Positions 1-64,000 of a DNA stretch of 64,000 nt are shown here, one piece after another. The translations under genes and the position numbers were made by a program. The notes beneath the pieces were generated by a model. It worked only from the letters and a program-made list of their open reading frames with translations, was not told where the DNA came from and ran no database searches. Origin of the DNA: Prorocentrum cordatum (Eukaryota). The stretch covers positions 1 through 64,000 of the forward strand of contig CAUYUJ010000011.1 of assembly GCA_963575745.1 (NCBI GenBank). The letters are read 5' to 3'. Positions within the stretch are counted from its first letter, which is position 1. Every line of letters begins with the position of its first letter.

Positions 1-295
1 CGGGAAGGTGCTGGCGGAGCTCAGTGGCTTGCCTGGCGCTGCCGCCGCTGCGGGGGCGCCCCCCCGTGCGCCTGTGGCTGCGGCGGTCCCCGTGCCTTCG
101 GCGGTGCCTGCAGCTGCGCAGCAGGTGGGCGCTTCCAAGGAGGAGGGGCCTGGCGTGTCGCAGGCGGCGCAGCAGGTGTGGCAGGACATCGCGTGCGGGA
201 TGGAGGACCCCGCCAAGAGGGAGGCAGCCGAGCAGTTGCTGGGTGACGCCAAGAAGATGCGGACGGAGGTCAAGCAGATGGAGGAGGAGTCCTAG
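1..295 (+). CDS. Probable C-terminal part of LINE ORF1 (partial; runs off window start)
   Basis: Open frame ending in a charged helical segment (AKREAAEQLLGDAKKMRTEVKQMEEES*) 1 nt before the ORF2 ATG (TAG-C-ATG). No diagnostic motif seen. Confidence 0.45.
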   Translation, partial: GKVLAELSGLPGAAAAAGAPPRAPVAAAVPVPSAVPAAAQQVGASKEEGPGVSQAAQQVWQDIACGMEDPAKREAAEQLLGDAKKMRTEVKQMEEES

Positions 296-1460
296 CATGA
301 AGTGCGGGGTCTGGAGGATCTGCACGGTCAACGTCAATGCGTTCTGCAACCTGGGCAAGTGCATGGCGGTGAGCGAGGTGCAGGACTGCGACGCCATTCT
401 GGTCCAGGAGACGAGGCTCCTGGAGGGCAGGAACAGTGACGCGGAGGTGCAGCTTCGAGGTCAAGGATGGAGGGCGAGAGGCACGCCCGCGGTGCCGTCA
501 GCGGCAGGAGGCCTCAGCACAGGAGGCCTCCTCACCATGGTGAGGAGGAGCCACGGCATGGCGGAGGTGCAGGACCAGCAGGCAGCGGTGCTGGTGGCTG
601 GGCGAGTGCACCTGTGTTGGGTGTCGGGCGTGCTGCGCAGCGGCTTTCTGCTCGCCAACATCTACCTGGAGGCGGGGGTCGGCCTCAACGACAGCAACGT
701 GTCCAGCCTCAGGAGGCTGGCAAGGAGGTTGAGGCAGTACCGCAGGGACTTCGCAGTGGGCGGCGATTGGAACCTCACGGAGGAAGAGCTGCAGGCAGGC
801 GGGGTGCCCGACATGTTCGATGGCAAGGTGGTCAGGCCTGCATCGCCCACGTGCGCAGCATCAGGGAGGACCATCGACTTCTTCCTGGTATCCAAGGGGC
901 TGGCTGCGTTGGGGGTGCGGGTGGTGGAGGCCTCGCCAGTGTACCCGCACTCGGCGGTGATTCTCGAGATCCGCAGGCAGCAGGAGGAGGGGCGCTTCAG
1001 ACTGGTCCAGAAGCCGCGGACCTTTCCTGAGGTTCGACCACAAGGGTGCTGTGAGAGGGACCACGGCAGCAGCTGGAGGCAAGCCAGGCTGAGGGTGCAG
1101 GAGCAGCTCGCCTCGGTGCTGAGGTTCGAGGGCGAGGCCGCGGCGAGGAGCACCCCACGTGCTGAGGAGGAGGCCCCTCAGCCCAGCAGCAGTGGTGGCG
1201 CAGCAGGACAGAGTGCAGCAGGCCAGGAGCTTCCCAGGCCAGTGAAGGGCATGGGAGATGTGGGGATGGTTGCGGCGGAGAGATGGGGACCGCTAAGCAG
1301 CGTGCTCCCGATCGCACCTGCGCCGCCGGCCTGCGTGACGGAGGTGAACATGATGAGGTGCTGCGTCCAGCATGGCGAGGGGTGGCAGAGCATCCTCGGC
1401 AACTGCGGGCTAAGGCGAGAAGCTGGCGCGGAAGGGCACGGCGCAGCACCAGGCGTTGAT

Positions 1461-2030
1461 GACCAGCCAGCGCACCTCGGGGCCCTGGCGCCAGGAGCGC
1501 AGGGCGCCGACGCAGCGGACAGAGAAGGCAGCGACGCTGCGGGCAGCGCTGCGCAGGAGGCGCGGGCGGACAGACCTCCCCATGCTGGGACTGGCAGTGC
1601 ACCTCCGAGCCAGGCACTGTACGGAATCGCAGGTTGGCCCTTTCAGGTTGATGCGGCTGAAGGAGTGCACGTGAGGCCCCCCAGCCTCTGGGTCGAGAAG
1701 AGGCAGGCGACCTCTGCCGCCGAGGAGGAGGCCGCTCAGCTCAGCAGCAGCGGTGCAGCACCTCGCGGCGAGGTCCAGCCAGCGCACCTCGAGGCTCGGG
1801 CGCCAGGAGCGCATGGAGCCGACGCAGCGGAGACAGAGGGCAGCAGTGCCGCGGGCAGCGCTGCGCAGGAGGAGCAGGCGGACATTCCTCCCCATGCTGG
1901 GACTGGCAGTGCACATCCGAGCCAGGCACCGTACGGAATCGCGGGTAGTCCCCTTCAGGTTGAGGCGGCTGAAGGAGTGCACGTGAGGCCCCCCAGCCTC
2001 TGGGTCGAGAAGAGGCAGGCAGCCTCCGCG
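1461..2030 (+). repeat. In-frame ~310-bp tandem duplication in the ORF2 APE-RT linker
   Basis: QPAHL...PPHAGTGSA...AAEGVHVRPPSLWVEKRQA occurs twice (~1464 and ~1775). Confidence 0.9.
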
Positions 2031-5000
2031 GAGGGGCAGGCCCTGCACCTGCAGCAGGACGTGCGGGCCCAGGGCGCCGCGGGGGAGGGGGCTAAGGGAG
2101 CCCTCACAGCCGCCTTCGCCACCTTCCTAGAGTACGCAGAGGACGAGTGGGTCGACGTATACCAGCTGGAGGAGCAGAGGGCCAGGTACGTTGGTAGAGC
2201 GGACGGCTTCGCCACCAAGCTGGTCAAGCGCAGCGGGGTGCAGGACCCCAGGTCGCCGAGGCTCACGCCTGAGGCAGCGTGGATGGCCAGGGTGGCCCAC
2301 GCGCTGGGGGCCATGGCGCAGCTGAAAGCACCAAGGGCCAGGGTCGACGCGATCTGCTACTTGCCCCAGCTGGTGGCGGCGGCCCCGAAGAGAGTCAGGA
2401 AGCTGCAGCAGGACGAGGAGGCCCGCTCAGGGGAAGGAGGCGGCACTTCCTGCAGCATGGAGGCTGGGCGCTGGCTGAGGATGCTGCAGCATGGGGGCCT
2501 GGCGTGCTGGCACCCCCTGCTGCTCGAGAGGCTGGCCGACCGCGCGAAGCAGCACGCCAGTCACCTCGCCAAGCGCGATGTCGACGAGAGGGGCAGGCAG
2601 TTCGACGAGTGGGTTGGCAAGCAGCTCACAGGAGGAGCGGCAGGGCTCCACGCGGTCACGCGAGTGGCGGTGGGCTGGCAGGGCAGCGACTGCAGCATTG
2701 ATGCTGGGCCCGCCAGCCTGAGCAAGGAGCTGGACGACCTTGAGAAGGAGTGGAGCAAGATCTGGAGGGTGCAGTGCAGCCACGCCGAGTTGGAGTGGCC
2801 GACCGATCTAGGTGAGCGCCCCCCCCAGGCCCAGCTGCGAGGTGATGCGGGCAGTCCTGAGGTCCTTCAGGAAGGGCACGGCCACGGGCTTCGAGGCGAT
2901 CAAGCCGAGGCAGCTGCTGGAGCTCAGCGACGAGGGGATAGAGACCCTCATCGACATCGTGGTGGCGGTCGAGCAGGCCGCGGAGTGGCCGCAGATCCAG
3001 AGCAAGATCGTGTTCTTGGCCAAGAGGCTGGGCGGCGTGCGCCCTGTGGCCATCGCGCACGTCCTCGCGAGGGTGCAGACGAGGTTACGCAAGCCCCTGG
3101 CGGAGGAGTGGGAGCGCAGGAATGATCGACCGTTCTTCTGGGCGGCGCGCGGCAGAGGCTGCGAGAGGGCAGTCTGGCAGCAGGCCGTGGAGTGCGAGTG
3201 GGCGACAGCGAAGGGGCGCGAAGCTGGCGATGCATCCAGCTGGGTCGCGGCTCTCATCCTCCTGGACCTGCTCAAGGCGTACGAGCAAGTGCAGCATGGG
3301 CGCCTCATCCAGGCCGCCCAGCGGACGGGCTTCCCGCTCTGGCAGCTCAAGCTGCAGGTGAGTTTGTACAGAGCGCCCAGGTGGCTGGCGCGGGACGAAG
3401 CCGTCAGCAACGCCATCTGCACCGAGCAGGCGGTGCTGCCTGGAGACGGGCTGGCGACGCTCATGCTCAAGATGCTGCTGCTGGAGCCGCTGGACAAGCT
3501 TCAGGAGCTGGTGCCCACGCTGGCGATGTCGGTGGTCGTGGATGACATCATCTTGAAGAGGGTGGGCGGCTTCCAGCGGACAGTCAATGACCTCACGCTG
3601 GCGGCCAGGCATCTCAAGGTACTGCTCGGTGAGGCCGACCTAGAGATCGCGGTGAAGAAATCCAGGGCGCTAGCGAATGTACCAGCAGCGAGGCAGGAGC
3701 TCGAGAAGCGCCTGATGAAGCCGCTGGGGGTGCGCGCCACGGGGCAGGAGAGGAACTTGGGGGTCGACTTCAGTGGGGGCAAGAGGATAGGACGGGCTGT
3801 TCGTCGCGACAGGATGGCGCAGGCGAGAGGCAGGCTGCGCAGGATCAAAGTGCTGCAGGTGGTCAAGGCCAAGCGGAAGGCCACCAAGAGGATCGTGAAG
3901 ACGGGGCTGCACCCATGCATCGGGTACGGTACGGCCATCACGGGCTGCACGGAAGGGGAGCTGGACCGCGCCAGGACCCTCACGTTCGTCGCGGTCTCCA
4001 ACACCACGGCGAGCAAGTCCAGGTCGCTCGGGCTCATGCTCCAGGCTGGCCTCGACCCGATCTACGACGCGACCTGCAAGCCGGTGCTGATGTTGCTGCG
4101 TGCGGTCTGGGAGCAGTGGGTGCCGCTGCACATGGTGTGGCAGGGCCTCGAGGACAAGCGGCCCGTGTCCTGGGTGCACGTGCAGGGCCCGTGCGCGGCG
4201 GCGGTGCTCTCCCTCAGGAGGATCGGCTGGGACGTCGTCGCCGCCAACCGCTGGGTCATGGACGACGGCGTGGCCATAGCGCCCTTCGACTGCGCGCCGC
4301 GGGTCGTGGCCAAGCTGATGAGGAGAGCAGTGCAGCGCTGGCAGTGGAGGCAGGTCAGCAAAGCCCCAGGTTGCGCGCACTTGGCTGGTGGCGGCGAGCT
4401 GGAGCCCCTGGTCAGGCTCACCTCCTCTGGATGTGCCAGGAAAGCCGTCGAGCCACGCCGTGAGGAGGGAGCACCTCGCACCAGGGTTCGGTTGACGGCG
4501 CGAGAGCAGGCCTACCCGAGGTCCCTCATCATCGACGGGCAGTGGACTCAGGCGCGCAAGGAGGAGAAGGGGCTGGCGACCAGTGCTGGGTGCTTGAGGT
4601 GTGGCGCCAGAGGCACGCTGATGCACAGGCACTTCGACTGCCCGTGCTGGAGTGAGGTGCAGACGGTCCCAGAGGACTTGGCAGGTCTCCGAAGGCAGAG
4701 CGGGAGGCCTGAGGTGCAGCTGCTGCTGGAGAGGTGCCTGTGGCCGACACCACGGGGCATCCGCCGCCCGCCAGTGTGCAGCGACGTGTGCTGGAAGGGC
4801 GACCACGAAGGAGGCACCCTTCCTGAAGGCGAGCTGTTTCTCGACGGCTCGGCTTTCGAGGCGGACTACGAGGAGGTGGCGGCAGTTGGCTGGAGTGTGG
4901 TGGCGCTGCAGGCGCACAGCGACGGCTACAGGGCCTCCATCGCTGGCCAGATGGAGGGCCACTGCGTGGACATCAACGGCGGGGAGCTCACGGCGGTGAT

Positions 5001-5832
5001 CATGGCGCTCAGGTTTGGCCAAGGTGTCACGGTGCTGGTGGTCGACTCCAAGTACGTGTACGACGGCTTCTACAAGGTCGGCAGGGTAGGCACCACGGGC
5101 TACGCGTACACGTGGGCGCACCTGTGGCGGCGAGCCTGGGACCTGCTGGACGAGCGAGGAGGTCTAGGGCATGAGGTTAGCCCCAGGTGGATGCCCAGCC
5201 ACAGTACGCGGCGGCAGGTGGCGGCAGGCGAGGTGCTGTACAGAGATTGGTACGGCAACCGACTGGCTGACAGGGCGGCAAAGGCGGCGGCGGCCAGCGG
5301 GCGCCTCCCCGCGCGGGACAGAGAACGCCTGGAGAGGAGCCGAGACGTGGTCGAACGAGCAGCCATGTGGTGCGCGGCTGTCGGCAGCTGGGTCGACGGC
5401 AGCGACACCACGCACGGCAAGACGAAGGTGCAGCGAGCCCTGCCAGTGCGCAGGGAGCCAGCGGCGAGGATGGCCTGCGTCTGGCGGAGGCTGCCTGGCC
5501 AGCGTCCCTGGTGCGAGGTCTGCAGATGGTCAGGCAGATCAGGTGAGTGCCCTGGCAGCATCGTCGCCGAGGCGATCAGGGCCAACAACAGGCTGAAGGC
5601 AAGCAGAGGGCGTCGCATGACCTGGTGCTCCTTGCGCCTGTGGATTGGAGGCTGCTGGTGCGCAGGATGCCGCTGGTCGCTTGCAGGGCGTGCGGCTTCA
5701 CAGGCGCGGCCAGAGCGAGCTCCTTCCACCTAGAGTGCAGGAGTGTCCCGTCAGCTGCAGGTGCCGCCGCAGTCGCGAGGCTGAGGAAGGGGCTGGCTCC
5801 GAAGATGGTCAGCGAGGTGGCAGTCAACATCA

Positions 5833-5892
5833 CGGTGCTGGCGGACGACGTGCAGGAGGGGAAAGAGAAAAAAAAAAAAGAACGCACAAAAG

Positions 5893-5989
<97 letters not shown>

Positions 5990-6058
5990 AATATAAAAAA
6001 AAAAGGGGGGTTGAAAAAAAAAAAGAAAGAAACAAAAAAAAAAAAAGAAAAAAAAAAA

Positions 6059-6117
<59 letters not shown>

Positions 6118-6121
6118 AAAA

Positions 6122-6173
<52 letters not shown>

Positions 6174-7630
6174 AAAAAGAATAGGCAAAAAAATGAAAGG
6201 CCTAAACGGAGTCGCCGCGGGACTTCGCGGAGGAGGAGGACGGCCACTCCTTGAGGCCGCCAGGAGGAGCTCCAGGTGGTGGGGCAGGGGAGGATGCGGG
6301 CTCACTGCGTTCCCCGACCCCTGAGGGCTCCAGAGCGGCGGCTGGCCTGGGAGGACGAGCTGGCGGCAGGTGTGCAGCCGCGGCGCACCAGGCCGAGGCA
6401 GGAGACGAAGCAGGGCCTGCGGGCGGCGGCGGAGGGCCACGCCCGCGGCGCCGCGCGCGTGTGCGCAGCAGATCGCTGAGGCAAGCCGCGCTGACGCCGC
6501 CCTCGAGGTCGCCGATGCGGGCGGCCAAGGTGGCCAAGCTGCAGCAGGAGGAGAGCCAGCGGACTGAGGCGGGCCCTGCAGAGGGAGGAGACGAGGTGGC
6601 CACAGGTGGCAGCGGCGGCGGACCGCCCCCGCCGATGATGGCGGACGACGCGCAGGAGGTGAGAGGCCAGTCGCCGCAGGCGCAGGACGTCGCGGGGGAG
6701 GAGGACGGCCACGCCTTGCGCAAGCCAGAAGGAGCTCCAGGTGGCAGGGAGGACGCGAGCCTCCTGCGGCCCCTGACCCCCGGGGGCTACCGCGGTGCGG
6801 CTGGCACGAGAGGGCGAGCTGGCGGAGGGCGTGCAGCCGCGGCGCGCCAGGAAGCCGCAAGAGGCGAGGCAGGGCCTGCGGGCGGCGGCGGCGGGCCAGG
6901 CCCGCGGCGCCGCGCGGGTGTGTGCAGCAGCTCGCCGAGGCAGGCCGCTCCGACGCCGCCCTCGCTGGCGCCGAAGACGGCGGCCGAGGTGGCCAGGCTG
7001 CAGGAGGGCAGCCAGCGGCCTGAGACGGGCCCTGCCGAGAGAGGAGACGAGGTGGCTGCAGGTGGCAGCGGCGGCGGACCGCCCCAGCCACGCGAGGCCA
7101 GCGGAGTCCAGGTGCTGGCGGACGACGTGGAGGACCACAGCGCAGCGGCTGGCCCGAGCGGGCGAGCTGGCGGCAGGCGTGCAGCCGCGGTGCGCCATGC
7201 CGCGGCACGAGGAGAGGCAGGGGCTGCGGGCGGCGGCGGAGGGCCAGGACTGCGGCGCCGTGCGCGAGTGCGCAGCAGCTCACCGAGGCTGGCCGAGCTG
7301 ACGCCGCCCTCGCAGTCGCCGAGGCGTGTGGCCAAGGTGGCCAAGCAGCAGGACGAGTGCAAGCGGCCTGTGGCGGACCCTGCACAGAGAGGAGACGAGG
7401 TGGCTGCAGGTGGCAGTGACGGCGGACCGTCCCCGCCGCGCGAGGCCACAGAGGTCAGGCCGCAGGAGGAGGTCCAGCCGCCCGCAGGGGAACCTGCTGC
7501 TCGATGCGAAGCAGGGGCTGCGGGCGGCGACTACGTGGCCATGGAGGGCGGGTTGCAGGAGGAGAGGCTGCCGCCCGCAGGTGACTCTGCTGCTCGATGC
7601 GAAGCAGGGGCTGCGGGCGGCGGAGGCGGC
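5833..7630 (+). repeat. Three degenerate ~350-480-bp coding tandem units plus two short units at the ORF2 3' end
   Basis: Recurring peptides (V/M)(L/M)ADD(V/A)(Q/E), GRAGGxxAAA, EAGxAGGGGG, GDEVAxGGS. Confidence 0.85.
5861..6193 (+). repeat. ~330-nt A-rich run inserted inside a repeat unit (possible long-read artefact)
   Basis: The flanks GCGGACGACGTGCAGGAGG | TGAAAGGCC..GTCGCCGC rejoin to match the uninterrupted sister unit at 6641 (GCGGACGACGCGCAGGAGGTGAGAGGCCAGTCGCCGC). Confidence 0.85.
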
Positions 7631-8460
7631 TGGCCGAGGCCGCGGCGCGGCGCGCGGGAGCGCAGCAGCTCGCCAAGCTTCGCAGCCAAGGTGGCGAGGC
7701 TGCTGCGGGCCGCGCGGGGTGAGGCCTGGCCGACAGCCTCGGGCGCGTAGCTGCGCCGAGGCGCGGGCGCGCGTGGGGCGCGCGCCTCGCAGGGGTGGCC
7801 GTGGCTCGACGCGGTCCGCCTCACCCCGCGGGCATCCTCCTCCTCCTCCTCCTCCTCCTCCTCCTCCTCCTCCTCCTCCTCCTCCTCCTCCTCCTCCTCC
7901 TCCTCCTCACAGCAGGCCCCTGCTGCCATGGCGCGGGCTCCGGCCGCTGCCACCGCGCGAGGCCGTGCCGACCCCGAGCGACATCTCCGCTGGGCCGGGG
8001 CCCTCGGGAGGCTGCCGGGTGCCTTCCGCCTTCTCGGGGGGGGGGTCCGCGCGCGCGGCCGCCGGCGCTCGGGGGCGGCCAAGAGAGGGGGCGCCCAGGA
8101 GGGTGGGGCGCAATCCATGGCCGGCGGCTCGTGCGCGGCCCGGGGGGGGGCCAGGGACGCCATGAGACAAGAAGGGGCGCCATGAGAGCCGGGGCAACAC
8201 ATCATGGTCCGCGCCATGAGAGCCACCTAGTAAGCACCCCCCTTCTCTGCCGCCCCCGAGACGCGAGGCAGCGGCACGCGAGGGCGACCCCGGGCAGCTG
8301 TTGCTCAGCGTGTCGCGGCGGCGGCCCCGGCGGCACGCCGTGCCTTGCGGGATGGCGCGTCGCGTCGCTCCACGGGGCGGAAGGCCGGGAGAGGCTCGGG
8401 GCGTCGACGCTCGTGGACAAAGCGTGCCGCGCCGAAGCGCGGCGGGCCAGAGCCAGCACA

Positions 8461-8626
8461 GCTTCAAGTAGGGCGTGTCCCCCTACACGAGGAAATTTCA
8501 AAAACAGTCAAAAAATAGTCTGGGGACGATGTTTGAATATGTTTAAGCATGTTAGAAATATTTCTTTGACTATTTTTGAATTTTCCGTCCAAGATCCGCC
8601 TGTAGGAGGACACGCCCGACCTAAGC
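8461..8626. mobile_element. Degenerate copy of the palindromic MITE family also seen at 17221
   Basis: GGGCGTGTCCCCCTACA (8471) pairs with TGTAGGAGGACACGCCC (8601-8617) at 16/17. The inner AT-rich arms also pair, and the ATAGTCTGnGGACnATGTTTG core is shared. Confidence 0.75.
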
Positions 8627-9312
8627 GTAGCGACGCGCTGGTGCCCGACCGTGCATCCCACCCTTACTGCACACCTTCCAGACGAGGCAGCAGCAGAGGC
8701 AGCGACATGCCAGGCGGCAAGCTGCAGCAGCGAGGGGGGGGCGCGACGGCAGCGGCGACTGCACCGAGAAGGAGTTTCTCCTCCTCCTCCTCCTCCTCCA
8801 CCTCCTCCTCCTCCTCCGCCTCCGCCTCCGCCTCCTCCTCCGCTTCCTCCTCCTCCTCCTCCTCCTCCCCCTCCTCCTCCTCCTCCTCCTCCTCCTCCTC
8901 CTCCTCCTCCTCCTCCTCCTCCTCCTCCTCCTCCTCCTCCTCCTCCCCGCTGCTCCGACTCCTTGAAAGGCTGCGCGCCGTAGCCGAGCACGTAGGTATT
9001 CTCGGAGCTGAGCGAGGCGTCCAAGAGCGTCTTCTTCAGCGCCTCCCGCGCTCGCCGCATCCTGCGGGCGGGGCACGGAAAGGAGGGGGCGGACGATCAT
9101 AGCGGGTCAAGGATGAAAACATTGATTATAGCCAGAATGCAGTATCCCCAAACAGGGTTATTAGACCCACTGCGGTTTCCAAGGTCGATTGCGTGCCCGT
9201 CGAGTGCGGGCTGGCATGGCATGTTAGAACATGATTTGCGCATGAGATGTTTGCACGAAAACTTGTGTGACGCATACCTATCAGGAAGCTAGCGCTAGGA
9301 GGGTGGGTCGAC

Positions 9313-10514
9313 GAGTAAGCTGTCGGGTCGGCACTGTGAGAGGCTCCACCGCCATGCTGTGAACTCGGAGGCAACTGTAAGAGGAAGCGGGGGAGGGCGC
9401 GGAAGCGGGGGGCATGTCGTGATGGTTCCCCCGGGGATGATATCGAGAGGTACGCGGCGCACGTCTCAAAAGAAGAATCGTGACGTTGGATGTCTGGGGA
9501 GGGCGGAAGGCAATGCGCGCATGATCCGTCATGCGCCGTCAGCATCCGGCAAGCTGCAGCAGCGACGGGGGGGGGGGGGGGGGGGCGCGACGGCAGCGGC
9601 ACTGCACCGAGAAGGAGTTCCTCCTCCCCTCCTCCTCCTTCCATCCTCCTACCTCCTCCTCACTCCTCCCTCCTCTCCTCCCCCTCCTTTTCCCCCCCCC
9701 CCTCCTCCTCCTCCTCCTCCTCCTCCTCCTCCTCCTCCGCCTCCTCTTCCTCGTCTTCCTCGTCTTCCTCCTCTTCCTCCTCTTCCTCCTTTTCCTCCTC
9801 TTCCTCCTCTTCCTCCTCCTCTCCTTTTCCGCCTCTTAACCCCGTGTTCCCCCTCCTCCTCCTCCTCCTCCTCCCTCAGCCTTCTCCGCCCCTCCTCCTC
9901 TTCCTCCTCCTCCTCCTCCTCCTCCTCCTCCTCCCCTCCTCCTCCTGCCTCCTCCCTCCTCCCTCCTCCCTCCTCCTCCGCTTCCTCTTCCTCTCTTTCC
10001 CCTCTTCCTCCTCGTCCTCCTCTTCTTCCTCTTCTCCTCCCCTCGTCCCTCCTCCTCTCCGACCTCCTTCCTCCTCCCTCCCTCCCTCCGCCCTCCTCCC
10101 TCCTCCCTCCTCCCCTCCTCCTCTCCTCCTCTCCTCCCTCGTCCCTCCTCCTCCTCCTCCTCCTCTTCCTCCTCCTCCTCCTCCTCCTCCTCCTCCTCCG
10201 CCTCCTCCTCCTCCTCCCGAGTAAGCTGTCGGGTCGGCACTGTGAGAGGCTCCACCGCCATGCTGTGAACTCGGAGGCAACTGTAAGAGGAAGCGGGGGA
10301 GGGCGCGGAAGCGGGGGGCATGTCGTGATGGTTCCCCCAGGGATGATATCGAGAGGTACGCGGCGCACGTCTCAAAAGAAGAATCGTGACGTTGGATGTC
10401 TGGGGAGGGCGGAAGGCAATGCGCGCATGATCCGTCATGCGCCGTCAGCATCCGGCAAGCTGCAGCAGCGACGGGGGGGGGCGCGACGGCAGCGGCGACT
10501 GCACCGAGAAGGAG
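9313..10514 (+). repeat. ~300-bp near-identical direct repeats (9313-9617, 10219-10514; 3' fragment at 8715-8774), each running into (TCC)n; SINE-like
   Basis: GAGTAAGCTGTCGGGTCGGCAC...ACTGCACCGAGAAGGAG followed by TCC repeats. Confidence 0.85.
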
Positions 10515-10642
10515 CTCCTCCTCCTCCGCCTCTCCCGCCTCCTCCGCCTCCTCCTCACCTCCTTCTCCTCCTCCTCCTCCTCCCTCCTCCTCCTCCTCCT
10601 CCTCTTCCTCCTCTTCATCCGCTTCAACCTCTTCCTCCTTTC

Positions 10643-10681
<39 letters not shown>

Positions 10682-11398
10682 TTCCTCTCTTCCTCTCCTC
10701 CTCCTCCTCCTCCTCCTCCTCCTCCTCCTCCTGCACTCCTCCTGCCTCCTCCTCCCCCTCCCCCTCCCCCTCCCCCTCCTCCTCCTCCTCCTCCTCCTCC
10801 TCCTCCTCCTCCTCCTCCTCCTCCTCCTCCTCCTCCTCCGCCTGCCTCCTCCTCCTCCTCTCCTCCTCCTCCTCCCTCCTCCTCCTCCTCTTCCCCTCTT
10901 CCTCCTCTTCCTACTCTTCCCCCTTCCTCCTCTTCCTCCTCTTCCTCCTCTTCCGCTCTTCTTCCTCTTCCTCCCTCTTCCTCCTCTTCCTCCTCTTCCT
11001 CCTCTTCCTCCTCTTCCTCCTCGCCTCCCTCCTCCCTTCTCCTCCTCCGACCTCCTCCTCCTCCCTCTCCCCCTCCCGTCCTCCTCCTCCCTCCTCCCTC
11101 CTCCCTCCTCCCTCCATCCCTCCTCCCTCCTCCCTCCCTCCTCCTCCTCCTTCCTCTCCTCCTGCCTTCCTCTTCCTCTTCCTCCTCCTCCCCTCCTCCT
11201 CCTCCTCGCTCCTCCTCCTCCTCCGCTCCTCCTCCGCCTCCGCCTCTCCTCCTCCTCCTCCCTCCGCCGCTCCTCCCTCCTCCCTCCTCCCTCCTCCCTC
11301 CTCCCCGCCTCCCTCCTCCCGCCGCCCTCCATCGCCTCCTTCCCTCCTCCCTCCTCCCTCCTCCCTCTCCCTCCTCCCTCCTCCCCTCCTCCTCCTCC

Positions 11399-11433
<35 letters not shown>

Positions 11434-12344
11434 CTCCTCCTCCTCCTCCTCCTCCTCCTCGCCCCACCCACCCCACGGCTCACGTGCCAGACATGCGCAG
11501 GCCACGTGCCGGGCACGCGTGCGGATGGCTGTCCACGCAGGGCCGAGGGCTCGCAAGGCGCGCGGGGCCCGCATGGCTCGCCCACGCTGGCCGCGCCATG
11601 CGCAAGCCGCAAGCCCGCTGGTGAACTGCGGCTCACTCCGCACCCCGCGCGGCGCCGGCCGCGGCGCGCTGTGCTCTATCCTCGCGCCCTGCGTGCCCTG
11701 GCGGCGAAGGCCAGCCCAGGACGCGGCGCGCGACGCGCGGCCGTCTTGGCGCAACCGCGGGTGGGCCTGGCCCCCGTGCGTGTCAGGAGGCGCCTTCTGG
11801 CGCGGCCGAGGAGCCCGATTGAGTCGGGGACGTCCTGACCCGGACCAGTGCAAGCCCAGGTCAGTCAGGCCTTACAGGACCCTGCAAGATCCTGCAGGAT
11901 CCTGCTCCCCAGACCGGGTCAGTGCACCCCTGGCGCCTGTAAGATCCGGCGCCCTGACTGACCACCGTTTGCACTGACCCCCGTCTCTTGAGCCCCGATT
12001 GAGGGGCCACTGGGCTGGACCAGCCCAAACGAAGCTCAAGATCGAGCCGGATTGGGCCAGATCAAGCGGGATCCGGCTGGATTGTGCCCGACTGGGCCCG
12101 TCGTCGGCCACGGATGTCAGTCGGACCTGGGCCAGAAGAACAACCCTCAAGACCATGAGACCCTCCCATCGGCCAAAACAAGCATAACATCCAAGGCTAC
12201 CCCCCCCCCAGGCTGGATGCACAGGAACATCCAACAAACGCGAAGAACACTAGGGTACCCTCCCCGAACGTACCTCGACTTTATCAGAGTGATGGGGCCG
12301 AACGGTCATTCACTGTCCCTCGGCGCGTGGCTGAAGTGGTGAGC

Positions 12345-12377
12345 CGCGGTGCGGATTATTGTTATCATTGTTGCTGA

Positions 12378-12409
<32 letters not shown>

Positions 12410-12613
12410 TGGTTATGGTCGTGGTTGTGGCTGTGGCTGTGGTTGTGGTTGCTGTTGTTGCTGCTGTTGCTGTTGTGGTTGTGGTTGGGGTTGTTGTTAA
12501 TATTGTTGCTGGTGTTGTTGTTGCTGTTGTTGTTGCTGATGTTTTTGTTGGTGATGTTCCTGATATTGTTGGTGTTGGTGTTGATGTTGGTCTTGTTGCT
12601 GGTGTAGTCGTGA

Positions 12614-12689
<76 letters not shown>

Positions 12690-12726
12690 CCGAGTAGTAG
12701 TAGTAGTAGTGGTAGTAGTAGTAGTC

Positions 12727-12788
<62 letters not shown>

Positions 12789-12832
12789 CGTAGTCCCGTC
12801 GTAGCCGTAGTCGTAGTAGTTAAGTAGTAGTC

Positions 12833-12868
<36 letters not shown>

Positions 12869-12960
12869 AGTTCGTGGTAGTATAGTAGTAGTAGTAGTAG
12901 TAAAGTATAGCAGTAGTAAGTAGTAGTAGTCGTTCCGTAGTCGTAGTAGTAGTATAGTAG

Positions 12961-13000
<40 letters not shown>

Positions 13001-13001
13001 C

Positions 13002-13052
<51 letters not shown>

Positions 13053-13053
13053 C

Positions 13054-13107
<54 letters not shown>

Positions 13108-13118
13108 TAGTAGTAGTA

Positions 13119-13154
<36 letters not shown>

Positions 13155-13167
13155 CAGCAGCAGCAGC

Positions 13168-13204
<37 letters not shown>

Positions 13205-13225
13205 ACTAGTAGTAGTAGTAGTCGT

Positions 13226-13317
<92 letters not shown>

Positions 13318-13325
13318 AAGTACAA

Positions 13326-13402
<77 letters not shown>

Positions 13403-13470
13403 CGTAGTAGTAGTGAGTAGTAGTAGTAGTGGTAGTACTAGTAGTAGTAGCAGCAGTAGTAGTATAAGTT

Positions 13471-13505
<35 letters not shown>

Positions 13506-13506
13506 C

Positions 13507-13551
<45 letters not shown>

Positions 13552-13713
13552 TCATTAGTGGTAGTAGTAGTGGGTAGTAGTTAGTAGTATAGTGTAGTAG
13601 TAGTAGTAGTAGTAGTAGTAGTATAGTAGCAGTAGTAGTAGTAGAGTAGTGTAGTATTAGATAGTAGTAGTAGTAGTAGTGGTATAGTGGAGTGGTAGTA
13701 GTGGTAGTAGTAC

Positions 13714-13785
<72 letters not shown>

Positions 13786-14073
13786 CAGTAGTAGTAGTAG
13801 TAGTAGTAGTTGCTGTTGGTGTTGGTGTTGCTGGTGTTGTTGCTGTTGCTGTTGGTTTCGGTGTTGTTGTTGGTGTTGTTTGATCGTGTTGTGGTTATGA
13901 TTATGGTTGTTGGTGTTGATGTTGGTGTTGATGTTGTTGTTGGTGGTGTTGGTGTCGTTTTTGTAACAACAACATGTTGCTGCGGTTGTTGTTGATGTTG
14001 TTGATGCTACTGATGTTGTTGTTGCTGTTTTTGCTGTTGTTGTTGTTGCTGCTGTTGTTGTTGATGTTGCTGT
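12345..14073. repeat. (GTA)n microsatellite core (~12615-13810) flanked on both sides by degenerate (GTT/GCT)n
   Basis: Direct inspection. Confidence 0.97.
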
Positions 14074-16460
14074 TGAGTACTCATTTCTAAATAATAATTA
14101 TTGCTGATCTCCGGAAACGGTTCCGCGCGCTCTCGCCTCGACGCCGGCTACATTTTCGCTGAAAACGAAGCTCCCACTCGAGCGTTGGCTTGACCCTAAA
14201 TGTGGGCCCTTGGAGGCCCAGCTGCGCCAAGAACGGCTCCCGCTCGATACTTCCTCACAATTTACCCCGAGACACCCTGGCCAGAGAGGCCCCCGAACTC
14301 AGGAACGGCGCTCTCGCTCGAGATTTCCTCGCAATTCCATTAAGTTGGCGGAAGCCCAGCCACGACGACAAGGGCTCCTGCTCACTACTTCCTCACGACT
14401 TACTCCGAGAGCCTCTGGCCAAGAAGGCCCCCGAACTCAGGAACTGCGCTCTCGCTCGAGACTTTCCCGTAATTCGAGCAAGTTGGTGTAGGCCCAGACA
14501 CGGCGACAAGGGTTTCCGTTCAATATTTCTCCATTGGTATTTCGAGAGCCCTTGGCCAGAGAGGCCCCCGAACTCAGGCACGGCGCTCTCGCTCGAGACT
14601 TCTTCGCACTGCAGTCAGTGGCCGACAAGGAAGAGACTCCACCCGAAAGGGGGTGCAATCGAAGACGAAGTGGGCGGTTATCGAAGGTTGGGGTATACGG
14701 AATGCAAGACACGCGTGCCAATAATAGCTAACCGTCTTAAAATGATTGTTGTTGTTGAGTGTTAGTTACTAAACAATTATCATTGTTGGAACCCTTACAG
14801 GCACCCTGGCTCTCTCGCCAACATGCCGGCTACATTTTCATTGAAAATGAGGCTCACGCTCGAGCGGTTTGGGCGACCGCCAAAACCGGCCCCCCAACAA
14901 CAACAACGCTCCCGCTCGAGACGTCCTCCTTTTTTACTCAGGGCTGGTGTTCTTGCTCGCCGCCGAAAGCCGCCGTCCTGACAAAACCAGCGCTCCCGCT
15001 CGATACGTCCTCCCGTTTTATATTGGACTGGCGCGCTAATCTTTCTCTCACCGGCGCCGCCCCCAGCAAAAACAACGCTACCGCTCGAGGATTCCTCTCT
15101 TTTTTACTCAAGGCGGTGCTCCTGCTCGCCGCCGAAAACCGGCCCCCGCCCGAAACTTCCTTCCGTTTTACGCTGGACTGGCGCCCTACTCATTTTTGAA
15201 TTGGCGCCGCTCCCAGCAAGAACAACGCTCCCGCTCGAGGCTTCCTCCCCTTCTTACTCAAGGCGGTGCTCCTCCTCGCCGCCGAAAACCGCCGCCCCGA
15301 CAAAATGAGCGTTCCCTCCCGAGACTTCCTTCCGTTTTACGCTGGACTGGCGCCCTACTCATTTTTGAATTGGCGCCGCTCCCAACAAGAACAACGCTCC
15401 CGCTCGAGATTTCCTTTCTTTTCTTTGTTTTTCCTCGAGACGGTGCTGTGTTCCTCGCAACCGACAGCCCCCGTCCCGACAAAACCACGGCTCCCGCTCG
15501 ATGCTTCCTCCTTTCTTACTCAAGGCGGTGTTCCTCCTCGCCGCCGAAAGCCGCCGTCCCAACAAAACCAGCGCTCGAGACTTCGTTATGTTTTACGCTG
15601 GACTAGCGCCCTACTCTCTTCAGCATTGGCGCCGCTCCCAGCAACAAAAGCAGCCCTGCTCGAGACTTCCTCCCTTTCTATTCATGGCCAGGTCCTTGCC
15701 TCACCGCCGACAGCCCCCATCCCCACCAAGGCAATCCTGTCGTTCGATACTTCCTTGTGCTTTACCCTTCACTGGGGTTCCACTGGCGGTCTCGCATCGG
15801 CGCAGCGGCGCGGGCATGTGTTTTCGAGGCGGGATATGTTGAAATTCCTCGGAGGAGATTTTTGCCAGACGTAATTGGGCGGGAGATCTGGGAATGGGAA
15901 TAACGGACCCCGCTATTGAGCAAGAATCCTCCATGATGTGGATGGTTATCATGATGCTCGCATGCTTCGTGTGGAAACATCGCGCATGAGGGTAATATGA
16001 TTGAGCTCTCACTTCTGAAGAATAATTGTTGTTGATCCCCCCCACCGGTGCATACTGTTTTTCTCAATCGAAATGTGCCCCTCGACGCTCGCATCCTGTT
16101 TTTTGTCAGGGAAAGTCTTGATACTCAAACTGAGCCCCTGGCCCCCAGGTTACAACAACAACGGCTCCCGCCCGAGACTTCCTCACAATTTAGCCAGGAC
16201 CCCCGCTCCCGCCCGAGAGTTCCTCGCATTTTATTCAGGAATCGTGCTCTCGCTTGGGACTTCCTTACAATTTATTCAGGAATGGCTCTCCCAGCACTCT
16301 GGAGTCGCGCTCTCGCTGGAGACTTGCTTGCAATTTACTGACGAATAGCGCCCTTGCGTTCGAATTTCTTGCAATTTACTCAAGCGCCGCGCTCCCAACA
16401 CCCAGGCACCCAGGAGTCGCGTTCACGCCTAGGACTCCCTCCCAGATTACCTAGGAATCG
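14070..16460 (+). repeat. Degenerate higher-order repeat rich in GCTC(C/T)CGCTCGAGA(C/T)TTC
   Basis: ~150-bp subunits (GGCCAGAGAGGCCCCCGAACTCAGG-like x3). Larger units restart near 14070, 14755 and 16000. Confidence 0.75.
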
Positions 16461-16464
16461 GGAT

Positions 16465-17120
16465 CTCGCTGCCCTTCGTGGCCCCGTTGCAGCCCTTCGT
16501 GGCCCCCTCGCTTTGTTTCGTGGCCCCGTTGCAGCCCTTGGTGGCCCCTTCGCTATGTTTCGTGGCCCCATTGCAGCCCCTCGTGGCCTCCTCGCTGCCC
16601 TTCGTGGCCCTGTTGCAGCCCTTCGTGGCCCCCTCGCTTTGTTTCTTGGACCCGTTGCAGCCCTTCGTGGCCCCGTTGCTGCCCTTCGTCGCCCCGTTGC
16701 TGCCCTTCGTGGCCCCGTTGCAGCCCTTCGCGGCCCCCTCGCTCCCAGTCGTGGCCCCGTTGCAGCCCTTCGTGGCCCCCTCGCTGCCCTTCGTGGCCCC
16801 TTATATGCATGCCCTTCGTGGCCCCCGCTCGTTCGCGCCCGTGGTGGCCCCATATGCATGCCCTTCGTGGCCCCGTTGCTGCCCTCAGTGGCCCCGTCCT
16901 TGCCCTCCGCGGCCCAACATACGCATGCCATTCGTGGCCCCCGCTCGTTCGCGCCCGTTGTGGCCTCATGTGCATGCCCTTCGTGGCCCCGCTGTCGCCG
17001 TTTGAGGCCCCCTCACTGTCCTACGTGGCCCACTTGCTGCCCTCAGTGGCCCCATCGTTGCCTTCTGTGGCCCCGCACTCTCTGCCCTTCGTGGCCCCCG
17101 CTCGTTCGCGCTCTTCGTGG
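16465..17120 (+). repeat. 21-bp minisatellite (GCCCTTCGTGGCCCCGTTGCA-like)
   Basis: Direct inspection. Confidence 0.92.
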
Positions 17121-17139
17121 CCGGGCGCCCGCGAGTCGT

Positions 17140-17777
17140 CACTTTGCGAGCGGCAGCCGTGGAACGCGCTCGGCGAAGGAGGGAGGCGGGCCCTGCAGGA
17201 AACGGGTCCTGGGCCCTGGGGTTATGTCGGGCCTGTCCCCCTACAAGGGGATTTTCGACGGAAAATAAAAGATACCCCAAAAATAATCTAAAAAGAATCC
17301 AAGAATAGTCTGTGGACTATGTTTGGAATATTTTTTGACAATTTTGGGGCATTTTCGGGGTATTTCTTAGTTTTCGTCGAAAATCCCCCTGTTGGGGGAC
17401 ATGCCCGACATAACCCTGGGGCCTCCCCCTTCGGACCCGCTCCTCCTCCCGAGCCGCTGCCTGCCCCAGAGCCCGTGGAGGGCCCCGGGAGGCCAGCCCC
17501 GGCGCAGCACCTCGGGACCCGTGTCCCTCAGGACCCCGCCTCTGGACGAAGGAACAACGGCGTAAAGATACACTTTGCGAGCGGCAGCCGTGGAACGCGC
17601 TCGGCGAAGGAGGGAGGCGGGCCCTGCAGGAAACGGGCCCTGGGCCCTGGGGGCCTCCCCCCCGGGGCCAGCTCCTCCTCCCGAGCCGCTGGCTGCCCCG
17701 GAAGCCCGCGGAGGGCCCCGGGGAGGCCAGCACCGGCGAGGAACCTCGGGACCCGTGTCCCTCAGGACCCCGCCTCC
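17140..17777 (+). repeat. Tandem duplication (~17140-17543 and ~17571-17777); the first copy carries the MITE insertion
   Basis: ACTTTGCGAGCGGCAGCCGTGGAACGCG...GTGTCCCTCAGGACCCCGCCTC in both copies. Confidence 0.9.
17221..17414. mobile_element. 194-bp palindromic MITE with target-site duplication
   Basis: ~62-bp inverted arms GTTATGTCGGGCCTGTCCCCC.../...GGGGGACATGCCCGACATAAC. CCTGGG flanks both sides (17215-17220, 17415-17420). The element is absent from the sister repeat at ~17645. Confidence 0.88.
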
Positions 17778-19902
17778 GCGTAAACATAAACTGTTTGCTG
17801 AACGGGGTGCTGTTGTGATAGAAACTGACTCCGGCCGAGGAAAAGGGGAGCAGAGACATCCCCACAAACATCTGATGGTCCGGGGCCGTTTCGCTTGAGA
17901 CATCCTCACAACTCGCCGTTGTTTCTAGGGGGCCACATGCGAGCCCTCCCCCTCCCCCCCCACGATTCTTAAGGATGAGGGTGGGGTTCGCTTCGCTCGC
18001 GAGCTCCCGAGCGAAGTGAAAAACCCACCCTCCCCTTCGGAGATCGTGGGGAGTAGGAGCAGGGTTCGCATGTGGCCCCCTAGAGACAACGGCGTAGACA
18101 TAGACTGTTGGCGCTCCGCGCGGACTCCTTGGATCTGCGCTGGACCCCCCTCCCTGGCGCGCGGAGCGCGCCAGGGGCGGCGCCGGAGGCGCCGCCGTGG
18201 GGGGCCACATGCGCGGATCCAAGAACTCCGCGCGGAGCGCCAACAGTTTGTGTTCTCATGTAGTTTTTCCTTCTTCGATCGGGGGCGCGCAGACATGGGT
18301 TGGCGATCCATGGATTTGGCGCGCGGTCGCCAAACCCATGGATCGGGGGAGGTGCTCTCCCCAAAATGCGGCCGGTGCCGCCTCGCTCGGCGGCGGAAAT
18401 CCGCAGCTTCCCCTGGAAACGGGACCCGTCGTCGCCTGCTTGCTTCGAAGGATCGGGGACGGCCAAGAGGGGGGTGTCCAAGAGGGGGGGCGCAAATCAT
18501 GGCCGGCAGCATGTGCGCGGACCAGGGGGGTCGGGGGCCAGGGGCGCATTGACATAAGAGAAGGCGCCATGAAATCTGGGGAGATGTCATGGCCCCCGCC
18601 ATGATGTCCCCCCCTCCCCCTAGTCATCACCCCCCTCATCTAGCCATCGCTAGGACGTCCATTCCCTGTGTTTTTTTCCGGTTTCGTGGGTGGCTTTTCC
18701 GCCAAATGATCAAGGATGCTCCTCGATGGTCCTCGCCGAAGGAAAAGGTACACACGCCCGAGCGATGCCAAGCTCTTTGCCGCCCCCGAGAGGACCCGTC
18801 CCCCTCAGGACCCGCTCCCCCCGCGGCGGCAGCCGCGCCGGAGCCCGCCTCTCCCCCCGCTGCCGGCTCTTGAGGGTGGCGTGCACCTCCCGGCGGGCCA
18901 CGGGGCGTGCCGTCGGGGGACACGGCGCGCCGGGGAGGCGCGCCACCGGCAGAGAGAGAGCCGGGGCGGGAGGGCGAGGGAGAGAGGCACTCTGCACGAA
19001 GGGGGGGCGGGACCTCTCGACTGATCCGAGGTCAGAAATCGGGGATGGACAGACCCCCCTTTAGTAAAACGTGGTTTAGTGAAAACGACCTGAGGCCCAG
19101 ACCTGGCGGACGCAAGCCTGGAACATAACGGCCACGGCGCCCTCTCGAGAACCGAAAACGGACAATTCACTAATCGACGTGTCACTGTTGGGGGTTCTGT
19201 CCACCCCCGAAAAACGTCCACCCCCAGAATAACCACCCCGACACGCGAAGCCGTTTAGGAAATGCACCCAATGAAGGAATCGAGCAAGGCCTGGGCTATT
19301 TAGTAAACGCCCAGGGCCGTTCAGTAAACGCCAGTTGTCCGGTCTGGGTGGTTTTTCCTCCCTTGAGGAGAGACAATCTGCCCGACGAGGTCACGGACCC
19401 TCTCGCTTGGTCGCGAGTTGGCACGACCAGACTCACGCGAGCGACGATCAAAAACGGGTTTTGCGCGAGATGGCGTAGCGACCTGACGCGGTGGCTTACG
19501 CGGGGCACCAGCGCGGCACGCTACTTTGGAGACGAAGGCGCTCACGCGCGACCTTACGCGGGCAGCTTACGCGCCAAGGCCGGCGCGGACGACCTCTTTT
19601 TTTTTGCGTCGCTCACGTAGAGCTGGCTGGCCGTGAATGTGGAAACGGGGGTTGCGTGCACCACGCCCGCCGGCAAAGCCGGGGAGGCCACCCGGAGGAG
19701 GGCGGAGCGAGAGGGGAACGGGAGCGCAGGAGGAGGACGGGGAGGGGGAGCAGGGAGGAAGACGAGGACGAGGACGAGGAGCAGCAGGAGGCGGAGGACG
19801 AGAAGGAGAAGGAAAATCCGCAGATCCGGCGTGCGAGGTTAAGAAAGCTACAACCTGAGCTTCAGCTCTGCTGGGGGGCGGGGGCCGGGGGGGCTCTGCC
19901 GG

Positions 19903-20150
19903 GGTAGGGGGGGAAGGGGGGGGGTTCATCGGGTCCACCCTTTCTCCCCCCCCCCCCGGGACTCCCAAACCGCCCTAAAACGGGCCAAGAGGGGCCCAGG
20001 AGGCCACCAAGACGGTCCAGGAGGCGCCCGAAAACGCCCAAGAGCGCTCCTGGACGCCCAAGATGGCCTGAAGACGGCCCAAGAGGCCTCCAAGACGCCT
20101 CAAGGAGATTCCAAGAGGACCCCCAAGAGGGCCCCAAGAGGGTACAAAAA
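19903..20150 (+). repeat. ~245-bp dispersed repeat (second copy 43971-44216), CCAAGA-rich
   Basis: Near-identical GGTAGGGGGGGAAGG...GAGGGTACAAAAA at both sites. Confidence 0.92.
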
Positions 20151-21637
20151 CCTGACCAGACAAGAACGGGAAGCGCCATTTGTGCTCGTAGGGGTGTTTG
20201 TCGTTGTGGAAGCACGAGGACGAGGTGGAGAATGGCGTTCAAAGCCATGGACGTCATCGTTCATCCCAGACGGCTGGGGATGCCGAAAGCAGCCTTCGGA
20301 GGCAGAAAAGTTAGGAGAACATCCCCAGGCCGTGGCACGCAAATGAAGACGACGACGATGGACGACGGACGAGTGGCGACCACGACGGCGGCGGCGGCTG
20401 CAGCGGCGGCTGTGGAGGAGGAGGATAAAAAGGAGGATGAGGAGGGGGAGAGGATGAGGCAGACAAGGGAGGACGAAGGGGTAAAGGCGACGCCTTTGGG
20501 GTTCCTTGCGAACCGCCTTCGGGGTGTTCGGGGCGTGCGGGCGCAGCTTTGGGGTTCCGTGGGGGTTCGTGCAGAGCAGTAGTGTCGCTCTAGGCCACGC
20601 TGGGAGCTGTGTGGGGCAGTCTATGGGGTTCTAGGCGCTTTCTGTATCGCTGGCGCGTCCTTAGGGTGGTTTTGGGGGCTTTCCAGGCGCCTCTTGGAGG
20701 CCTCCTGGGGTGCTTTTGGGCCCATGTTCGTTCAGGTTCTTACCCAGCACCGAATTTTTGAGGATGGCTGGAGCAAAACGGCCTTTTGGTTTGCCGCGTT
20801 GGTCTGACGTGCTGGTCGAACCAGCATGCTCTCCGACCAGCATGCTCTCGGCGCGTGATGGACCTGGTGGGCCGTTTGGGGCTCCTCGGGCCCTCTTGTG
20901 GTCTTTAGGGCGCCTTTTGAAAGGCCTGTGGGTTATTTTTTTGGAGCTTCTCAGGAATATCTTTGGCCCCTGAGATTGTCCCGGCGCTCCTGGAGAGTAT
21001 ATGCGGGCATTCTCTTGGGCCATCTTGGCGTTCTCTGGGGCCGTCTTGAGGTTGTCGTGGGTGATATGGGAGTTTCCTCTGGCATTGTTGGTGCTCTGTG
21101 GGCGCCTCTCAGGCGCTCTTCTTCGCAAAGGTGTGGACGGTTGATTCGTGTACTTGTCGTCGCTGACGTCATCTTATTTGCTGACGCATTTCCTTTCGTA
21201 GTGGCTTCCGTTTTCTTCATTATTGTCTTCGTCCCCGTGCTCGTTTTTCTCGTCGTCGTTTTTTCGTTGTCGATTGCAGGATTGACGGGAATAAGTCATT
21301 CGCTATGCGCACAAATCGTGGCGTCGGAACGCTGTACGGCAGCAACAGCATGCTCGTAGGAACGCCTCCGCAGGGAATGCAAGTGCAGTGGCAGGTGGCT
21401 TTGCGATCAGTTCGCCAAGCGATTACATTCTGCGTATTCGTGAAGTAGAAATGGTGGTGCGTTTGCGGCTGCCCAGAAGGACGTCTGTGCCTCCGTGGAT
21501 GGGTGCGCGTGGGCGCTGGCACGATGTGAAATACGTAGTTCAGCACCTCTGAAATGAAAAGGCTCGTCCCACCACAGGGAAATCCAGAAAGGGTAGTCGT
21601 CGCGCTGGCTACACGTGTTGTATAAGCAAGTTGACGC

Positions 21638-21807
21638 CTGGTTCGGGGGTTCCGAAACGTGACGAGGGCCAAGGCAGTTTGGGCTTCTCGCGCAGCAGCA
21701 GGTGAGCCTCGAACCGTCGGGCGCAAGAGCCCGAGGGTTCAAGACGGGGCTGCCCGGAGGGAGTAGCCATGACGTCCCTGGTCCAGTTCGATTTGGGAAC
21801 CCCAGGC
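21638..21807 (-). other. Predicted intron (GC-AG, phase 0, 170 nt) with terminal inverted repeats
   Basis: GCACAG|GCCTGG...AACCAG|GCGTCA joins NRLLAQ to ASTCLYN..FWISLWWDEPFHF, supplying the missing OTU His strand. Stop at 21407. Confidence 0.75.
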
Positions 21808-24800
21808 CTGTGCCAGTAATCTGTTCCGGAACAAGAAGATGCCGATGTCGAGGGCTTCGCTGAGGCTGTTGACGTCTGTTTGTGTGCCCCAGTGCATATT
21901 TCCAGGCTGGGCCATGCAAGCTGCAATGCTTTGTCGAAGGTGCTGCAGTCGCGCCGTGCCGTCTGGTATGCTGATCAGGCTTTCGTCGCGATCGCGCCCT
22001 CCTCGTCGCGCAGCTGTCACGGCCACCCGGGCAACGGCACTCCCGTCGGATCTTTCCTCGAACGCGAGCACGCTCTCCACGTGCGCGAGGCAGTCCAGAG
22101 AGCACTGGCGAAGAACATCGAGTGGAACCCACAGGTCTTCATGCATCCCCGCGCGGTGCTGCATACAAGCGGACACTACGAAGTCAAGCACTTGCTCCGG
22201 TGTCCAGCGAAAGTATATGCGAGCGGACAGTTGTCGGAGTGCTCGCATGACGGCATCCTTGCCCTGGAGGAAAACTCGCGATGATAGAGTCTTCAATATG
22301 TGGCGCGCAGGTGGGCCACCAGCGACGACCATGCGAGCTAGCACTCCAGCGATGCTGTAGAAGAGGCAGTCGCCGCCGCCGCCGAACTCGACGCTGTGCA
22401 CGGACATCGTGGAACAACTGGAAGATCCAACTTTTGCAACGCGGGTGCAAAGTGCGTCTGACACGGCGTGGGTGGCGCCAAGTGCCCACTGCAGTCGGGC
22501 GCGCGAGTTGGACGCAGGTGATAGCAGGAAGTAGGGGCACCGCTCGTTGTCGACGCAGCACTCCGGCGAGCCGCATTCGCCGCACGGGCGGACGGGTGCA
22601 GACGACGGAACCATCGACGGCGAGGTTGCGCTCGGAGACGGCGTTCGTGTCGTCGGTGGTGCCGCGTCGAAGAGAGCGTCGTCAATCGGTGCTGGGTGCC
22701 TGGACTGCGCCTGATGGCCAGTAGGTGCATCGACTGCCATTCCTGGGACAGAATCCTGCGCTATGGGCGGCGGCGGCACCTGCGCCGCGGTACTCTCCGT
22801 TAGCCGCGGCTTCTTCAATGGGGGCAGCGCAGACAATGTCTTGGCTTGCTCCGCCGCGCTGCCGCCGGCGTCCCTCGTGTCTCCTGCCCGCGGCAGCAAC
22901 GTTGGCGGCGGCGTCTTCCCGCGCGTTCGACGAAGCACACTGCGGCCCTCCTCGGAGCGCGAGGGCGGCGGCAAAGCTGTCGCGCGCCGCTGGTGTCTTG
23001 CAGGGCGGTTAGCTCGGAATGAGGCTACCCGGGATGCCTGGCGCGACGCGCCATCGCTCGCGAGGACGTGGTCCATCAGGTCGTCGGGCAAGGCATCTCC
23101 AGTCATGTCCCGCAAAGTGCGGATGAGGTCATCGAGCGACGACGTCTCCATGTCGGCCAGCCTTGTAATCTCGTCTAGCAGGAACTTCGGTGGCTTTCGG
23201 GAAAGTTCTCGCCTGGTTGCCGGGCGTAGGATGAAAAGGCTCTCCACGGAGATTGCGCGCGAGAGCATCACGTAGCACGCCAGCCAATGCGTATCTGCGT
23301 CCATGGAAGGCGGCTTCTTCATGTCAGCCACCACGGCTACGCATGTGCCCCCCTGAGCTCCGTACACAATAATCGTATCTGCTGGCAATAAACGGTAAGT
23401 AGTGCGGCGGACAGAGAAGTGCTCCTCCTCCCACGCCGCGCGCAAATGCCCGCACGTCGGTCTCATTTGAAACAAGCCGCGCCGGTCCGTGCAGGTTGGG
23501 AGGTCCGCAGCCAAGTCGGCCGCAGGAAGTTCCCAGTCGCCGCCGTCAGCCTGCAGCCAGAGGGAAACGGGCATGAACTGTACGTGCACGACGTTCTCGT
23601 CCACTGGGCCCGACTGGAACGGCTCCCCGCTGGCGAAGACAATGCGGCGGAGCGTGCAGACGCAGCCCTTCATGGGGCCCAGCCGCACGCAGTCTTTGGA
23701 GCACATAGTCAGGCGCATTCCGATGTACAGTGGCAAAAGACTCGGCAAGTCCTGCGTATCTTTCGGGCTAACCCTCTGCAGGAGGTCTCTATGGACCTGT
23801 TCTGTCATTTTGTGAGCGTCGGCGGGGTCCACTGGCTCGTCGCGGGCTTGGACCACGTAGAGGCGGCGGCCCGTCCGCAGTGCTTGCTGTTTAGCGTGCT
23901 GCATTGATCGGTAGACGCGAATCTTGTGCCTGTGGACGATGTATGTCCAGGGGTGCGTGGAGAAGAGCGACGCGGGATCGCGCGGGCGGGTGTCCTCGGA
24001 AGATAGTATGCGACTGGTGTACAAGGCCCACATCGCGTCCGAGATGTTGCCAGCACGCATCTCCGCCAGCAGCTGGCTGAGTGGGCCAGGGGCGCGGGCG
24101 TTCACTTCCAGCGTCACCACCTTCCGGACGCGGCGCCACAGCTGCAGTCCTTGCACCGTCTCCACGTGCTTAGACCTCTTCTTGTCCCCGTCCTGTTCCT
24201 GGTCGTATTCGCCCTTCTCATTCAAAACGTCAACCTCGTCCAGGTCCGTGGCGAGGCTCCTGTTGTCGCCCGTCGGGTCGGCTGGTGGGAGCTGCATGAA
24301 GTCCCCGGAGAACGTCATGCCCAAGCCGCCCCAAGCCTGGGTGGAGCTCTTGGCCGCCTTCAATCGAGCCTCTGCCTGGAAGAGCTGGGCTGCTGCGACC
24401 ATGGACACTTCGTCAATGAAGCACGCGAGGGCGCCTTCCCAGCGGCTCCGGTGGCTCTCCAAGACAGTGCGCGTGAGGCGACCTTTCTTACTGGACACGG
24501 TCACGCTGCCAAACGGTAGTTTGCACAGTGCGTGCAGTGTGTCCCCTTTCAGAAGCCTTGCCGCCGAGTTCGATGGCGCGCATTTCTGCTCTGTGTCTGG
24601 GCCGTTGAAGTAGCAGATGACTGCTTCGACGACTCTCAGAACCGCCGTCTTCCCAGTGCCTCCGGGGCCCATGAGTGCGAGCTGAAACCCGTCTGCCAAA
24701 GACGGTCGCCCTGTGACAGTCGGCCCAGAGGGCTCGTCGAACCCCCACGCGCGGTTCATGACGTCCTGTAGCCAAGCAGCGTTCCAAAGCAGCGCGCGCG

Positions 24801-26903
24801 CGCCTGTTTGACGTTGATCTCGGGCATGTCGACCACGTTCAGTACGCCCGCCCGCAAGAGGTGGACGCATGCGTCGAGCACTGCAGTTCGCGTACGCGGA
24901 GGTACAGGCGGGAACGCCGAGCTGCGGCCGTCTGCCATGGTTTTCTGGAGCCGACACTGCAGGCCATCGGGCGTCTCCTGAGTGGACTTCTGCGGCCTCG
25001 TAGTCGTCTCGGCCTTCCAGGCGTCAATCATCTTGAAGAAGTCCGCTTGCCGGTCCGCAGCCGCCAGAGATGCGGCTGGGCGCAGTCGCACGGCATCCTC
25101 GAGTACTGGTGCACTAGAGGCCACGTCCGCCGCTCGCAGCCGGGCGGAATTCTCCCGCATGAACTCAACGATGTATTTCGCTGCTGCTGCGGTGCTTCTC
25201 TGCCATGCTGCCGGAGCAATCACGTCATCCATCTCCACGCCCTCAGGGAAGATGCCGCAGAGGAGGCTTGCCGGGTCGGGTGCTCGGTGTCTTGGGGCTG
25301 GCGCGGGGTGATCCTTGTCTTCGTCGTACGGGGGAATGTCGGGCGGGTGGATATCGTCGTCGCTGTCGTCGTCGGACTCCAGGAGAGTGTCCGGGTCGTT
25401 CGCGGCTTTGGCAGCCTCATCACGGGCGGCGTTCCACGGTGGGAGAAATGGCATCTCTACGTTCGACGGCACGGCTTCGCTGATGGTTTGTCTCCTGGAG
25501 GAAGCGAAGTCGTAGTTGCGAATGCTGTCCATTATTCTGTGCGCCCACCATTCTGGAGTCAGAGGGGGCGTCTCCGCAGTGCACTTTCGAGCCACCTCTC
25601 GGGTCGACACTTCCCATGCGCGGAAGTCGTGCACGACGGCTGTCTGCAATGCGTTCTCTCCATGCGGCCGCGGTGTAGACGTGATGCGCGACGCGAAATC
25701 TGACAGGGACCTGAAGGGCCTGAACAGAACCATCACGTTCAACGCATAGAGGAACCACTCGTCCAGGAGGTCGTCACTGGCAGGCCGACCAGGCAATTTG
25801 CCGTAGAGGATGGGCACCTTCCACGGCTTTGTCACACGCAATGAGATGTAGTACGCGTGCTTGTAAAGTACTTCCCCGTTGGGCTCTGCGTCCGTCGGAG
25901 CTCCTCGGAGCGGCGCTCCGTCGTAAGTAGCGCTGGTCACTGGCGCGGCCGTGTACTGCCGGCGGCCGCCGCCCCTGAGCCACTGGAGAGATTCTGGCGG
26001 GGGCTTCTTGCCAACGGGCATCTTGGCGTCGTAGCCGCGAAGAAGAAGTAGAGGGGAAAGTGTTCCAGCTCTTGCGGCCTGCGCACGTAGTCCAACTCGC
26101 CGATGTGGAGATTTGCTGGGGTCCACTTCGTAGCATACGGTCGCGGTTGGCTGTGGTCTGTCTGGAGAGGTTCACCGCGAGCTGTCTGGGACATCGTGGC
26201 GCGAATGAAAGCGAGGAGCTCCCCGAAAAAGACCGGGGCAAACGCATGGCTGCTGTGCGCGATGGGCTCTCCTAAAAGGTAACTGATCATCTCGGGGAAC
26301 CCTTTGTGCATCCGCTTGTTGGTCGCGGCCACCAGCGTGTGCAACAATTTGCGTGCCTTCTCCTGGTCATCGACCATGTCCTTCGCAGCTGCCAGCTGTG
26401 CCGCACGTTCTTTCCTCTCGAGCGACGCGGCCAACGTCATTTTCAGGCCGTCTGCGCGCGGCTGCGACTTCGCCGAGTACGCCGAGGCGTAATACTCGTG
26501 GTCCCCCATTGCTTCGGCCATCGCTGCTTTCACCTGGGCAACGCGGCTTTCATTCGGGAGGTCGGCGTCGTTCGCGGGGAGCTCGCAGAACGGCAGCAGG
26601 ACCGCCAAGTCGTGGTTGCACTGCGGGCCCAGCATGATGGCGGGGTTCAGCCGGAAGTGGAACGGATGCGTTGTTTCCAGCGCTGGAAGGCCCACGTGTG
26701 GCGGGTAACGCAGAATCGGCAGCTCGCCAGTGCCATCCCATCGAGCGTGTAATTCCAAGCCATGCTGACGTTTGGCAATCTCTTTCCCTGTCTTTGCGTC
26801 GGTCTGTCTAGCCCAATGCCAATAGTGCATGCGGCAGAACCCCTTCTTGCCGAGTCGCCCTTTGTGACAAACTGCTGGCCGACAGACGTGATTGCCAATT
26901 TTC

Positions 26904-27150
26904 CTGTCGATCGTCTGGTCAGAGGGTGCGCGTTCATGGAGGCCGCAGCTAGTTCAGACAAGGTCCACGAAAACACTCGTGTTTTGGTTGGAAGGGGGTA
27001 TTCTGTTGTCGCCGCACCCCCAGAATTGCCAAGAAACGTTTCGGGGGATGGGCAGTGGTCGAAACACGGAAAACGTCGAGGGGGGGAATCCATTGAGCTG
27101 CTGTTGCTACTGCCTCCAAGAAACGGAACCCTACGAGCAGGCGGCAGGTC
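26904..27150 (-). other. Predicted intron (GA-AG, phase 2, 247 nt)
   Basis: ACCAG|GACC...GACAG|GAAA gives EILSRTRKIGNHVCRPAVCHKG, restoring the Rep His/Cys motif in frame. Confidence 0.7.
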
Positions 27151-27277
27151 CTGGTCCGCGACAAGATTTCCTGCACGGCCTTGATAGACCACTCCCCGCT
27201 GTCGACGCTGGGGTCGGAGGAGAAGGACGTCGGGAAGAACGCGAACTCGGCGACGTTGCCGGCGCACGCAGCGGGTC

Positions 27278-27617
27278 CTTTCGGATCGGCGGAAAGGGAG
27301 GCCAGCTTACGTCCAGTGAAAAGGGTGTAGTGCAGTACACGCATACATGTATGTATACATATTTGTGTAATGGTATGTACGAGTACATATATGTAAATGT
27401 ATATGCATATGGCTGTTGGTGGTAAATGCACTGCAACCAGAAAGCATTGCGTTGCATTGCAAGCAAGGGATGTCACGCACAGATCCAGGTAGACATTTGC
27501 GCCCCGAAATGCTTTGCGCGGTGCAATTCGCTTGCGCCCTCGGGGACTGTTGCACTAAACGTATTGCACCACCCCGTGTAATCTTTTAGCTGGGTACCCC
27601 TTTCCATCGACTTCTGC
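27278..27617 (-). other. Predicted intron (GC-AG, phase 1, 340 nt) with subterminal inverted repeats
   Basis: GAAG|GCAG...AAAG|GACCC joins RGLE to GPAACAGNVAEF in frame. Interior is AT-rich. IR at 27286-27307 / 27588-27610. Confidence 0.72.
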
Positions 27618-30600
27618 CTTCGAGGCCCCGCCCATGCCACTGGGCGGCGTTGCTGGCGGCCGTGCGAACGCCCCCGATCTTCTCGCGCTGCGATTTCGTC
27701 AACGGCAGCAACGGCAACTGTTGAAGGGCGGCATGTCCGAGCGGGTCCTTCGCGTAGTGAGCGAACGCCTCCGTGCTGCGGAACGTTATAGAAGCGATGT
27801 AATGCCAGGCGCGTCGGAACGTGTTCTGCAGGTGGTCGCCTTGGAAGAGGTCGTCAGGGTGAGAGAATCCAACGAGCTGAATGAGCATGTGGATGTGCAG
27901 CGCTTTGCGCATCTGTCCTTCCGCAACGCCGAGGTGCGCCCGAACGTGCCCGACGATGCCGGGCAAACTCTTTGCGGCGATCCCGTCGCAGTTAAGCTCG
28001 TCGGGCGCACCAGTGCAGTTGAACAATGCGCGCATGACGAGCCGCACGGTCCAGTGGAAGACGCGCGTGGCAATGAGCGGGTCCTTCGCCACAGCTCGGT
28101 GAAGGCGTCGCGGGTCCTCCTGGTTGAAGTCGGTCATCCACTGGGTTGCCTTGTCGTCGGTCATGTCCAGGGAGAACTTGCGGGACGCGGTCGCGTCGTC
28201 CTGGGCCAACAGCACAGTGAGGGGGCCCCGAATGTCGCGCGGGTTCAGGGCGAAGAAGAGCGATGCGCATCCAGACCATATGCGCAGAGTCCGGAATCGC
28301 CAGATGAATCCTTCTCGCTCCTCGGCGGATCCGCGGACACGTCGGAGTGCGAGGGGCATCCGGTGAGCGGCGTTGCGGACGACGGGATCGAGCCCTTGCT
28401 GTCGAAGCAGATCTCGGAGATTGGCCGCGCCCCCAGCGGCCGCGGCGGAAGAGACGAGGCCTTCAGCAGTGAGCTGCGCGAGCGCAGTGGTTTGGCCCGG
28501 TGTCATGCCAGCGATGCCGTCGCTGGCCGTGGACTTCACGTGGGCCTCGACGCTGGCCATCTGGTCGCGCCGCAGGAAAGTGTTGAACAGCGTGGCCACG
28601 AACTCGACGTCGCGGCGCCAGCAAACAGTCTCGGCTCGCGTGAGCAACGTCTTCGCCCACGTTGCTGCGGGCAGGCGAGCGGGGCGCTGGGGGCACGTTT
28701 CCTGACAGTCTCCTCGCGGGAAGAGTCGGAGGAAGCATGCCGCCCAGAAGTTCTCGGCCCGCAAGGACAGGAACTGGTCTCCGTGGGCGATCTGCACCGC
28801 AGGCGCGTCGACCTTCTCTTGCGCCGCCCACTCGTCCAACTCCCTCCGGACAGAGTCGCGGGACATCCGTTGCACTGCCTCGACTGCTTTGGCGAGGGCT
28901 TCATTGCGCCGCATCTTCATCTGCGCGCGAGCGGATGAGTCGTGGCCCTCCGACAACTTATGGATCTCATCATGGAGGCGCGATGCAACGTCGAAGTTCT
29001 CCACGACCCGCGTCCGCAAGCGGAGTGCTGGCACGTCGTCCATGCCCCCGTTCACAACGGCGGCGTTACCATCGTCAGCCGTTTCAGTCGGGTCTGTCTC
29101 GCGGGCGCCACTGTCGGTGCAGTCAGCTGGGCCTCCCGACGCCACCGAAGCTTTTGCTGCAGAAGCCGCAGTTGCCGCGGAGAGTACTTCCCGCGGAACG
29201 CCGGAGGAGCTTCCAATGCTGCTGGCGTAGGCACTGAGTAGGGCCTCCAGGGCGGCGTGCAAGGTGCCCGAGCGCCAGATCTCATGGTGCCTGGTGGCGA
29301 ACATGAACATCCAATTGTTGAGGGACAGCCACCGGAACGCCGCGCGTAAGCGGAGAACGGGGGCCTGGAGGTCCGGGTGTCGTTGTAGATCGTCAAACGT
29401 CCCACCCGCGAACTGGATCACCATGGTCTGTGCAAGGGCCGCAGGCAGCATGCCTATGGCAGTCAGTGCAGTGTCGGGGCTCTGCGGGTAAGCCACCACG
29501 TTCTTCTGGTGGTACGTGGGCGCCTCCGAAGTGGCCGTAGGAGCGTCGGGCGCCTTGCTGAGGAACGCGCGTTTGATGCTGACATACACTTTGGCGAGGT
29601 TGATGACCTTGCACTCAGCGTACGTGAGGTCCACGAATTCACGGGGGTCGGCGCCTCTCCACATCCCGTTCGCCAGAGCAGCTAGAGGCACTCGAACTCG
29701 CGGGCGGCGATCGTCACGGGGGCCGATCAGTTCCCGCAGCGCGGACGCGCAATGCTTGCACATGTTCGCCGCGGCGCCGGAGGCGGCGCCCTTGCCGTCG
29801 GCGCTGGACGTCGAAATGCCCGGGCGGCACAGCAGCCAACGCCTTTCGGGGTGGCCGGGCGCAGCAGTGGAGTCCGCCACGAGGTCGGCGCGTACAGCCG
29901 CCGCCAAGCGCTGAACCCTCTCATGCCAGCTTCGAGCAGCATCGGCTGTAGTGAAGCCCAAAGAACTTTCCTCTCCTTTAAGCAGAGCGGCGACGTTGAG
30001 CTCTGCTTCTCGCAGCCACTCACTCTCGCAGAAGATCAGTTCCATGTACCGGTCGACGCTGAAGACGTTGTCCAGCCGCGCGTGCCAAGCGTCCTTGTGC
30101 GCAGTCCAGACGTCGGTGGGCCACTGCGGCCAGTCGGGGCACGCGTCGTCTGAGGGGTCCGGCAGGTACGTCGTTTGGAGTTTGCATCGGCGCTTGTCCC
30201 AGGCGCAGACTGCGCAAGGTGCCATGGTAAAGTTGGCATCGGTGAGCTCCGCTTTGAACGCAGCCAGGCGTGCCCTCACAATTTGAGGACTGATGGGCGT
30301 AGGCCACGCCGTGAGGGATCGTTGAGGTATCACATTCCGGTAGGAGTCCAGTACGTCACACGCGGGGTCGAGCACGTCGCGGTGCATCTCGGCGAGGTGG
30401 GCGGGCAGGTCCTCGGCCCGCACGTGGACGAGACACAAGCGGCAGCATTCGGGGTGTAGGTAATCGGGCGTGGCCGAGCACGCTGGCAACGCATCCTGCG
30501 AGCGGTTCTTCTGCAGAAGCAGTCGAAGAGCTGGTTTTGTGCCGGTCCACGATTGGGCGGGCGGCAGCGAGTCCATGTACGATTCACTTTCGACTTGCAC

Positions 30601-31763
30601 CAGCTTTGCAAGCATGGCGGGCGACTGTCCCGCGAAGCACGTCTGGCAACAGTGCATGTAAGTCCGGGCGTGCCTTGCGGGCCTCTTGCCGCAGATAATG
30701 CAGAGGGTCCCTGAAGCGGTCCAACACGCGTCGCACAAGGCCTGCGAATCGAGGAAGTGCTTGGAACAGAGGGTGCACAAACGGACAGAACGAGGGCAAT
30801 TTGTGGTGGCGCACGGTCCGTGAGAAACAACAAATTTCTCACCGGTGATGGGATCTGCTTCCCGGTAACAGTAGCCGCACACAAGTTCAACAAAATGGCG
30901 GCGTCACAGGCCGGACTGTCTCTCGTCGTCGCTGGAATGAGCGCGGCACCACAGAGCGAGAGTAGTGCACAGGGAACAGCTCGGCAGCGGCGTGCTTGGT
31001 GGAGGCAGTTGCCGACAAATATCACACGCCCGAATGGCTGCACATGCCTTGCACGACCGTGCGGCGTAGAAGTCTCTGTGCGCGGGTGTGGTAGTGCAAT
31101 ATCTGCACAGGCGGCCATCAGCAATCCAGCAATTCCCGCAGGTCTCATTGGGGCTGGACGCCGCGCAAGGTGAGCACAATGGGAAAGTGGAGCCGCATGT
31201 GGACGTAGCGCATGGCGCTCTGGTCATCGACGCACTCGGCAGCGTTGCGCGGCACATGGTGCAAGAGGTCTGAGTCGAGGCGCACGCATGGCACCAACCT
31301 GAAGCGCGCTCGTCGGCAGTCGTGTGCGTGGGGCAGCCCATGGCACATGAAAAGGCGACGGCGTGGGTTTTTTTTGGGGGGCGTCACACATGCGGAGCAT
31401 CTCAGAGGGTGGTCCTCCGAATTGTACCACGTGCACCCGTCCACATGGCAGGCCCTTTGTCGCTCACATGGCTTGCACATGATCTTGCGCACGAGCTCCC
31501 GTGACTCTCCGCAAAAATTGCATGTAGACTTTCGAGCCTGCTGCTTCTGGGCGTATTTTTGGGGGAACAACTTGCGGTAGCACACTTTGCAGTACCCGTC
31601 GTACCCCGTCTGTGCGAATGGTGTGTTCTTTTTGGCGCCGTGGGCTCCTCGGCAGAGCATGCGGCCCTGGGACATGGCGGCCGAAGCGCAGAGTGTCAGA
31701 GTACAGCCCTGGCGACGCGCGGCGCCTTCACGAGAGGCGCCTCCGCAATAGAGGGGCGACACG

Positions 31764-31792
31764 TGACCAATGGTTTGAGCCGAATTTGTACG
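31764..31792 (-). other. Probable tandem relict dinoflagellate spliced leaders upstream of RepHel
   Basis: Minus strand CGTACAAATTCGGCTCAAA (15/20 to CGTAGCCATTTTGGCTCAAG) followed directly by CCATTGGTCA, ~90 nt before the ATG. Confidence 0.55.
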
Positions 31793-33899
31793 TGATGGGG
31801 CATGTTGCGAAAGTCGTGCGTTCGTTCGGGGGGGGGGTCGGCATGTTTCTTCCGCTTGACGCCGCCACTGCGTTGGCCTTGGAAGGGGTACGAAACTGGG
31901 AAATGCGAGAGGTATCAAGATGAGTCCAAGAGACTCAAGATGCTTCCGACACGGCCGAAAAGAGGGCGAACAACACAGGGCCTTAGTCCAGGATTACAAA
32001 GTCAGTCCTTCCGCTCTCCCGCACTCCCTCGCACTCCCGTGCTCTTGCGCAGCCCTGGAGTTGTGAGGATGCCGTAGGCGAAACTTGCCAGATCACCTCT
32101 CCCGCGGAATCTCTGGGCCCAGAGATGCGAGAATGTCTCAGAAGGAACAGGTGGACGATATCAGTGCAGGGCAGCTCTGGTCCCAGAGGTGCGAGGTGGT
32201 TGCAAGCGACACTCACGATCGATCTGTCCATGAGCCTCATTGTGGATCTCACTGTCGATCTCCCTATCGAGGTCACCCCCTCCCCCCCTTCTCGTCCTCC
32301 TCCTTCCCTCGATGGGGTCGAAGGTCGGTCCTCGAGTTTCGAGGATGAGGGGTGGGGGCTCGGCCGCGACTGGCCGCGGGCCGGCGGCTCGCAGGAAGGG
32401 GCAGTCCGAGGGGGCGGCCTTGTAAGAAGGCAGGGGGGCTTTCAGAAGGGGTTTCTTCGAGGTCGGCACGCGCCTCTCAGGAGGCGGAGGAGGACGAGGA
32501 GGAGGAGGACGAGGACGGGGAGGAGGAGGGAGAGGATAAGGAGGAGGAGGGGAGGAGGAGGAGGAGGGGGAGGAGAATGAGGGGGAGGGCGGAAGAGGAT
32601 GAAGAGGAGGGAGGAGGAGGAGGAGGAAGAGGAGGACGAAGGGCGGTGTCCCTTCACGGGGGGGTGAAGAAACGTGTCTCTGCGGCCCTCCAGGGGCCCA
32701 CGCCTTTGTGACAGAACGCTCTTGGAAGTGCAGATCTGCGCACGATTCACACAATCGGCTCGCAGAGGCCTCCACGCGAAGGAACGCGTGTTGAACGCGC
32801 TCACGCCGCGGAAAATGAATCAATACGTATGACCGGGCGTCATCAAGTCGAATCGATCATCATGGACGTTGTGCAAATTCGGATCACCAAAGAGGGCTGA
32901 CTGCCACGCGCGCACACGGAAGCGCGGGAACCGTTGCCAGGACCCCCGCGAGCGGGGAAGGGTCGTTAGCCAGGCAGCACAGCCACAAGCCATCTCAAAA
33001 CGGGGGCTGCTGGACAACGCCAACCATGTACGGCAGGCTCCCGTCGCGACGACGTCGGCGCTGGCTTCTGACACCGCGTGGATCGGTCGACCTTCAACGA
33101 TCGGGACTTCCCGATGAGCCGGATCGTTCAACATATGACGATCCCGGACCATGGGCGGCGTTCCACCTTGAACGCCCGCGGCGCGGAGGAGGAGGGAGGG
33201 AGGGAGGGAGGGCCGAGACTTCCCCAGCAATGCAGGGCAATGGCGAACAGAAAACATTTCGATATAGGTTTTAGATAGGTTCAAAAGTAGGTTCGGGAGA
33301 TAGGTTCGCAAGCATAGTAGGTTCCAGGAAGAAGGTGCAACGCGCGGGGAAAACGTGTCATCGGGCAGATAGCCTCCCGTTACTGGGTTTGCCAAAGCGC
33401 GTCGGCGCAAATGCCGCGGGCAGCTAAGTTGGCGAAGCGAATTCGCCAAACTAGCCCTGGCGAGTGCACCCGGGGACGTTCCCTGGCCGCGGTAACCTCG
33501 CCAAGAAGGTTTGCAATGAAAAACGGCGTCAGGGCTGCATTTCAGGCAGGGGCCGCGACACTTTTCGCGCGATGCACTCTCGGGCACTAAACATAAAAAA
33601 TTAACGAGAGCGGCTGCGGAGAAGACCTCCGAAAACACGACCCTCCAGAAAAGCAGTCACGACGATGGGCGACCCAAAAATCAATTGGGGCAGCCCCAGC
33701 AACTGGCACGGCGAACAACGCAACTCAAGGAATCCCGGACAAGCCGGGCCGCCACCAACAATCACCCCGTACCAATACCGTGCCCCGGCGGGGTTCGGAC
33801 ACGCCATGGCTCCTCCTCATTATCGCGGCCGCCCCGCCCAAGGTCATTCTGCCCTCCCCAAAGCCACTCGTTATCAATCACATCATGCTTCCCATCATC

Positions 33900-33996
33900 G
33901 CCCCCCTTGCCTCACCATCCTCCCCCTCGTCAGCCGCAGCATCCACGTTCTCATCCTCCTGCCCCCGATCCTCCCCGCCCTCCCCGCCCCCCCCTC

Positions 33997-34027
<31 letters not shown>

Positions 34028-34340
34028 TCCTCCTCCTCCCCCTCATATTCCCCATCTCGTTCCTACCTTTTCCCCCTCATCCCCCCTTTCATCCGCCCCT
34101 CATCCTCCGCCCGATCCTCCGGGTCCTCTTGGTCCTCCTCCTCCTACTCCTCTCTCCTGTTCCTCCTTCCTCCTGACCCTCCGTTTCCTCGACCTGGCTC
34201 TCCTCCTCCTCCTCCTCTTCTTCCTCCTCCACATCCTCCTCCCGGCTCTCCTCATCCACCTCCTCCTCCCCCTCCTCTCCCATTCCTCTTCCTCCTCCTC
34301 CTCCTCCCCCACATTCTCCTCCACCTCCTCCTCCTCCTAC
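33900..34340. repeat. CT-rich (TCC)n low-complexity tract
   Basis: Direct inspection. Confidence 0.9.
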
Positions 34341-34374
34341 CTTCAATCCCTGACCTTCCATGCTTCCGAAAACA

Positions 34375-34670
34375 GTTTGAAGTAGGTTTGAAATAGGTTT
34401 GAAGTAGGTTTGAAGTAGGTTCGAAGTAGGTTTGAAGTAGGTTTGAAGTAGGTTTGAAGTAGGTTTGAAGTAGGTTTGAAGTAGGTTTGAAGTAGGTTTG
34501 AAACCTACTTTGAGGCCTCCGAAACCTACTTTGAGGCCCCTAAAACCTATTTTGAAGCCTCCGAAACCTATTTTGCGCTACCGAAAACCTACTTTTGGAA
34601 TCCGGAAACCTTCTTTGGAACCTACTTTGCAAAAACAAATTCTGCAAACCTACTTTCCGACCTACTTTGG
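34375..34670. repeat. (GTTTGAAGTAG)~11 array abutting an inverted degenerate AAACCTACTTT array
   Basis: Junction GTAGGTTTG-AAACCTAC at ~34492-34508. Confidence 0.92.
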
Positions 34671-37379
34671 GGGCGCGGTTCCTTGAAACATCAGCACACG
34701 CTTGCCCGAGCCTTTCCCAGAAGTCGCCCCCGGGGGCGGCGCGCCAAAAAAGGAATCTGCGAAGTACCCCCAGAAGGTGAGCAAACCCAAAACACTTGTA
34801 GGTTGCCCCCGACAGGCGGGAGCCCCCCAAAGGGGGCGGTCTCCCCCCCCCCCCGAGGGTCGAGGATCGAGCGCGATTTCGCTGTCGGGCGACAAGCGAA
34901 CGTACCGCGACAGGACAGGGCCTTTTGGCAGCCCCCCCGCTGGCGGGCAGGGGGCCGCCGCCTGGCGCCCTAGGTTCTTCAGAAACCAAACCTGATGCGG
35001 CCGCCCCCCGCCCCCCGGGGCCCCTCCGGGCCCGGCCCGACGGAGGCGCCACTCCCCTTCCGTTTCTCTTTCCTCCTCCCACCTCTCTCCACCTCCTCTC
35101 CTCTTCCACGCGCCCTCATTATTCCAGCCTCCCTCCACCTCCCCCCCCCGGAAACGCCACCTCCCCCCTACCCGCCTTCTGGAGCCCCCCACCCTCCCGT
35201 TTCTGACCTTCTTAACCTTCCTGGTCCTCCCTCTCGCCCCCCCCCCCTCTCCCTTGCTCGGGCCCGCGGCCCTCGCCCCGCCCTCCATGCCCCACTTCCC
35301 GCTGTGGTCAGACCAAGGGGGAAACGCAATGCCCCCAGATCTCAGGACGGAGGTGGTTTAGAGCGCTTCCTGTTCCAACAACCCCCAGTCTTCCCTTCGG
35401 GGATGGATGCGCCCCTCCCCCCCCTCCTTCCGGGGCCTGCAATGGGGGGCGGCGGATCGGTGGAGCGCCCGGGACGGTCAAAGATAGAGCCGGCATGACC
35501 TCGCAGAATGCAACGCGGTCTCACAGATGGTTCAAGATAGCCCAAGATGGATCAACATTGTTTCCCGCATGCTCCAAGAAACCCAAATACCGCTCCGAGA
35601 CCGCCCCAAGCGGCCGCGGAGCCACCCAATAACACCCCCGAGAAGCCGAAATCTTTCCAAATCGTACGAGACACGAATGAATTGGGCCTTTTGGTCCATG
35701 CGCTTCCGAAGACTTTGGAAGCCTGAAGATAAGCCCCGAAGGAGTCCAGAAGAACCCAAGACAGCGCACTTCACGAATTACTCGGCTGGCTTGCTAGCAG
35801 AAGCCGCGCCTTGCCGGCGGCATTCCAGCATTTCCCCGAGAAGCTTGTTTGGAAAATATCATTACTGACCCGATCCCGACAAGTTACTTTTGATATTGTG
35901 TTCCCGGCAACCTTTCCTGGAAAGCTACTTTTGCACATGAATGTCGCATTCCTTTCCCCTGAAAGTTTCTCGCGGCAATCGGTTTCGCCATCCTTTCCCT
36001 TCGAGTTACCTGCGCCGACCACTGTTGCCAGGCGCGCTGCAGACCTACTTCGCCGACCTACTTCAGGAGCTACTCTAAACCTACTTCATTTGTTTTGCGC
36101 CTCAAACAAGCCCTGCATTCAAAGGGAAGTCTCGGAGGGAGGGAGGAGGAGGAGGAGGAGGAGGAGGAGGAGGAGGAGGAGGAGGAGGACGAGGAGGAGG
36201 AAGAAGGGGAGGGGGAGGAGGAGGAGGTCCTCCCCAGGGGCAGCCTTCCGCCCCGGATCCGTCTCCGACGGAGGAGGAGGAGCAGCAGGAGAACGCCAAA
36301 GAGGTAAGGCCGGGCATCGAATCGAAATGAAACCCAAGGGCCAAAGGAATGTGGCATCGCATGCCGCAAACCTTGATGGGATGACTGCGACGGTTGGCGA
36401 TGTTTTTTTTTCTCACGTTGCGCATTGGGAACACAACAGCCCTAGGAGGCAGGCCGGTTCAAGGTCCCACCTCTTTTTGTTATGTTTTTTGGTTAGGGGC
36501 TGCTCTTTAAAATGCGGGTGATGCTCCGCGCCGCCATCACAAAACAAAGCTACGCGCACGCACCCATCAGAAAGAGGCACGGGGTGAACAAGTGGAGGCG
36601 AATATGGGAGAGCGCGCTCAACGGGAACAAGGCACCCGAACAAAACCCTTCACGCATTGGATCGTTTCGAAAAGCAGCTGTCGCCGTAACGCCGCGCATG
36701 TTTGTTTTGAAAGGGTCCAGCAGTGGCACGGATGGACGGCGGTGCTGTTTGAAAGCGCAGCTCTCGCGTTAGCGGCGCGCACAGTCGGTTGAACAAATGC
36801 AACAATCGCACGGGTTCGTACGGTTGAACCCTCCAGGCATGGTGCCTTGGAACGAGTTCCCATTGACAGGATGGAAATGTCCCAAGGATGCGAAGGGTGT
36901 ACGTTTCCAGGCATGGGATTATGGTGGGAATTAAGGTATCAGGACGGAACCGTCCCAATGAGTCGTGGGGTTCAAGTCCTCAGAATTCCAATTCTGATTG
37001 TGTGCGGAACGGGGTTCGCCCGTGCGACGTCGTGAAGTGATACTACTAGGGCTACCGAAAGGAGCATTCTTCGGCCGATAAGGGTTATTTCTTGGGGAAA
37101 GGTCAAGGGGGCGGTCGATTTGCGATGGCTCTTGGTTCTGTGGTGGTGTCTTCGTGCCTAGCATTGTCGCGCACATCTGCCCGTCTGTCTATCTTTGTAT
37201 ATATCGGTTTCCCTTTGTATCTATTGTTCGAAATCCCTATCGTACTACGTATATGTATCAATATATATATATATATATGTATATATGGACAGCCCCCCCC
37301 CAGCGCCCATTCTTGGCCTCTGGTGCTTTGGCAATGTTATACGCTCCTCTTCCTTTCCTCCTCTCTCTCTCTCTCTCCC

Positions 37380-37417
<38 letters not shown>

Positions 37418-37419
37418 CC

Positions 37420-39110
37420 CCCCTGTGCGCTTCAGAAGAAGAGGAGGACGACGAGGAGAAGGAGGAGGAGGATGAGGAGGAGGGGGAGGAGCTGGAGGAG
37501 GAGAAGGAGGAGGGGGAGGAAGAGCAAGAGCGACAGAGAGGAACACAGAGAGGGACACAGAGAGAGACTGAGGGAGAGGTAGAGAAAGGTGGAGAGAGAG
37601 AGAGAGAGAGTTGAGGGAGCAGCGATCCCTGTAGAATCACAGGGTTAGCGTCGTCAGGGGTCGCCCAAACCCTGTGTTTTCATTTGGATGTTTGGGATTT
37701 CTGGGATGAGAATCAAGGAAACCATGTGTTTTCATTGAGTTTTTTTTGGATTGTTGGGATTTTCTCTTCCCAGAGAATAACAACCCAGGAGCCTCCGAAG
37801 CTTCAGAACCTTAGAAATCCCAACAATCCCAAACACCCAAATGAAAACACATGGTTTCCTTGATTCTCATTCCAGAAATCCCCAACATCCAAATGAAAAC
37901 ACAGGGCTTGGCGACCCCTGACGTCGCTAATCCTGTGATTCCGCAGCGATCGCTGCTCCCTCAACTCTCCCTCTCTCTCTCTCTCTTTCTCTCCCCCCCC
38001 CTGTGCGCTTCAGAAGAAGAGGAGGACGACGAGGAGAAGGAGGAGGAGGAGGAGGAGGAGGAGGAGCTGGAGGAGGAGAAGGAGGAGGGAGAGGAAGAGC
38101 AAGAGCGACAGAGAGATGAACACAGAGAGGGACACAGAGAGAGACGGAGGGAGAGGTAGAGAAAGGTGGGGAGAGAGAGAGAGAGAGAGAGAGAGAGTTG
38201 AGGGAGCAGCGATCCCTGTGGAATCGCAGGGTTAGCGTCGTCAGGGGTCGCCAAACCCTGTGTTTTCATTTGGATGTTTTGGATTTCTGGGATGAGAATC
38301 ATGGAAACCATGCATTTGCATTGGGATTGTTGGGATGCTTTGGACTTTCTCTTTCCAGAGAATAACAACCCAGGAGCCTCCGAAGCTTCAGAACCTTAGA
38401 AATCCCAGCAATCCCAAACATCCAAATGAAAACACATGGTTTCCTTGATTCTCATCTCATAAATCGCAAACATCCCAATAGAAACACAGGGTTTGGCGAC
38501 CCCTGACGTCGCTAACCCTGTGATTCCACAGCGATCGCTGCTCCCTCAACTCGCCCTCCCCCTCTCTCTCTCTCTCCACCTGTGCGCTTCAGAAGAAGAG
38601 GAGGACGACGAGGAAAAGGAGGAGGAGGAGGAGGAGGAGGAGGAGCTGGGCCAGGAGGAGGAGAAGGAGGGGGAGAAAGAGCAAGAGCGACAAAGGAGAG
38701 GGACACACAGAGAGACTGAGGGAGAGGTAGAGGAAGGTGGAGAGAGAGAGAGAGTTGAGGGAACAGCGATCGCTGTGGAATCACAAGGTTAGCGTCGTCA
38801 TGGGTCGCCAAACCCTGTGTTGTCATTGGGATGTTGGTGATTTTTGGGATGAGAATGAAGGAAACCATGCGTTTTCATTTGGATGTTTGGGATTTGGGGG
38901 ATTTTCTCTTCCCAGAGAATAACAACCCAGGAGCCTCCGAAGCTTCAGAACCTTAGAAATCCCAGAGATCCCAAACATCCAAGTGAAAGCACATGGCTTC
39001 CTTGATTCTCATCCCAGAATCCCCAAAAACCCAAATGAAAACACAGGGTTTGGCGACCCCTGACGTCGCTAACCCTGTGATTCCACAGGGATCGCTGCTC
39101 CCTCAACTCT
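37420..39110. repeat. Tandem trimer (~560-590-bp period) of ~350-bp fold-back units (37611-37964, 38198-38549, 38755-39106)
   Basis: Each unit TTGAGGGA(G/A)CAGCGATC...GATCGCTGCTCCCTCAA has ~150-bp inverted arms around a conserved ~50-bp loop. Units are separated by a conserved GAG-rich linker. Confidence 0.93.
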
Positions 39111-39190
39111 CCCTCTCTCTCTCTCTCAGAAGTTGAGGTCAACGACCGATGCAAAATCGATGGGCGCTGGGGCTGGGGGGGGGGGGGGCT

Positions 39191-39194
<4 letters not shown>

Positions 39195-39239
<45 letters not shown>

Positions 39240-39387
39240 ATAGGGACATATATATATATATAGACGTGCTTCTAAACACATTTGTATATACAAATTTACA
39301 TATATATGTATGTATGTCTACATGATTATATATATATGTATATATGCACACATGTCTATAAACCGGTCGTTCAAAAAGGTAACCGTA

Positions 39388-39426
<39 letters not shown>
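39195..39426. repeat. (TA)n-rich microsatellite
   Basis: Direct inspection. Confidence 0.95.
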
Positions 39427-39429
<3 letters not shown>

Positions 39430-39489
39430 AATGTATGTTCACATCTACACTTCCGACTAATATGTTTGTATAGGTATATGTCAATCAAG

Positions 39490-40760
39490 ACATCCATCAG
39501 GACAACCATGCCGGCACCCATGAGGGCAACCATCGGGGCAAGCAACGGGACAACCAGGAGTACAAAATCGGGAAAACCATCGGGGCAAACATCGGGACAA
39601 CCATCGATACAAACGTCGGAACAGCCATCGGGGGAACCATCGGGGCAACCACCCGGACAACCATCGGGGCAACAAACAGGACAACCATCGTGACAACCAT
39701 CGGGACAAGCATCGGGACAACACCTATCAATCGGGACAACTATCGGGAGAACCATCACGTCGGGACAACCGTCGGGCTAACCATCGGGACAACCATCGGG
39801 ACAACCATCCAGGCAACCATCGGGACAACCATCGGAACAATCTGCGGGACCCATCTGGACAATCATCGGATCAACCATTGGGACATTCATCGGGAGAGCC
39901 GTTGGGGCAACCATCCGAAACAACCGCCGTCGGGACAACCATCGGGAGAACAATCGGGAGAACCTTCGGGACAACCAGTGGGACAAACATCGGGCAAATC
40001 TTCGGGACAATCATCGGGACATTCTTAAGGGCACCCATCGGGACAACCATTGGGACAACCACTGGGGCAACCACCGGGACAACCATCGGGACAACCATCG
40101 GGGCAATCATTGGGACAGCCATCGGGGCACCCCCTATTTATATGGACAACCATCAGGAGAACCGTCACATCGGGACCATCGTTGTGTCCAACCATCGGGA
40201 GAACCATCGGGGAAACCATCGGGACAAACATCGGGACAACCACCGGGATAACCATCGGGACAACCATCGGGGCAACCACCATCCATCAGGACAACCATCG
40301 GGGCAGCCATCAAATCGGAACAGTCATTGGGCCAACCATCGGGAGAAACATCGGGCATGCCGTCGGGGCAAACAACCAGGCAACCATCGGGACAAGCGTC
40401 GGGACAATCATCGGGGCAACCGTCGGGGCCACCTTCGGGACAACGATCGGGACAACGATCGGGACAACCATCGGGCCAACCATCGGATCAACCATCGGGA
40501 GAACCTTCGGGGCAACCATCAATAGAATCACCAGGACAACCATCGGGACAACAATCGCCATCGGCAGAACCACTGGGACAACATTCGGGACAACCTCAGG
40601 ACGACCATCGGGACGCCCGTCGGAACAACCATCGGGACAAACATCGGGGCAACCATCGGCGCCCATCGGGGGAACCATCGGGAGAACCGTCGGGAGAAAC
40701 ATTGGGGCAACCATCGGAGCAACCATCGGGGCAGCCATCGGGAAAACATCGGCACAACCT
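39490..40760 (+). repeat. 12-bp minisatellite (ACAACCATCGGG)n, degenerate
   Basis: Direct inspection. Confidence 0.95.
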
Positions 40761-41065
40761 GGAAGGCGCGCTTGGGGGGGCGACCTTTAGGGCTCCATGG
40801 GCACGAACCAAAACCGAAACCGATGTTCCAGTTGGAATCGCTTCCGTTTACATTCCTTCCAACCGCCGATGTACACTCATGAAGGACGGCCCCGTATTAG
40901 AACGGCACGGGCCCAGCAGCGGCGGTGGCTGAGGACGGGCCGCGGTTGGATGGCGGAGTGCAAGAAGGATGTAAGAGGGCGGGGCAGAGACGAGAATCAG
41001 AGGGTGGAAGAGGGGCAAGCACTCGGGAGGCGCGACCAAGACAGGAGAGTTGCGTCGGGGCGGGT

Positions 41066-42802
41066 TCACTCTGCGATGCTCGCGGGGCCACAGAACGTCT
41101 TGTGGATCCGCTTGGCGGTGGGCCCGAAGAAGTCGCTGAGGTCGTCGTCGGCCTTGCGCTTGGCGCGCGTGAGGCGGTTGGTGAAGACGTCTGTCGCCGC
41201 GGCAATTTCTGTCGTGAACGCGTCGGGGTCGATGCCGGGCGCAAGCTTCCACATGTCGGCGACAGTGAGCTCGGAGTCCGTCGCGTTGACGAAAGTGACC
41301 AAGCATAAACGCCCGGTCCTTTTTGGTCAAGGCGTGCCGGCCCAGACGCCTTGTCGGACAAGCCGTGGTCACCTTCCAGGCAGTCTTCTGCTCGGCGTCG
41401 GTCTCCGCTACGTCTGTGACGTAGTTGGTGATGGCGAAGCCGTCGTCGCGCGGGGTGGCATCTGGGTCCTTCGCGGCCTCGACGAGTAGGATGGCCCCGC
41501 TGGTCAGGAACCGCGCAGGGCCGATAGTGACGCAGAGCTTCCCCGTGGCACTCATCGAAATGGAGCGGGCTGTAGTCGGGCCAAGGCAGCTGTCGTTCTG
41601 CGGGGCGAGCAGTGGCGCGGTGACGTCGAAAAGGCAAGGCTCTGCACACACGATAGCAAGGCGCGGTTCGTTAACCTGGTCGCCCTTGGCGCCAGGGGAG
41701 GCAGCCAGCGTTGCGCGGACGCGTGCCCGAGACCACGTCATGGACCCTTGCGCGACCTCGTCTTGGAACTCGGCCTTGTCAGCGCACCCCGTCAACGCGA
41801 GGGCAGCCGCCTCCGTGATCTTAGCGTCGACCGAGCCGGTGTAGTCGGACATGCGCACGGACGCCCACGCGCGGTCCCCGGCCTTGGTCAGCAAGTTCTC
41901 CGTGTCGCTGAGGGAAAAGGATGCGGCGGGGATTTCGAACAGCTTATCCGGAGCCACGGCCTTGCTGTGTAAGAGCATGTCCAGAATTGCCGACGTGGAA
42001 CTCACGGCGGGCCCATCTTTGTAGTTCGTGGAGTCGCACGCCGAGAGGCTGGTCAGGTCGTCCTTGGCGATGTCTCGGACGCCAGCGGCAAGCATCACTG
42101 CCACTTTGGGAGAGGAGCCTGTGGGCTGGGTGAAAATGGTGGAGCTGCGCACTGTGAGGTGGGCGCCGCCGTTGTCGGACTTCACAAGGTACGCACCGAA
42201 AATGTAGACAGGCTCCTTGTTGTGAAGCTGCTGTGCCTGCGGGACGGACTCCTCCCAAAACTTCAGGGCGATGGCGTTTTGGATGCATCGCACACGGAGG
42301 ACACCACCAATTTCTTGCCCTTGAATGTGCCTTCGGTGGAGATGTCGGTAACGAAGCCGTAGAGGTCAACTGCTTGGTCCTGGGACAGTTCAAATACGTC
42401 GTGAATGCCCATGGAGGGCTCCACTTCGTTTGGCAACTTGTTCGCCTGCTGGGGCGGCAAAACTTTGGCGACCATGGTTTTGTTGGTCAGCTGCAAGACG
42501 CAGGGGTGCGGACTGCCGTGGAAGGCGTCTTTCTTGCGCACCATCGTCAACTTGGATAGAGCCCACGACGACCTGGGGGTCCACTTATCCGTCAGAGCTT
42601 TGGTTGTCCGGGCGCGCGCCGCGGGGGTGTCGCCCCAGACCATCTGCTCGGCGATGTAGTAAAATCCTGATTCACTGACCAGCACGCAAGTGAAGACGTC
42701 TGCGTTCTTTTGGGTTGTGTGCACCTTGGGGTTGAACACGCGCACGTGCACAACCTTGGTCCCGCAGTTGCGTTTGCTCACGGTCTCCAGCTTGTCCGCC
42801 AT
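41066..42802 (-). pseudogene. RPA1/RPA70-like multi-OB-fold ssDNA-binding protein, intronless, two frameshifts
   Basis: ATG 42802 (GCCATGG). VHVRVFNP..VFTCVLVSESG (DBD-A-like); AVDLYGFVTDIS..VCDAS / IALKFWEE..PVYIFGA..LTVRSSTIFTQP (DBD-B-like); VRMSDYTGSVDAKITEAAALALTG (DBD-C-like). Frame changes near 42280 and 41305. Confidence 0.75.
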
Positions 42803-42819
42803 GGCAAGGTAACCGCTGG

Positions 42820-43320
42820 GGAGCGGCCCTGACGAGGAAGCAGGTGGCAGCGCGGGGTTGCGGAAACAAAAATGGTGCGCGCAAGACGGACGGCCACGCG
42901 ACACGAAGCATTTGAACCATGGGGTCAGCGGGTCATCTTGCATGAGGTTAGTTAGGCCTTCCGCGCGCCTCCGAGGTCAAGGCTGAGGGGATGTCTCTTG
43001 CGAGCGTAGTAAAAATATTTCCAGTAGGAGTTGTATTAGTAGCAGTGGTAATAGTCGTCGTCGTAGAAGTAATAGTAATAGGATTAGTAGTAGTAGTAGC
43101 AGTAGTAGTCGTAGTCGTCGTCGTGGTAGTAATCGTAGCAGGCGTAGTCAGAGTTGTAGTTGTCGTGGTCGTAGGCATACGAGTAGCATCAATCGTATGA
43201 GTATGGTCGCAATAGTAGTGGTAGTAGTCGTACTTGCTGTAGGTGTTGGAGTGGCATCGGTATGGGTACTGTTAGTGGTAGTGGTCGTAGTAGTAGTAAT
43301 GGTAGGGTGTAGTAGTAATC

Positions 43321-43378
<58 letters not shown>

Positions 43379-43434
43379 TAGTTGTAAAAGTAAGGGTTGT
43401 TGTAAAAATAGTAGTAGCAGTAGCAGTAGCACTG

Positions 43435-43471
<37 letters not shown>

Positions 43472-43481
43472 CAGTAGTAGC

Positions 43482-43547
<66 letters not shown>

Positions 43548-43970
43548 CGTAATAATAGTAGTCGTAGTGTTCGTAGTAGTAGAGGTAGGTGTACTAGACA
43601 GAGGAGGAGAGCTACTAGTAGTATTAGTAAGAATAACAGTAGTAGAAGTGGTCGTATGAGCGGCCCTGACGACGAAGCAGGTGGCAGCGCGGGGTTGCGG
43701 AAGCAAGAACGGTGCGCGCAAAACGGGCGGCCACGCGACACGGGGCATTTGGGCCATGCGGTCAGCGGGTCATCTTGCATGAGGTCATTTGGGCCTTCCG
43801 CGCGTCTCCGAAGTCAAGACTGAGGGGATGTCTCCAGCGAGCTTAGTCAAAATAGTTCTTGTAGGAATTGTAGTAGTAGCAGTGGTAGTAGTAGTCGTCG
43901 TAATCGTAATAATAATATGAGTAGTAGTAGCAGTAGTAGTCGTAGTCGTCGTCGTGGTAGTAATCGTAGC
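42820..43970. repeat. Tandem duplication of the region upstream of the RPA-like gene (42820-~43130, 43658-~43970) with (GTA)n tracts
   Basis: GAGCGGCCCTGACGAnGAAGCAGGTGGCAGCGCGGGGTTGCGGAA...CTGAGGGGATGTCTC in both copies. Confidence 0.9.
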
Positions 43971-44215
43971 GGTAGGGGGGGAAGGGGGGGGTTCATCGGG
44001 TCCACCCTTTCTCCCCCCCCCCCGGGACTCCCAAACCGCCCCCAAACGGGCCAAAAGGGGCCCAGGAGGCCACCAAGACGGTCCAGGAGGCGCCCGAAAA
44101 CGCCCAAGAGCGCTCCTGGACGCCCAAGATGGCCTGAAGACGGCCCAAGAGGCGTCCAAGACGCCTCAAGGAGATTCCAAGAGGACCCCCAAGAGGGCCC
44201 CAAGAGGGTACAAAA

Positions 44216-45047
44216 ATCCGCCGACCCCTTGGGGTTCATCGGCGTGTGAGATCTTCCCCCTCCCCAAACCCCTCCCCCGGGAGCCCGGTCCGGTCGATTT
44301 GGAGGGGGGGGGTCTGTTCAAATTCCCCAGTTCCCCCGGGGGGGTCATCCGCTCCCGAAAATCCTGCAGGGACTCCTCCGGTGGCCTCGAAATGGCCCCG
44401 GGACGCACCACGACGGCCCAAGAGGACCTCCACGTGGCCTTCGGTGGCTCCAAGATTCCCCAATATGGGCTCAAAACATCCCACGATGCCTCCAAAACGC
44501 TCCAAGAGGCCCCGACGGGGCGCGCCAAGAAGGTCCAAAGCAGCGAAAATAATTCGTTTTCCGTGGGGAAACACACATTTCTAGCATCGACGACTTTTCA
44601 GCCTGCGCGGAGTTGCAGCCAGTCTAAGAGGCCCCCCAGGTTACCCCATGACGTCCCAAAGGGGCCCCAAAAAGCGCCCAAGACGGCCCAAAACGGCGCC
44701 AAGACGGCCCCAAAAGCTCCCGAATCGGCCCAAAAGATCCCAAGACGGCTCCTAGAGGGACCCCAGCGGCGGAGCCCGAACCGAAAATCCGAGCCCTCCG
44801 CTCCCACCTGGCCCTGGGGCACCCCACGAGCCGCCCAAAAAGTCCCAAGAGACCCCCAAAAAACCTCCAAAAAGCGTCCGAGAGGCCCAAAAGAGGCCCC
44901 AAGAGGTCCCAAAACGGCTATCAGTGAACTTCGAAACTACCTCCACGAAGCCTGCGAGATGCCTCCCCGGAGATCCCAGCGAACATCGCACAAGCCTCAG
45001 ACCCACAACCCGGGCACGGTGGCGTGACATGCCGATTGTAAGTAGAT
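44216..45047 (+). mobile_element. Putative non-autonomous element, copy 1 (5' hairpin head, CCAAGA-rich body, conserved 3' motif)
   Basis: Head ATCCGCCGACCCCTTGGGGTTCATCGGCGTGTGAGAT is shared with 46458. Tail CCCGGGCACGGTGGCG-like is shared with ~47202 and ~55950. Confidence 0.5.
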
Positions 45048-45833
45048 CGTGTTTCCAGTTCCTCTCCCTCCTCCTCTTCAGCACCCTTCTCCTCTCTCAT
45101 CCCTCCGCCCTCCTCTTCCATTCTCTCCCTCTTGCATCCTCTCTTCCTTTCCCTCATCCTCTTTCCCCAGCCTTGCCCTCCTCCCCCCCATCCTCCTTCC
45201 TCCACCTACCCCTAGGTCCCGGCGGTCAGACTCCTCGCAACGGTAGTCTTCTCTTGCACGCGCCGCTCCTGTCGCCTTTTGATGATTCCCCACCTGCTGC
45301 TGCTGCAAATGTCTCGTGTCCGAGAACGCTCCTCCGCACGCCGCGCGCGTCACGTCGCACCTCGTTCTCTCGCCCCTCCGCGCATTTCCGACAGAGCCTC
45401 TCCCCCAATGAATTGTGCCTCTTCTGTGCACCCGACATTTCCGCCTGCTCTTTCAACAGCGTCAGACATGTCTTGCTCGAACGCATTTAAGGGGTCGGCG
45501 GATGTGGCGTAAGCCGAATCGGCGATTCCCCGGCGATGCGGCGCGATTCTCCGACCCCATCTGCTCGAACCCAATCTTGGAAGTCTAGATTATGGTGCCT
45601 AAGTAGGGAGCGCCCTGGCAAATACCTTCGGGCTGCCCACGGGAAGCGTTCCGGCACGTGCCTTCGGACGCATCGATTTTCTCCTACAATCGCGAAGAAT
45701 GCCCCGTGGTGAGACGAGGAGGACGCAGAGGCGGGGAAGCTGTGTGGAGGGAGGCGAGTAGAGCAAGGCCAGTGGCGAGATGGCACGGCGGCAGGACTTG
45801 CCGTGGGCCGCTTGATTGATGGCTCTGATTGCG

Positions 45834-46400
45834 CTAGTGCCCAGCTGCTGGAGGCGCCCACGGTATGCGCCTCGCCATCATGGTCCACACGCGCGCGGTC
45901 CACTCACGGTGGCTTTCAATATCTGGCAACGGCGGAGAAATAAGAGGCAATAGTGGCCAAACATATAAGATATGGTTAAGAGGGTCAATACCAAGGATGA
46001 AACTTATCACAATTGGCCAACACGTCGCAATACCTAAGCCCCTGGCTCCAAACTGCGACGATACACGCAAAGCCACAAGCTGCAAATCTAGGATCAACGC
46101 GCTCGCCTCGTCAAATTCCGCACGGCGCCTCTGCTCTGCTAAGTGCCGTAACTGTGTCGCAAGCTGGGTTGTAGTATGATCCCACTGCTGCAGAGCAAGT
46201 GTAGTCTCGTGGTACACTAGTGGACGCCACCTCTCCAATATCGCGAGAAACAAATCGCGTTCACCATTACGCAACAGCGCCCTGCGCAGCGGCAATCCTG
46301 GCCCAGGATCTGCGGTAGATCGCGGTGCTGCTGGAGGCAAACTAGGCAGTGAGATGCCGTCAGAATTTTCTGTTGTGATATTCCCCCAGTCACGAGCAGA
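45834..46400 (-). CDS. Possible hypothetical protein fragment (helical, unique sequence)
   Basis: Non-repetitive open frame LRRALLRNGERDLFLAILERWRPLVYHETT...; no recognisable motif, start uncertain. Confidence 0.25.
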   Translation of the reverse strand, partial: SARDWGNITTENSDGISLPSLPPAAPRSTADPGPGLPLRRALLRNGERDLFLAILERWRPLVYHETTLALQQWDHTTTQLATQLRHLAEQRRRAEFDEASALILDLQLVALRVSSQFGARGLGIATCWPIVISFILGIDPLNHILYVWPLLPLISPPLPDIESHREWTARVWTMMARRIPWAPPAAGH

Positions 46401-46457
46401 CGCGAGGCAACGTTGGCATCGCCATGCGCAGTTCAAGGATGACACCCCTGTGGGAAA

Positions 46458-47243
46458 ATCTGCCGACTTCTTGGGATCCATCGGCGTGTGAGATGCTTCC
46501 CCCTCCCCAGAACCCCTCCCCTGGGAGCCTGGTCCAGTTGACTTGGAAGGGGGGGTCCATCGGGGACCGCCCGAGCACATCACGGGGGTACGGAGGGCCC
46601 AAAAACATGCCAAGAGGGCCCCAAGAGGCCCTCCGGACGCTCCGAGAGAGCCACGAGCCGACGACAGATAGATCCAAAACGCTCACGCTGGCCTCTAGAC
46701 GGTCCAAGAGGCCCCCAAGACGCCACAAGAAGCCCCCAAGAGGCGTCTCAAGACGGCCTCAAAGAGCAAACATCGCCCCATTTTCTTAGACAACATGTAT
46801 GTTTCGCCTTTTGTGCATTGACACTGTCCAAGACGGCCCAAGAAACCTTCTAGATCGCCCCAAAACGTCCCAACAGGCCCCCACGAGGGCTCCCAGACGA
46901 CCTCAGAGGGCCCCAAGACCGCTCAAGAAACCTACAAAACGACCCAGGGGAGCCCCAGGACAGCGCCAAGAGGGGGCCCAGAGGGGGAACCCGAACGGAC
47001 ACTTCGAGCCTTCGACCCTAAAGCGCCCACCAGCTGCCCCACAAAGGCGCGAACAGGCCCCCAGAGAGCTCCAAAAGGCCCCACAAAAAAACCCAGGAGG
47101 CCCCCAGAGGGCCCTCAAGAGGTTCAAAAACTGCCTCCCAAACGCCCCCGGGACGCCTCCCACGAGACCCCATCTGCCATCCGAGTGGCCTCAGACCCGT
47201 AGCCCAGGCACTGTGCCGGGATGCTCCGAAGGCCTTTCGGTAA
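46458..47243 (+). mobile_element. Putative non-autonomous element, copy 2
   Basis: ~100-bp head homologous to 44216-44310; tail CCCAGGCACTGTGCCGGGATG. Confidence 0.5.
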
Positions 47244-47264
47244 TCATTCTTCTGGTATTGTGAC

Positions 47265-48090
47265 ATCTGCCCGCAGACTGTAAACGTGGGTTTTCGCTGG
47301 TTCCCACATGCGTGCACGGCGAACGCTCAAAATGTCAGCCGCAGACATTACTATTGGCGGAGCGGGCGGTGCCGCGATTGCCAGAGGTCCCGGGGGAATC
47401 CTTGGCGAGCACACGGTGGACTGTCCGAAGGGCCCAACACGCCCCACATCTCGCCCCAAGACGCCCACGACGGCTCCAAAACGTGTTTTGACAGATGCCC
47501 ACCGTCTGTAAAGGTGGGTTCTCGCCCGCTTCCCCATGCGGGCGCGGCGAACACCGAGAATGGCGTTCCCAGAGAACTTCAAACAACCTCCGTTAAAGGC
47601 TCCGAACTACCGCCTCCTGACCCTTGAGAGGTCCGCCTCGGCAGCATTGTAGACCGCCTCGCCAATCCATTCCCGCATCTCTGCACACCCTCTTCCACCC
47701 CAGAGGCCCCGACACGGCCCGCATCTCGCTCCAAGACGCCCACGACGGTTCGAGAACGTGTTCTGACAGATGCCCGCCGTCTGTCAAGGTGGGTCCTCGC
47801 CCGTTTCCACATGCGTGCATAACGAACACTGGGAATGACAGCCGCAGAAACCACTGTTGACTGTGCGCGCGGTGCCGCGATTGTCGGGTGGCCCCCGGGG
47901 AATCATTCTCGAGCACGCGATAGACTGTCCAAGGGGGCCCCGACACGCCCCACATGTCGCTCCAAGACGTTCCCGACGGCTCCAAAACTTACTTTGACAG
48001 CTGCCCACCGTCTGTAAAGGTGGGTTCTCGCACGTTTCCCCATGCGTGCACGGCAGACACTGAGAATGGTAATGCCAGCCGCAGAATTCA
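47265..48090 (+). repeat. Four degenerate ~230-275-bp tandem units
   Basis: TGCCCnCCGTCTGTnAAGGTGGGTTCTCGC...CATGCG-like recurs near 47270, 47497, 47771 and 48002. Confidence 0.85.
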
Positions 48091-48249
48091 CTGCTATCAG
48101 ACGCTTCTTTGAGCCCAGGGCGTTCCCACGACCGCGCCACGACGGTCCCAGCGTGCCACCACAAAGGCGCCCAAGAGGCCCTCAGGAGCAACATGCCACT
48201 ACCGCCGGTCACCCAAGGAGTCGGCGGTGTGGCGTAAACCCAAGAATCT

Positions 48250-49241
48250 ATTGAGGGCTCCATGGTTTCACGCGGGATTCCTGTCTGGTTTATCGCTCCT
48301 TCGATGCCCACGTGGCGAACTTCGCCTTGGGATTGAACACACACTTTTACTGTTCTGGAGTTCCCGCTGTAAGGAACGAGCATCGCATCCAACGAGCAAC
48401 CATTAGGATGTTGGAAGGTGGCCAAAATAGATCTGAAATCACCGTCGGTCGCAAATGACAACATATCATCCAACTTTGCGCGATCATCCGGAATTAGAAA
48501 ACTCCGAAGTGGTTGACCTACCACACATTCGACCGCGACAATATGGTGAAATCGAGGGCAAGCTGTAACTATAAACCCGCGTGGGAGCTCCACTGTAGCA
48601 GTTCCATAACTGCTTTCGATTAGCCGCTCCATATCTGCTTGCAATGAAAACACATAAAGAGTACACGCCGATATGCAAACGAACAATCCAATCGAACTAA
48701 TGCATGACAACATGCAACTGCAGGCGGCCACCACGAAGGAACTCAACCCCATGGGCACGGCGACCAAATGGAAAACGATAATACCTGACAGACAAACCTC
48801 CACATGAACGCCAGCCAGAACCCAGATGATCGGCAAAACCAGCATCACAACAAAGCACTCTTCTGCTTGGGTTGCTGTACGCTCGTCGCCACTAATCTCA
48901 AACCAAAACAAAGACAACGTTACCCCTGCCGCCACAATGACGGCATCCATCCACCACGACTGCGGGGGAACCAAAAACTGCGTCACTATACAGATCATGA
49001 TATAAACAGTGTTCACAATGAAAGCCAGTAAACTAGACAAAATATCAGGTACAGTCCAGAAAAAATAAGCCAATGTAACGATATTGCAGAGCCAAGCGCG
49101 CCGGCTGAAAGGTGAAGACTGAAATGCAAGATCGTGCGTCCTCGTTCTAAGCGCTAGTAAGCCGCACACGAGACTGACGCCAGGAATGCCATAACGGCTG
49201 GGAGGAGGCGACGCGTCGGCTTCGAGCAACGCCCGCCGCAT
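48250..49241 (-). CDS. Intronless multi-pass membrane protein with PAS-like domain; probable retrogene, 3' end runs into repeat sequence
   Basis: ATG 49241. About six hydrophobic segments, then MERLIESSYG..GFIVTACPRF..VVGQPLRSFLIPDDRAKLDDML..FQHPNG (PAS-like pattern). Lower GC than flanks. DinoSL relics upstream. Confidence 0.65.
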
Positions 49242-49274
49242 CACGACTCGTAAGCGACACTGCGAAACCTGAAG

Positions 49275-49316
49275 TTTAGCCAAAGGTTGACCTGAGCCTG
49301 AGCCACAGGGTACGGA
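49275..49316 (-). other. Tandem relict dinoflagellate spliced leaders
   Basis: Minus strand TCCGTACCCTGTGGCTCAGG (49316-49297) and CCTTTGGCTAAA (49286-49275), compared with DCCGTAGCCATTTTGGCTCAAG. Confidence 0.68.
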
Positions 49317-49829
49317 ACTTTGCGGCGGGCGCCGCGCTTCTCTCGGTGGCCCTGCCTCGGACGCTTCGCGGCCGCGGGCGCACAGCGAGCCGCGACTCAC
49401 CGAGGCCAACTGAAAATGCACGTCCCGATTATGGGAGGGTGCGCCGCTGGATAACCCCAAGGGGGGAGGGGGGGACCCCCCCCCCTTTCCTCGATCCGTC
49501 GTCGGGGACCGCCCCCCCCTCCCCCCCTTCCCCGATCCGTCGTCGGGTACCCCCCCCCGTTTCCTCGATCCGTTGTCGGGGACCCCCCCCGCCTCCCCCT
49601 CTTTCAAAAGGAGGGGGGGGCGTCCGAACCCCCCTCCCCTCCTCCCCACGTTCGGGGGGGGGTCCGATCCCCCCCCCGCCCCCCCTTTGGCCGCAACCTC
49701 CCCCCCCCTCCCCCCTTTTCGCCACGCCGCCCCCTGACTTTGGAACCCGATCACCGCCACCCCTACCCCTAGTCCTCACCCTAACCCAAACCCCCTAATC
49801 CTAACCCCAACCACTGATCCCAGCCCCAA

Positions 49830-51760
49830 AGAATACTCACTACTCATTGCGCACTACCCACTACTGACTACTCGCTATCCGCTACTCACTTCTCACTACC
49901 CCCTACTCACTACTCACGACTCACTACTCACTATCCACTATCCACGACTCACTACCCACCACCCACTATTCGCTACTCGCTACTCCCTACTGACTACTCC
50001 CCCCTCCCTCCTCCCTACTCACTACTCACTACTCACTCCTCACTAATCACTACTCACTACTGCCTACTCGCAAATCACTACCCATTACCCACTACCCAGT
50101 ATCCACTACTCACTACTCATTGCCCACAAATCACTACTCACTACCCACTACTCGCTATTCGCTACTCCCTACTCCCTACACAATACTGACTACCCAGTAC
50201 TCGATACTCACTGCTCGCTACTCCCATAGTCGCTACTCAATACTCACTAGTCACTCCCCGCTACTCACTACTTACTACTCACTACTCCCTACTCACTAGT
50301 CACCACATGATCTCTAGTCACTAGTCACAACTGACTAGTCACTAGTCACTACTCACTACCCACTACTCACTAATCGCTACTCACTACCCACTATTCGCTA
50401 CTCATTTCTTTCTGTTCACTGCTCACTACTCCCTACGTCGTACTCCCTACGCACTACCTACTACCCACTACTCACTACTCGCTACTCCCTTCTCATTACT
50501 AACTCGTCACTACCCACTACTCACTACTGACTACTCGCTACTCACTACCCACTACTCACTACGCCCTACTCGCTCCTCACTACTCACTACTCGCTACCCC
50601 CTACTCGCTACTCACTACTCACTACCCACTGCCACTACCCACCACGCTCTGTTCATCACTACTCACTACTCACTACGCACTACGTACTACTCAGTACTCA
50701 ATACTCAGTACTCAGTACTCACTACTCGCTACTCTCTACACACTACTCACTACTCACTATTCACTACTTACTTCTCACTACTCACTACTCACTACGCACT
50801 ACGCACTACCCACTACTCACTACTCACTAATCACTACTCGCCACCCACTACTCACTACCCACTACTCACTACCCATTACTCATTACTCCCTTCTCCCTAC
50901 TCAGTGCTCACTACTCGCTACTCGCTACTCACTACCCACTACTCACTACTCGCCACTCACTACTCACTTATCAGTACACACTACTCACTATTCACTACTC
51001 ACTGCTCCCAACTCCCTACTCCCTACTCGCCATTCACTACCCACTACTCACTATCCAGTACTCACTAACCGCATGCCGATGATAATAAAGGGACCCCCCC
51101 TTCAGTGTTTAGAATTGATTATCGTCGCCCTATACAAAATTCAAATTGGGCGGCGAGCGCTAAGGCCGAACTTCATTATCACCTCGAAACGCTATGTTGA
51201 GATAGCAACATCAAGCGATGTTGATATAGCAACATCAAGCGAAGCGATCACACTTTTTCAGGATGTGTCAAGCGAAACCGATAATTTTTGGGAGGCAGAC
51301 TCAAACGAAACGAGCAATGTTCTTATTATTATTATACTTTCCTCTTCTTCTTTTATATTTCTCTCTGTCCCCACGCTCGCCTGAACTTTTTTTATCTCTG
51401 GGGTTGATTATCCATGGAAATTGAGGCACATGAGCTACCCTACACGAGCACTTACAAAAAACAATTTTCATGAGAGATAAGCCATTGTTGAGGATATTTC
51501 TATGAAAACTAAACGCCAAGGATGTCTCAAAACGTGCTCGGCTTGGTCTCCTCTTGATCATCTCTTACTTCGAGATTATGCTGAGGTCTGCTGGGCTACT
51601 TTTATTATCTCTCCCTGAACCCCGAACTTTATTATCCCCTAGTGTTTATTCTCACGGGCAAGAGGTTACTCACTACGCACTACTCACTACCCAATACTCA
51701 CTACGCACTAACTCAATACTTTCTACTCACCACTCCCAACTCCGTACTCCCTACACACCT
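49830..51760 (+). repeat. 7-bp (CTACTCA)n degenerate satellite, interrupted by a MITE
   Basis: Direct inspection. Confidence 0.95.
51068..51666. mobile_element. 599-bp AT-rich MITE with TA target-site duplication (Tc1/mariner-like)
   Basis: TA|ACCGCATGCCGATGATAATAAA ... TTTATTCTCACGGGCAAGAGGT|TA (TIR 17/22). Removing it restores CTCAC-TA-CTCAC. Confidence 0.82.
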
Positions 51761-51839
51761 TCTCCTGCGCAGAAAGGAGAAGCGAGAGAGGCCCCCCTCC
51801 CTGGCTCTCTTTCCGGCGCAAAAGGGGGGGAGGGGGGAG

Positions 51840-52036
51840 GGGGGGGTTCCGACCCCCCCCCCCTTTTCCAGCGCCAAGGGAAGGAGGGGGGGGTCCGGAC
51901 CCCCCCCCGCCTTCAAGGGGCGGGGGGGGGCGGGGGGGTTCGGACCCCCCCCCCTCTGAAGGGGGGAAGGGGGGGGAGTTCTGGACCCCCCCCTTGGAAG
52001 GAAGGGAGGGAGGGGGGGGGGGGTTCTGCACCCCCA
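51840..52036. repeat. Cluster of five G(n)-TCCGGA-like-C(n) palindromes
   Basis: For example GGGGGGGTCCGGACCCCCCC; similar units at ~49613-49680. Confidence 0.8.
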
Positions 52037-52609
52037 TTTCCTTTACTGTATTCAGGGAGATGCACTGGCGCACTTTCCCAACTATGCGCGAAAATAGACG
52101 CCGATACCAATCTCTGCTGCACGGGTGTTAACGGCACGGACGGGGTGTCCGTGCAAACTTCACTCCACGACGCCATTCTGGACACGGCCACGGCGCACAC
52201 TGCAACTCTTGCTGGGGAAAAAGAGTCGAATCGCAATGACCACGCGAAGTTACCGCTTTACACGCGCAAGCCGTTTTTTTACGGGGACAAGCACGAGTAA
52301 CACGCCGACGGGGTCCCAACGGCGGCGCGGCATCGGTACCCGTTTTCCTTGTGGACTACCAGGCAAAGCGCATGCGGCCGCATAGGGCCGAGGCAGAGGG
52401 CGGGCCGTTTTCCCAACGCTGGCCCTCGGGGCGAGCCGTCGCGGCCCCAGGGGGGGGCGGAGGAGACAACCGCTTCCAGGGTCATCTTCACACGTGCTCG
52501 GGGCAGCAGCTTGGAGGCTCGGAGCCCAGTCCGCTCCCGAAGTGGCCGCAATGAACTCCGCCAGAGCTGCTCAGGAAGTGGAAACAAGAGGCAACACATG
52601 TGACGGCCG

Positions 52610-52765
52610 ACCTCCTCCTCTTCCTCCTCCTCTTCCTCCTCCTCCCCCTCCTCCTCCTCCTCTTCCGCCTCCTCCTCCTCCTCCTCCTCCCCCATCCTCC
52701 TCTTCCTCCCCCTCCTCCTCTTCCTCCTCCTCCTCCTCGTAGTCTTCCTCGTCCTCCTCCTCCTC

Positions 52766-52796
<31 letters not shown>

Positions 52797-54780
52797 TTCT
52801 CCTCTTCCTCCCCGTGCCCCTCCTCCCGCCCCCTTCATCGACATTCCTTCCCCTATTTCCCCCTCCTTCTCTTCTAATTCCAGGGCCCCCCAATCACCTT
52901 TACTACAAGGGCTGAGAGGAGAAGGATGAGACCGAAGAAAACCCCCAAACATAATTGTTTGGGGCTGTAGGGCTATAGGTCTATAAGGCTATAGGGATAT
53001 AGGGCCATAAGGCCCCAGGGTTGTAGGGCTATGGGGCTATAGGGTTGTGGGGCTATTGAGCTATAGGGCGATAGGTCCATAGAACTATAGGGCTACAGGC
53101 ATATAGAACTAAAGAGCTATAAGGCTATAGAGCTGTACGGCTAGAAGGCGATTGGGCTAAAGAGCTATAAGGCTATAGGGCTAATGGGGGTATAGGGCTA
53201 TGGGGCTATAGGGTATAAGGCTATAGGGCGGAGGATGGTGCACCCTGCTGCTCCAGTCCGGTGGGCCCGGCCAGATCCGGCGCTGCTGGCGGATCTGGTG
53301 GGTCCGGTGGGTCCGGCGAGTCCAGTGAGTCCAGCGGGTCCGAGGAGTCCGGTGAGTCCGGCGAGTCCGGTGGGTCTGGCGGGTCCTGTGAGTCTGGTGC
53401 CTCCTCCGCTGGCGCCGGTGGGTCCGGTGAGTCCGGTGAGTCCAGTGAGTCTGGCGAGTCCGGTGAGGCAATATGGCAGCTGTTTTAGGGCCCTGGGACC
53501 GCTGGAACTCGGTCCGGGACGCACTCAAACTCGGACTCCCCCACACTCGCACTCACTCATATCTCATACTCAGACTCATCCGCACTCAGACTCACTCACA
53601 CCCTGACTCAAGCACAATTAAACTAAATAGCACACAAACCTATTCACACACAGACCACTCACACTGCTAGAAGCTTCAGCTCATACACAGTCACACTCAG
53701 GCGCGCACTCATATACACTCACACTCTACTTCTCCTCCGCCCTCTCATTCTCGTACTCCTCCTCCTCCCGCTACCCAATTCCGTTCGCTCTCCTCCTCCC
53801 CCTTGTTTTCCTCCTTCTGCTCATTCTCTTTCCTCCTCCTCGCTCCCCTCCCCATTCTCTCCCTGATCAAGATCATTCGCCTGGGCATCGTTGCTGGATG
53901 GGCATCGACGCACACAGACCCGTTCACAAACAGACCACTCACACTCCTATAAGCTTAAGCTCATGCACGCTCACACTCAGGCGCACACTCATATACACTC
54001 ACACTCCACTTCTCCTCCCCAATCTCATTCTGTACTCCTCCTCCTCCCGCTGCTCAATTCCGTTCGCTCTCCTCTTCCCCCTCGTTTTCCTCCTTCTCCT
54101 CATCCTCTTTCCCCCTCCTCGCTCCCCTCCCCATCCTCTCCCTGATCAAGATAATTCGCCTGGGCATCGTTGCTGGATGGGCATCGACTGCAGGGCCGAT
54201 AGACGCATTAGGGCCACTGGTGGCAATCGTCTGCCATCGTCTGCAGCAGACGATAGCAGACGATAGGACCAGCTAGCGGCCGCCAGGAACCGCTGCAGAC
54301 GATTGCAGACGATAGGTCCAGCTGAGGGCCGCCAAGAACTGGTGCAGACGATTGCAGACGATGGCAAACGATAGGATCTGATAGGGGCCGCCAAGGGTGG
54401 TTGTCGTCTGCTACCGTCTGCAGCAGGGGATAGCAGACGATAGGGCTACCTAGGGGCTGCCAGGGCCCGCTGCAGACGATAGAGAAATGGTGCAGACGAT
54501 AGCAGACAATGGGATCTGATAGGGGCCGTCGGGGGCGGCTGTCGTCGGCTATCGTCTGCAGCAGACGATAGCGGACGATAGCAGACGATAGGACCAACTG
54601 GGAGCTTCCAGGACCCGCTGCAGACGAAAACTGATGATAGCACGCAACCAGGTGTGGAGCCGGCAGGAACCGCAAGGGGCAAACAGGAGGCAACAAGGCA
54701 CTTGGGTGCAATCGTCTGCTATCGTCTTCTATCGTCTGCTACCGTCTTCTATCGTCTGCTTTCGTCTGCTATCGTCTGGC
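52610..54780. repeat. Mosaic of simple repeats: (TCC)n, GGGCTATA(G) 9-mer, GTCCGGTG(A/G) 9-mer, a ~280-bp duplication (53630/53930) and GCAGACGATA 10-mers in both orientations
   Basis: Direct inspection. Confidence 0.85.
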
Positions 54781-55984
54781 ACCAAAGAGCCGACAGCGTT
54801 TGCAACTACAATGTGTTTTTTGAGCCTTCTCACTTTTTCGCTTCCGATGGGCTCTTGAGGCCTCAAGATGGGCCCAAGGTAGCCCAAGGGAGCCCCAAGA
54901 GGGGCTGAAGAGGGCCCCAAGACGGCCCCCAGAGCGCCCAAGAGCGCTCCAAGAGCGGCCAATGAGGGTCCCAAGACGCCCTTTTTAAGCCTCCGAGGGA
55001 AAGGACCTGAATTTCGGACATCCCTCTTTTTGAACAACTGGGGGCCAAGACGGCCCCAAGAGGCTTCCCACGCCCCCACAAAGAACCCCAAGAGGGCCGC
55101 AAGACACCCAAAAAGAGCATGCCTAAGAGGGCCCCAAGAGACCCCCAAGATGGCTCAAAGAGACCTCCGAGAAAACGCGTCCGAGGCGATTGTTACACAG
55201 CCTGCTTCCACCATCACCGTCAGCACCAGCAGCAGCACCAGCAGCAGCAGAAGCAGCACCACAATCACCACCAACAGCACTAGCAGCAGCGGCAGCACCA
55301 GCAGCACCACCACAACCACCACCAGCACTAGCAGCAACACCAGCGGCACCAGCAACACCAGCAGCACGAGAACCGGCAACACCAGCAGCAGCAGCAACAC
55401 CAGCAGCAGCAGCAGTACCAGCTGAGGCAACAGCACCAGCAGCAACACCAACACACTTCGCTACAAGTGATATCCCAATTCACCGATGTTGCCCGCGCTG
55501 TTTCACTATGTGCGTCTCTCCCCCCCTTCTCCCGTCAGCTCTCCTGGGCATCGTTCCTGGATGGGCTGGTGGGAATACTTTTTTGGGTCAGCGGTTCCGA
55601 GGCAACGGACAGGGAGCGGAAGCGGCGTCCGGGTCACGGTACGGGGCTAATTTGCAAGACAATTTGCCGTCAGAGTTGGCGGACAAAGCTCGCACCTGCA
55701 AGACAAACTCGCAGTTGCACGTGCACAGAACAAAATGAACTAAATTCTCAGGGCAAACGCACAAAGGCGCCGCAGCCCGAACCGAAGTGGGCAGGCCGCC
55801 GTGATGAATGTGCGGATACATCGAAGTGAGTCGCCAGGGCGGCGCCAAGCTGGTGGGAATACGCGGAACGTCAACAATTGCCCTCCAGAGGCCTCCGATA
55901 ATACTCTGAAGAGGCCCGAAAAAACATCCCCGAGGACTCTGGCCCACAACCCAAGCACTGTGACGGGGTGGGACAACGCCCATT

Positions 55985-57735
55985 AAGATGATCATGAACA
56001 TCATCAGCATCGTTGTGATAGGCATCTTCGACCACATCATGGGCAGCATCAGTGTCATCAATATCTACACCAACAACACATGTATCATCATCGTAAACGT
56101 CAGCATCCCATCAGCATCAACATCCGCATCGCGGATGCCAAAAATACCATCAACCGCATCCTTGTCGCCACTAATTATCCACACCAGCAACATGCGCATT
56201 GTCATAGTAAGCGCCATCACCCTAACCAGCATCAACGTCCACAAACAAATCGCCAGAAACATCATCATCGTGAACGTCGCCGTCTGTAGCATCCGAATCA
56301 TCATCGTACTCTTCATCAGCATCATCGTAATCATTATCACAACTATCAGCACCATCATCATCATCATCATCTTCATCATCATCATCATCATCATCATCAC
56401 AACCACTATCGTAACAATGAGCGTCATCAGCAGTACCCCCGTCGACACAATTATCGCCACGATCGTCCAAACCCTCCTCATCGTCATAAGAAAAAACTTC
56501 GGCCTCATCATCATCGTTGTCGCCATCATCATCATCATCGGCATCACCACCATGAACACAGGATCTCCGGGGACCTCCGGGGAGCTTTGTGGATCTCTAG
56601 GGGTCGAGGTCCAGGGCGGGAGCAAAACCTGCCATCAACAGCTAACTTGTCACCACTATCCACACCAACAACATGCGCATTGTCGCAGTAAGCACCATCA
56701 CCCTAATCAGCATCAGCGTCCAGAAGCAAATCACCAGAACATAAGTATCATGAACGCCGCCATGTGCAGCATCCAGGTCATCATCGTACTTGTCATCATC
56801 GCCTAAATCACTATCGCAATATCAGCACCACCACCGTCACAATCAAAACCGTTACATGATCGCCATCAGCATACCCCCCGTCGACGGAGTCATCACCGCG
56901 ATCGTCCAATCATCCTCATCATCATAAGCACACGCTTCGTTGTAGTAATCATCATCGTCATGGGCATCACCACAACGAACACAATCAGCATCATCATTAC
57001 CACCGTCGTCGTTATGATTATCGTATGCCTCATCATTAACTATCATCTACATATTTCCTTCTCTGCCTCCTCACCAGCACCGTTCATGCCGTCGTCCTCC
57101 TCATCACTTTTCAACAACGATCGCATTTCCATAATAAGGGCCCTCGCCCTGATCAACATCAACGTTCGAAAGCAAACCACTCGAAACATCATTATCGTGA
57201 ACACCGCCATCTGCAGCATCCAAGTCATCATCGTACTCATCATCATAATCATGATCCAAAACGGGCATATCAACATCAGCACCAACATCATCACAACCAA
57301 AACCGTTGCAATGATCGGCATCAACATGTCCCCCGTCGACGGAATCATCACCAAGAACGTACAAACCATCCTCCTCCCTATAATTAAGCGCACTCTTCAG
57401 TTCACCATTATCATCGTCGTCGTCATCATAATTGTCATGGGCATCACCACCACGAGCACAATCAGCATCATCATTACCATCGTCGTCGTTATGATCATCA
57501 CTTCCCTCATCATTACGATGGTCCTTATGACATGCCACCTCTACCTGCTTCCCTCTTTTCCTCCTCACCAGCACCGTTCATTTTTTTGTACCCCCTCCAT
57601 TTCTTCAACAGCGGGCGCATTGCCATAATGAGCGGCATCGCCCTGATCAGCATAAACGTGCAAAAGCAAAGCGCCAGAATAAAATTATCGTGAACGCCGC
57701 CAGCTGCAGCATCCAAATCATCATCGTACTCATCG

Positions 57736-57775
<40 letters not shown>

Positions 57776-57790
57776 AATCCCTATCTCGAT
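55985..57790 (+). repeat. Four ~450-490-bp tandem units built from degenerate (ATC)n
   Basis: TG(C/T)AGCATCC..(A/G)TCATCATCGTACT recurs near 56285, 56765, 57212 and 57704. Confidence 0.85.
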
Positions 57791-59344
57791 ACCAGCGCTA
57801 TCACCAATGCAATCAAAATCGTCAGGTAATCCGGGAGTCCGGTGAACCCGGGAGACCGGTGGGTCCTGCGAGTCCAATGAGTCCGGCGAGTCCGGCGAGT
57901 CCGGTGGGTCTGGTGGGTCCGGTGGGTCCGGTATGTCCAGTGTGTCCGGTATGTCTTGTGTGTCCGGTGTGTCCGGTGTGTCCGTTGTGTCCGGTATGTC
58001 CGATGTGTCCGGTGTGTCCAGTGGCCGGCGTGTCCGGTGAGTCTGGCGAATCCGGCGCGGTGGCTGTGGGGCAGCAGGGAGGGCCGTTCTGCCCGGGCGG
58101 GCCGCGAAAATCGGCGGCACACCTCACCGAACCATATGAATGCGCTTGGACCTCTACAGAGGCAAGGCAACCTCTGATCGGGCAACTACGAACACGCATC
58201 GATGCGGTGGCAAAACGACGCGCAGTGCTGCGCGTGCGTTCATTTCCACTGGAAATGAACGTGCGTCCAAAATGGGCACGGGAAAACGCCGCGGGTTCCC
58301 GGCCCCCGCGCCCCAGGGCCGAAACGGCAGCAGCAATGGGGGGTTGTTGCAGGGCAGAGAAAGCAGATAAAATTGCGGGCTACCGTTCGAATTTGGTGCT
58401 TAAGCGATTATGCTTGCGCCGTCGCTTCCAGCACGCAAGCCATTTCGGGACCAACGAGGCGTCGTAAACAATTGCAGCGGGATCGGTGAGCCTGGTTCCA
58501 CCGCGCCCCAGGAGTTGCTGACTTTTCGGTGCCCCGAGGCGTTTTGGCCCCTCATGCGCCGGCCGCCAGATCTGTCACGGCTCGTGAGGAGGGGCTCCAA
58601 TTACTCCGGGCAAGACTCCTAGAGCAAGCCGAAGTAGGCTGACGCATCCCGCGATCAGCACGCGCAACAGGAGACAAAGCTGCACGAAGACCTTCTCCTG
58701 ACTCATTAAACATTGCCAAAGGAACGAGGACAGCAGACACTTTGAGGGGCACGGCAATGCGATGGACGCGCTGCGCGCAAAGAAAACCTGCTGCTCCACG
58801 AGCACAGGTCATGGTGACAGCCCCTCGATTGCATGACTCGCTAAATCGCACCAGCAAGCGTAGTTCGTCTTGTGCGGGCGATCTCTCACATGTCCTGCTG
58901 CGTCGCATTCGCGAACATAGTTCACGAGACGCAGGTGCCGCCGTCTCCTCCTGCATCGCTCGCGAACTCCGTTCGCGCCGTGCGATCGTGCCGTTGCGTT
59001 CTGCAGCTGGAGCATGCGCGGCGCAACCTATTGGCGCCTACCCCATCAGCGACGCGTTTTCATCGTCCGTCCCCAGGTCGCTGCGGCGGGGGCTGGGCGG
59101 TTCTCCTCGCGCCTCTCGCCGCCCAGTCTGACAGCGGCGCGGTCGTGCTTGGGCTTCCCGCGCATCGGGTCCAAGATGAGCTCCCGGCCGCTGCCCCCCC
59201 CCATGACGTCGGCCCTCGCGTCGCGAGTGCCGCGCCGGGCACCCGGGCGTGCAGCGAAAATCGGCGACAAACCTAACCATATGAATCCGCTAGGACCCCT
59301 ACAAAGGCAAGCTCTGATGGGAGAATATATGTATACAGATACAT

Positions 59345-62363
<3,019 letters not shown>

Positions 62364-62463
62364 NNNNNNNNNNNNNNNNNNNNNNNNNNNNNNNNNNNNN
62401 NNNNNNNNNNNNNNNNNNNNNNNNNNNNNNNNNNNNNNNNNNNNNNNNNNNNNNNNNNNNNNN
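62364..62463. other. Assembly gap (100 N)
   Basis: Run of N; contiguity across it is not assured. Confidence 1.
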
Positions 62464-62805
62464 CCGCATGCGAACACCCCCACTGGGGCCTTCGGTGGAG
62501 CTCCCTATGGGGCTACGAAACGATGCCCTGGGTGGGGGAACCGCATGCGAACACACCCACTGGGGCCTTCGGTGGAGCTCCCTATGGGGCCACGAAACGC
62601 TGCCCTGGGTGGGGGAACCGCATGTGGACACCCCACTGGGGCCTTCGGTGGAGCTCCCTATGGGGCTACGAAGCGCGTGAGAGGTGTGCCGAGAGCAGAG
62701 GCAAGGAGGGGGAGGAGGGAGGAGGGGGAGGAGGAAGGAGGAGGGGAACGCGGGGCACCGTCTCTTCAAAACGAGGACCCAACACCACAGGATGGTTGGG
62801 AAAAA
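62464..62805 (+). repeat. Three ~78-bp tandem units followed by a short hairpin and A5 end
   Basis: CCACTGGGGCCTTCGGTGGAGCTCCCTATGGGGC x3, then CCAACACCACAGGATGGTTGGGAAAAA. Confidence 0.85.
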
Positions 62806-64000
62806 CATCGAACAGCCGGGTTTGTAAGACCACGCCCGGCAAAAAAAACGCCCGGGCTAGGGGGGGGGGGGCCGGGAAACGTATTGCAAAGAAAACGCTA
62901 GGGGTGGAAAGGACTGGGGGGCCGGGCGCGATTTTGCGTAGAAAACGCCTGGGTCGAGGCGGGCTTTGGAGCAGGGGAGCATTTTGCCCAGGAAACGATT
63001 GGGATGGGAAGCGCTTGGGCTGGGAAGGGTGCGGGGTGGGGGCACGGCTTTGCGGACGCAGCACTTGCGTTGGGAAGGGTTTTCGGGCTGGGGAGGGCTC
63101 ATGCAAGGAGAATGCTTCGGTAGGGAAGCAATGCAGGGTTGGGGTGGACTTCGCGAATGGAAACGCCTGGGCCAGGACAGACGTTTGAAGATTCTGGGGT
63201 TGAAGATGGATTGCGCAGAAGACGTATGGTTTGGGAATAACTCTGGGGTTGGGGTGCAGTTTGCGAAGAAGGCGCTCGGTCTGGGGCTGATTTTTTTGGG
63301 TGGGGAGGTCTTGGCAAAACAAACAATTGGGCGAGCAAGAATTGCTGGGTCCGGAAGGCATTTTGCAAAGAAAGCGCCGGGTTTGCCGGGTTTCAAAAGG
63401 ATGCCGGTTCGCGGGCGGAGTTTGCGAAGAAATCGCCGAGGTTGCGAGGGGCATTGGGTTTAGAATGCCCTTGCGAAGACAAGCGCCTAGGCGCGGCATG
63501 ATTTCTTGGTTGGGAAAGATTGGGCATGTGGAAAGCCAGGACTTGGAAGGACGTAGGGGTTGGGCAGCCCCCCAAAGAGAAATCCTGGGTCGGGGTAGAT
63601 TTGGGGCACGGGCCAGAATTTGCAACGGAAGCGTCTGCGTTGGGAGGGTTCTCCGGGGTCGGGAAGGATCAACAGAGGAAAAACTTGGAGCGGGAATGAC
63701 TCGGCGTTGGTCGAGATTCTACACAGAGGACGCAAGGGTTCACGGGGGGCTCGGGGGTTGGCAAGGACGCTGCAAAACGCAACTTGCGTCGGGGGCGATA
63801 TCGGAGTTAGGAAAAAATCCAAAAAGAGGAACCTCGGGTTGGGAAGGGTTCTTGGGCGGGAGAGAATTTAAGGGATTTGGAGTTTGGGGGCGAATTGATA
63901 CAGAAAGCGCTCGGGTTGGGGAGGTTCGAGGAATTGGGCGGGATTTTACCGGGAAGGCGCTAGAGTTTGGGCGGGTTTTCGGTTCGGGGAGAATGGCGCA

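What the first reader, a model, noticed from the sequence alone, without database searches (positions are those of the whole stretch)
21407..31675. Six broken ORFs plus two small exons assemble into one ~3100-aa Helitron RepHel with a C-terminal OTU-like protease
Seen: HUH (LHIH), Y2 (YYASAYSAK) and the PIF1 motif series occur in order on the minus strand, followed by a Cys cluster and an OTU-like GGGDCLFYSI...HWG...FHF. The OTU His appears only after removing a predicted intron. Known: Helitrons/Helentrons encode Rep-PIF1 fusions, and some animal ones carry an OTU domain, to my recollection usually upstream of Rep. Inference: this is a dinoflagellate rolling-circle lineage with an unusual layout (long Cys-rich N-terminus, OTU after the helicase, no APE endonuclease).
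Basis: partly seen in the sequence, partly recalled or inferred. Interest (0 to 1): 0.8.

Follow-up and report, generated by a model that had tools for sequence, protein, structure and literature searches.

The report
Dinoflagellate Helitron transposase with C-terminal OTU
This is a slightly broken copy of a very large rolling-circle (Helitron-like) transposase gene from a dinoflagellate-type genome that carries, fused to its end, a ubiquitin-removing protease domain too divergent for standard domain searches to see.

Summary
Minus strand 31675-21407 encodes one 3169-codon gene. Its order is: Cys-rich repeats, DUF6570, Rep (LHIH, YYASAY), PIF1 helicase, a Pro/Ala/Ser linker with a Cys knuckle, then a C-terminal domain.

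Three interruptions behave as dinoflagellate-type introns with G|GC or G|GA donors and AG|G acceptors. Four are defects: three frameshifts and one TGA in place of a Cys codon. Sister copies in public DNA runs lack all four.

The C-terminal domain gets no Pfam hit. It belongs to a family of 179 representatives. A 45-50% identical member models at pLDDT 90. Its 50 best listed VIA-align matches are all OTU deubiquitinases, Z up to 10.4. Cys is kept in 88 of 89 and His in 78 of 79 family members.

The Rep-helicase-OTU order recurs in a Prorocentrum protein and in a distant 2228-aa protein. A sister lineage carries a UCH/USP domain at the same position, and another protein has the OTU at its N-terminus.

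Verdict: an HLE2-type Helitron-like element, a new variant of a known kind. Termini, expression and protease activity are untested.

The parts
31370..31675 (-). First coding piece, starting at Met 31675: Cys-rich N-terminus with CxxC pairs.
   Evidence: Homology to P0153 begins here. There is a weak FYVE_2 hit, E 0.001 and 19.7 bits, below the cut-off of 27.2. The start could lie further upstream, because the frame stays open to 31993 and sister contigs stay alike to about 31770.
31368..31368 (-). Frameshift 1: one extra base inside an A8 run.
   Evidence: tblastn changes frame between 31388 and 31344. A sister contig in X1 leaves out 1 base here (table 4).
30634..31344 (-). Two tandem Cys-rich modules of about 100 aa each (31344-31042 and 30960-30634).
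   Evidence: Both align to the single module at P0153 residues 209-315, at 32% and 35% identity. The two modules match each other at 35% over 51 aa, pairwise E 1e-7. No Pfam family was found at E<=10.
30904..30906 (-). In-frame TGA that replaces a conserved Cys codon.
   Evidence: The ORFs on either side share one frame. Relatives have Cys at this column. Four sister contigs (X1 three, X2 one) read G instead of T at 30904, which gives TGC (table 3). Codon read.
29305..29694 (-). DUF6570 domain.
   Evidence: Pfam PF20209, 49.6 bits, E 6.9e-13, at residues 404-533 of ORF 27586-30903.
27880..28428 (-). Rep nuclease domain (Helitron_like_N), with the HUH motif LHIH at 27900-27889.
   Evidence: Pfam PF14214, 46.6 bits, E 5.9e-12. 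Motif coordinates.
27278..27617 (-). Intron 1, 340 nt, G|GC...AG|G, 48% G+C, with an AT-rich simple repeat.
   Evidence: Relatives run straight across this point. Boundaries and composition. A DNA contig of X1 covers 27212-27580 (table 8).
27151..27277 (-). Small exon of 127 nt.
   Evidence: Aligns to P0153 residues 1468-1515 and P0154 residues 693-734. Junctions.
26904..27150 (-). Intron 2, 247 nt, G|GA...AG|G.
26468..26494 (-). Two-tyrosine Rep motif YYASAYSAK.
   Evidence: Translation; coordinates. The exon 26903-26036 aligns to P0153-P0159 at 38-69% identity.
26035..26036 (-). Frameshift 2: one base missing between these two positions.
   Evidence: tblastn changes frame between 26033 and 25991. 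Sister contigs in X1 and X2 have an extra T here (table 4).
24792..24793 (-). Frameshift 3: two extra bases in a (GC)n run.
   Evidence: P0001 aligns across this point with a frame change and no gap. Contigs of X1, X2 and X3 all leave out 2 bases (table 4). Sequence context.
23137..24798 (-). PIF1-type helicase, with Walker A at 24669-24646, FIDEVSM at 24420-24400 and GDFMQLPP at 24306-24283.
   Evidence: Pfam PF05970, 47.1 bits, E 2.9e-12. Extent taken from the P0182 alignment. Motif coordinates.
22408..22986 (-). Pro/Ala/Ser-rich linker of about 193 aa, ending in the Cys knuckle CGECGSPECCVDNERCPYF (22584-22528).
   Evidence: Composition and coordinates. The knuckle is also seen in P0001 and P0002 and in L001, L003 and L008.
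21808..22407 (-). OTU-fold domain, first part: Cys motif at 22383-22351 and HWGTQTDV at 21894-21871.
   Evidence: The family HMM matches the joined protein at residues 2894-3165, E 2.3e-89. Fold evidence comes from relative P0005.
21638..21807 (-). Intron 3, 170 nt, G|GC...AG|G.
   Evidence: An X1 DNA contig spans 21301-22326, so the intron is present in genomic copies (table 8).
21407..21637 (-). Last exon: the OTU His strand (EPFHFRG, 21565-21545), the C-terminal NRLAN, and stop TGA at 21409-21407.
   Evidence: Aligns to the C-termini of P0001, P0002, P0181 and P0182. Coordinates.

Best explanation
The locus is one copy of a multi-copy Helitron-like rolling-circle transposon of the HLE2 group. 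It carries DUF6570 and has no AP endonuclease, so it is Helitron2-like. It sits in a Prorocentrum-like dinoflagellate genome.

Its single gene has about 3169 codons and three spliceosomal introns. It encodes a transposase that most likely works as other RepHel proteins do. This part is inferred from family knowledge:
- The Cys-rich, probably zinc-binding N-terminus and DUF6570 help bind DNA.
- The HUH/two-tyrosine Rep domain nicks the element's end and becomes covalently joined to it.
- The PIF1 helicase unwinds 5'->3' to peel off a single strand, which is circularised and reinserted.

Fused in frame behind the helicase, after a disordered linker and a Cys knuckle, is a divergent OTU-fold cysteine protease with an intact Cys/His pair. 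I read it as a deubiquitinase that travels with the transposase. It would remove ubiquitin (or a ubiquitin-like modifier) from the transposase itself or from chromatin and repair factors at the transposition site, protecting the process from ubiquitin-dependent degradation or signalling. This role is inferred and not shown.

This particular copy cannot make the full protein as it is assembled. It has three frameshifts and a Cys->TGA change that sister copies lack.
For: Domains and order:
- Pfam finds DUF6570, Helitron_like_N and PIF1, all above their gathering scores.
- The motifs lie in the expected order.
- Helicase, linker and the OTU N-part share one uninterrupted 1094-codon ORF.

Gene model:
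- Relatives align collinearly across all pieces.
- Intron boundaries are G|GC or G|GA ... AG|G, and removing them restores the frame and the spacing.

Defects private to this copy:
- At 31368, 30904, 26035 and 24792, every sister contig covering the site reads an open frame (tables 3-4).

Multi-copy:
- In run X1, 85 contigs lay on the stretch at mixed identity: 15 at >=99%, 35 at 95-99%, 29 at 90-95% and 6 below 90%.

OTU:
- The family has 179 representatives at E<=1e-3.
- 4 of 51 members scanned touch Pfam OTU at E<=0.01, and 2 of them exceed the gathering score.
- The AlphaFold model of P0005 has pLDDT 90.1 and pTM 0.87.
- Foldseek ranks 1-21 are all OTU domains, best E 1.8e-4.
- All 50 listed VIA-align entries are OTU-group deubiquitinases, Z 10.4-7.6. 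An example is rice OTUB-like 6k9n: 175 residues aligned at 3.5 A.
- Among family members that cover each column, Cys is kept in 88 of 89, His in 78 of 79, and the Asp before Cys in 88 of 88. The window has all three.

The fusion is conserved:
- P0001 (named Prorocentrum cordatum) has PIF1 plus OTU at residues 988-1224 of 1236.
- P0182 has Rep-PIF1-OTU, with OTU at 1946-2222 of 2228, and aligns as one collinear match to the window protein.

A deubiquitinase role for Helitron-borne domains has precedent. Helentron VTD domains cleave ubiquitin in vitro (PMC9741609, passages read).
Against: - The window's own C-terminal pieces get no Pfam family even at E<=10.
- Sequence searches of the PDB give only weak LotA matches. 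Alone, E is 0.7. As a profile, E is 0.025-0.05, and Cullin-3 ranks above LotA.
- The fold evidence rests on a 45-50% identical relative, not on the window's own split domain.
- No acidic third catalytic residue could be assigned. The position two residues after His is R, Q or A.
- No RNA data could be had, so splicing and expression are inferred.
- Element ends, target site and hairpins were not found, so mobility of this copy is not shown.
- HLE2 assignment rests on DUF6570 as a marker, as stated in PMC11417382, and not on a tree with reference elements.
- The Rep profile found no solved structure at E<=1.
- None of the 27 metagenomic relatives carries this OTU family, so the domain is not universal in the clade.
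Confidence: 0.8

Rival explanations
1. The C-terminal OTU domain acts mainly in cis, as a processing protease. It would cut the 3169-aa precursor, for example in the disordered linker, as OTU/PLP-type proteases of some RNA viruses do. Deubiquitination would not be its main role. The two roles do not exclude each other.
For: The protein is very long, with a 193-aa Pro/Ala/Ser-rich linker in front of the domain. PMC4067079 (passage read) names cleavage of the Rep/Helicase/Endonuclease subunits as one possible role of Helentron OTU proteases.
Against: All structural neighbours are deubiquitinases. A sister lineage fills the same position with a UCH/USP domain, a fold known for ubiquitin C-terminal hydrolysis. 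This points to ubiquitin as the shared substrate. I did not look for a conserved cleavage motif.
Confidence: 0.12
2. The copy is intact in the cell. The three frameshifts, and perhaps the TGA, are assembly or sequencing errors, so this is an active autonomous element.
For: Two of the three frameshifts lie in simple repeats, an A8 run and a (GC)n run, where long-read assemblies and polymerases both slip. No contig at >=99% identity was shown to cover any break, so the window's own state is not independently confirmed (tables 4 and 8).
Against: The TGA is a substitution and not an indel. Frameshift 2 is not in a homopolymer. Copies of this family differ by 1-12%, so private defects are expected in a decaying transposon.
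Confidence: 0.2
3. The OTU region is a separate captured host gene lying downstream of RepHel, and is not part of the transposase.
For: PMC11417382 (passage read) says that OTU and UCH in the elements it surveyed are encoded in ORFs other than RepHel. Many family members are short proteins of 200-500 aa, though most come from contigs of 1-6 kb and may be fragments.
Against: In the window, helicase, linker and OTU N-part share one 1094-codon ORF with no stop. The same continuity holds in P0001 and P0182.
Confidence: 0.05
4. The locus is a domesticated host gene or an integrated viral gene, and not a transposon.
For: The nearest named clusters to the OTU domain in the ESM Atlas are giant-virus (Nucleocytoviricota) OTU proteins, scores 0.92 and 0.91. 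This is a lead only. The spliceosomal introns show long residence in the nucleus.
Against: Several diverged copies occur in one organism's run. This copy carries private defects. The domains are the standard HLE2 set. Three scans of viral contigs found no relative.
Confidence: 0.03

Closest known systems
HLE2 (Helitron2/Helentron group) Helitron-like elements, as defined in HELIANO (PMC11417382; passages and a supplement search read)
   Same: Both have Rep (Helitron_like_N) followed by a PIF1 helicase in one protein. DUF6570 lies upstream of Rep in the same ORF, which that paper gives as the marker of HLE2. Accessory ubiquitin-system domains (OTU, UCH, Herpes_teg_N) recur in HLE2.
   Different: That paper places OTU upstream of RepHel, and it places OTU and UCH in ORFs other than RepHel. 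Here the OTU is in frame at the extreme C-terminus. The domain is invisible to Pfam PF02338, the model that survey used. Neither dinoflagellates nor Symbiodinium or Prorocentrum occur in its text or in the supplement text held.
Helentrons of animals, with OTU ORFs and VTD (herpes-tegument-like) deubiquitinase domains (PMC4067079, PMC9741609; passages read)
   Same: These are rolling-circle transposases that carry cysteine-protease deubiquitinase modules. VTD modules were shown to cleave ubiquitin. The authors already argue that Helitrons benefit from deubiquitination supplied by different DUB classes.
   Different: Helentrons are defined by a C-terminal AP endonuclease, which is absent here. 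Here the C-terminal place is taken by the OTU instead. The host is a protist and the gene has GC/GA-AG introns.
Sister RepHel lineage in metagenome locus L008
   Same: It is 41-47% identical over Rep and helicase and falls in the same starred 9-row clade as the window on the helicase tree (99/98 support). It has a Cys-rich stretch followed by a deubiquitinase domain at the C-terminus of the helicase ORF.
   Different: Its domain is a UCH/USP fold (Pfam PF00443, 63.5 bits, E 2.9e-17), not OTU.
Otubain-type and other OTU deubiquitinases (OTUB1/2, rice OTUB-like, yeast Otu1/Otu2, OTUD2/3, OTULIN, Legionella LotA)
   Same: They share the fold: Z 8-10.4 with 137-189 residues aligned at 3.0-5.3 A. 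The catalytic Cys sits at the start of a helix, the His at the start of a late strand, and a WG..D/E..L motif lies between them. The only sequence-level PDB matches are to LotA/Lpg2248, at both the Cys and the HWG motifs.
   Different: Sequence identity is only 6-16%. The domain has a large helical lobe of about 90 residues after the Cys helix. Asp sits directly before Cys (GDC), where I recall the usual motif as D-x-x-C. The third catalytic residue is not assigned.

Membership tests
Helitron-like elements (RepHel transposons) | HUH nuclease motif and a two-tyrosine motif in a Rep domain | tested here: met
   Helitron_like_N scores 46.6 bits against a cut-off of 28.9. LHIH lies at 27900-27889 and YYASAY within 26494-26468.
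Helitron-like elements (RepHel transposons) | PIF1-type SF1B helicase C-terminal to Rep in the same protein | tested here: met
   PIF1 scores 47.1 bits against a cut-off of 25.9. Walker A, FIDEVSM and GDFMQLPP are present. The joined protein aligns as a single collinear match to P0182 and L003.
Helitron-like elements (RepHel transposons) | Several copies in a genome | tested here: met
   In one organism's run (X1), 85 contigs cover the locus at 88-100% identity in four identity bands. Depth is not a copy number, and no whole genome was available.
Helitron-like elements (RepHel transposons) | Defined termini, subterminal hairpins and a target dinucleotide | tested here: inconclusive
   No second copy lies in the window. 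The longest inverted matches between the flanks are 10 nt, which is chance level. Two hairpin candidates, 20810-20846 and 32109-32126, are untested.
HLE2 group (Helitron2/Helentron) | DUF6570 in the RepHel ORF (the marker proposed in PMC11417382) | tested here: met
   PF20209 scores 49.6 bits against a cut-off of 24.3. It is also present in 8 of 8 close relatives, and in L001 and L003.
HLE2 group (Helitron2/Helentron) | Placement inside the HLE2 clade on a Rep/helicase tree with reference elements | not tested
   No reference Helitron, Helitron2 or Helentron sequences are reachable with these tools.
Helentron (in the strict sense) | AP endonuclease (Exo_endo_phos) fused C-terminal to the helicase | tested here: not met
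   No such hit was found in any coding piece, with thresholds of E<=0.01 or E<=10. The C-terminus is the OTU domain.
OTU deubiquitinases | OTU (papain-like) fold | tested here: met
   Tested on relative P0005, which is 45-50% identical, with a model at pLDDT 90.1. All 50 listed VIA-align entries are OTU-group, Z up to 10.4. Foldseek ranks 1-21 are OTU. The window's joined domain fits the family HMM at E 2.3e-89. The window's own sequence was not folded, because it is split by an intron.
OTU deubiquitinases | Catalytic Cys and His conserved | tested here: met
   Cys is kept in 88 of 89 and His in 78 of 79 members covering those columns. The window has both.
OTU deubiquitinases | Match to the curated sequence model (Pfam PF02338) | tested here: inconclusive
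   The window pieces give no hit at E<=10. Of 51 relatives scanned, 4 hit at E<=0.01 and 2 exceed the gathering score: P0096 at 24.1 bits and P0117 at 24.0, against a cut-off of 23.3.
OTU deubiquitinases | Third catalytic residue (Asp, Asn or Glu) orienting the His | tested here: inconclusive
   The residue two positions after His is R, Q or A. Invariant D56, D134 and D225 (P0005 numbering) are candidates. Model coordinates could not be measured.
OTU deubiquitinases | Isopeptidase activity on ubiquitin or ubiquitin-like modifiers | not testable with these tools
   This needs a biochemical assay. PMC9741609 (passage read) states that transposon OTU domains have never been tested for activity.

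The most novel reading that the evidence does not exclude
In a clade of marine-protist HLE2 transposons, the extreme C-terminus of the transposase is a dedicated deubiquitinase slot. Unrelated folds have filled it repeatedly. The window lineage and the distant P0182 carry a large-lobe OTU invisible to Pfam. L008 carries a UCH/USP domain. P0037 possibly carries both in tandem. The same OTU module moved to the N-terminus in P0181. This would imply that removing ubiquitin is a required step of rolling-circle transposition in these hosts, and not a passenger function. The OTU module may be shared with giant viruses of algae.
Probability: 0.35. Interest if true: 0.65.

Novelty: new variant of a known kind. 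Interest (0 to 1): 0.5.

Why it matters
Helitron-like elements are known to pick up ubiquitin-system domains, but nobody knows what those domains do for transposition. PMC9741609 (passage read) states that transposon OTU domains have never been assayed.

This family offers a clean case:
- The deubiquitinase is fused in frame to the transposase.
- Its catalytic pair is almost invariant across about 80-90 family members that cover those columns.
- Sister lineages hold a different deubiquitinase fold at the same position.

That makes the question "does a RepHel transposase need a deubiquitinase?" directly testable with one protein.

The case also shows a blind spot in Pfam-based surveys. They miss this OTU subfamily entirely and have not covered dinoflagellates, whose huge genomes are poorly annotated for DNA transposons.

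Tried and rejected
- **Whole genome:** none is held for this window. Copy census, termini and target sites could not be done.
- **RNA:** no RNA holder was listed. Splicing and expression remain inferred.
- **Pfam on the window's C-terminal pieces:** nothing at E<=10.
- **PDB by sequence:** only weak LotA/Lpg2248 matches. With the family profile, Cullin-3 (E 0.011) ranks above LotA (E 0.025-0.05), so the search is not decisive.
- **Rep profile against the PDB:** no match at E<=1. P0182 matched only PIF1 helicases.
- **Metagenome scan with the helicase-OTU ORF alone:** 42 pattern matches, none confirmed.
- **Viral-contig scans with the OTU alignment, P0117 and P0096:** none confirmed. The giant-virus link rests on the Atlas lead alone.
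- **Cluster look-up of 10 relatives:** no organism names were returned.
- **Termini:**
  - A self-comparison found only GGA-rich low-complexity matches and one unrelated 248-bp repeat.
  - The longest inverted matches between the flanks are 10 nt.
  - The terminator scan found 1 site against 2.3 expected.
- **C-terminal tails of L001 and L003:**
  - They carry motifs that look OTU-like to me (GDGCNCLID...NHF and NDCLIDS...IHF). This judgement is from recall.
  - The two tails are related to each other at E 3e-12.
  - Pfam finds nothing.
  - The AlphaFold model is useless, at pLDDT 32.2.
  - hhalign to the OTU family gives probability 0.2.
  - The Atlas scores only 0.80.
  - I therefore do not count these tails as OTU.
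- **P0037 as a UCH+OTU tandem:** this rests on a sub-threshold UCH hit (19.8 bits against a cut-off of 23.9) and a pairwise E of 0.02 to L008. It is a lead only.
- **Earlier findings of this scan:** none by place, words or sequence.
- **Alignment A2:** too gappy for a collection scan. It was replaced by A3.

Full report
**1. What is there**

On the minus strand between 31993 and 21407 lie six long ORFs: 31145-31993, 30904-31383, 27586-30903, 25937-26953, 24756-26171 and 21739-25023.

I scanned eight pieces against Pfam. Two had hits and six had none:
- ORF 27586-30903 carries DUF6570 (49.6 bits, E 6.9e-13) and Helitron_like_N (46.6 bits, E 5.9e-12).
- ORF 21739-25023 carries PIF1 (47.1 bits, E 2.9e-12).

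**2. Gene model**

Public relatives were found. Those with names are "unnamed protein product, partial [Prorocentrum cordatum]". P0152 is 83-92% identical over Rep. P0001 is 62% identical over the helicase and C-terminus. I laid all of them on the window with tblastn. They define seven interruptions.

Three interruptions are introns by inference:
- 27617-27278, 340 nt
- 27150-26904, 247 nt
- 21807-21638, 170 nt

Relatives run across each with no residues, or one or two, missing. The boundaries read G|GC, G|GA and G|GC at the donor and AG|G at the acceptor. Removing them restores the frame. That GC and GA donors with a G after the acceptor are typical of dinoflagellates is my own knowledge, not a tool result. 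DNA contigs of run X1 span intron 3 and part of intron 1, so genomic copies contain these introns (table 8).

Four interruptions are defects:
- one extra base at 31368, in an A8 run
- a TGA at 30906-30904, where relatives have Cys
- one missing base between 26036 and 26035
- two extra bases at 24792-24793, in a (GC)n run

I joined the pieces inside a script with X at these four places. The product is 3169 residues, from Met 31675 to stop 21409-21407, with no other stop.

**3. The defects are private to this copy**

I laid Logan contigs of three public DNA runs on 21300-32100. At each of the four defects, every covering contig differs from the window in the direction that opens the frame:
- 31368: 1 base left out (X1, 1 contig)
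- 30904: T>G, giving TGC Cys (X1 3 contigs, X2 1 contig)
- 26035: a T put in (X1 and X2)
- 24792: 2 bases left out (X1, X2 and X3, one contig each)

Those contigs are 7-11% diverged sister copies (table 8). No contig at >=99% identity was shown to cover a break. So I cannot tell real mutations from assembly errors. Two of the frameshifts sit in slippage-prone repeats.

Run X1 gave 85 contigs in four identity bands: 15 at >=99%, 35 at 95-99%, 29 at 90-95% and 6 below 90%. This is what a multi-copy, ageing transposon family looks like. No RNA run was listed.

**4. The C-terminal domain**

The window's own pieces get no Pfam family even at E<=10. Against PDB sequences, the only notable match is Legionella LotA/Lpg2248 at E 0.7. 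It aligns in two collinear stretches, one at the Cys motif and one at the HWG motif.

An exhaustive HMMER search of 1.84 billion representatives found 179 relatives at E<=1e-3, 79 at E<=1e-10 and 15 at E<=1e-30.

I scanned 51 of them with Pfam:
- Four touch PF02338 OTU at E<=0.01.
- Two of these exceed the gathering score of 23.3 bits: P0096 at 24.1 and P0117 at 24.0.
- The other 47 do not touch OTU.

An alignment of 45 members has these invariant columns (P0005 numbering): G52, G55, D56, C57, R101, D134, H219, W220 and D225.

I could not fold the window's domain, because an intron splits it. I folded P0005 instead, a 329-aa member that is 45-50% identical, using that alignment. The model has pLDDT 90.1 and pTM 0.87. 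The Cys sits at the start of helix 57-72, and the His lies just before strand 276-281.

Structure searches with that model:
- Foldseek against the PDB puts OTU domains at ranks 1-21. The best is Cezanne at E 1.8e-4, and it is the only match at E<=0.001.
- VIA-align re-scoring lists 50 entries, all OTU-group deubiquitinases. They include otubains, Otu1, Otu2, OTUD1/2/3, DUBA, OTULIN, LotA, Ceg23, Cezanne and viral OTUs. For 3von, 6k9p, 6kbe and 6ks5 the OTU label is my recollection, because their titles are generic.
- Z runs from 10.4 (rice OTUB-like 6k9n, 175 residues at 3.5 A) down to 7.6.

With a family HMM built in a script, the window's joined domain (residues 2894-3165) scores E 2.3e-89. 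Among sequences that cover each column, Cys is kept in 88 of 89, His in 78 of 79, and the Asp before Cys in 88 of 88.

I conclude that this is a divergent OTU-fold protease with an intact catalytic pair. The third catalytic residue is unassigned.

**5. Is the fusion real and conserved?**

In the window, helicase, linker and OTU N-part are one 1094-codon ORF. Other long proteins carry the domain as follows:
- P0001 has PIF1 and the OTU at 988-1224 of 1236.
- P0182 (2228 aa) has Helitron_like_N at 33-224, PIF1 at 1179-1326 and the OTU at 1946-2222. It aligns to the window protein as one collinear match at 31% identity.
- P0181 (3622 aa) has the same OTU module at 185-443, upstream of Rep (1741-1941) and PIF1 (2722-2865). 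Its helicase is only 30% identical to the window's.
- P0072 (1601 aa, no Rep or helicase hit) and P0037 also carry the domain near their C-termini.

**6. Relatives without this OTU**

A metagenome scan with a Rep alignment gave 27 loci at 35-57% identity. None of their ORFs of at least 60 aa matches the OTU family HMM at E<=10. Three loci have enough sequence beyond the helicase to judge.

- **L008:** the helicase ORF ends in a UCH/USP domain (PF00443, 63.5 bits, E 2.9e-17). To my eye it has Cys-box and His-box motifs.
- **L001 and L003:** they end in a shared tail of about 200 aa (E 3e-12 between them). Its motifs look OTU-like to me. No test supports that reading. Pfam finds nothing, the model has pLDDT 32, hhalign gives probability 0.2, and the Atlas scores 0.80.

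I built a helicase tree of 11 rows. P0181 was left out because it aligned over only 142 residues. The tree is midpoint-rooted for drawing only.
- The window and P0001 group together (95/94 support), with L001 as sister (100/99).
- L002, L003, L008 and L011/12/15 form the next clade (98/98).
- P0182 and L020 fall outside (99/98). P0182 sits on a long branch of 1.71, so its place is unsure.

The OTU-bearing proteins therefore lie on both sides of the best-supported split, with UCH-bearing and other lineages between them. This pattern needs repeated gain, loss or replacement of the C-terminal module.

**7. Classification**

DUF6570 is given as the marker of HLE2 in PMC11417382 (passages read). 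No endonuclease is present, so this is not a Helentron in the strict sense. A tree against reference elements could not be made.

Termini were not found. Two hairpin candidates outside the gene are noted. Sister contigs stay similar beyond both ends of the gene: below 21270 and up to about 31770. The element is therefore at least about 10.5 kb long.

**8. Comparison with print**

I read the following as passages, not whole papers.
- PMC11417382 states that OTU lies upstream of RepHel in both HLE1 and HLE2. It also states that OTU and UCH are in ORFs other than RepHel. A supplementary figure legend mentions an HLE2 Rep/Hel protein that contains an OTU domain.
- PMC4067079 describes Helentron OTU proteases as additional ORFs.
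- PMC9741609 shows that Helentron VTD domains are active deubiquitinases. It says transposon OTU domains are untested, and it already proposes that Helitrons benefit from deubiquitination by different DUB classes.

Three full-text searches found no description of a C-terminal in-frame OTU in a Helitron, or of Helitron protein architecture in dinoflagellates:
- Helitron / OTU / cysteine protease / Helentron
- Helitron + dinoflagellate, 34 papers, listing only
- Helitron + OTU + C-terminal + deubiquitinase, 2 papers

The library lacks most subscription journals and Repbase, and I saw no figures. The absence is therefore weak.

**9. Verdict**

It is a new variant of a known kind: an HLE2-type element of a dinoflagellate whose transposase ends in a Pfam-invisible OTU deubiquitinase-like domain. 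In sister lineages other modules occupy the same position, among them a UCH/USP deubiquitinase. This copy is broken or mis-assembled at four places. I score interest as moderate, at 0.5.

Noticed in passing
window 2812-5730 (+), with ORF 3-3122 (+) upstream: A 973-codon ORF carries reverse transcriptase (RVT_1, E 9.5e-6, 25.9 bits, below the cut-off of 29.6) and RNase H (32.1 bits, above its cut-off). It is probably a retrotransposon, so the window is rich in mobile elements.
   Followed up: no
window 19903-20150 and 43971-44216: A 248-bp direct repeat at 97.6% identity lies outside the Helitron gene. Its nature is unknown.
   Followed up: no
window 20810-20846 and 32109-32126: There is a short hairpin (9-nt arms, 15-nt loop) about 560 nt beyond the stop. 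There is also a perfect 18-nt palindrome about 435 nt upstream of the start. They could be the subterminal palindromes described for Helitron2-type elements, but this is untested.
   Followed up: partly
window 10001-14000: Composition changes sharply. G+C is 0.68 with GC skew -0.51 at 10001-12000. It then drops to 0.425 with skew +0.56 at 12001-14000.
   Followed up: no
L008:8298-12563 (+): A sister RepHel lineage carries a UCH/USP deubiquitinase domain (63.5 bits) at the C-terminus of its helicase ORF, the place held by the OTU in the window.
   Followed up: yes
L001:7065-7757 (+) and L003:9954-10556 (+): The C-terminal tails of two further relatives share a Cys knuckle (CxxCGxxCHxxNxDPxCxYY) and motifs that look like an OTU Cys box and His box. 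No tool confirmed the fold.
   Followed up: yes
P0181 (3622 aa): The same OTU module sits at residues 185-443, upstream of a different Rep-PIF1 lineage. The protein ends in lysine- and cysteine-rich repeats.
   Followed up: partly
P0072 (1601 aa; cluster of 19 members): A long protein with no Pfam family carries the OTU domain at residues 1227-1486. The module is therefore not confined to transposases.
   Followed up: no
L007:4862-7873 (+): An ORF with an endonuclease (Exo_endo_phos) and a reverse transcriptase, LINE-like, lies just upstream of the RepHel relative on that contig.
   Followed up: no
window 22397-25346, 24427-26277, 26341-26609 (joints in runs X1 and X3): Contigs join across these intervals, skipping 2948, 1849 and 267 nt. 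The shorter side of each joint is only 29-31 letters. They may be internally deleted, non-autonomous copies, or they may be artefacts (table 5).
   Followed up: no
window 16342-17265 (+): There is a MINT_RAM7 hit at 42.8 bits, far below its cut-off of 108. It is probably a low-complexity artefact.
   Followed up: no

What the first reader, a model, noticed from the sequence alone, without database searches (positions are those of the whole stretch)
21407..42802. Possible >21-kb rolling-circle system: RepHel plus its own co-oriented RPA1-like ssDNA-binding gene
Seen: an intronless RPA70-like gene lies ~9.4 kb upstream of RepHel on the same strand, shows similar frameshift decay, and no other gene was recognised between them. 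It starts directly at a DBD-A-like fold, and I saw no obvious DBD-C zinc-finger cysteines. Known: plant Helitrons carry RPA70-like genes, and rolling-circle transposition makes ssDNA. Inference: a Rep + helicase + deubiquitinase-like + SSB module in a dinoflagellate would be an independent capture or an undescribed large element. I could not identify the element termini, so linkage is unproven.
Basis: inference. Interest (0 to 1): 0.78.

Follow-up and report, generated by a model that had tools for sequence, protein, structure and literature searches.

The report
RPA-like pseudogene near a decayed Helitron

Summary
On the minus strand, 42802-41066 is an uninterrupted but twice frameshifted copy of a Prorocentrum cordatum gene family. 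A profile of that family hits human RPA70 DBD-A/B (E 9e-12). A confident AlphaFold model (pLDDT 86.6) aligns with RPA70 A-B-C (Z 20.7), followed by an RPA32-like fourth OB fold (Z 13.0). The protein has no N-terminal OB-F domain and no conserved cysteines. The RepHel gene (30903-21739, minus strand) has DUF6570, a Rep domain and a PIF1 helicase, so it is an HLE2-type Helitron.

The interpretation, one element of more than 21 kb, is not shown. The 10.2-kb spacer is satellite DNA with no recognisable gene. No termini were found. The 248-bp direct repeats that bracket both genes belong to a hugely abundant repeat. None of 51 metagenomic RepHel loci carries an RPA-like gene. RPA upstream of RepHel is already a described HLE2 layout, so even if the two were linked this would be a new member of a known kind. 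I put the single-element reading at about 0.2.

The parts
41066..42802 (-). Frameshifted copy of a four-OB RPA70-like gene (annotated model P0002). The ATG is at 42802-42800 and the stop at 41068-41066. The frame changes at about 42280 and about 41300.
   Evidence: family identity
21739..30903 (-). Decayed RepHel gene of an HLE2-type Helitron, about 2800-3000 aa. Frames run -2, -3, -1, -3, -2. Stretches 27282-27624 and 26906-27149 are not matched by the paralogue P0114.
29305..29694 (-). DUF6570 domain, which one paper (PMC11417382) proposes as a marker of HLE2.
   Evidence: E 6.9e-13; residues 404-533 of ORF 27586-30903; PMC11417382 passages
27880..28428 (-). Rep (Helitron_like_N) domain.
   Evidence: E 5.9e-12; residues 826-1008 of the same ORF
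24262..24684 (-). PIF1-type helicase, P-loop part.
   Evidence: E 2.9e-12; residues 114-254 of ORF 21739-25023; the A5 profile hits PIF1 structures and Helraiser
21742..22473 (-). C-terminal region with a conserved Asp/Cys/His pattern (GDCLF...H). It is possibly OTU-like, but this is unverified.
   Evidence: no support
30904..41065 (.). Spacer with no recognisable gene. It holds AGG/CCT microsatellites (32479-32636, 33993-34338), an 11-nt array (34375-34502), three units of about 575 bp with inverted repeats of about 180 nt (37387-39127), TA-rich simple sequence (39182-39450) and a 12-nt satellite (39489-40759).
19903..20150 (+). Left copy of a 248-bp direct repeat, 97.6% identical to the copy at 43971-44216. 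It belongs to a very abundant dispersed repeat and is not an element terminus.
43971..44216 (+). Right copy of the same 248-bp repeat.
   Evidence: bin 43677-44343: word depth 353,490 in X1, against 20-42 over the two genes
42821..43139 (.). The 5' flank of the RPA-like gene plus a microsatellite. It is duplicated at 43658-43970 (87-88% identity, spacing 837 bp).

Best explanation
The interval holds two separate relics. The first is a decayed autonomous HLE2-type Helitron gene: a zinc-finger-rich N-terminus, DUF6570, an HUH Rep domain, a PIF1 helicase and a Cys/His C-terminal domain. The second lies 10.2 kb away, across satellite DNA. It is a dead copy of a dispersed multi-copy gene family of Prorocentrum cordatum.

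That family encodes a single-chain ssDNA-binding protein of four OB folds. OB1 and OB2 resemble RPA70 DBD-A/B. OB3 resembles DBD-C without the zinc ribbon. OB4 plus a C-terminal helix resembles RPA32 DBD-D. An intact member would coat ssDNA as one polypeptide, without the OB-F recruitment domain; that is inference from the fold.

The window's copy was probably duplicated as DNA after it had already been damaged. Its annotated model skips the same segment as two 99%-identical neighbouring copies elsewhere. I take the juxtaposition with RepHel to be adjacency in a repeat-rich region, not a shared transposition unit.

Shown: the identities of both genes, their decay, the lack of genes between them, and the lack of any detectable co-occurrence elsewhere. 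Inferred: that they are independent, and how the RPA-like copy was duplicated.
For: RPA identity:
- The family profile hits RPA70 DBD-A/B at E 8.9e-12.
- The AF2 model has pLDDT 86.6.
- The top Foldseek hits are RPA70 chains 9pd4_N (E 2e-19) and 4gop_C.
- VIA-align gives residues 1-400 against RPA70 183-609 at Z 20.7, and residues 404-545 against RPA32 43-171 at Z 13.0, rmsd 2.5.

Family size:
- 15 annotated P. cordatum copies, counting the window's, fall in two deep clades with near-identical dispersed members.
- 92 representatives have E<=1e-3 among 1.84 billion proteins.

Against linkage:
- The 13 contigs holding the 14 other RPA-like copies and the 14 contigs holding the 14 RepHel relatives share no contig length. 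That includes the 3 closest RepHel paralogues, P0008, P0114 and P0130.
- 0 of 51 metagenomic RepHel loci (260,705 bases) has an RPA-like match by tblastn with up to 93 family proteins or by an HMM of A1, which did find the window's own three pieces. Eleven of those loci have the RepHel N-terminus plus 1.3-10 kb of upstream sequence.
- The spacer has no gene and is made of tandem arrays.
- The bracketing 248-bp repeats belong to a repeat with word depth 353,490, against 20-42 over the genes.
- The flanks of the two genes share no similarity.

Copying after damage: P0002 (window), P0003 and P0109 share the junction KKL|AQQLHNKEP. P0003 and P0109 are 548/554 identical and have adjacent accession numbers.
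Against: - The layout (RPA ORF upstream of RepHel, same strand, nothing coding between) is the one reported as enriched in HLE2 (PMC11417382 passages).
- Both genes are about equally diverged from their closest paralogues. RPA is 89-91% identical to P0001, P0003 and P0004. RepHel is 91% identical to P0008 and 80-92% per segment to P0114.
- With only about 15 RPA-like copies annotated in a genome of about 4 Gb, chance adjacency to a RepHel within 10 kb is unlikely beforehand.
- The contig test has no positive control. The window's own RepHel was not retrieved as an annotated protein: no hit on a contig of 119,609 bases appears. Unannotated RepHel remnants could therefore lie beside other RPA-like copies. 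Contigs were also matched by length only.
- Most metagenomic loci have short flanks. Only L004 reaches 10 kb upstream.
- Rice Mothra shows that RPA-only and RepHel-bearing Helitrons of one lineage can coexist (PMC4683698 passages). That would explain unlinked copies.
- Element ends were not found for either gene, so no boundary separates them.
Confidence: 0.5

Rival explanations
1. One large HLE2 element, at least 21 kb long, carries both genes. The upstream RPA-like ORF would coat the displaced single strand during rolling-circle transposition by RepHel. The 10-kb spacer would be internal tandem-repeat expansion and nested insertions. The window would then hold a rare full-length copy.
For: The genes are co-oriented with RPA upstream, as described for HLE2. 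DUF6570 marks the RepHel as HLE2. No other gene lies between them. Both are about 90% identical to their closest paralogues. The RPA-like family is non-canonical, multi-copy and dispersed. Tandem-repeat blocks inside Helitrons have a precedent in Mothra.
Against: No termini were found. The only inverted repeats of 13 nt or more between the flanks number four, which is chance level, and none brackets both genes sensibly. Folding of the 3' flanks is no better than shuffles (z 1.01 and -0.27). The bracketing 248-bp repeats are a genome-wide abundant repeat. None of 14 other RPA-like copies shares a contig with any of 14 RepHel copies. None of 51 related RepHel loci carries an RPA-like gene. Three full-length RepHel contigs (L013-L015) are 8.8-9.4 kb long with only 64-255 bases upstream.
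Confidence: 0.2
2. The RPA-like gene sits on its own short non-autonomous Helitron-type element, about 2-3 kb long. It would be an RPA-only derivative like the rice Mothra mother element, mobilised in trans by RepHel elements, and it landed near this RepHel independently.
For: The family has dispersed near-identical copies. P0023, P0150 and P0151 lie on three contigs, and P0007 and P0113 on two. Copies seem to have multiplied after damage. There is a precedent for RPA-only Helitrons. Earlier notes of this scan record abundant Helitron-like non-autonomous elements in this genome; I did not check those notes.
Against: No Helitron-type ends or hairpin were seen beside the gene. Its flanks share nothing with the RepHel flanks. 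P0003 and P0109 are neighbours, which fits tandem or segmental duplication as well. Multi-copy genes are common in dinoflagellates (my own knowledge).
Confidence: 0.15
3. The RPA-like family is an ordinary host gene family, a lineage-specific RPA1 paralogue. The window's copy would be intact, with its two 'frameshifts' being homopolymer errors of the assembly.
For: Both frame changes are single-base indels in short runs (AAAA at 42280-42277, GG at 41300-41299), read. Six group-2 copies are full length (555-591 aa). Intact homologues at 33-37% identity exist on short contigs from other sources. UniRef names P0005 and P0007 'Replication protein A subunit'.
Against: The annotators' models of three copies skip the same segment, which suggests a real shared lesion. 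P0001 and P0006 have other skipped segments. The copy number and dispersal exceed what the Mothra paper reports for core RPA, which is usually single-copy.
Confidence: 0.1

Closest known systems
Helentron / HLE2 Helitron-like elements that carry a separate RPA ORF, for example mite and Drosophila Helentrons (Thomas et al. 2014, PMC4067079, passages read) and HLE2 'subgroup a' (HELIANO paper, PMC11417382, passages read)
   Same: The RepHel has DUF6570, Rep and PIF1. An intronless RPA70-like ORF with DBD-A/B lies upstream on the same strand. A Cys/His C-terminal domain may correspond to the OTU proteases of these elements.
   Different: Here the two genes are 10.2 kb apart across satellite DNA, no common termini were found, and there is no co-occurrence in other copies. 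No AP-endonuclease domain is present. The RPA-like protein has four OB folds (583 aa in the intact paralogue), against 358 aa with DBD-A/B in the mite element. OTU identity is not verified.
Rice DHH_Mothra mother element and its sister family, which carry plant Helitron RPA (PHRPA) (PMC4683698, abstract and passages read)
   Same: This is a Helitron lineage in which some elements carry only the RPA-like gene and others carry RPA plus RepHel. It also has internal tandem-repeat blocks. It offers a model for unlinked RPA-like copies.
   Different: Mothra elements have defined shared termini; none are defined here. The paper finds PHRPA only in monocots and dicots.
Eukaryotic RPA70 (human RPA70 in 1jmc, 1fgu, 9pd4_N; Ustilago RPA70 in 4gop_C) and RPA32 DBD-D (2pi2, 1l1o, 1quq)
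   Same: The tandem DBD-A/B match is significant by profile (E 8.9e-12) and by structure (Z 19.8-20.7). A third OB aligns with DBD-C. A fourth OB plus a helix aligns with RPA32 43-171 (Z 13.0, rmsd 2.5).
   Different: There is no OB-F domain and no conserved cysteines for the DBD-C zinc ribbon. All four OB folds are in one chain. Pfam scores stay below the gathering cut-off (REPA_OB_2 13.7-23.4 bits, against 27). The gene is multi-copy. Stn1 scores as well as RPA32 for OB4 (Z 13.5), so the RPA32 likeness is at fold level only.

Membership tests
RPA70 (RPA1) large subunit | Tandem ssDNA-binding OB folds DBD-A and DBD-B | tested here: met
   Positions 21-226 of the A1 profile align with human RPA70 199-401, E 8.9e-12. 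Model residues 1-246 align with 1jmc_A 183-420, Z 19.8, rmsd 4.0, 227 residues aligned.
RPA70 (RPA1) large subunit | DBD-C with a four-cysteine zinc ribbon | tested here: not met
   A third OB aligns with RPA70 up to residue 609. No cysteine column is conserved in A1 (36 sequences) or A2 (9 sequences).
RPA70 (RPA1) large subunit | N-terminal OB-F protein-interaction domain | tested here: not met
   Model residue 1 aligns with RPA70 residue 183. The protein starts MADKLE, 16 residues before the first strand of OB1.
RPA70 (RPA1) large subunit | Reaches Pfam gathering scores for RPA families | tested here: not met
   REPA_OB_2 scores 13.7 and 16.9 bits in P0005 and P0007, and 21.3-23.4 bits in 3 of 30 other members; the cut-off is 27. 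No other RPA family was hit.
RPA70 (RPA1) large subunit | Forms a heterotrimer with RPA32 and RPA14 | not testable with these tools
   Not attempted. The fourth OB resembles RPA32 DBD-D, which may make a partner unnecessary; that is inference.
HLE2 (Helitron2/Helentron-type) Helitron-like element | RepHel with HUH Rep, PIF1 helicase and the DUF6570 marker | tested here: met
   The marker status of DUF6570 comes from PMC11417382 passages.
HLE2 (Helitron2/Helentron-type) Helitron-like element | 12-16-nt terminal inverted repeats, a 3' stem-loop, and insertion between T and T | tested here: inconclusive
   There are four exact inverted matches of 13 nt or more between 16.5-21.8 kb and 30.8-46 kb, which is chance level. 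Folding of the 3' flanks is no better than shuffles. No other copies were available to align.
HLE2 (Helitron2/Helentron-type) Helitron-like element | AP endonuclease fused to RepHel (Helentron in the strict sense) | tested here: not met
   No Exo_endo_phos hit in the RepHel ORFs of the window or in P0114, P0009, P0013 or P0016.
HLE2 (Helitron2/Helentron-type) Helitron-like element | OTU-like cysteine protease | tested here: inconclusive
   Asp/Cys/His columns are conserved in a 4-sequence alignment. There is no Pfam hit at E<=0.1 and no PDB hit by profile. The AF2 model is unusable (pLDDT 38.7).
HLE2 carrying its own RPA gene | RPA ORF upstream of RepHel on the same strand | tested here: met
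   RPA at 42802-41069 and RepHel at 30801-21808, both on the minus strand.
HLE2 carrying its own RPA gene | Both genes recur together in other copies of the element | tested here: not met
   None of 14 other RPA-like copies shares a contig, judged by length, with any of 14 RepHel relatives. None of 51 metagenomic RepHel loci has an RPA-like gene. Power is limited: the window's own RepHel is not among the annotated hits, and most flanks are short.
HLE2 carrying its own RPA gene | Both genes lie inside one pair of termini | tested here: inconclusive
   No termini were identified. The 248-bp bracketing repeats are a genome-wide abundant repeat.
Plant Helitron RPA (PHRPA) | Groups with the PHRPA clade in a phylogeny | not tested

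The most novel reading that the evidence does not exclude
The window preserves a rare full-length dinoflagellate HLE2 of about 21-24 kb. Its upstream ORF is a single-chain, zinc-less, four-OB RPA: A-B-C fused to an RPA32-like D. That would be a self-sufficient ssDNA coat for rolling-circle transposition. The unlinked copies elsewhere would be RPA-only and RepHel-only derivatives, as in rice Mothra.
Probability: 0.2. Interest if true: 0.55.

Novelty: new member of a known kind. Interest (0 to 1): 0.35.

Why it matters
If the two genes were one element, this would extend the known HLE2-plus-RPA architecture to dinoflagellates and add an unusually complete single-chain RPA to it. That would be useful for asking whether Helitrons need their own ssDNA coat. 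My searches listed no paper that links Helitron RPA genes with dinoflagellates.

As it stands, the solid result is more modest. P. cordatum and unnamed marine sequences hold a sizeable family that Pfam does not recognise: 92 representatives of four-OB RPA70-like proteins without OB-F or a zinc ribbon. Whether mobile DNA carries that family is still open. The locus itself is a pair of relics.

Tried and rejected
- **Own genome.** It is not held, so the direct co-occurrence and flank-alignment test could not be run.
- **248-bp repeats as termini.** The direct repeats 19903-20150 / 43971-44216 (97.6% identical) are rejected as termini. Their bin has word depth 353,490 in X1, and many contigs begin there after a GTA microsatellite. 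Their outer and inner flanks differ.
- **14-nt inverted match.** The match 17901-17914 / 32058-32071 is at chance level and would exclude the RPA gene anyway.
- **Retrogene idea.** No spliced-leader relic was found: there were 2 matches with 3 mismatches elsewhere in the window, and 44 of 100 shuffles gave as many. No poly-A tract was seen either.
- **Hairpins.** Folding downstream of either gene gave z 1.01 and -0.27.
- **Shared flank sequence** between the two genes: only chance-level short matches.
- **RPA-like loci in JGI metagenomes.** A3 found none.
- **RPA-like genes in viral contigs.** None with A3, P0018, P0041 or P0045.
- **OTU identity of the RepHel C-terminus.** Pfam found nothing, the PDB profile search found nothing, and the AF2 model had pLDDT 38.7 and is unusable. 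This stays unresolved.
- **Sequencing runs.** No RNA holder was listed. The laid contigs show paralogous pieces over both genes (88-96% identical) but none that bridges them, and depth cannot rank the genes.
- **ESM Atlas.** It returned only generic OB-fold ssDNA-binding families.
- **GC3.** Similar in RPA (0.79), RepHel (0.72-0.76) and the LINE (0.85), so it does not discriminate.
- **Rfam.** No family matched.
- **Earlier notes of this scan.** There were none for this place or these sequences.
- **mSphere nucleus paper (PMC10449503).** Term passages only were read. It does not mention RPA or Helitrons.
- **Not attempted.** Complex prediction was not used. Supplements of the HELIANO paper, which may give the RPA-to-RepHel distances, were not opened.
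Full report
**What is there.** The window comes from Prorocentrum cordatum; the name comes from the database hits. No whole genome is held for it.

The first gene is on the minus strand. An ATG at 42802 opens a reading frame that tblastn with the intact paralogue P0005 (583 aa) follows colinearly: 42802-42287, then 42278-41292, then 41356-41069, in frames -1, -3 and -1. The stop is at 41068-41066. There are no intron-sized gaps. There are two frame changes.

I compared with the paralogues by eye. The first change looks like one A missing from an A-run at 42280-42277. The second looks like one extra G at 41300-41299. Both sit in short homopolymers, so I cannot exclude assembly errors. The annotators' model of this gene (P0002, 535 aa) bridges both places as if they were introns.

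**Is it RPA70-like?**
- Single sequences say almost nothing. The window's own pieces get no Pfam hit at E<=10 and only noise in the PDB. P0005 and P0007 get sub-threshold REPA_OB_2 hits of 13.7 and 16.9 bits, against a cut-off of 27.
- An exhaustive HMMER search with P0005 found 92 representatives at E<=1e-3 among 1.84 billion proteins. Of the 30 longer ones scanned, 3 had sub-threshold REPA_OB_2 hits and 27 had nothing.
- A profile of 36 members (A1) hits human RPA70 at E 8.9e-12. Profile positions 21-226 align with residues 199-401, which are DBD-A plus DBD-B. It also hits the Ustilago RPA70 and archaeal SSB/RPA OB domains.
- AlphaFold2 on P0005 with that alignment gave mean pLDDT 86.6.
- The top Foldseek hits are RPA70 chains: 9pd4_N (E 2e-19) and 4gop_C (E 1.4e-17).
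- VIA-align places model residues 1-400 on RPA70 183-609 (Z 20.7) and residues 1-246 on 1jmc_A 183-420 (Z 19.8, rmsd 4.0). Residues 404-545 fall on RPA32 43-171 (Z 13.0, rmsd 2.5), with Stn1 equally good at Z 13.5.

The protein is therefore four OB folds in one chain. It starts at the DBD-A equivalent, so there is no OB-F domain. No cysteine column is conserved, so there is no DBD-C zinc ribbon. It is not the canonical host RPA1.

**The RepHel gene.** ORF 27586-30903 (minus strand) has DUF6570 (E 6.9e-13) and Helitron_like_N (E 5.9e-12). ORF 21739-25023 (minus strand) has PIF1 (E 2.9e-12).

The P. cordatum paralogue P0114 (2790 aa) maps to 30801-21808 in five pieces, in frames -2, -3, -1, -3 and -2, at 80-92% identity. 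Two window stretches, 27282-27624 and 26906-27149, have no counterpart in it.

According to the HELIANO paper, DUF6570 marks the HLE2 clade. The same paper says HLE2 elements can carry EN, OTU and RPA genes, with RPA enriched upstream of RepHel (PMC11417382, passages read). Thomas et al. describe Helentrons with a separate intronless RPA ORF holding DBD-A/B, and with OTU-like proteases (PMC4067079, passages read).

No AP endonuclease is present here.

The C-terminus (21742-22473) shares Asp, Cys and His columns with three metagenomic relatives. But Pfam, a PDB profile search and a failed AF2 model (pLDDT 38.7) give no support for calling it an OTU protease.

**Between the genes.** From the RPA stop (41066) to the first RepHel residue (30801) is 10.2 kb. 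I scanned 57 stop-to-stop ORFs of at least 100 aa that overlap 30904-41066, leaving out the RPA ORF itself. Only low-complexity matches appeared: PT repeat and glycine zipper on the translated 12-nt satellite, and SR-25 below its cut-off.

The spacer holds:
- AGG/CCT microsatellites and an 11-nt array;
- three units of about 575 bp with inverted repeats of about 180 nt;
- TA-rich simple sequence;
- a 1.27-kb 12-nt satellite.

**Search for ends.** A 248-bp direct repeat, 97.6% identical, brackets both genes at 19903-20150 and 43971-44216. I took it seriously as a possible terminal feature or head-to-tail junction. When contigs from four public runs were laid on 25001-45000, the bin that holds it had a word depth of 353,490 in X1. 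The bins over RepHel had 24-38 and those over the RPA-like gene had 20-42. Hundreds of contigs begin at 43920-43969 behind a GTA microsatellite. It is therefore a copy of a hugely abundant dispersed repeat, and the outer and inner flanks of its two copies differ.

Other checks also found nothing:
- Exact inverted repeats of 13 nt or more between the two flank regions number four, which is chance level.
- The sequences downstream of either gene fold no better than shuffles.
- The flanks of the two genes share nothing.
- No spliced-leader relic is present.

**Linkage elsewhere.** The RPA-like family has at least 15 annotated copies in P. cordatum.
- Group 1 is 89-91% identical to the window: P0001, P0002 (the window), P0003, P0109 and P0004.
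- Group 2 is 57-63% identical and mostly full length: P0005, P0111, P0112, P0006, P0007 and P0113.
- A second deep clade holds P0020, P0023, P0150 and P0151.

The quick tree supports this grouping; the careful search did not finish.

The 14 copies outside the window lie on 13 contigs. The 14 RepHel relatives I could retrieve from P. cordatum lie on 14 contigs. No contig length is shared, and no accession numbers are near each other on one contig. This includes the three closest RepHel paralogues: P0008 (91%), P0114 and P0130 (83%).

The test is weak in one direction. The window's own RepHel did not appear among the annotated hits, so unannotated RepHel relics beside other RPA-like copies would be missed. 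In the other direction it is somewhat better, because the window's own RPA-like pseudogene was annotated and retrieved.

A scan of JGI metagenomes with a RepHel alignment gave 51 loci totalling 260,705 bases. Neither tblastn with up to 93 family proteins nor an HMM of A1 found an RPA-like gene in any of them. The HMM did find all three pieces in the window. Eleven loci hold the RepHel N-terminus plus 1.3-10 kb upstream. Only L004 reaches 10 kb, and that stretch holds LINE-like ORFs. Three full-length RepHel contigs (L013-L015) are 8.8-9.4 kb long with 64-255 bases upstream.

Scans for RPA-like loci in metagenome and viral contigs found none.

**How the window's copy arose.** P0002, P0003 and P0109 share the same model junction, KKL|AQQLHNKEP, which skips the segment where the window has its first frameshift. 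P0003 and P0109 differ at 6 of 554 residues and have consecutive accession numbers on one contig. The simplest reading is that a copy already damaged there was duplicated as DNA, in tandem or segmentally, or on a passive carrier. Recurrent slippage in the A-run is an alternative.

**Verdict.**
Exceptions: the distance is 10.2 kb, not 9.4 kb, and the 'deubiquitinase-like' label is unverified.
The gene is a genuine, non-canonical RPA70-like ssDNA-binding gene in the position that HLE2 elements are known to use. But nothing ties it physically to this RepHel, and the tests I could run lean towards independence.
- My estimates: 0.5 for two separate relics; 0.2 for one large element; 0.15 for an RPA-only mobile derivative; 0.1 for an ordinary, possibly intact host paralogue.
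- Even the linked reading would be a new member of a described architecture, not a new kind of system.
- The most interesting residue is the protein family itself: a single-chain A-B-C-D RPA-like protein without a zinc ribbon. It is widespread among unnamed marine sequences and invisible to Pfam.

Noticed in passing
window 3-5730 (+): Two overlapping long ORFs of a non-LTR retrotransposon. There is a weak endonuclease/exonuclease/phosphatase match (E 0.031), then reverse transcriptase (E 9.5e-6) and RNase H (E 1.5e-7).
   Followed up: no
window 43920-44713, and 19903-20150: A member of an extremely abundant dispersed repeat rich in CCAAGA-type motifs, often preceded by a GTA microsatellite. 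The word depth is 353,490 in one run against about 25 for neighbouring genes. Most copies join 44206 to 44687, so this copy carries an insert of about 480 bp.
   Followed up: partly
window 17212-17423, 17914-18094, 18098-18253: Three separate near-perfect palindromes of about 160-220 nt (76-82% self-complementary), side by side. They look like foldback or hairpin elements.
   Followed up: no
window 37387-39127: Three tandem units of about 575 bp (88% identical). Each contains inverted repeats of about 180 nt (85-87% complementary).
   Followed up: no
proteins P0110 and P0115-P0117: Fragments at least 90% identical to the P. cordatum RPA-like gene and RepHel sit in a EukProt transcriptome labelled Pyramimonas sp. 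CCMP1952. This hints either that both genes are transcribed somewhere, or that the transcriptome holds dinoflagellate contamination.
   Followed up: no
window 47787-49775 (-): A 663-aa open frame with a hydrophobic, multi-pass-membrane-like middle part and no Pfam hit. It is probably an exon-bearing host gene, 5 kb upstream of the RPA-like gene.
   Followed up: no
locus L004 1-7447: Upstream of a metagenomic RepHel relative lie two long co-oriented ORFs (1477 and 1004 aa). The second starts like an AP-type endonuclease of a LINE, judged by eye.
   Followed up: no
window, about 62.3-62.5 kb: The window contains a run of 100 N, which is an assembly gap.
   Followed up: no
window 21711-21740 (-): Directly after the RepHel stop codon there is an 11-bp-stem hairpin (GAACC.TCGGGC...GCCCGA.GGTTC). 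I could not tell whether it is a terminal Helitron hairpin or something else.
   Followed up: partly

What the first reader, a model, noticed from the sequence alone, without database searches (positions are those of the whole stretch)
21638..27617. All three predicted RepHel introns look like Introners: non-canonical donors, junction direct repeats, terminal inverted repeats
Seen: donors are GC, GA and GC. Direct repeats span the junctions (AAGG, CAGGA, CAGGC). Inverted repeats: TCGATGGAAAGGGGTACCCAGCT vs TCGGCGGAAAGGGAGGCCAGCT (340-nt intron), GGGGTTCCCAAATCG vs GGGGTTCCGAAACG (170-nt intron), and only CCTGCCG/CGACAGG (247-nt intron, weak). Each removal restores the frame, and two restore conserved motifs. 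Known: dinoflagellates use GT/GC/GA donors and harbour TIR-type Introner elements. Inference: MITEs have colonised another transposon's gene and are spliced out.
Basis: partly seen in the sequence, partly recalled or inferred. Interest (0 to 1): 0.7.

Follow-up and report, generated by a model that had tools for sequence, protein, structure and literature searches.

The report
Hairpin introns in a decayed Helitron gene
Three short hairpin-forming inserts that interrupt a rolling-circle transposon's own gene look like typical dinoflagellate introns, possibly born from small foldback elements, but this copy of the gene is dead and nothing yet shows that the inserts are mobile or repeated elsewhere.

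Summary
The three segments are real: I340 at 27278-27617, I247 at 26904-27150 and I170 at 21638-21807, all on the minus strand. Removing each one restores exact collinearity with insert-free relatives. The boundaries read GC-AG, GA-AG and GC-AG, and a G follows each acceptor.

The junction repeats (AAGG, CAGGA, CAGGC) are the generic "identical repeated intron boundary" of dinoflagellate introns (PMC5032977). They are not specific evidence of a target-site duplication.

Terminal inverted repeats exist in all three segments. I340's is marginal on its own.

Related DNA contigs that are 80-95% alike carry all three segments. More distant relatives lack them. No other copy was found anywhere I could search. 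No genome and no RNA run were available.

The window copy is a pseudogene. It has an in-frame TGA and two frameshifts, and relatives are intact at all three sites.

Verdict: these are lineage-specific dinoflagellate-type hairpin introns inherited by a dead Helitron copy. An introner-like origin is plausible but unproven. Earlier notes of this scan describe similar hairpin introns elsewhere in this genome. Interest is modest.

The parts
21407..31940 (-). Decayed Helitron RepHel gene: Cys-rich N-terminus, DUF6570, Helitron_like_N Rep, PIF1 helicase, OTU-like tail. About 10.5 kb including 757 nt of intron-like inserts. The upper end is approximate.
   Evidence: Pfam: DUF6570 6.9e-13, Helitron_like_N 5.9e-12, PIF1 2.9e-12. 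tblastn of homologues. The OTU hit is sub-threshold and found only in relatives P0173 and P0176 (E 0.019 and 0.052).
27278..27617 (-). I340: 340-nt intron-like insert, GC...AG|G, boundary repeat AAGG, phase 1. The interior is TA/CA-rich low complexity.
   Evidence: collinearity. (fold z -3.41). joint 27459->27547 shows a related contig with an 87-nt internal difference.
27588..27610 (-). I340 5' inverted-repeat arm. It starts 7 nt inside the donor.
   Evidence: 17 of 23 columns match the other arm. The longest exact run is 8 nt.
27286..27307 (+). I340 3' inverted-repeat arm. It ends 8 nt before the acceptor.
27151..27277 (-). Exon 2 (127 nt, about 42 codons) between I340 and I247.
   Evidence: Matches P0025 residues 693-734 (E 2e-7) and L002 2406-2531 (E 1.7e-10).
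26904..27150 (-). I247: 247-nt intron-like insert, GA...AG|G, boundary repeat CAGGA.
   Evidence: (fold z -1.51). All six 1-nt gaps of X1 record 5 lie inside it (tables 4 and 8).
27106..27143 (-). I247 5' arm of a 39-column imperfect terminal inverted repeat.
   Evidence: score 17, reached by 72 of 9889 window segments, 0 of 4518 coding segments and 0 of 5000 shuffles.
26912..26949 (+). I247 3' arm of the terminal inverted repeat.
   Evidence: self-match 8-45 against 239-202 at 71%.
21638..21807 (-). I170: 170-nt intron-like insert, GC...AG|G, boundary repeat CAGGC. Almost the whole segment is an imperfect foldback.
   Evidence: (fold z -4.06). self-match 5-100 against 162-65 at 66%.
21789..21803 (-). 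I170 5' inverted-repeat arm.
   Evidence: 8-nt exact core.
21646..21659 (+). I170 3' inverted-repeat arm.
21407..21637 (-). Last exon, the C-terminal part of the OTU-like tail. The stop codon is at 21407-21409.
   Evidence: P0173 residues 216-275 align to 21634-21410.
30904..30906 (-). In-frame TGA stop inside the Rep-upstream region. Related contigs read TGC (Cys).
   Evidence: ORF break. table 3: T>G at 30904 in 5 of 5 covering contigs from X1, X2 and X3..
26035..26036 (-). Frameshift: the window lacks one base that relatives have.
   Evidence: Frame change -1 to -3 in the homologue HSPs. 'Put in behind 26035: T' in X1, X2 and X4 (table 4).
24792..24793 (-). Frameshift: the window has two extra bases in a (GC)n run.
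   Evidence: Frame change -3 to -2. 'Left out 2' at 24792 in X1-X4 (table 4).

Best explanation
The three segments are short dinoflagellate-type spliceosomal introns (GC-AG, GA-AG, GC-AG) with the usual AGG-containing boundary repeat. They belong to the RepHel gene of one Helitron family.

The lineage leading to this family gained them, because more distant RepHel relatives are uninterrupted at these sites. All the related contigs seen across them carry them, because Helitrons copy themselves as DNA, introns included.

Each segment has an imperfect terminal inverted repeat set 4-8 nt inside the splice sites, and each folds so that its two ends meet. The most likely origin is insertion of small foldback or MITE-like DNA at (N)AGG(H) sites, as described for introner-like elements of other dinoflagellates. 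In the RNA the hairpin would also bring the weak GC or GA donor close to the acceptor.

The copy in this window is dead: it has one nonsense change and two frameshifts. Here the introns are therefore inherited passengers. Splicing would matter only in intact family members.

Shown: the anatomy, the collinearity, presence in close copies, absence in distant ones, and the decay of this copy. Inferred: actual splicing, a transposon origin, and any role of the hairpin.
For: Collinearity after removal.
- 35 of 205 proteins span the I340/I247 block, and 22 of those 35 show the exact 44-residue offset.
- P0173 shows the same 4-residue spacing across I170 and the same C-terminus.
- locus L002 has exons 1, 2 and 3 contiguous in one frame at 1221-2399, 2406-2531 and 2532-3398. 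L003 and L004 are also contiguous there.

Splice signals. In all three segments a G[C/A]...AG|G register exists exactly where collinearity needs it. By my arithmetic, a random insert with a 4-5 nt duplication offers such a register about 6% of the time, so about 3e-4 for three.

Boundary repeats. (N)AGG(N) repeats match the dinoflagellate intron rule of PMC5032977 (passages read). They also match TSD classes 12-14 (NAGGH, NNAGG, AGGH) of the Roy et al. preprint 10.1101/2020.10.14.339549 (passages read).

Non-coding behaviour in relatives. All six 1-nt gaps of X1 record 5 fall in the 247 nt of I247 and none in the 242 nt of coding flank (my arithmetic gives 0.017). The only indels of X1 record 4 across 23906-26110 are -2 and +1, which repair the window's frameshifts, and one +3.

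Terminal inverted repeats and hairpins. Combining the three window-segment fractions by Fisher's method gives about 0.0015 (my arithmetic). Two of the three segments have an exact repeat of at least 8 nt within 30 nt of both ends, against 1.2-2.1% of random window segments.

Background. The P. cordatum genome paper reports such 'introner elements' in 2.4% of introns (PMC10666404, supplementary note read in passages).
Against: - No RNA evidence: one search listed no RNA holder.
- No copy of any segment was found outside the RepHel context. Depth in the DNA runs is not raised over the intron bins: X1 gives 17.7, 18 and 26.4 against 18-37 in neighbouring bins. The tool warns that contig depth is a poor measure.
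- I340's inverted repeat is marginal alone (649 of 9809).
- Inverted repeats of 14-24 nt are common in this GC-rich gene: 13 pairs in 12 kb.
- The direct repeats do not abut the inverted repeats as classical target-site duplications do.
- The three segments share no similarity with one another.
- In-frame GT donors exist 6 nt downstream of the I340 donor and 12 nt upstream of the I247 donor (read), so the non-canonical donors rest on collinearity only.
- Among the 38 best-supported coding differences from relatives, 14 are synonymous and 24 are not. This gives no sign of constraint on this copy.
- The insert-free relatives could in principle be transcripts, because the collections do not say.
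Confidence: 0.55

Rival explanations
1. These are ordinary dinoflagellate introns with no transposon origin. The terminal inverted repeats are chance, or were selected because a hairpin helps to splice short introns that have weak donors.
For: The boundary repeats are generic (PMC5032977). I340's repeat is marginal. Comparable inverted repeats occur 13 times in 12 kb of the same gene. An exact 8-nt terminal repeat occurs in 1.2-2.1% of random window segments, close to the 2.4% 'introner element' rate published for this species (PMC10666404). No other copies were found. The segments are positionally conserved in the close copies seen.
Against: All three introns of one gene have end-anchored inverted repeats (combined about 0.0015 by my arithmetic). 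I247 reached 0 of 4518 coding segments and 0 of 5000 shuffles. I170 is a foldback over nearly its whole length. The introns are absent from distant relatives, so they are gains, and a gain needs a source of DNA.
Confidence: 0.25
2. These are plain insertions of small foldback elements into a Helitron lineage that was already non-functional, and they are never spliced. The splice-like ends come from the elements' target preference.
For: The window copy is a pseudogene. X4 (kind unknown) and X1 contigs run straight through I170 (records 23 and 1). No exact intron-skipping joint is among the 15 joints shown of 27. Two relatives carry other inserts without any AG acceptor register: L004 395-603, and L005 about 767-1216, the latter with its own inverted repeat and a 7-nt direct repeat.
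Against: Relatives are intact at all three lesions of the window copy. One 2.2-kb related contig shows only frame-repairing or 3-nt indels. That suggests intact family members exist whose ORF is only open if the segments are removed. All three segments have a usable G[C/A]...AG|G register.
Confidence: 0.17
3. The segments are assembly artefacts, such as chimeric joins or mis-assembled repeats.
For: The window holds 100 N, and the two frameshifts could be consensus errors.
Against: Independent runs hold contigs that cover each segment together with its coding flanks: X1 record 5, X1 record 1 and X4 record 23, plus X2 and X4 contigs at 27080.
Confidence: 0.02

Closest known systems
Dinoflagellate introns with an identical repeated intron boundary (IRIB), Mendez et al. 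2015, PMC5032977; GT/GC/GA donors (Roy et al. preprint 10.1101/2020.10.14.339549)
   Same: 2-9 nt around the 3' splice site repeat the sequence around the 5' site and contain (A)GG. The donors are G followed by C or A, the acceptor is AG followed by G, and the repeat remains once after removal.
   Different: Those papers had cDNA. Here removal is inferred from protein collinearity only. The host gene is a transposon's own gene.
Introner elements defined by structure in Amoebophrya (Farhat et al. 2021, PMC7789003) and applied to Prorocentrum cordatum (Dougan et al. 2023, PMC10666404)
   Same: An inverted repeat of 8-20 nt within 30 nt of both intron ends, a 3-5 nt direct repeat over the boundaries, and a hairpin fold. 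I340 and I170 meet this. Spacers of a few nt between the direct and inverted repeats are also described for Amoebophrya A120.
   Different: I247 fails the exact 8-nt rule (its longest exact run is 5) although its imperfect repeat is the longest. Amoebophrya elements often lack GH-AG, whereas these have it. Family membership by sequence was not shown here.
Introner-like elements of Symbiodinium and Polarella glacialis (Roy et al. preprint 10.1101/2020.10.14.339549; the Curr Biol 2023 version is known to me only from reference lists)
   Same: TSD classes NAGGH, NNAGG and AGGH, in which both splice sites come from the duplication. GA donors are commoner in young introns. There are inverted repeats near the ends.
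   Different: Those are families of hundreds to thousands of similar introns in unrelated genes, with inverted repeats that end at the 3' splice site. Here each segment is a singleton in all data searched, and its repeat ends 6-8 nt short of the acceptor.
Nested transposon insertions (a MITE inside another element)
   Same: Small non-coding foldback DNA lies inside a larger element's coding region and is then copied along with it.
   Different: Ordinary nested insertions break the host ORF. These carry splice signals in the exact register that would heal it.

Membership tests
Helitron RepHel gene | A Rep (HUH) domain of Helitron type together with a PIF1-family helicase in one gene | tested here: met
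   Helitron_like_N 5.9e-12 and PIF1 2.9e-12, both above the Pfam cut-offs, on the same strand and collinear with long homologues.
Dinoflagellate spliceosomal intron | A G[T/C/A] donor and an AG acceptor followed by G | tested here: met
   GC, GA and GC donors and AG|G in all three, each in the single register of its boundary repeat that gives AG.
Dinoflagellate spliceosomal intron | An identical repeated intron boundary containing (A)GG | tested here: met
   AAGG, CAGGA and CAGGC. The rule is taken from PMC5032977 (passages read).
Dinoflagellate spliceosomal intron | The segment is absent from the mature mRNA | not testable with these tools
   No RNA holder was listed and no genome is held. 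The only evidence is indirect: collinearity with insert-free relatives.
Introner element, structural definition (Farhat 2021; Dougan 2023) | An inverted repeat of 8-20 nt within 30 nt of each intron end | tested here: inconclusive
   The longest exact repeat is 8 nt in I340, 8 nt in I170 and 5 nt in I247. I247 has a 39-column imperfect repeat instead. Two of the three meet the rule as written.
Introner element, structural definition (Farhat 2021; Dougan 2023) | A direct repeat of 3-5 nt overlapping the exon/intron boundaries | tested here: met
   4, 5 and 5 nt. This does not discriminate, because dinoflagellate introns in general have it.
Introner / introner-like element, family definition (Roy; Gozashti) | Many sequence-similar introns at unrelated sites in the same genome | tested here: inconclusive
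   None was found in the 64-kb window, the scan index, six metagenome loci or viral contigs. The genome itself could not be searched.
Introner / introner-like element, family definition (Roy; Gozashti) | A recent gain: an empty site in close paralogues or orthologues | tested here: not met
   Contigs 80-95% alike in X1 and X4 carry the segments. Empty sites were seen only in relatives at 35-69% protein identity.
TIR DNA transposon / MITE | A target-site duplication directly flanking the terminal inverted repeats | tested here: not met
   4-8 nt lie between the boundary repeat and the inverted repeat on both sides in all three. For I340 a degenerate 7-8 nt repeat next to the arms is possible but imperfect.

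The most novel reading that the evidence does not exclude
Introner-type foldback elements invade the genes of other active transposons as well as host genes. A Helitron family tolerated three independent invasions because the host spliceosome removes them. The Helitron now spreads these introns as passengers each time it copies itself. Because a RepHel gene starts without introns, it would act as a clean trap that records the dominant route of intron gain in this genome. Splicing of weak GC and GA donors could also gate transposase production.
Probability: 0.3. Interest if true: 0.5.

Novelty: new member of a known kind. Interest (0 to 1): 0.3.

Why it matters
Hairpin or introner-like introns and GC/GA donors are already described for dinoflagellates, including the species that earlier notes name for this genome. 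The kind of thing is therefore known.

The modest new point is the host gene. A transposase gene with no ancestral introns has acquired three, and all three have end-anchored inverted repeats. That is what one expects if foldback insertion is the main way new introns arise here. Such transposon genes could then serve as natural reporters of intron gain.

The finding also carries a caution. The junction direct repeats should not be read as target-site duplications in dinoflagellates. The published structural criterion (an exact 8-nt inverted repeat near both ends) is met by 1-2% of random segments of this window, close to the 2.4% reported for the species' introns.

Tried and rejected
- Whole-genome search of the window's assembly: no genome is held.
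- RNA evidence: no RNA holder listed. One run (X4) is of unknown kind.
- Read laying: none of the 15 joints shown, of 27, skips a segment exactly. The other 12 were not shown, and 225 loose ends were not shown, so a spliced or empty-site form cannot be excluded.
- Depth over the intron bins is not raised, but contig depth is unreliable.
- Scan index by sequence for I340 and I170: nothing. I247 was not asked.
- blastn of the three segments against the window at word size 9, and searches for the arms with mismatches: only the segments themselves, plus two 2-mismatch 14-mers of no weight.
- blastn against six metagenome loci and among the inserts: no hit better than E 0.013.
- Viral contigs: one distant RepHel fragment (L007). 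The two-arm I170 pattern gave 0 matches. That collection is unlikely to hold this DNA, so this says little.
- Protein searches for close, possibly transcript-derived relatives: best identity 69%, so none is close enough to show splicing of this family.
- Rfam on 21000-32200: four matches, all far below gathering scores, including miRNA-like hits on the TA/CA-rich core of I340. Rejected.
- Pfam on the window's own C-terminal pieces: no family. OTU appears only sub-threshold in relatives.
- The generic inverted-repeat tool (seed 9) did not report the three terminal repeats, because their exact cores are 8 nt.
- A first, harsher alignment scoring under-reported I340's repeat, so I rescored.
- Supplementary tables S1 and S2 of PMC10666404 (introner counts) were not among the two files held as text.

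Full report
**What is there.**
The region holds one long minus-strand gene of a Helitron. Pfam finds DUF6570 and Helitron_like_N in the ORF 27586-30903 and PIF1 in the ORF 21739-25023. Homologues from public metagenomes align along the whole stretch from about 31940 down to 21410. The tail has an OTU-like Cys motif. Pfam gives no hit on the window's own pieces and only sub-threshold OTU hits on two relatives (E 0.019 and 0.052). No genome is held for the window. Earlier notes of this scan name the organism as the dinoflagellate Prorocentrum cordatum. I did not verify the name. I only note that the window's G+C of about 60% fits the 59.7% given for that genome (PMC10666404, passages read).

**The three segments.**
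Read on the minus strand:
- I340 runs 27617->27278 and reads AAG|GCAGAAG...CCGAAAG|GACC.
- I247 runs 27150->26904 and reads CAG|GACCTG...CGACAG|GAAAA.
- I170 runs 21807->21638 and reads CAG|GCCTGG...AACCAG|GCGTC.

The direct repeats AAGG, CAGGA and CAGGC are present. Within each, only one cutting register ends in AG, and that register fixes the donors as GC, GA and GC. In-frame GT donors lie 6 nt downstream of the I340 donor and 12 nt upstream of the I247 donor. They would add 2 residues or remove 4.

**Does removal heal the gene?**
Yes.
- In tblastn of 25 homologues, the HSPs stop at 27619-27622. Exon 2 (27150-27275) matches P0025 residues 693-734. The HSPs resume at 26905.
- Of 205 fetched proteins, 35 have HSPs on both sides of the I340/I247 block. 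The other 13 range from 40 to 56.
- In the metagenome locus L002 the three exons are contiguous in one frame (1221-2399, 2406-2531, 2532-3398). L003 and L004 are also uninterrupted there.
- For I170, P0173 aligns residues 17-211 to 22395-21817 and residues 216-275 to 21634-21410. Four residues lie between in both proteins, and both end in NRLAN.

The collections do not say whether these relatives are DNA or transcripts. L004 and L005 carry other unspliced inserts, which speaks for DNA.

**Are the repeats more than chance?**
The junction repeats are not special. Mendez et al. 2015 (PMC5032977, passages read) showed that dinoflagellate introns in general repeat 2-9 nt across their two boundaries, always with GG and usually with AGG. 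The repeats here are this rule, so they cannot be counted as target-site duplications. They are, however, also the pattern of introner-like classes 12-14 (NAGGH, NNAGG, AGGH) in Polarella (preprint 10.1101/2020.10.14.339549, passages read).

The inverted repeats are real but uneven. I aligned the first 50 nt with the reverse complement of the last 50 nt and compared the score with random same-length segments:

| Segment | Score | Window segments reaching it | RepHel-coding segments | Shuffled ends |
|---|---|---|---|---|
| I340 | 10 | 649 of 9809 | 225 of 4422 | 298 of 5000 |
| I247 | 17 | 72 of 9889 | 0 of 4518 | 0 of 5000 |
| I170 | 12 | 440 of 9907 | 41 of 4536 | 17 of 5000 |

- Combined by Fisher's method, the three window fractions give about 0.0015 (my arithmetic).
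- All three minimum-energy folds pair the 5' end with the 3' end (z -4.06, -3.41 and -1.51).
- I170 is a foldback over nearly its whole length.
- The arms begin 4-8 nt inside the splice sites, so they do not abut the direct repeats.
- Inverted repeats of 14-24 nt are common in this gene, with 13 pairs in 12 kb.

**Known definitions.**
Farhat et al. 2021 (PMC7789003) and Dougan et al. 2023 (PMC10666404) call an intron an 'introner element' if it has an 8-20 nt inverted repeat and a 3-5 nt direct repeat within 30 nt of its ends. Dougan et al. find this in 2.4% of P. cordatum introns (supplementary note, passages read). I340 and I170 meet the rule with exact 8-nt cores. I247 does not, because its longest exact run is 5. 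The same exact-8 criterion is met by 1.2-2.1% of random window segments and by 0.4-1.2% of RepHel-coding segments. The criterion is therefore weak, but two of three in one gene remains unlikely by chance (about 7e-4, my arithmetic).

**Other copies.**
This is the defining feature of introners as families, and I could not show it.
- The three segments have no other copy in the window.
- There are no look-alikes in the scan's index for I340 and I170.
- There is no match in six metagenome loci and no similarity among the three segments themselves.
- The two-arm pattern found nothing in viral contigs.

Four public runs were laid on 20800-32200 at 80% likeness. All are contigs, and none is on record as RNA. 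Related contigs cover each segment together with its coding flanks:
- X1 record 5 covers 26753-27241.
- X1 record 1 covers 21000-22326.
- X4 record 23 covers 21569-22002.
- X2 and X4 contigs cover position 27080.
- An X1 contig lies inside I340 with an 87-nt internal difference.

None of the 15 joints shown, of 27, skips a segment exactly. The segments are therefore positionally conserved in the close copies I could see and absent only from relatives at 35-69% protein identity. It is what one expects if the family's founder gained the introns and then multiplied.

**Non-coding behaviour.**
All six 1-nt gaps of X1 record 5 fall inside I247 and none in the 242 nt of coding flank (chance about 0.017 by my arithmetic). 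In contrast, X1 record 4 has 2.2 kb of coding sequence with 155 differences. Its only indels are -2 at 24792, +1 at 26035 and +3 at 25401.

**This copy is dead.**
Those -2 and +1 indels sit exactly where the homologue alignments change frame. The window therefore has two frameshifts that relatives in three to four runs lack. The in-frame TGA at 30904-30906 reads TGC in all 5 covering contigs. Of the 38 best-supported coding differences, 14 are synonymous and 24 are not, so there is no sign of constraint on this lineage. A third frameshift near 31345-31388 is suggested by one homologue only (P0018).

**Mechanism.**
The most likely account is as follows. The founder of this Helitron family acquired three small foldback inserts at (N)AGG(H) sites. 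Each gave a G[C/A]...AG|G pair in the register that leaves one copy of the repeat, so the host spliceosome could remove it and RepHel stayed functional. By my arithmetic, a random insert offers such a register about 6% of the time, or about 3e-4 for three. The Helitron then copied the introns with itself, and the window holds one decayed descendant. Splicing, the transposon origin and any help from the hairpin are inferred, not shown.

**Rivals.**
- Ordinary introns with chance or structurally selected repeats: 0.25.
- Unspliced insertions in an already dead lineage: 0.17.
- Assembly artefact: 0.02, contradicted.

**In passing.**
Two distant relatives carry other inserts in the same gene.
- L005 has about 450 nt, roughly 8 codons upstream of the I247 site. 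It has its own 27-column inverted repeat and a 7-nt direct repeat, but no AG register.
- L004 has 209 nt at another site.

This fits a picture of RepHel genes being invaded repeatedly. Gozashti et al. [quoted passage not shown] My searches listed no paper whose title or abstract start describes introners inside a Helitron's own gene. That is a search of listings, not proof of absence.

**Verdict.**
The introner interpretation is plausible but unproven, and its direct-repeat argument does not hold. The kind of element is known in these algae, and the scan has noted similar hairpin introns elsewhere in this genome (e1-7625971, e1-7695829). Interest is modest.

Noticed in passing
window 30904-30906, 26035, 24792-24793: The RepHel copy is a pseudogene. 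It has an in-frame TGA (TGC in 5 of 5 related contigs), a 1-nt deletion and a 2-nt insertion in a (GC)n run. Relatives in three to four runs are intact at each site.
   Followed up: yes
L005 about 767-1216: A distant RepHel relative carries an insert of about 450 nt, roughly 8 codons upstream of the I247 site. The insert has its own 27-column inverted repeat and a 7-nt direct repeat (CTCATGT). It starts GTGAGG and ends CCTCAT, and no cutting register gives an AG acceptor.
   Followed up: partly
L004 395-603: Another relative has a 209-nt frame-breaking insert at a different site in the Rep-upstream region. It has the direct repeat ATGTG, starts GTGAGC and ends GCTCAT. The ends resemble those of the L005 insert.
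   Followed up: partly
window 20800-21180 and 32058-32148: Both flanks of the RepHel region are short tandem GGGCC/TCTTGG-type repeats. They draw very many partly fitting contigs and loose ends in all four runs; X1 depth is 199 against about 20-50 over the gene. This looks like an abundant satellite-like repeat bordering the element.
   Followed up: no
window 31345-31388: A possible third frameshift. P0018 aligns in frame -1 down to 31388 and in frame -2 from 31344, with 14 residues against 43 nt between. One X4 contig has a single gap somewhere in 31039-31565, and an X3 contig has none in 30837-31454.
   Followed up: no
window 27337-27418 (inside I340): A TA/CA-rich palindromic low-complexity core gives weak miRNA-precursor-like Rfam hits, all far below the gathering scores. 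It is most likely a composition effect.
   Followed up: yes
window 21407-22400: The C-terminal domain has a GGGGDCLFYSIAG motif and a conserved HF. The OTU hit is only sub-threshold in relatives. The domain is conserved to its last residues (NRLAN) in P0173.
   Followed up: partly
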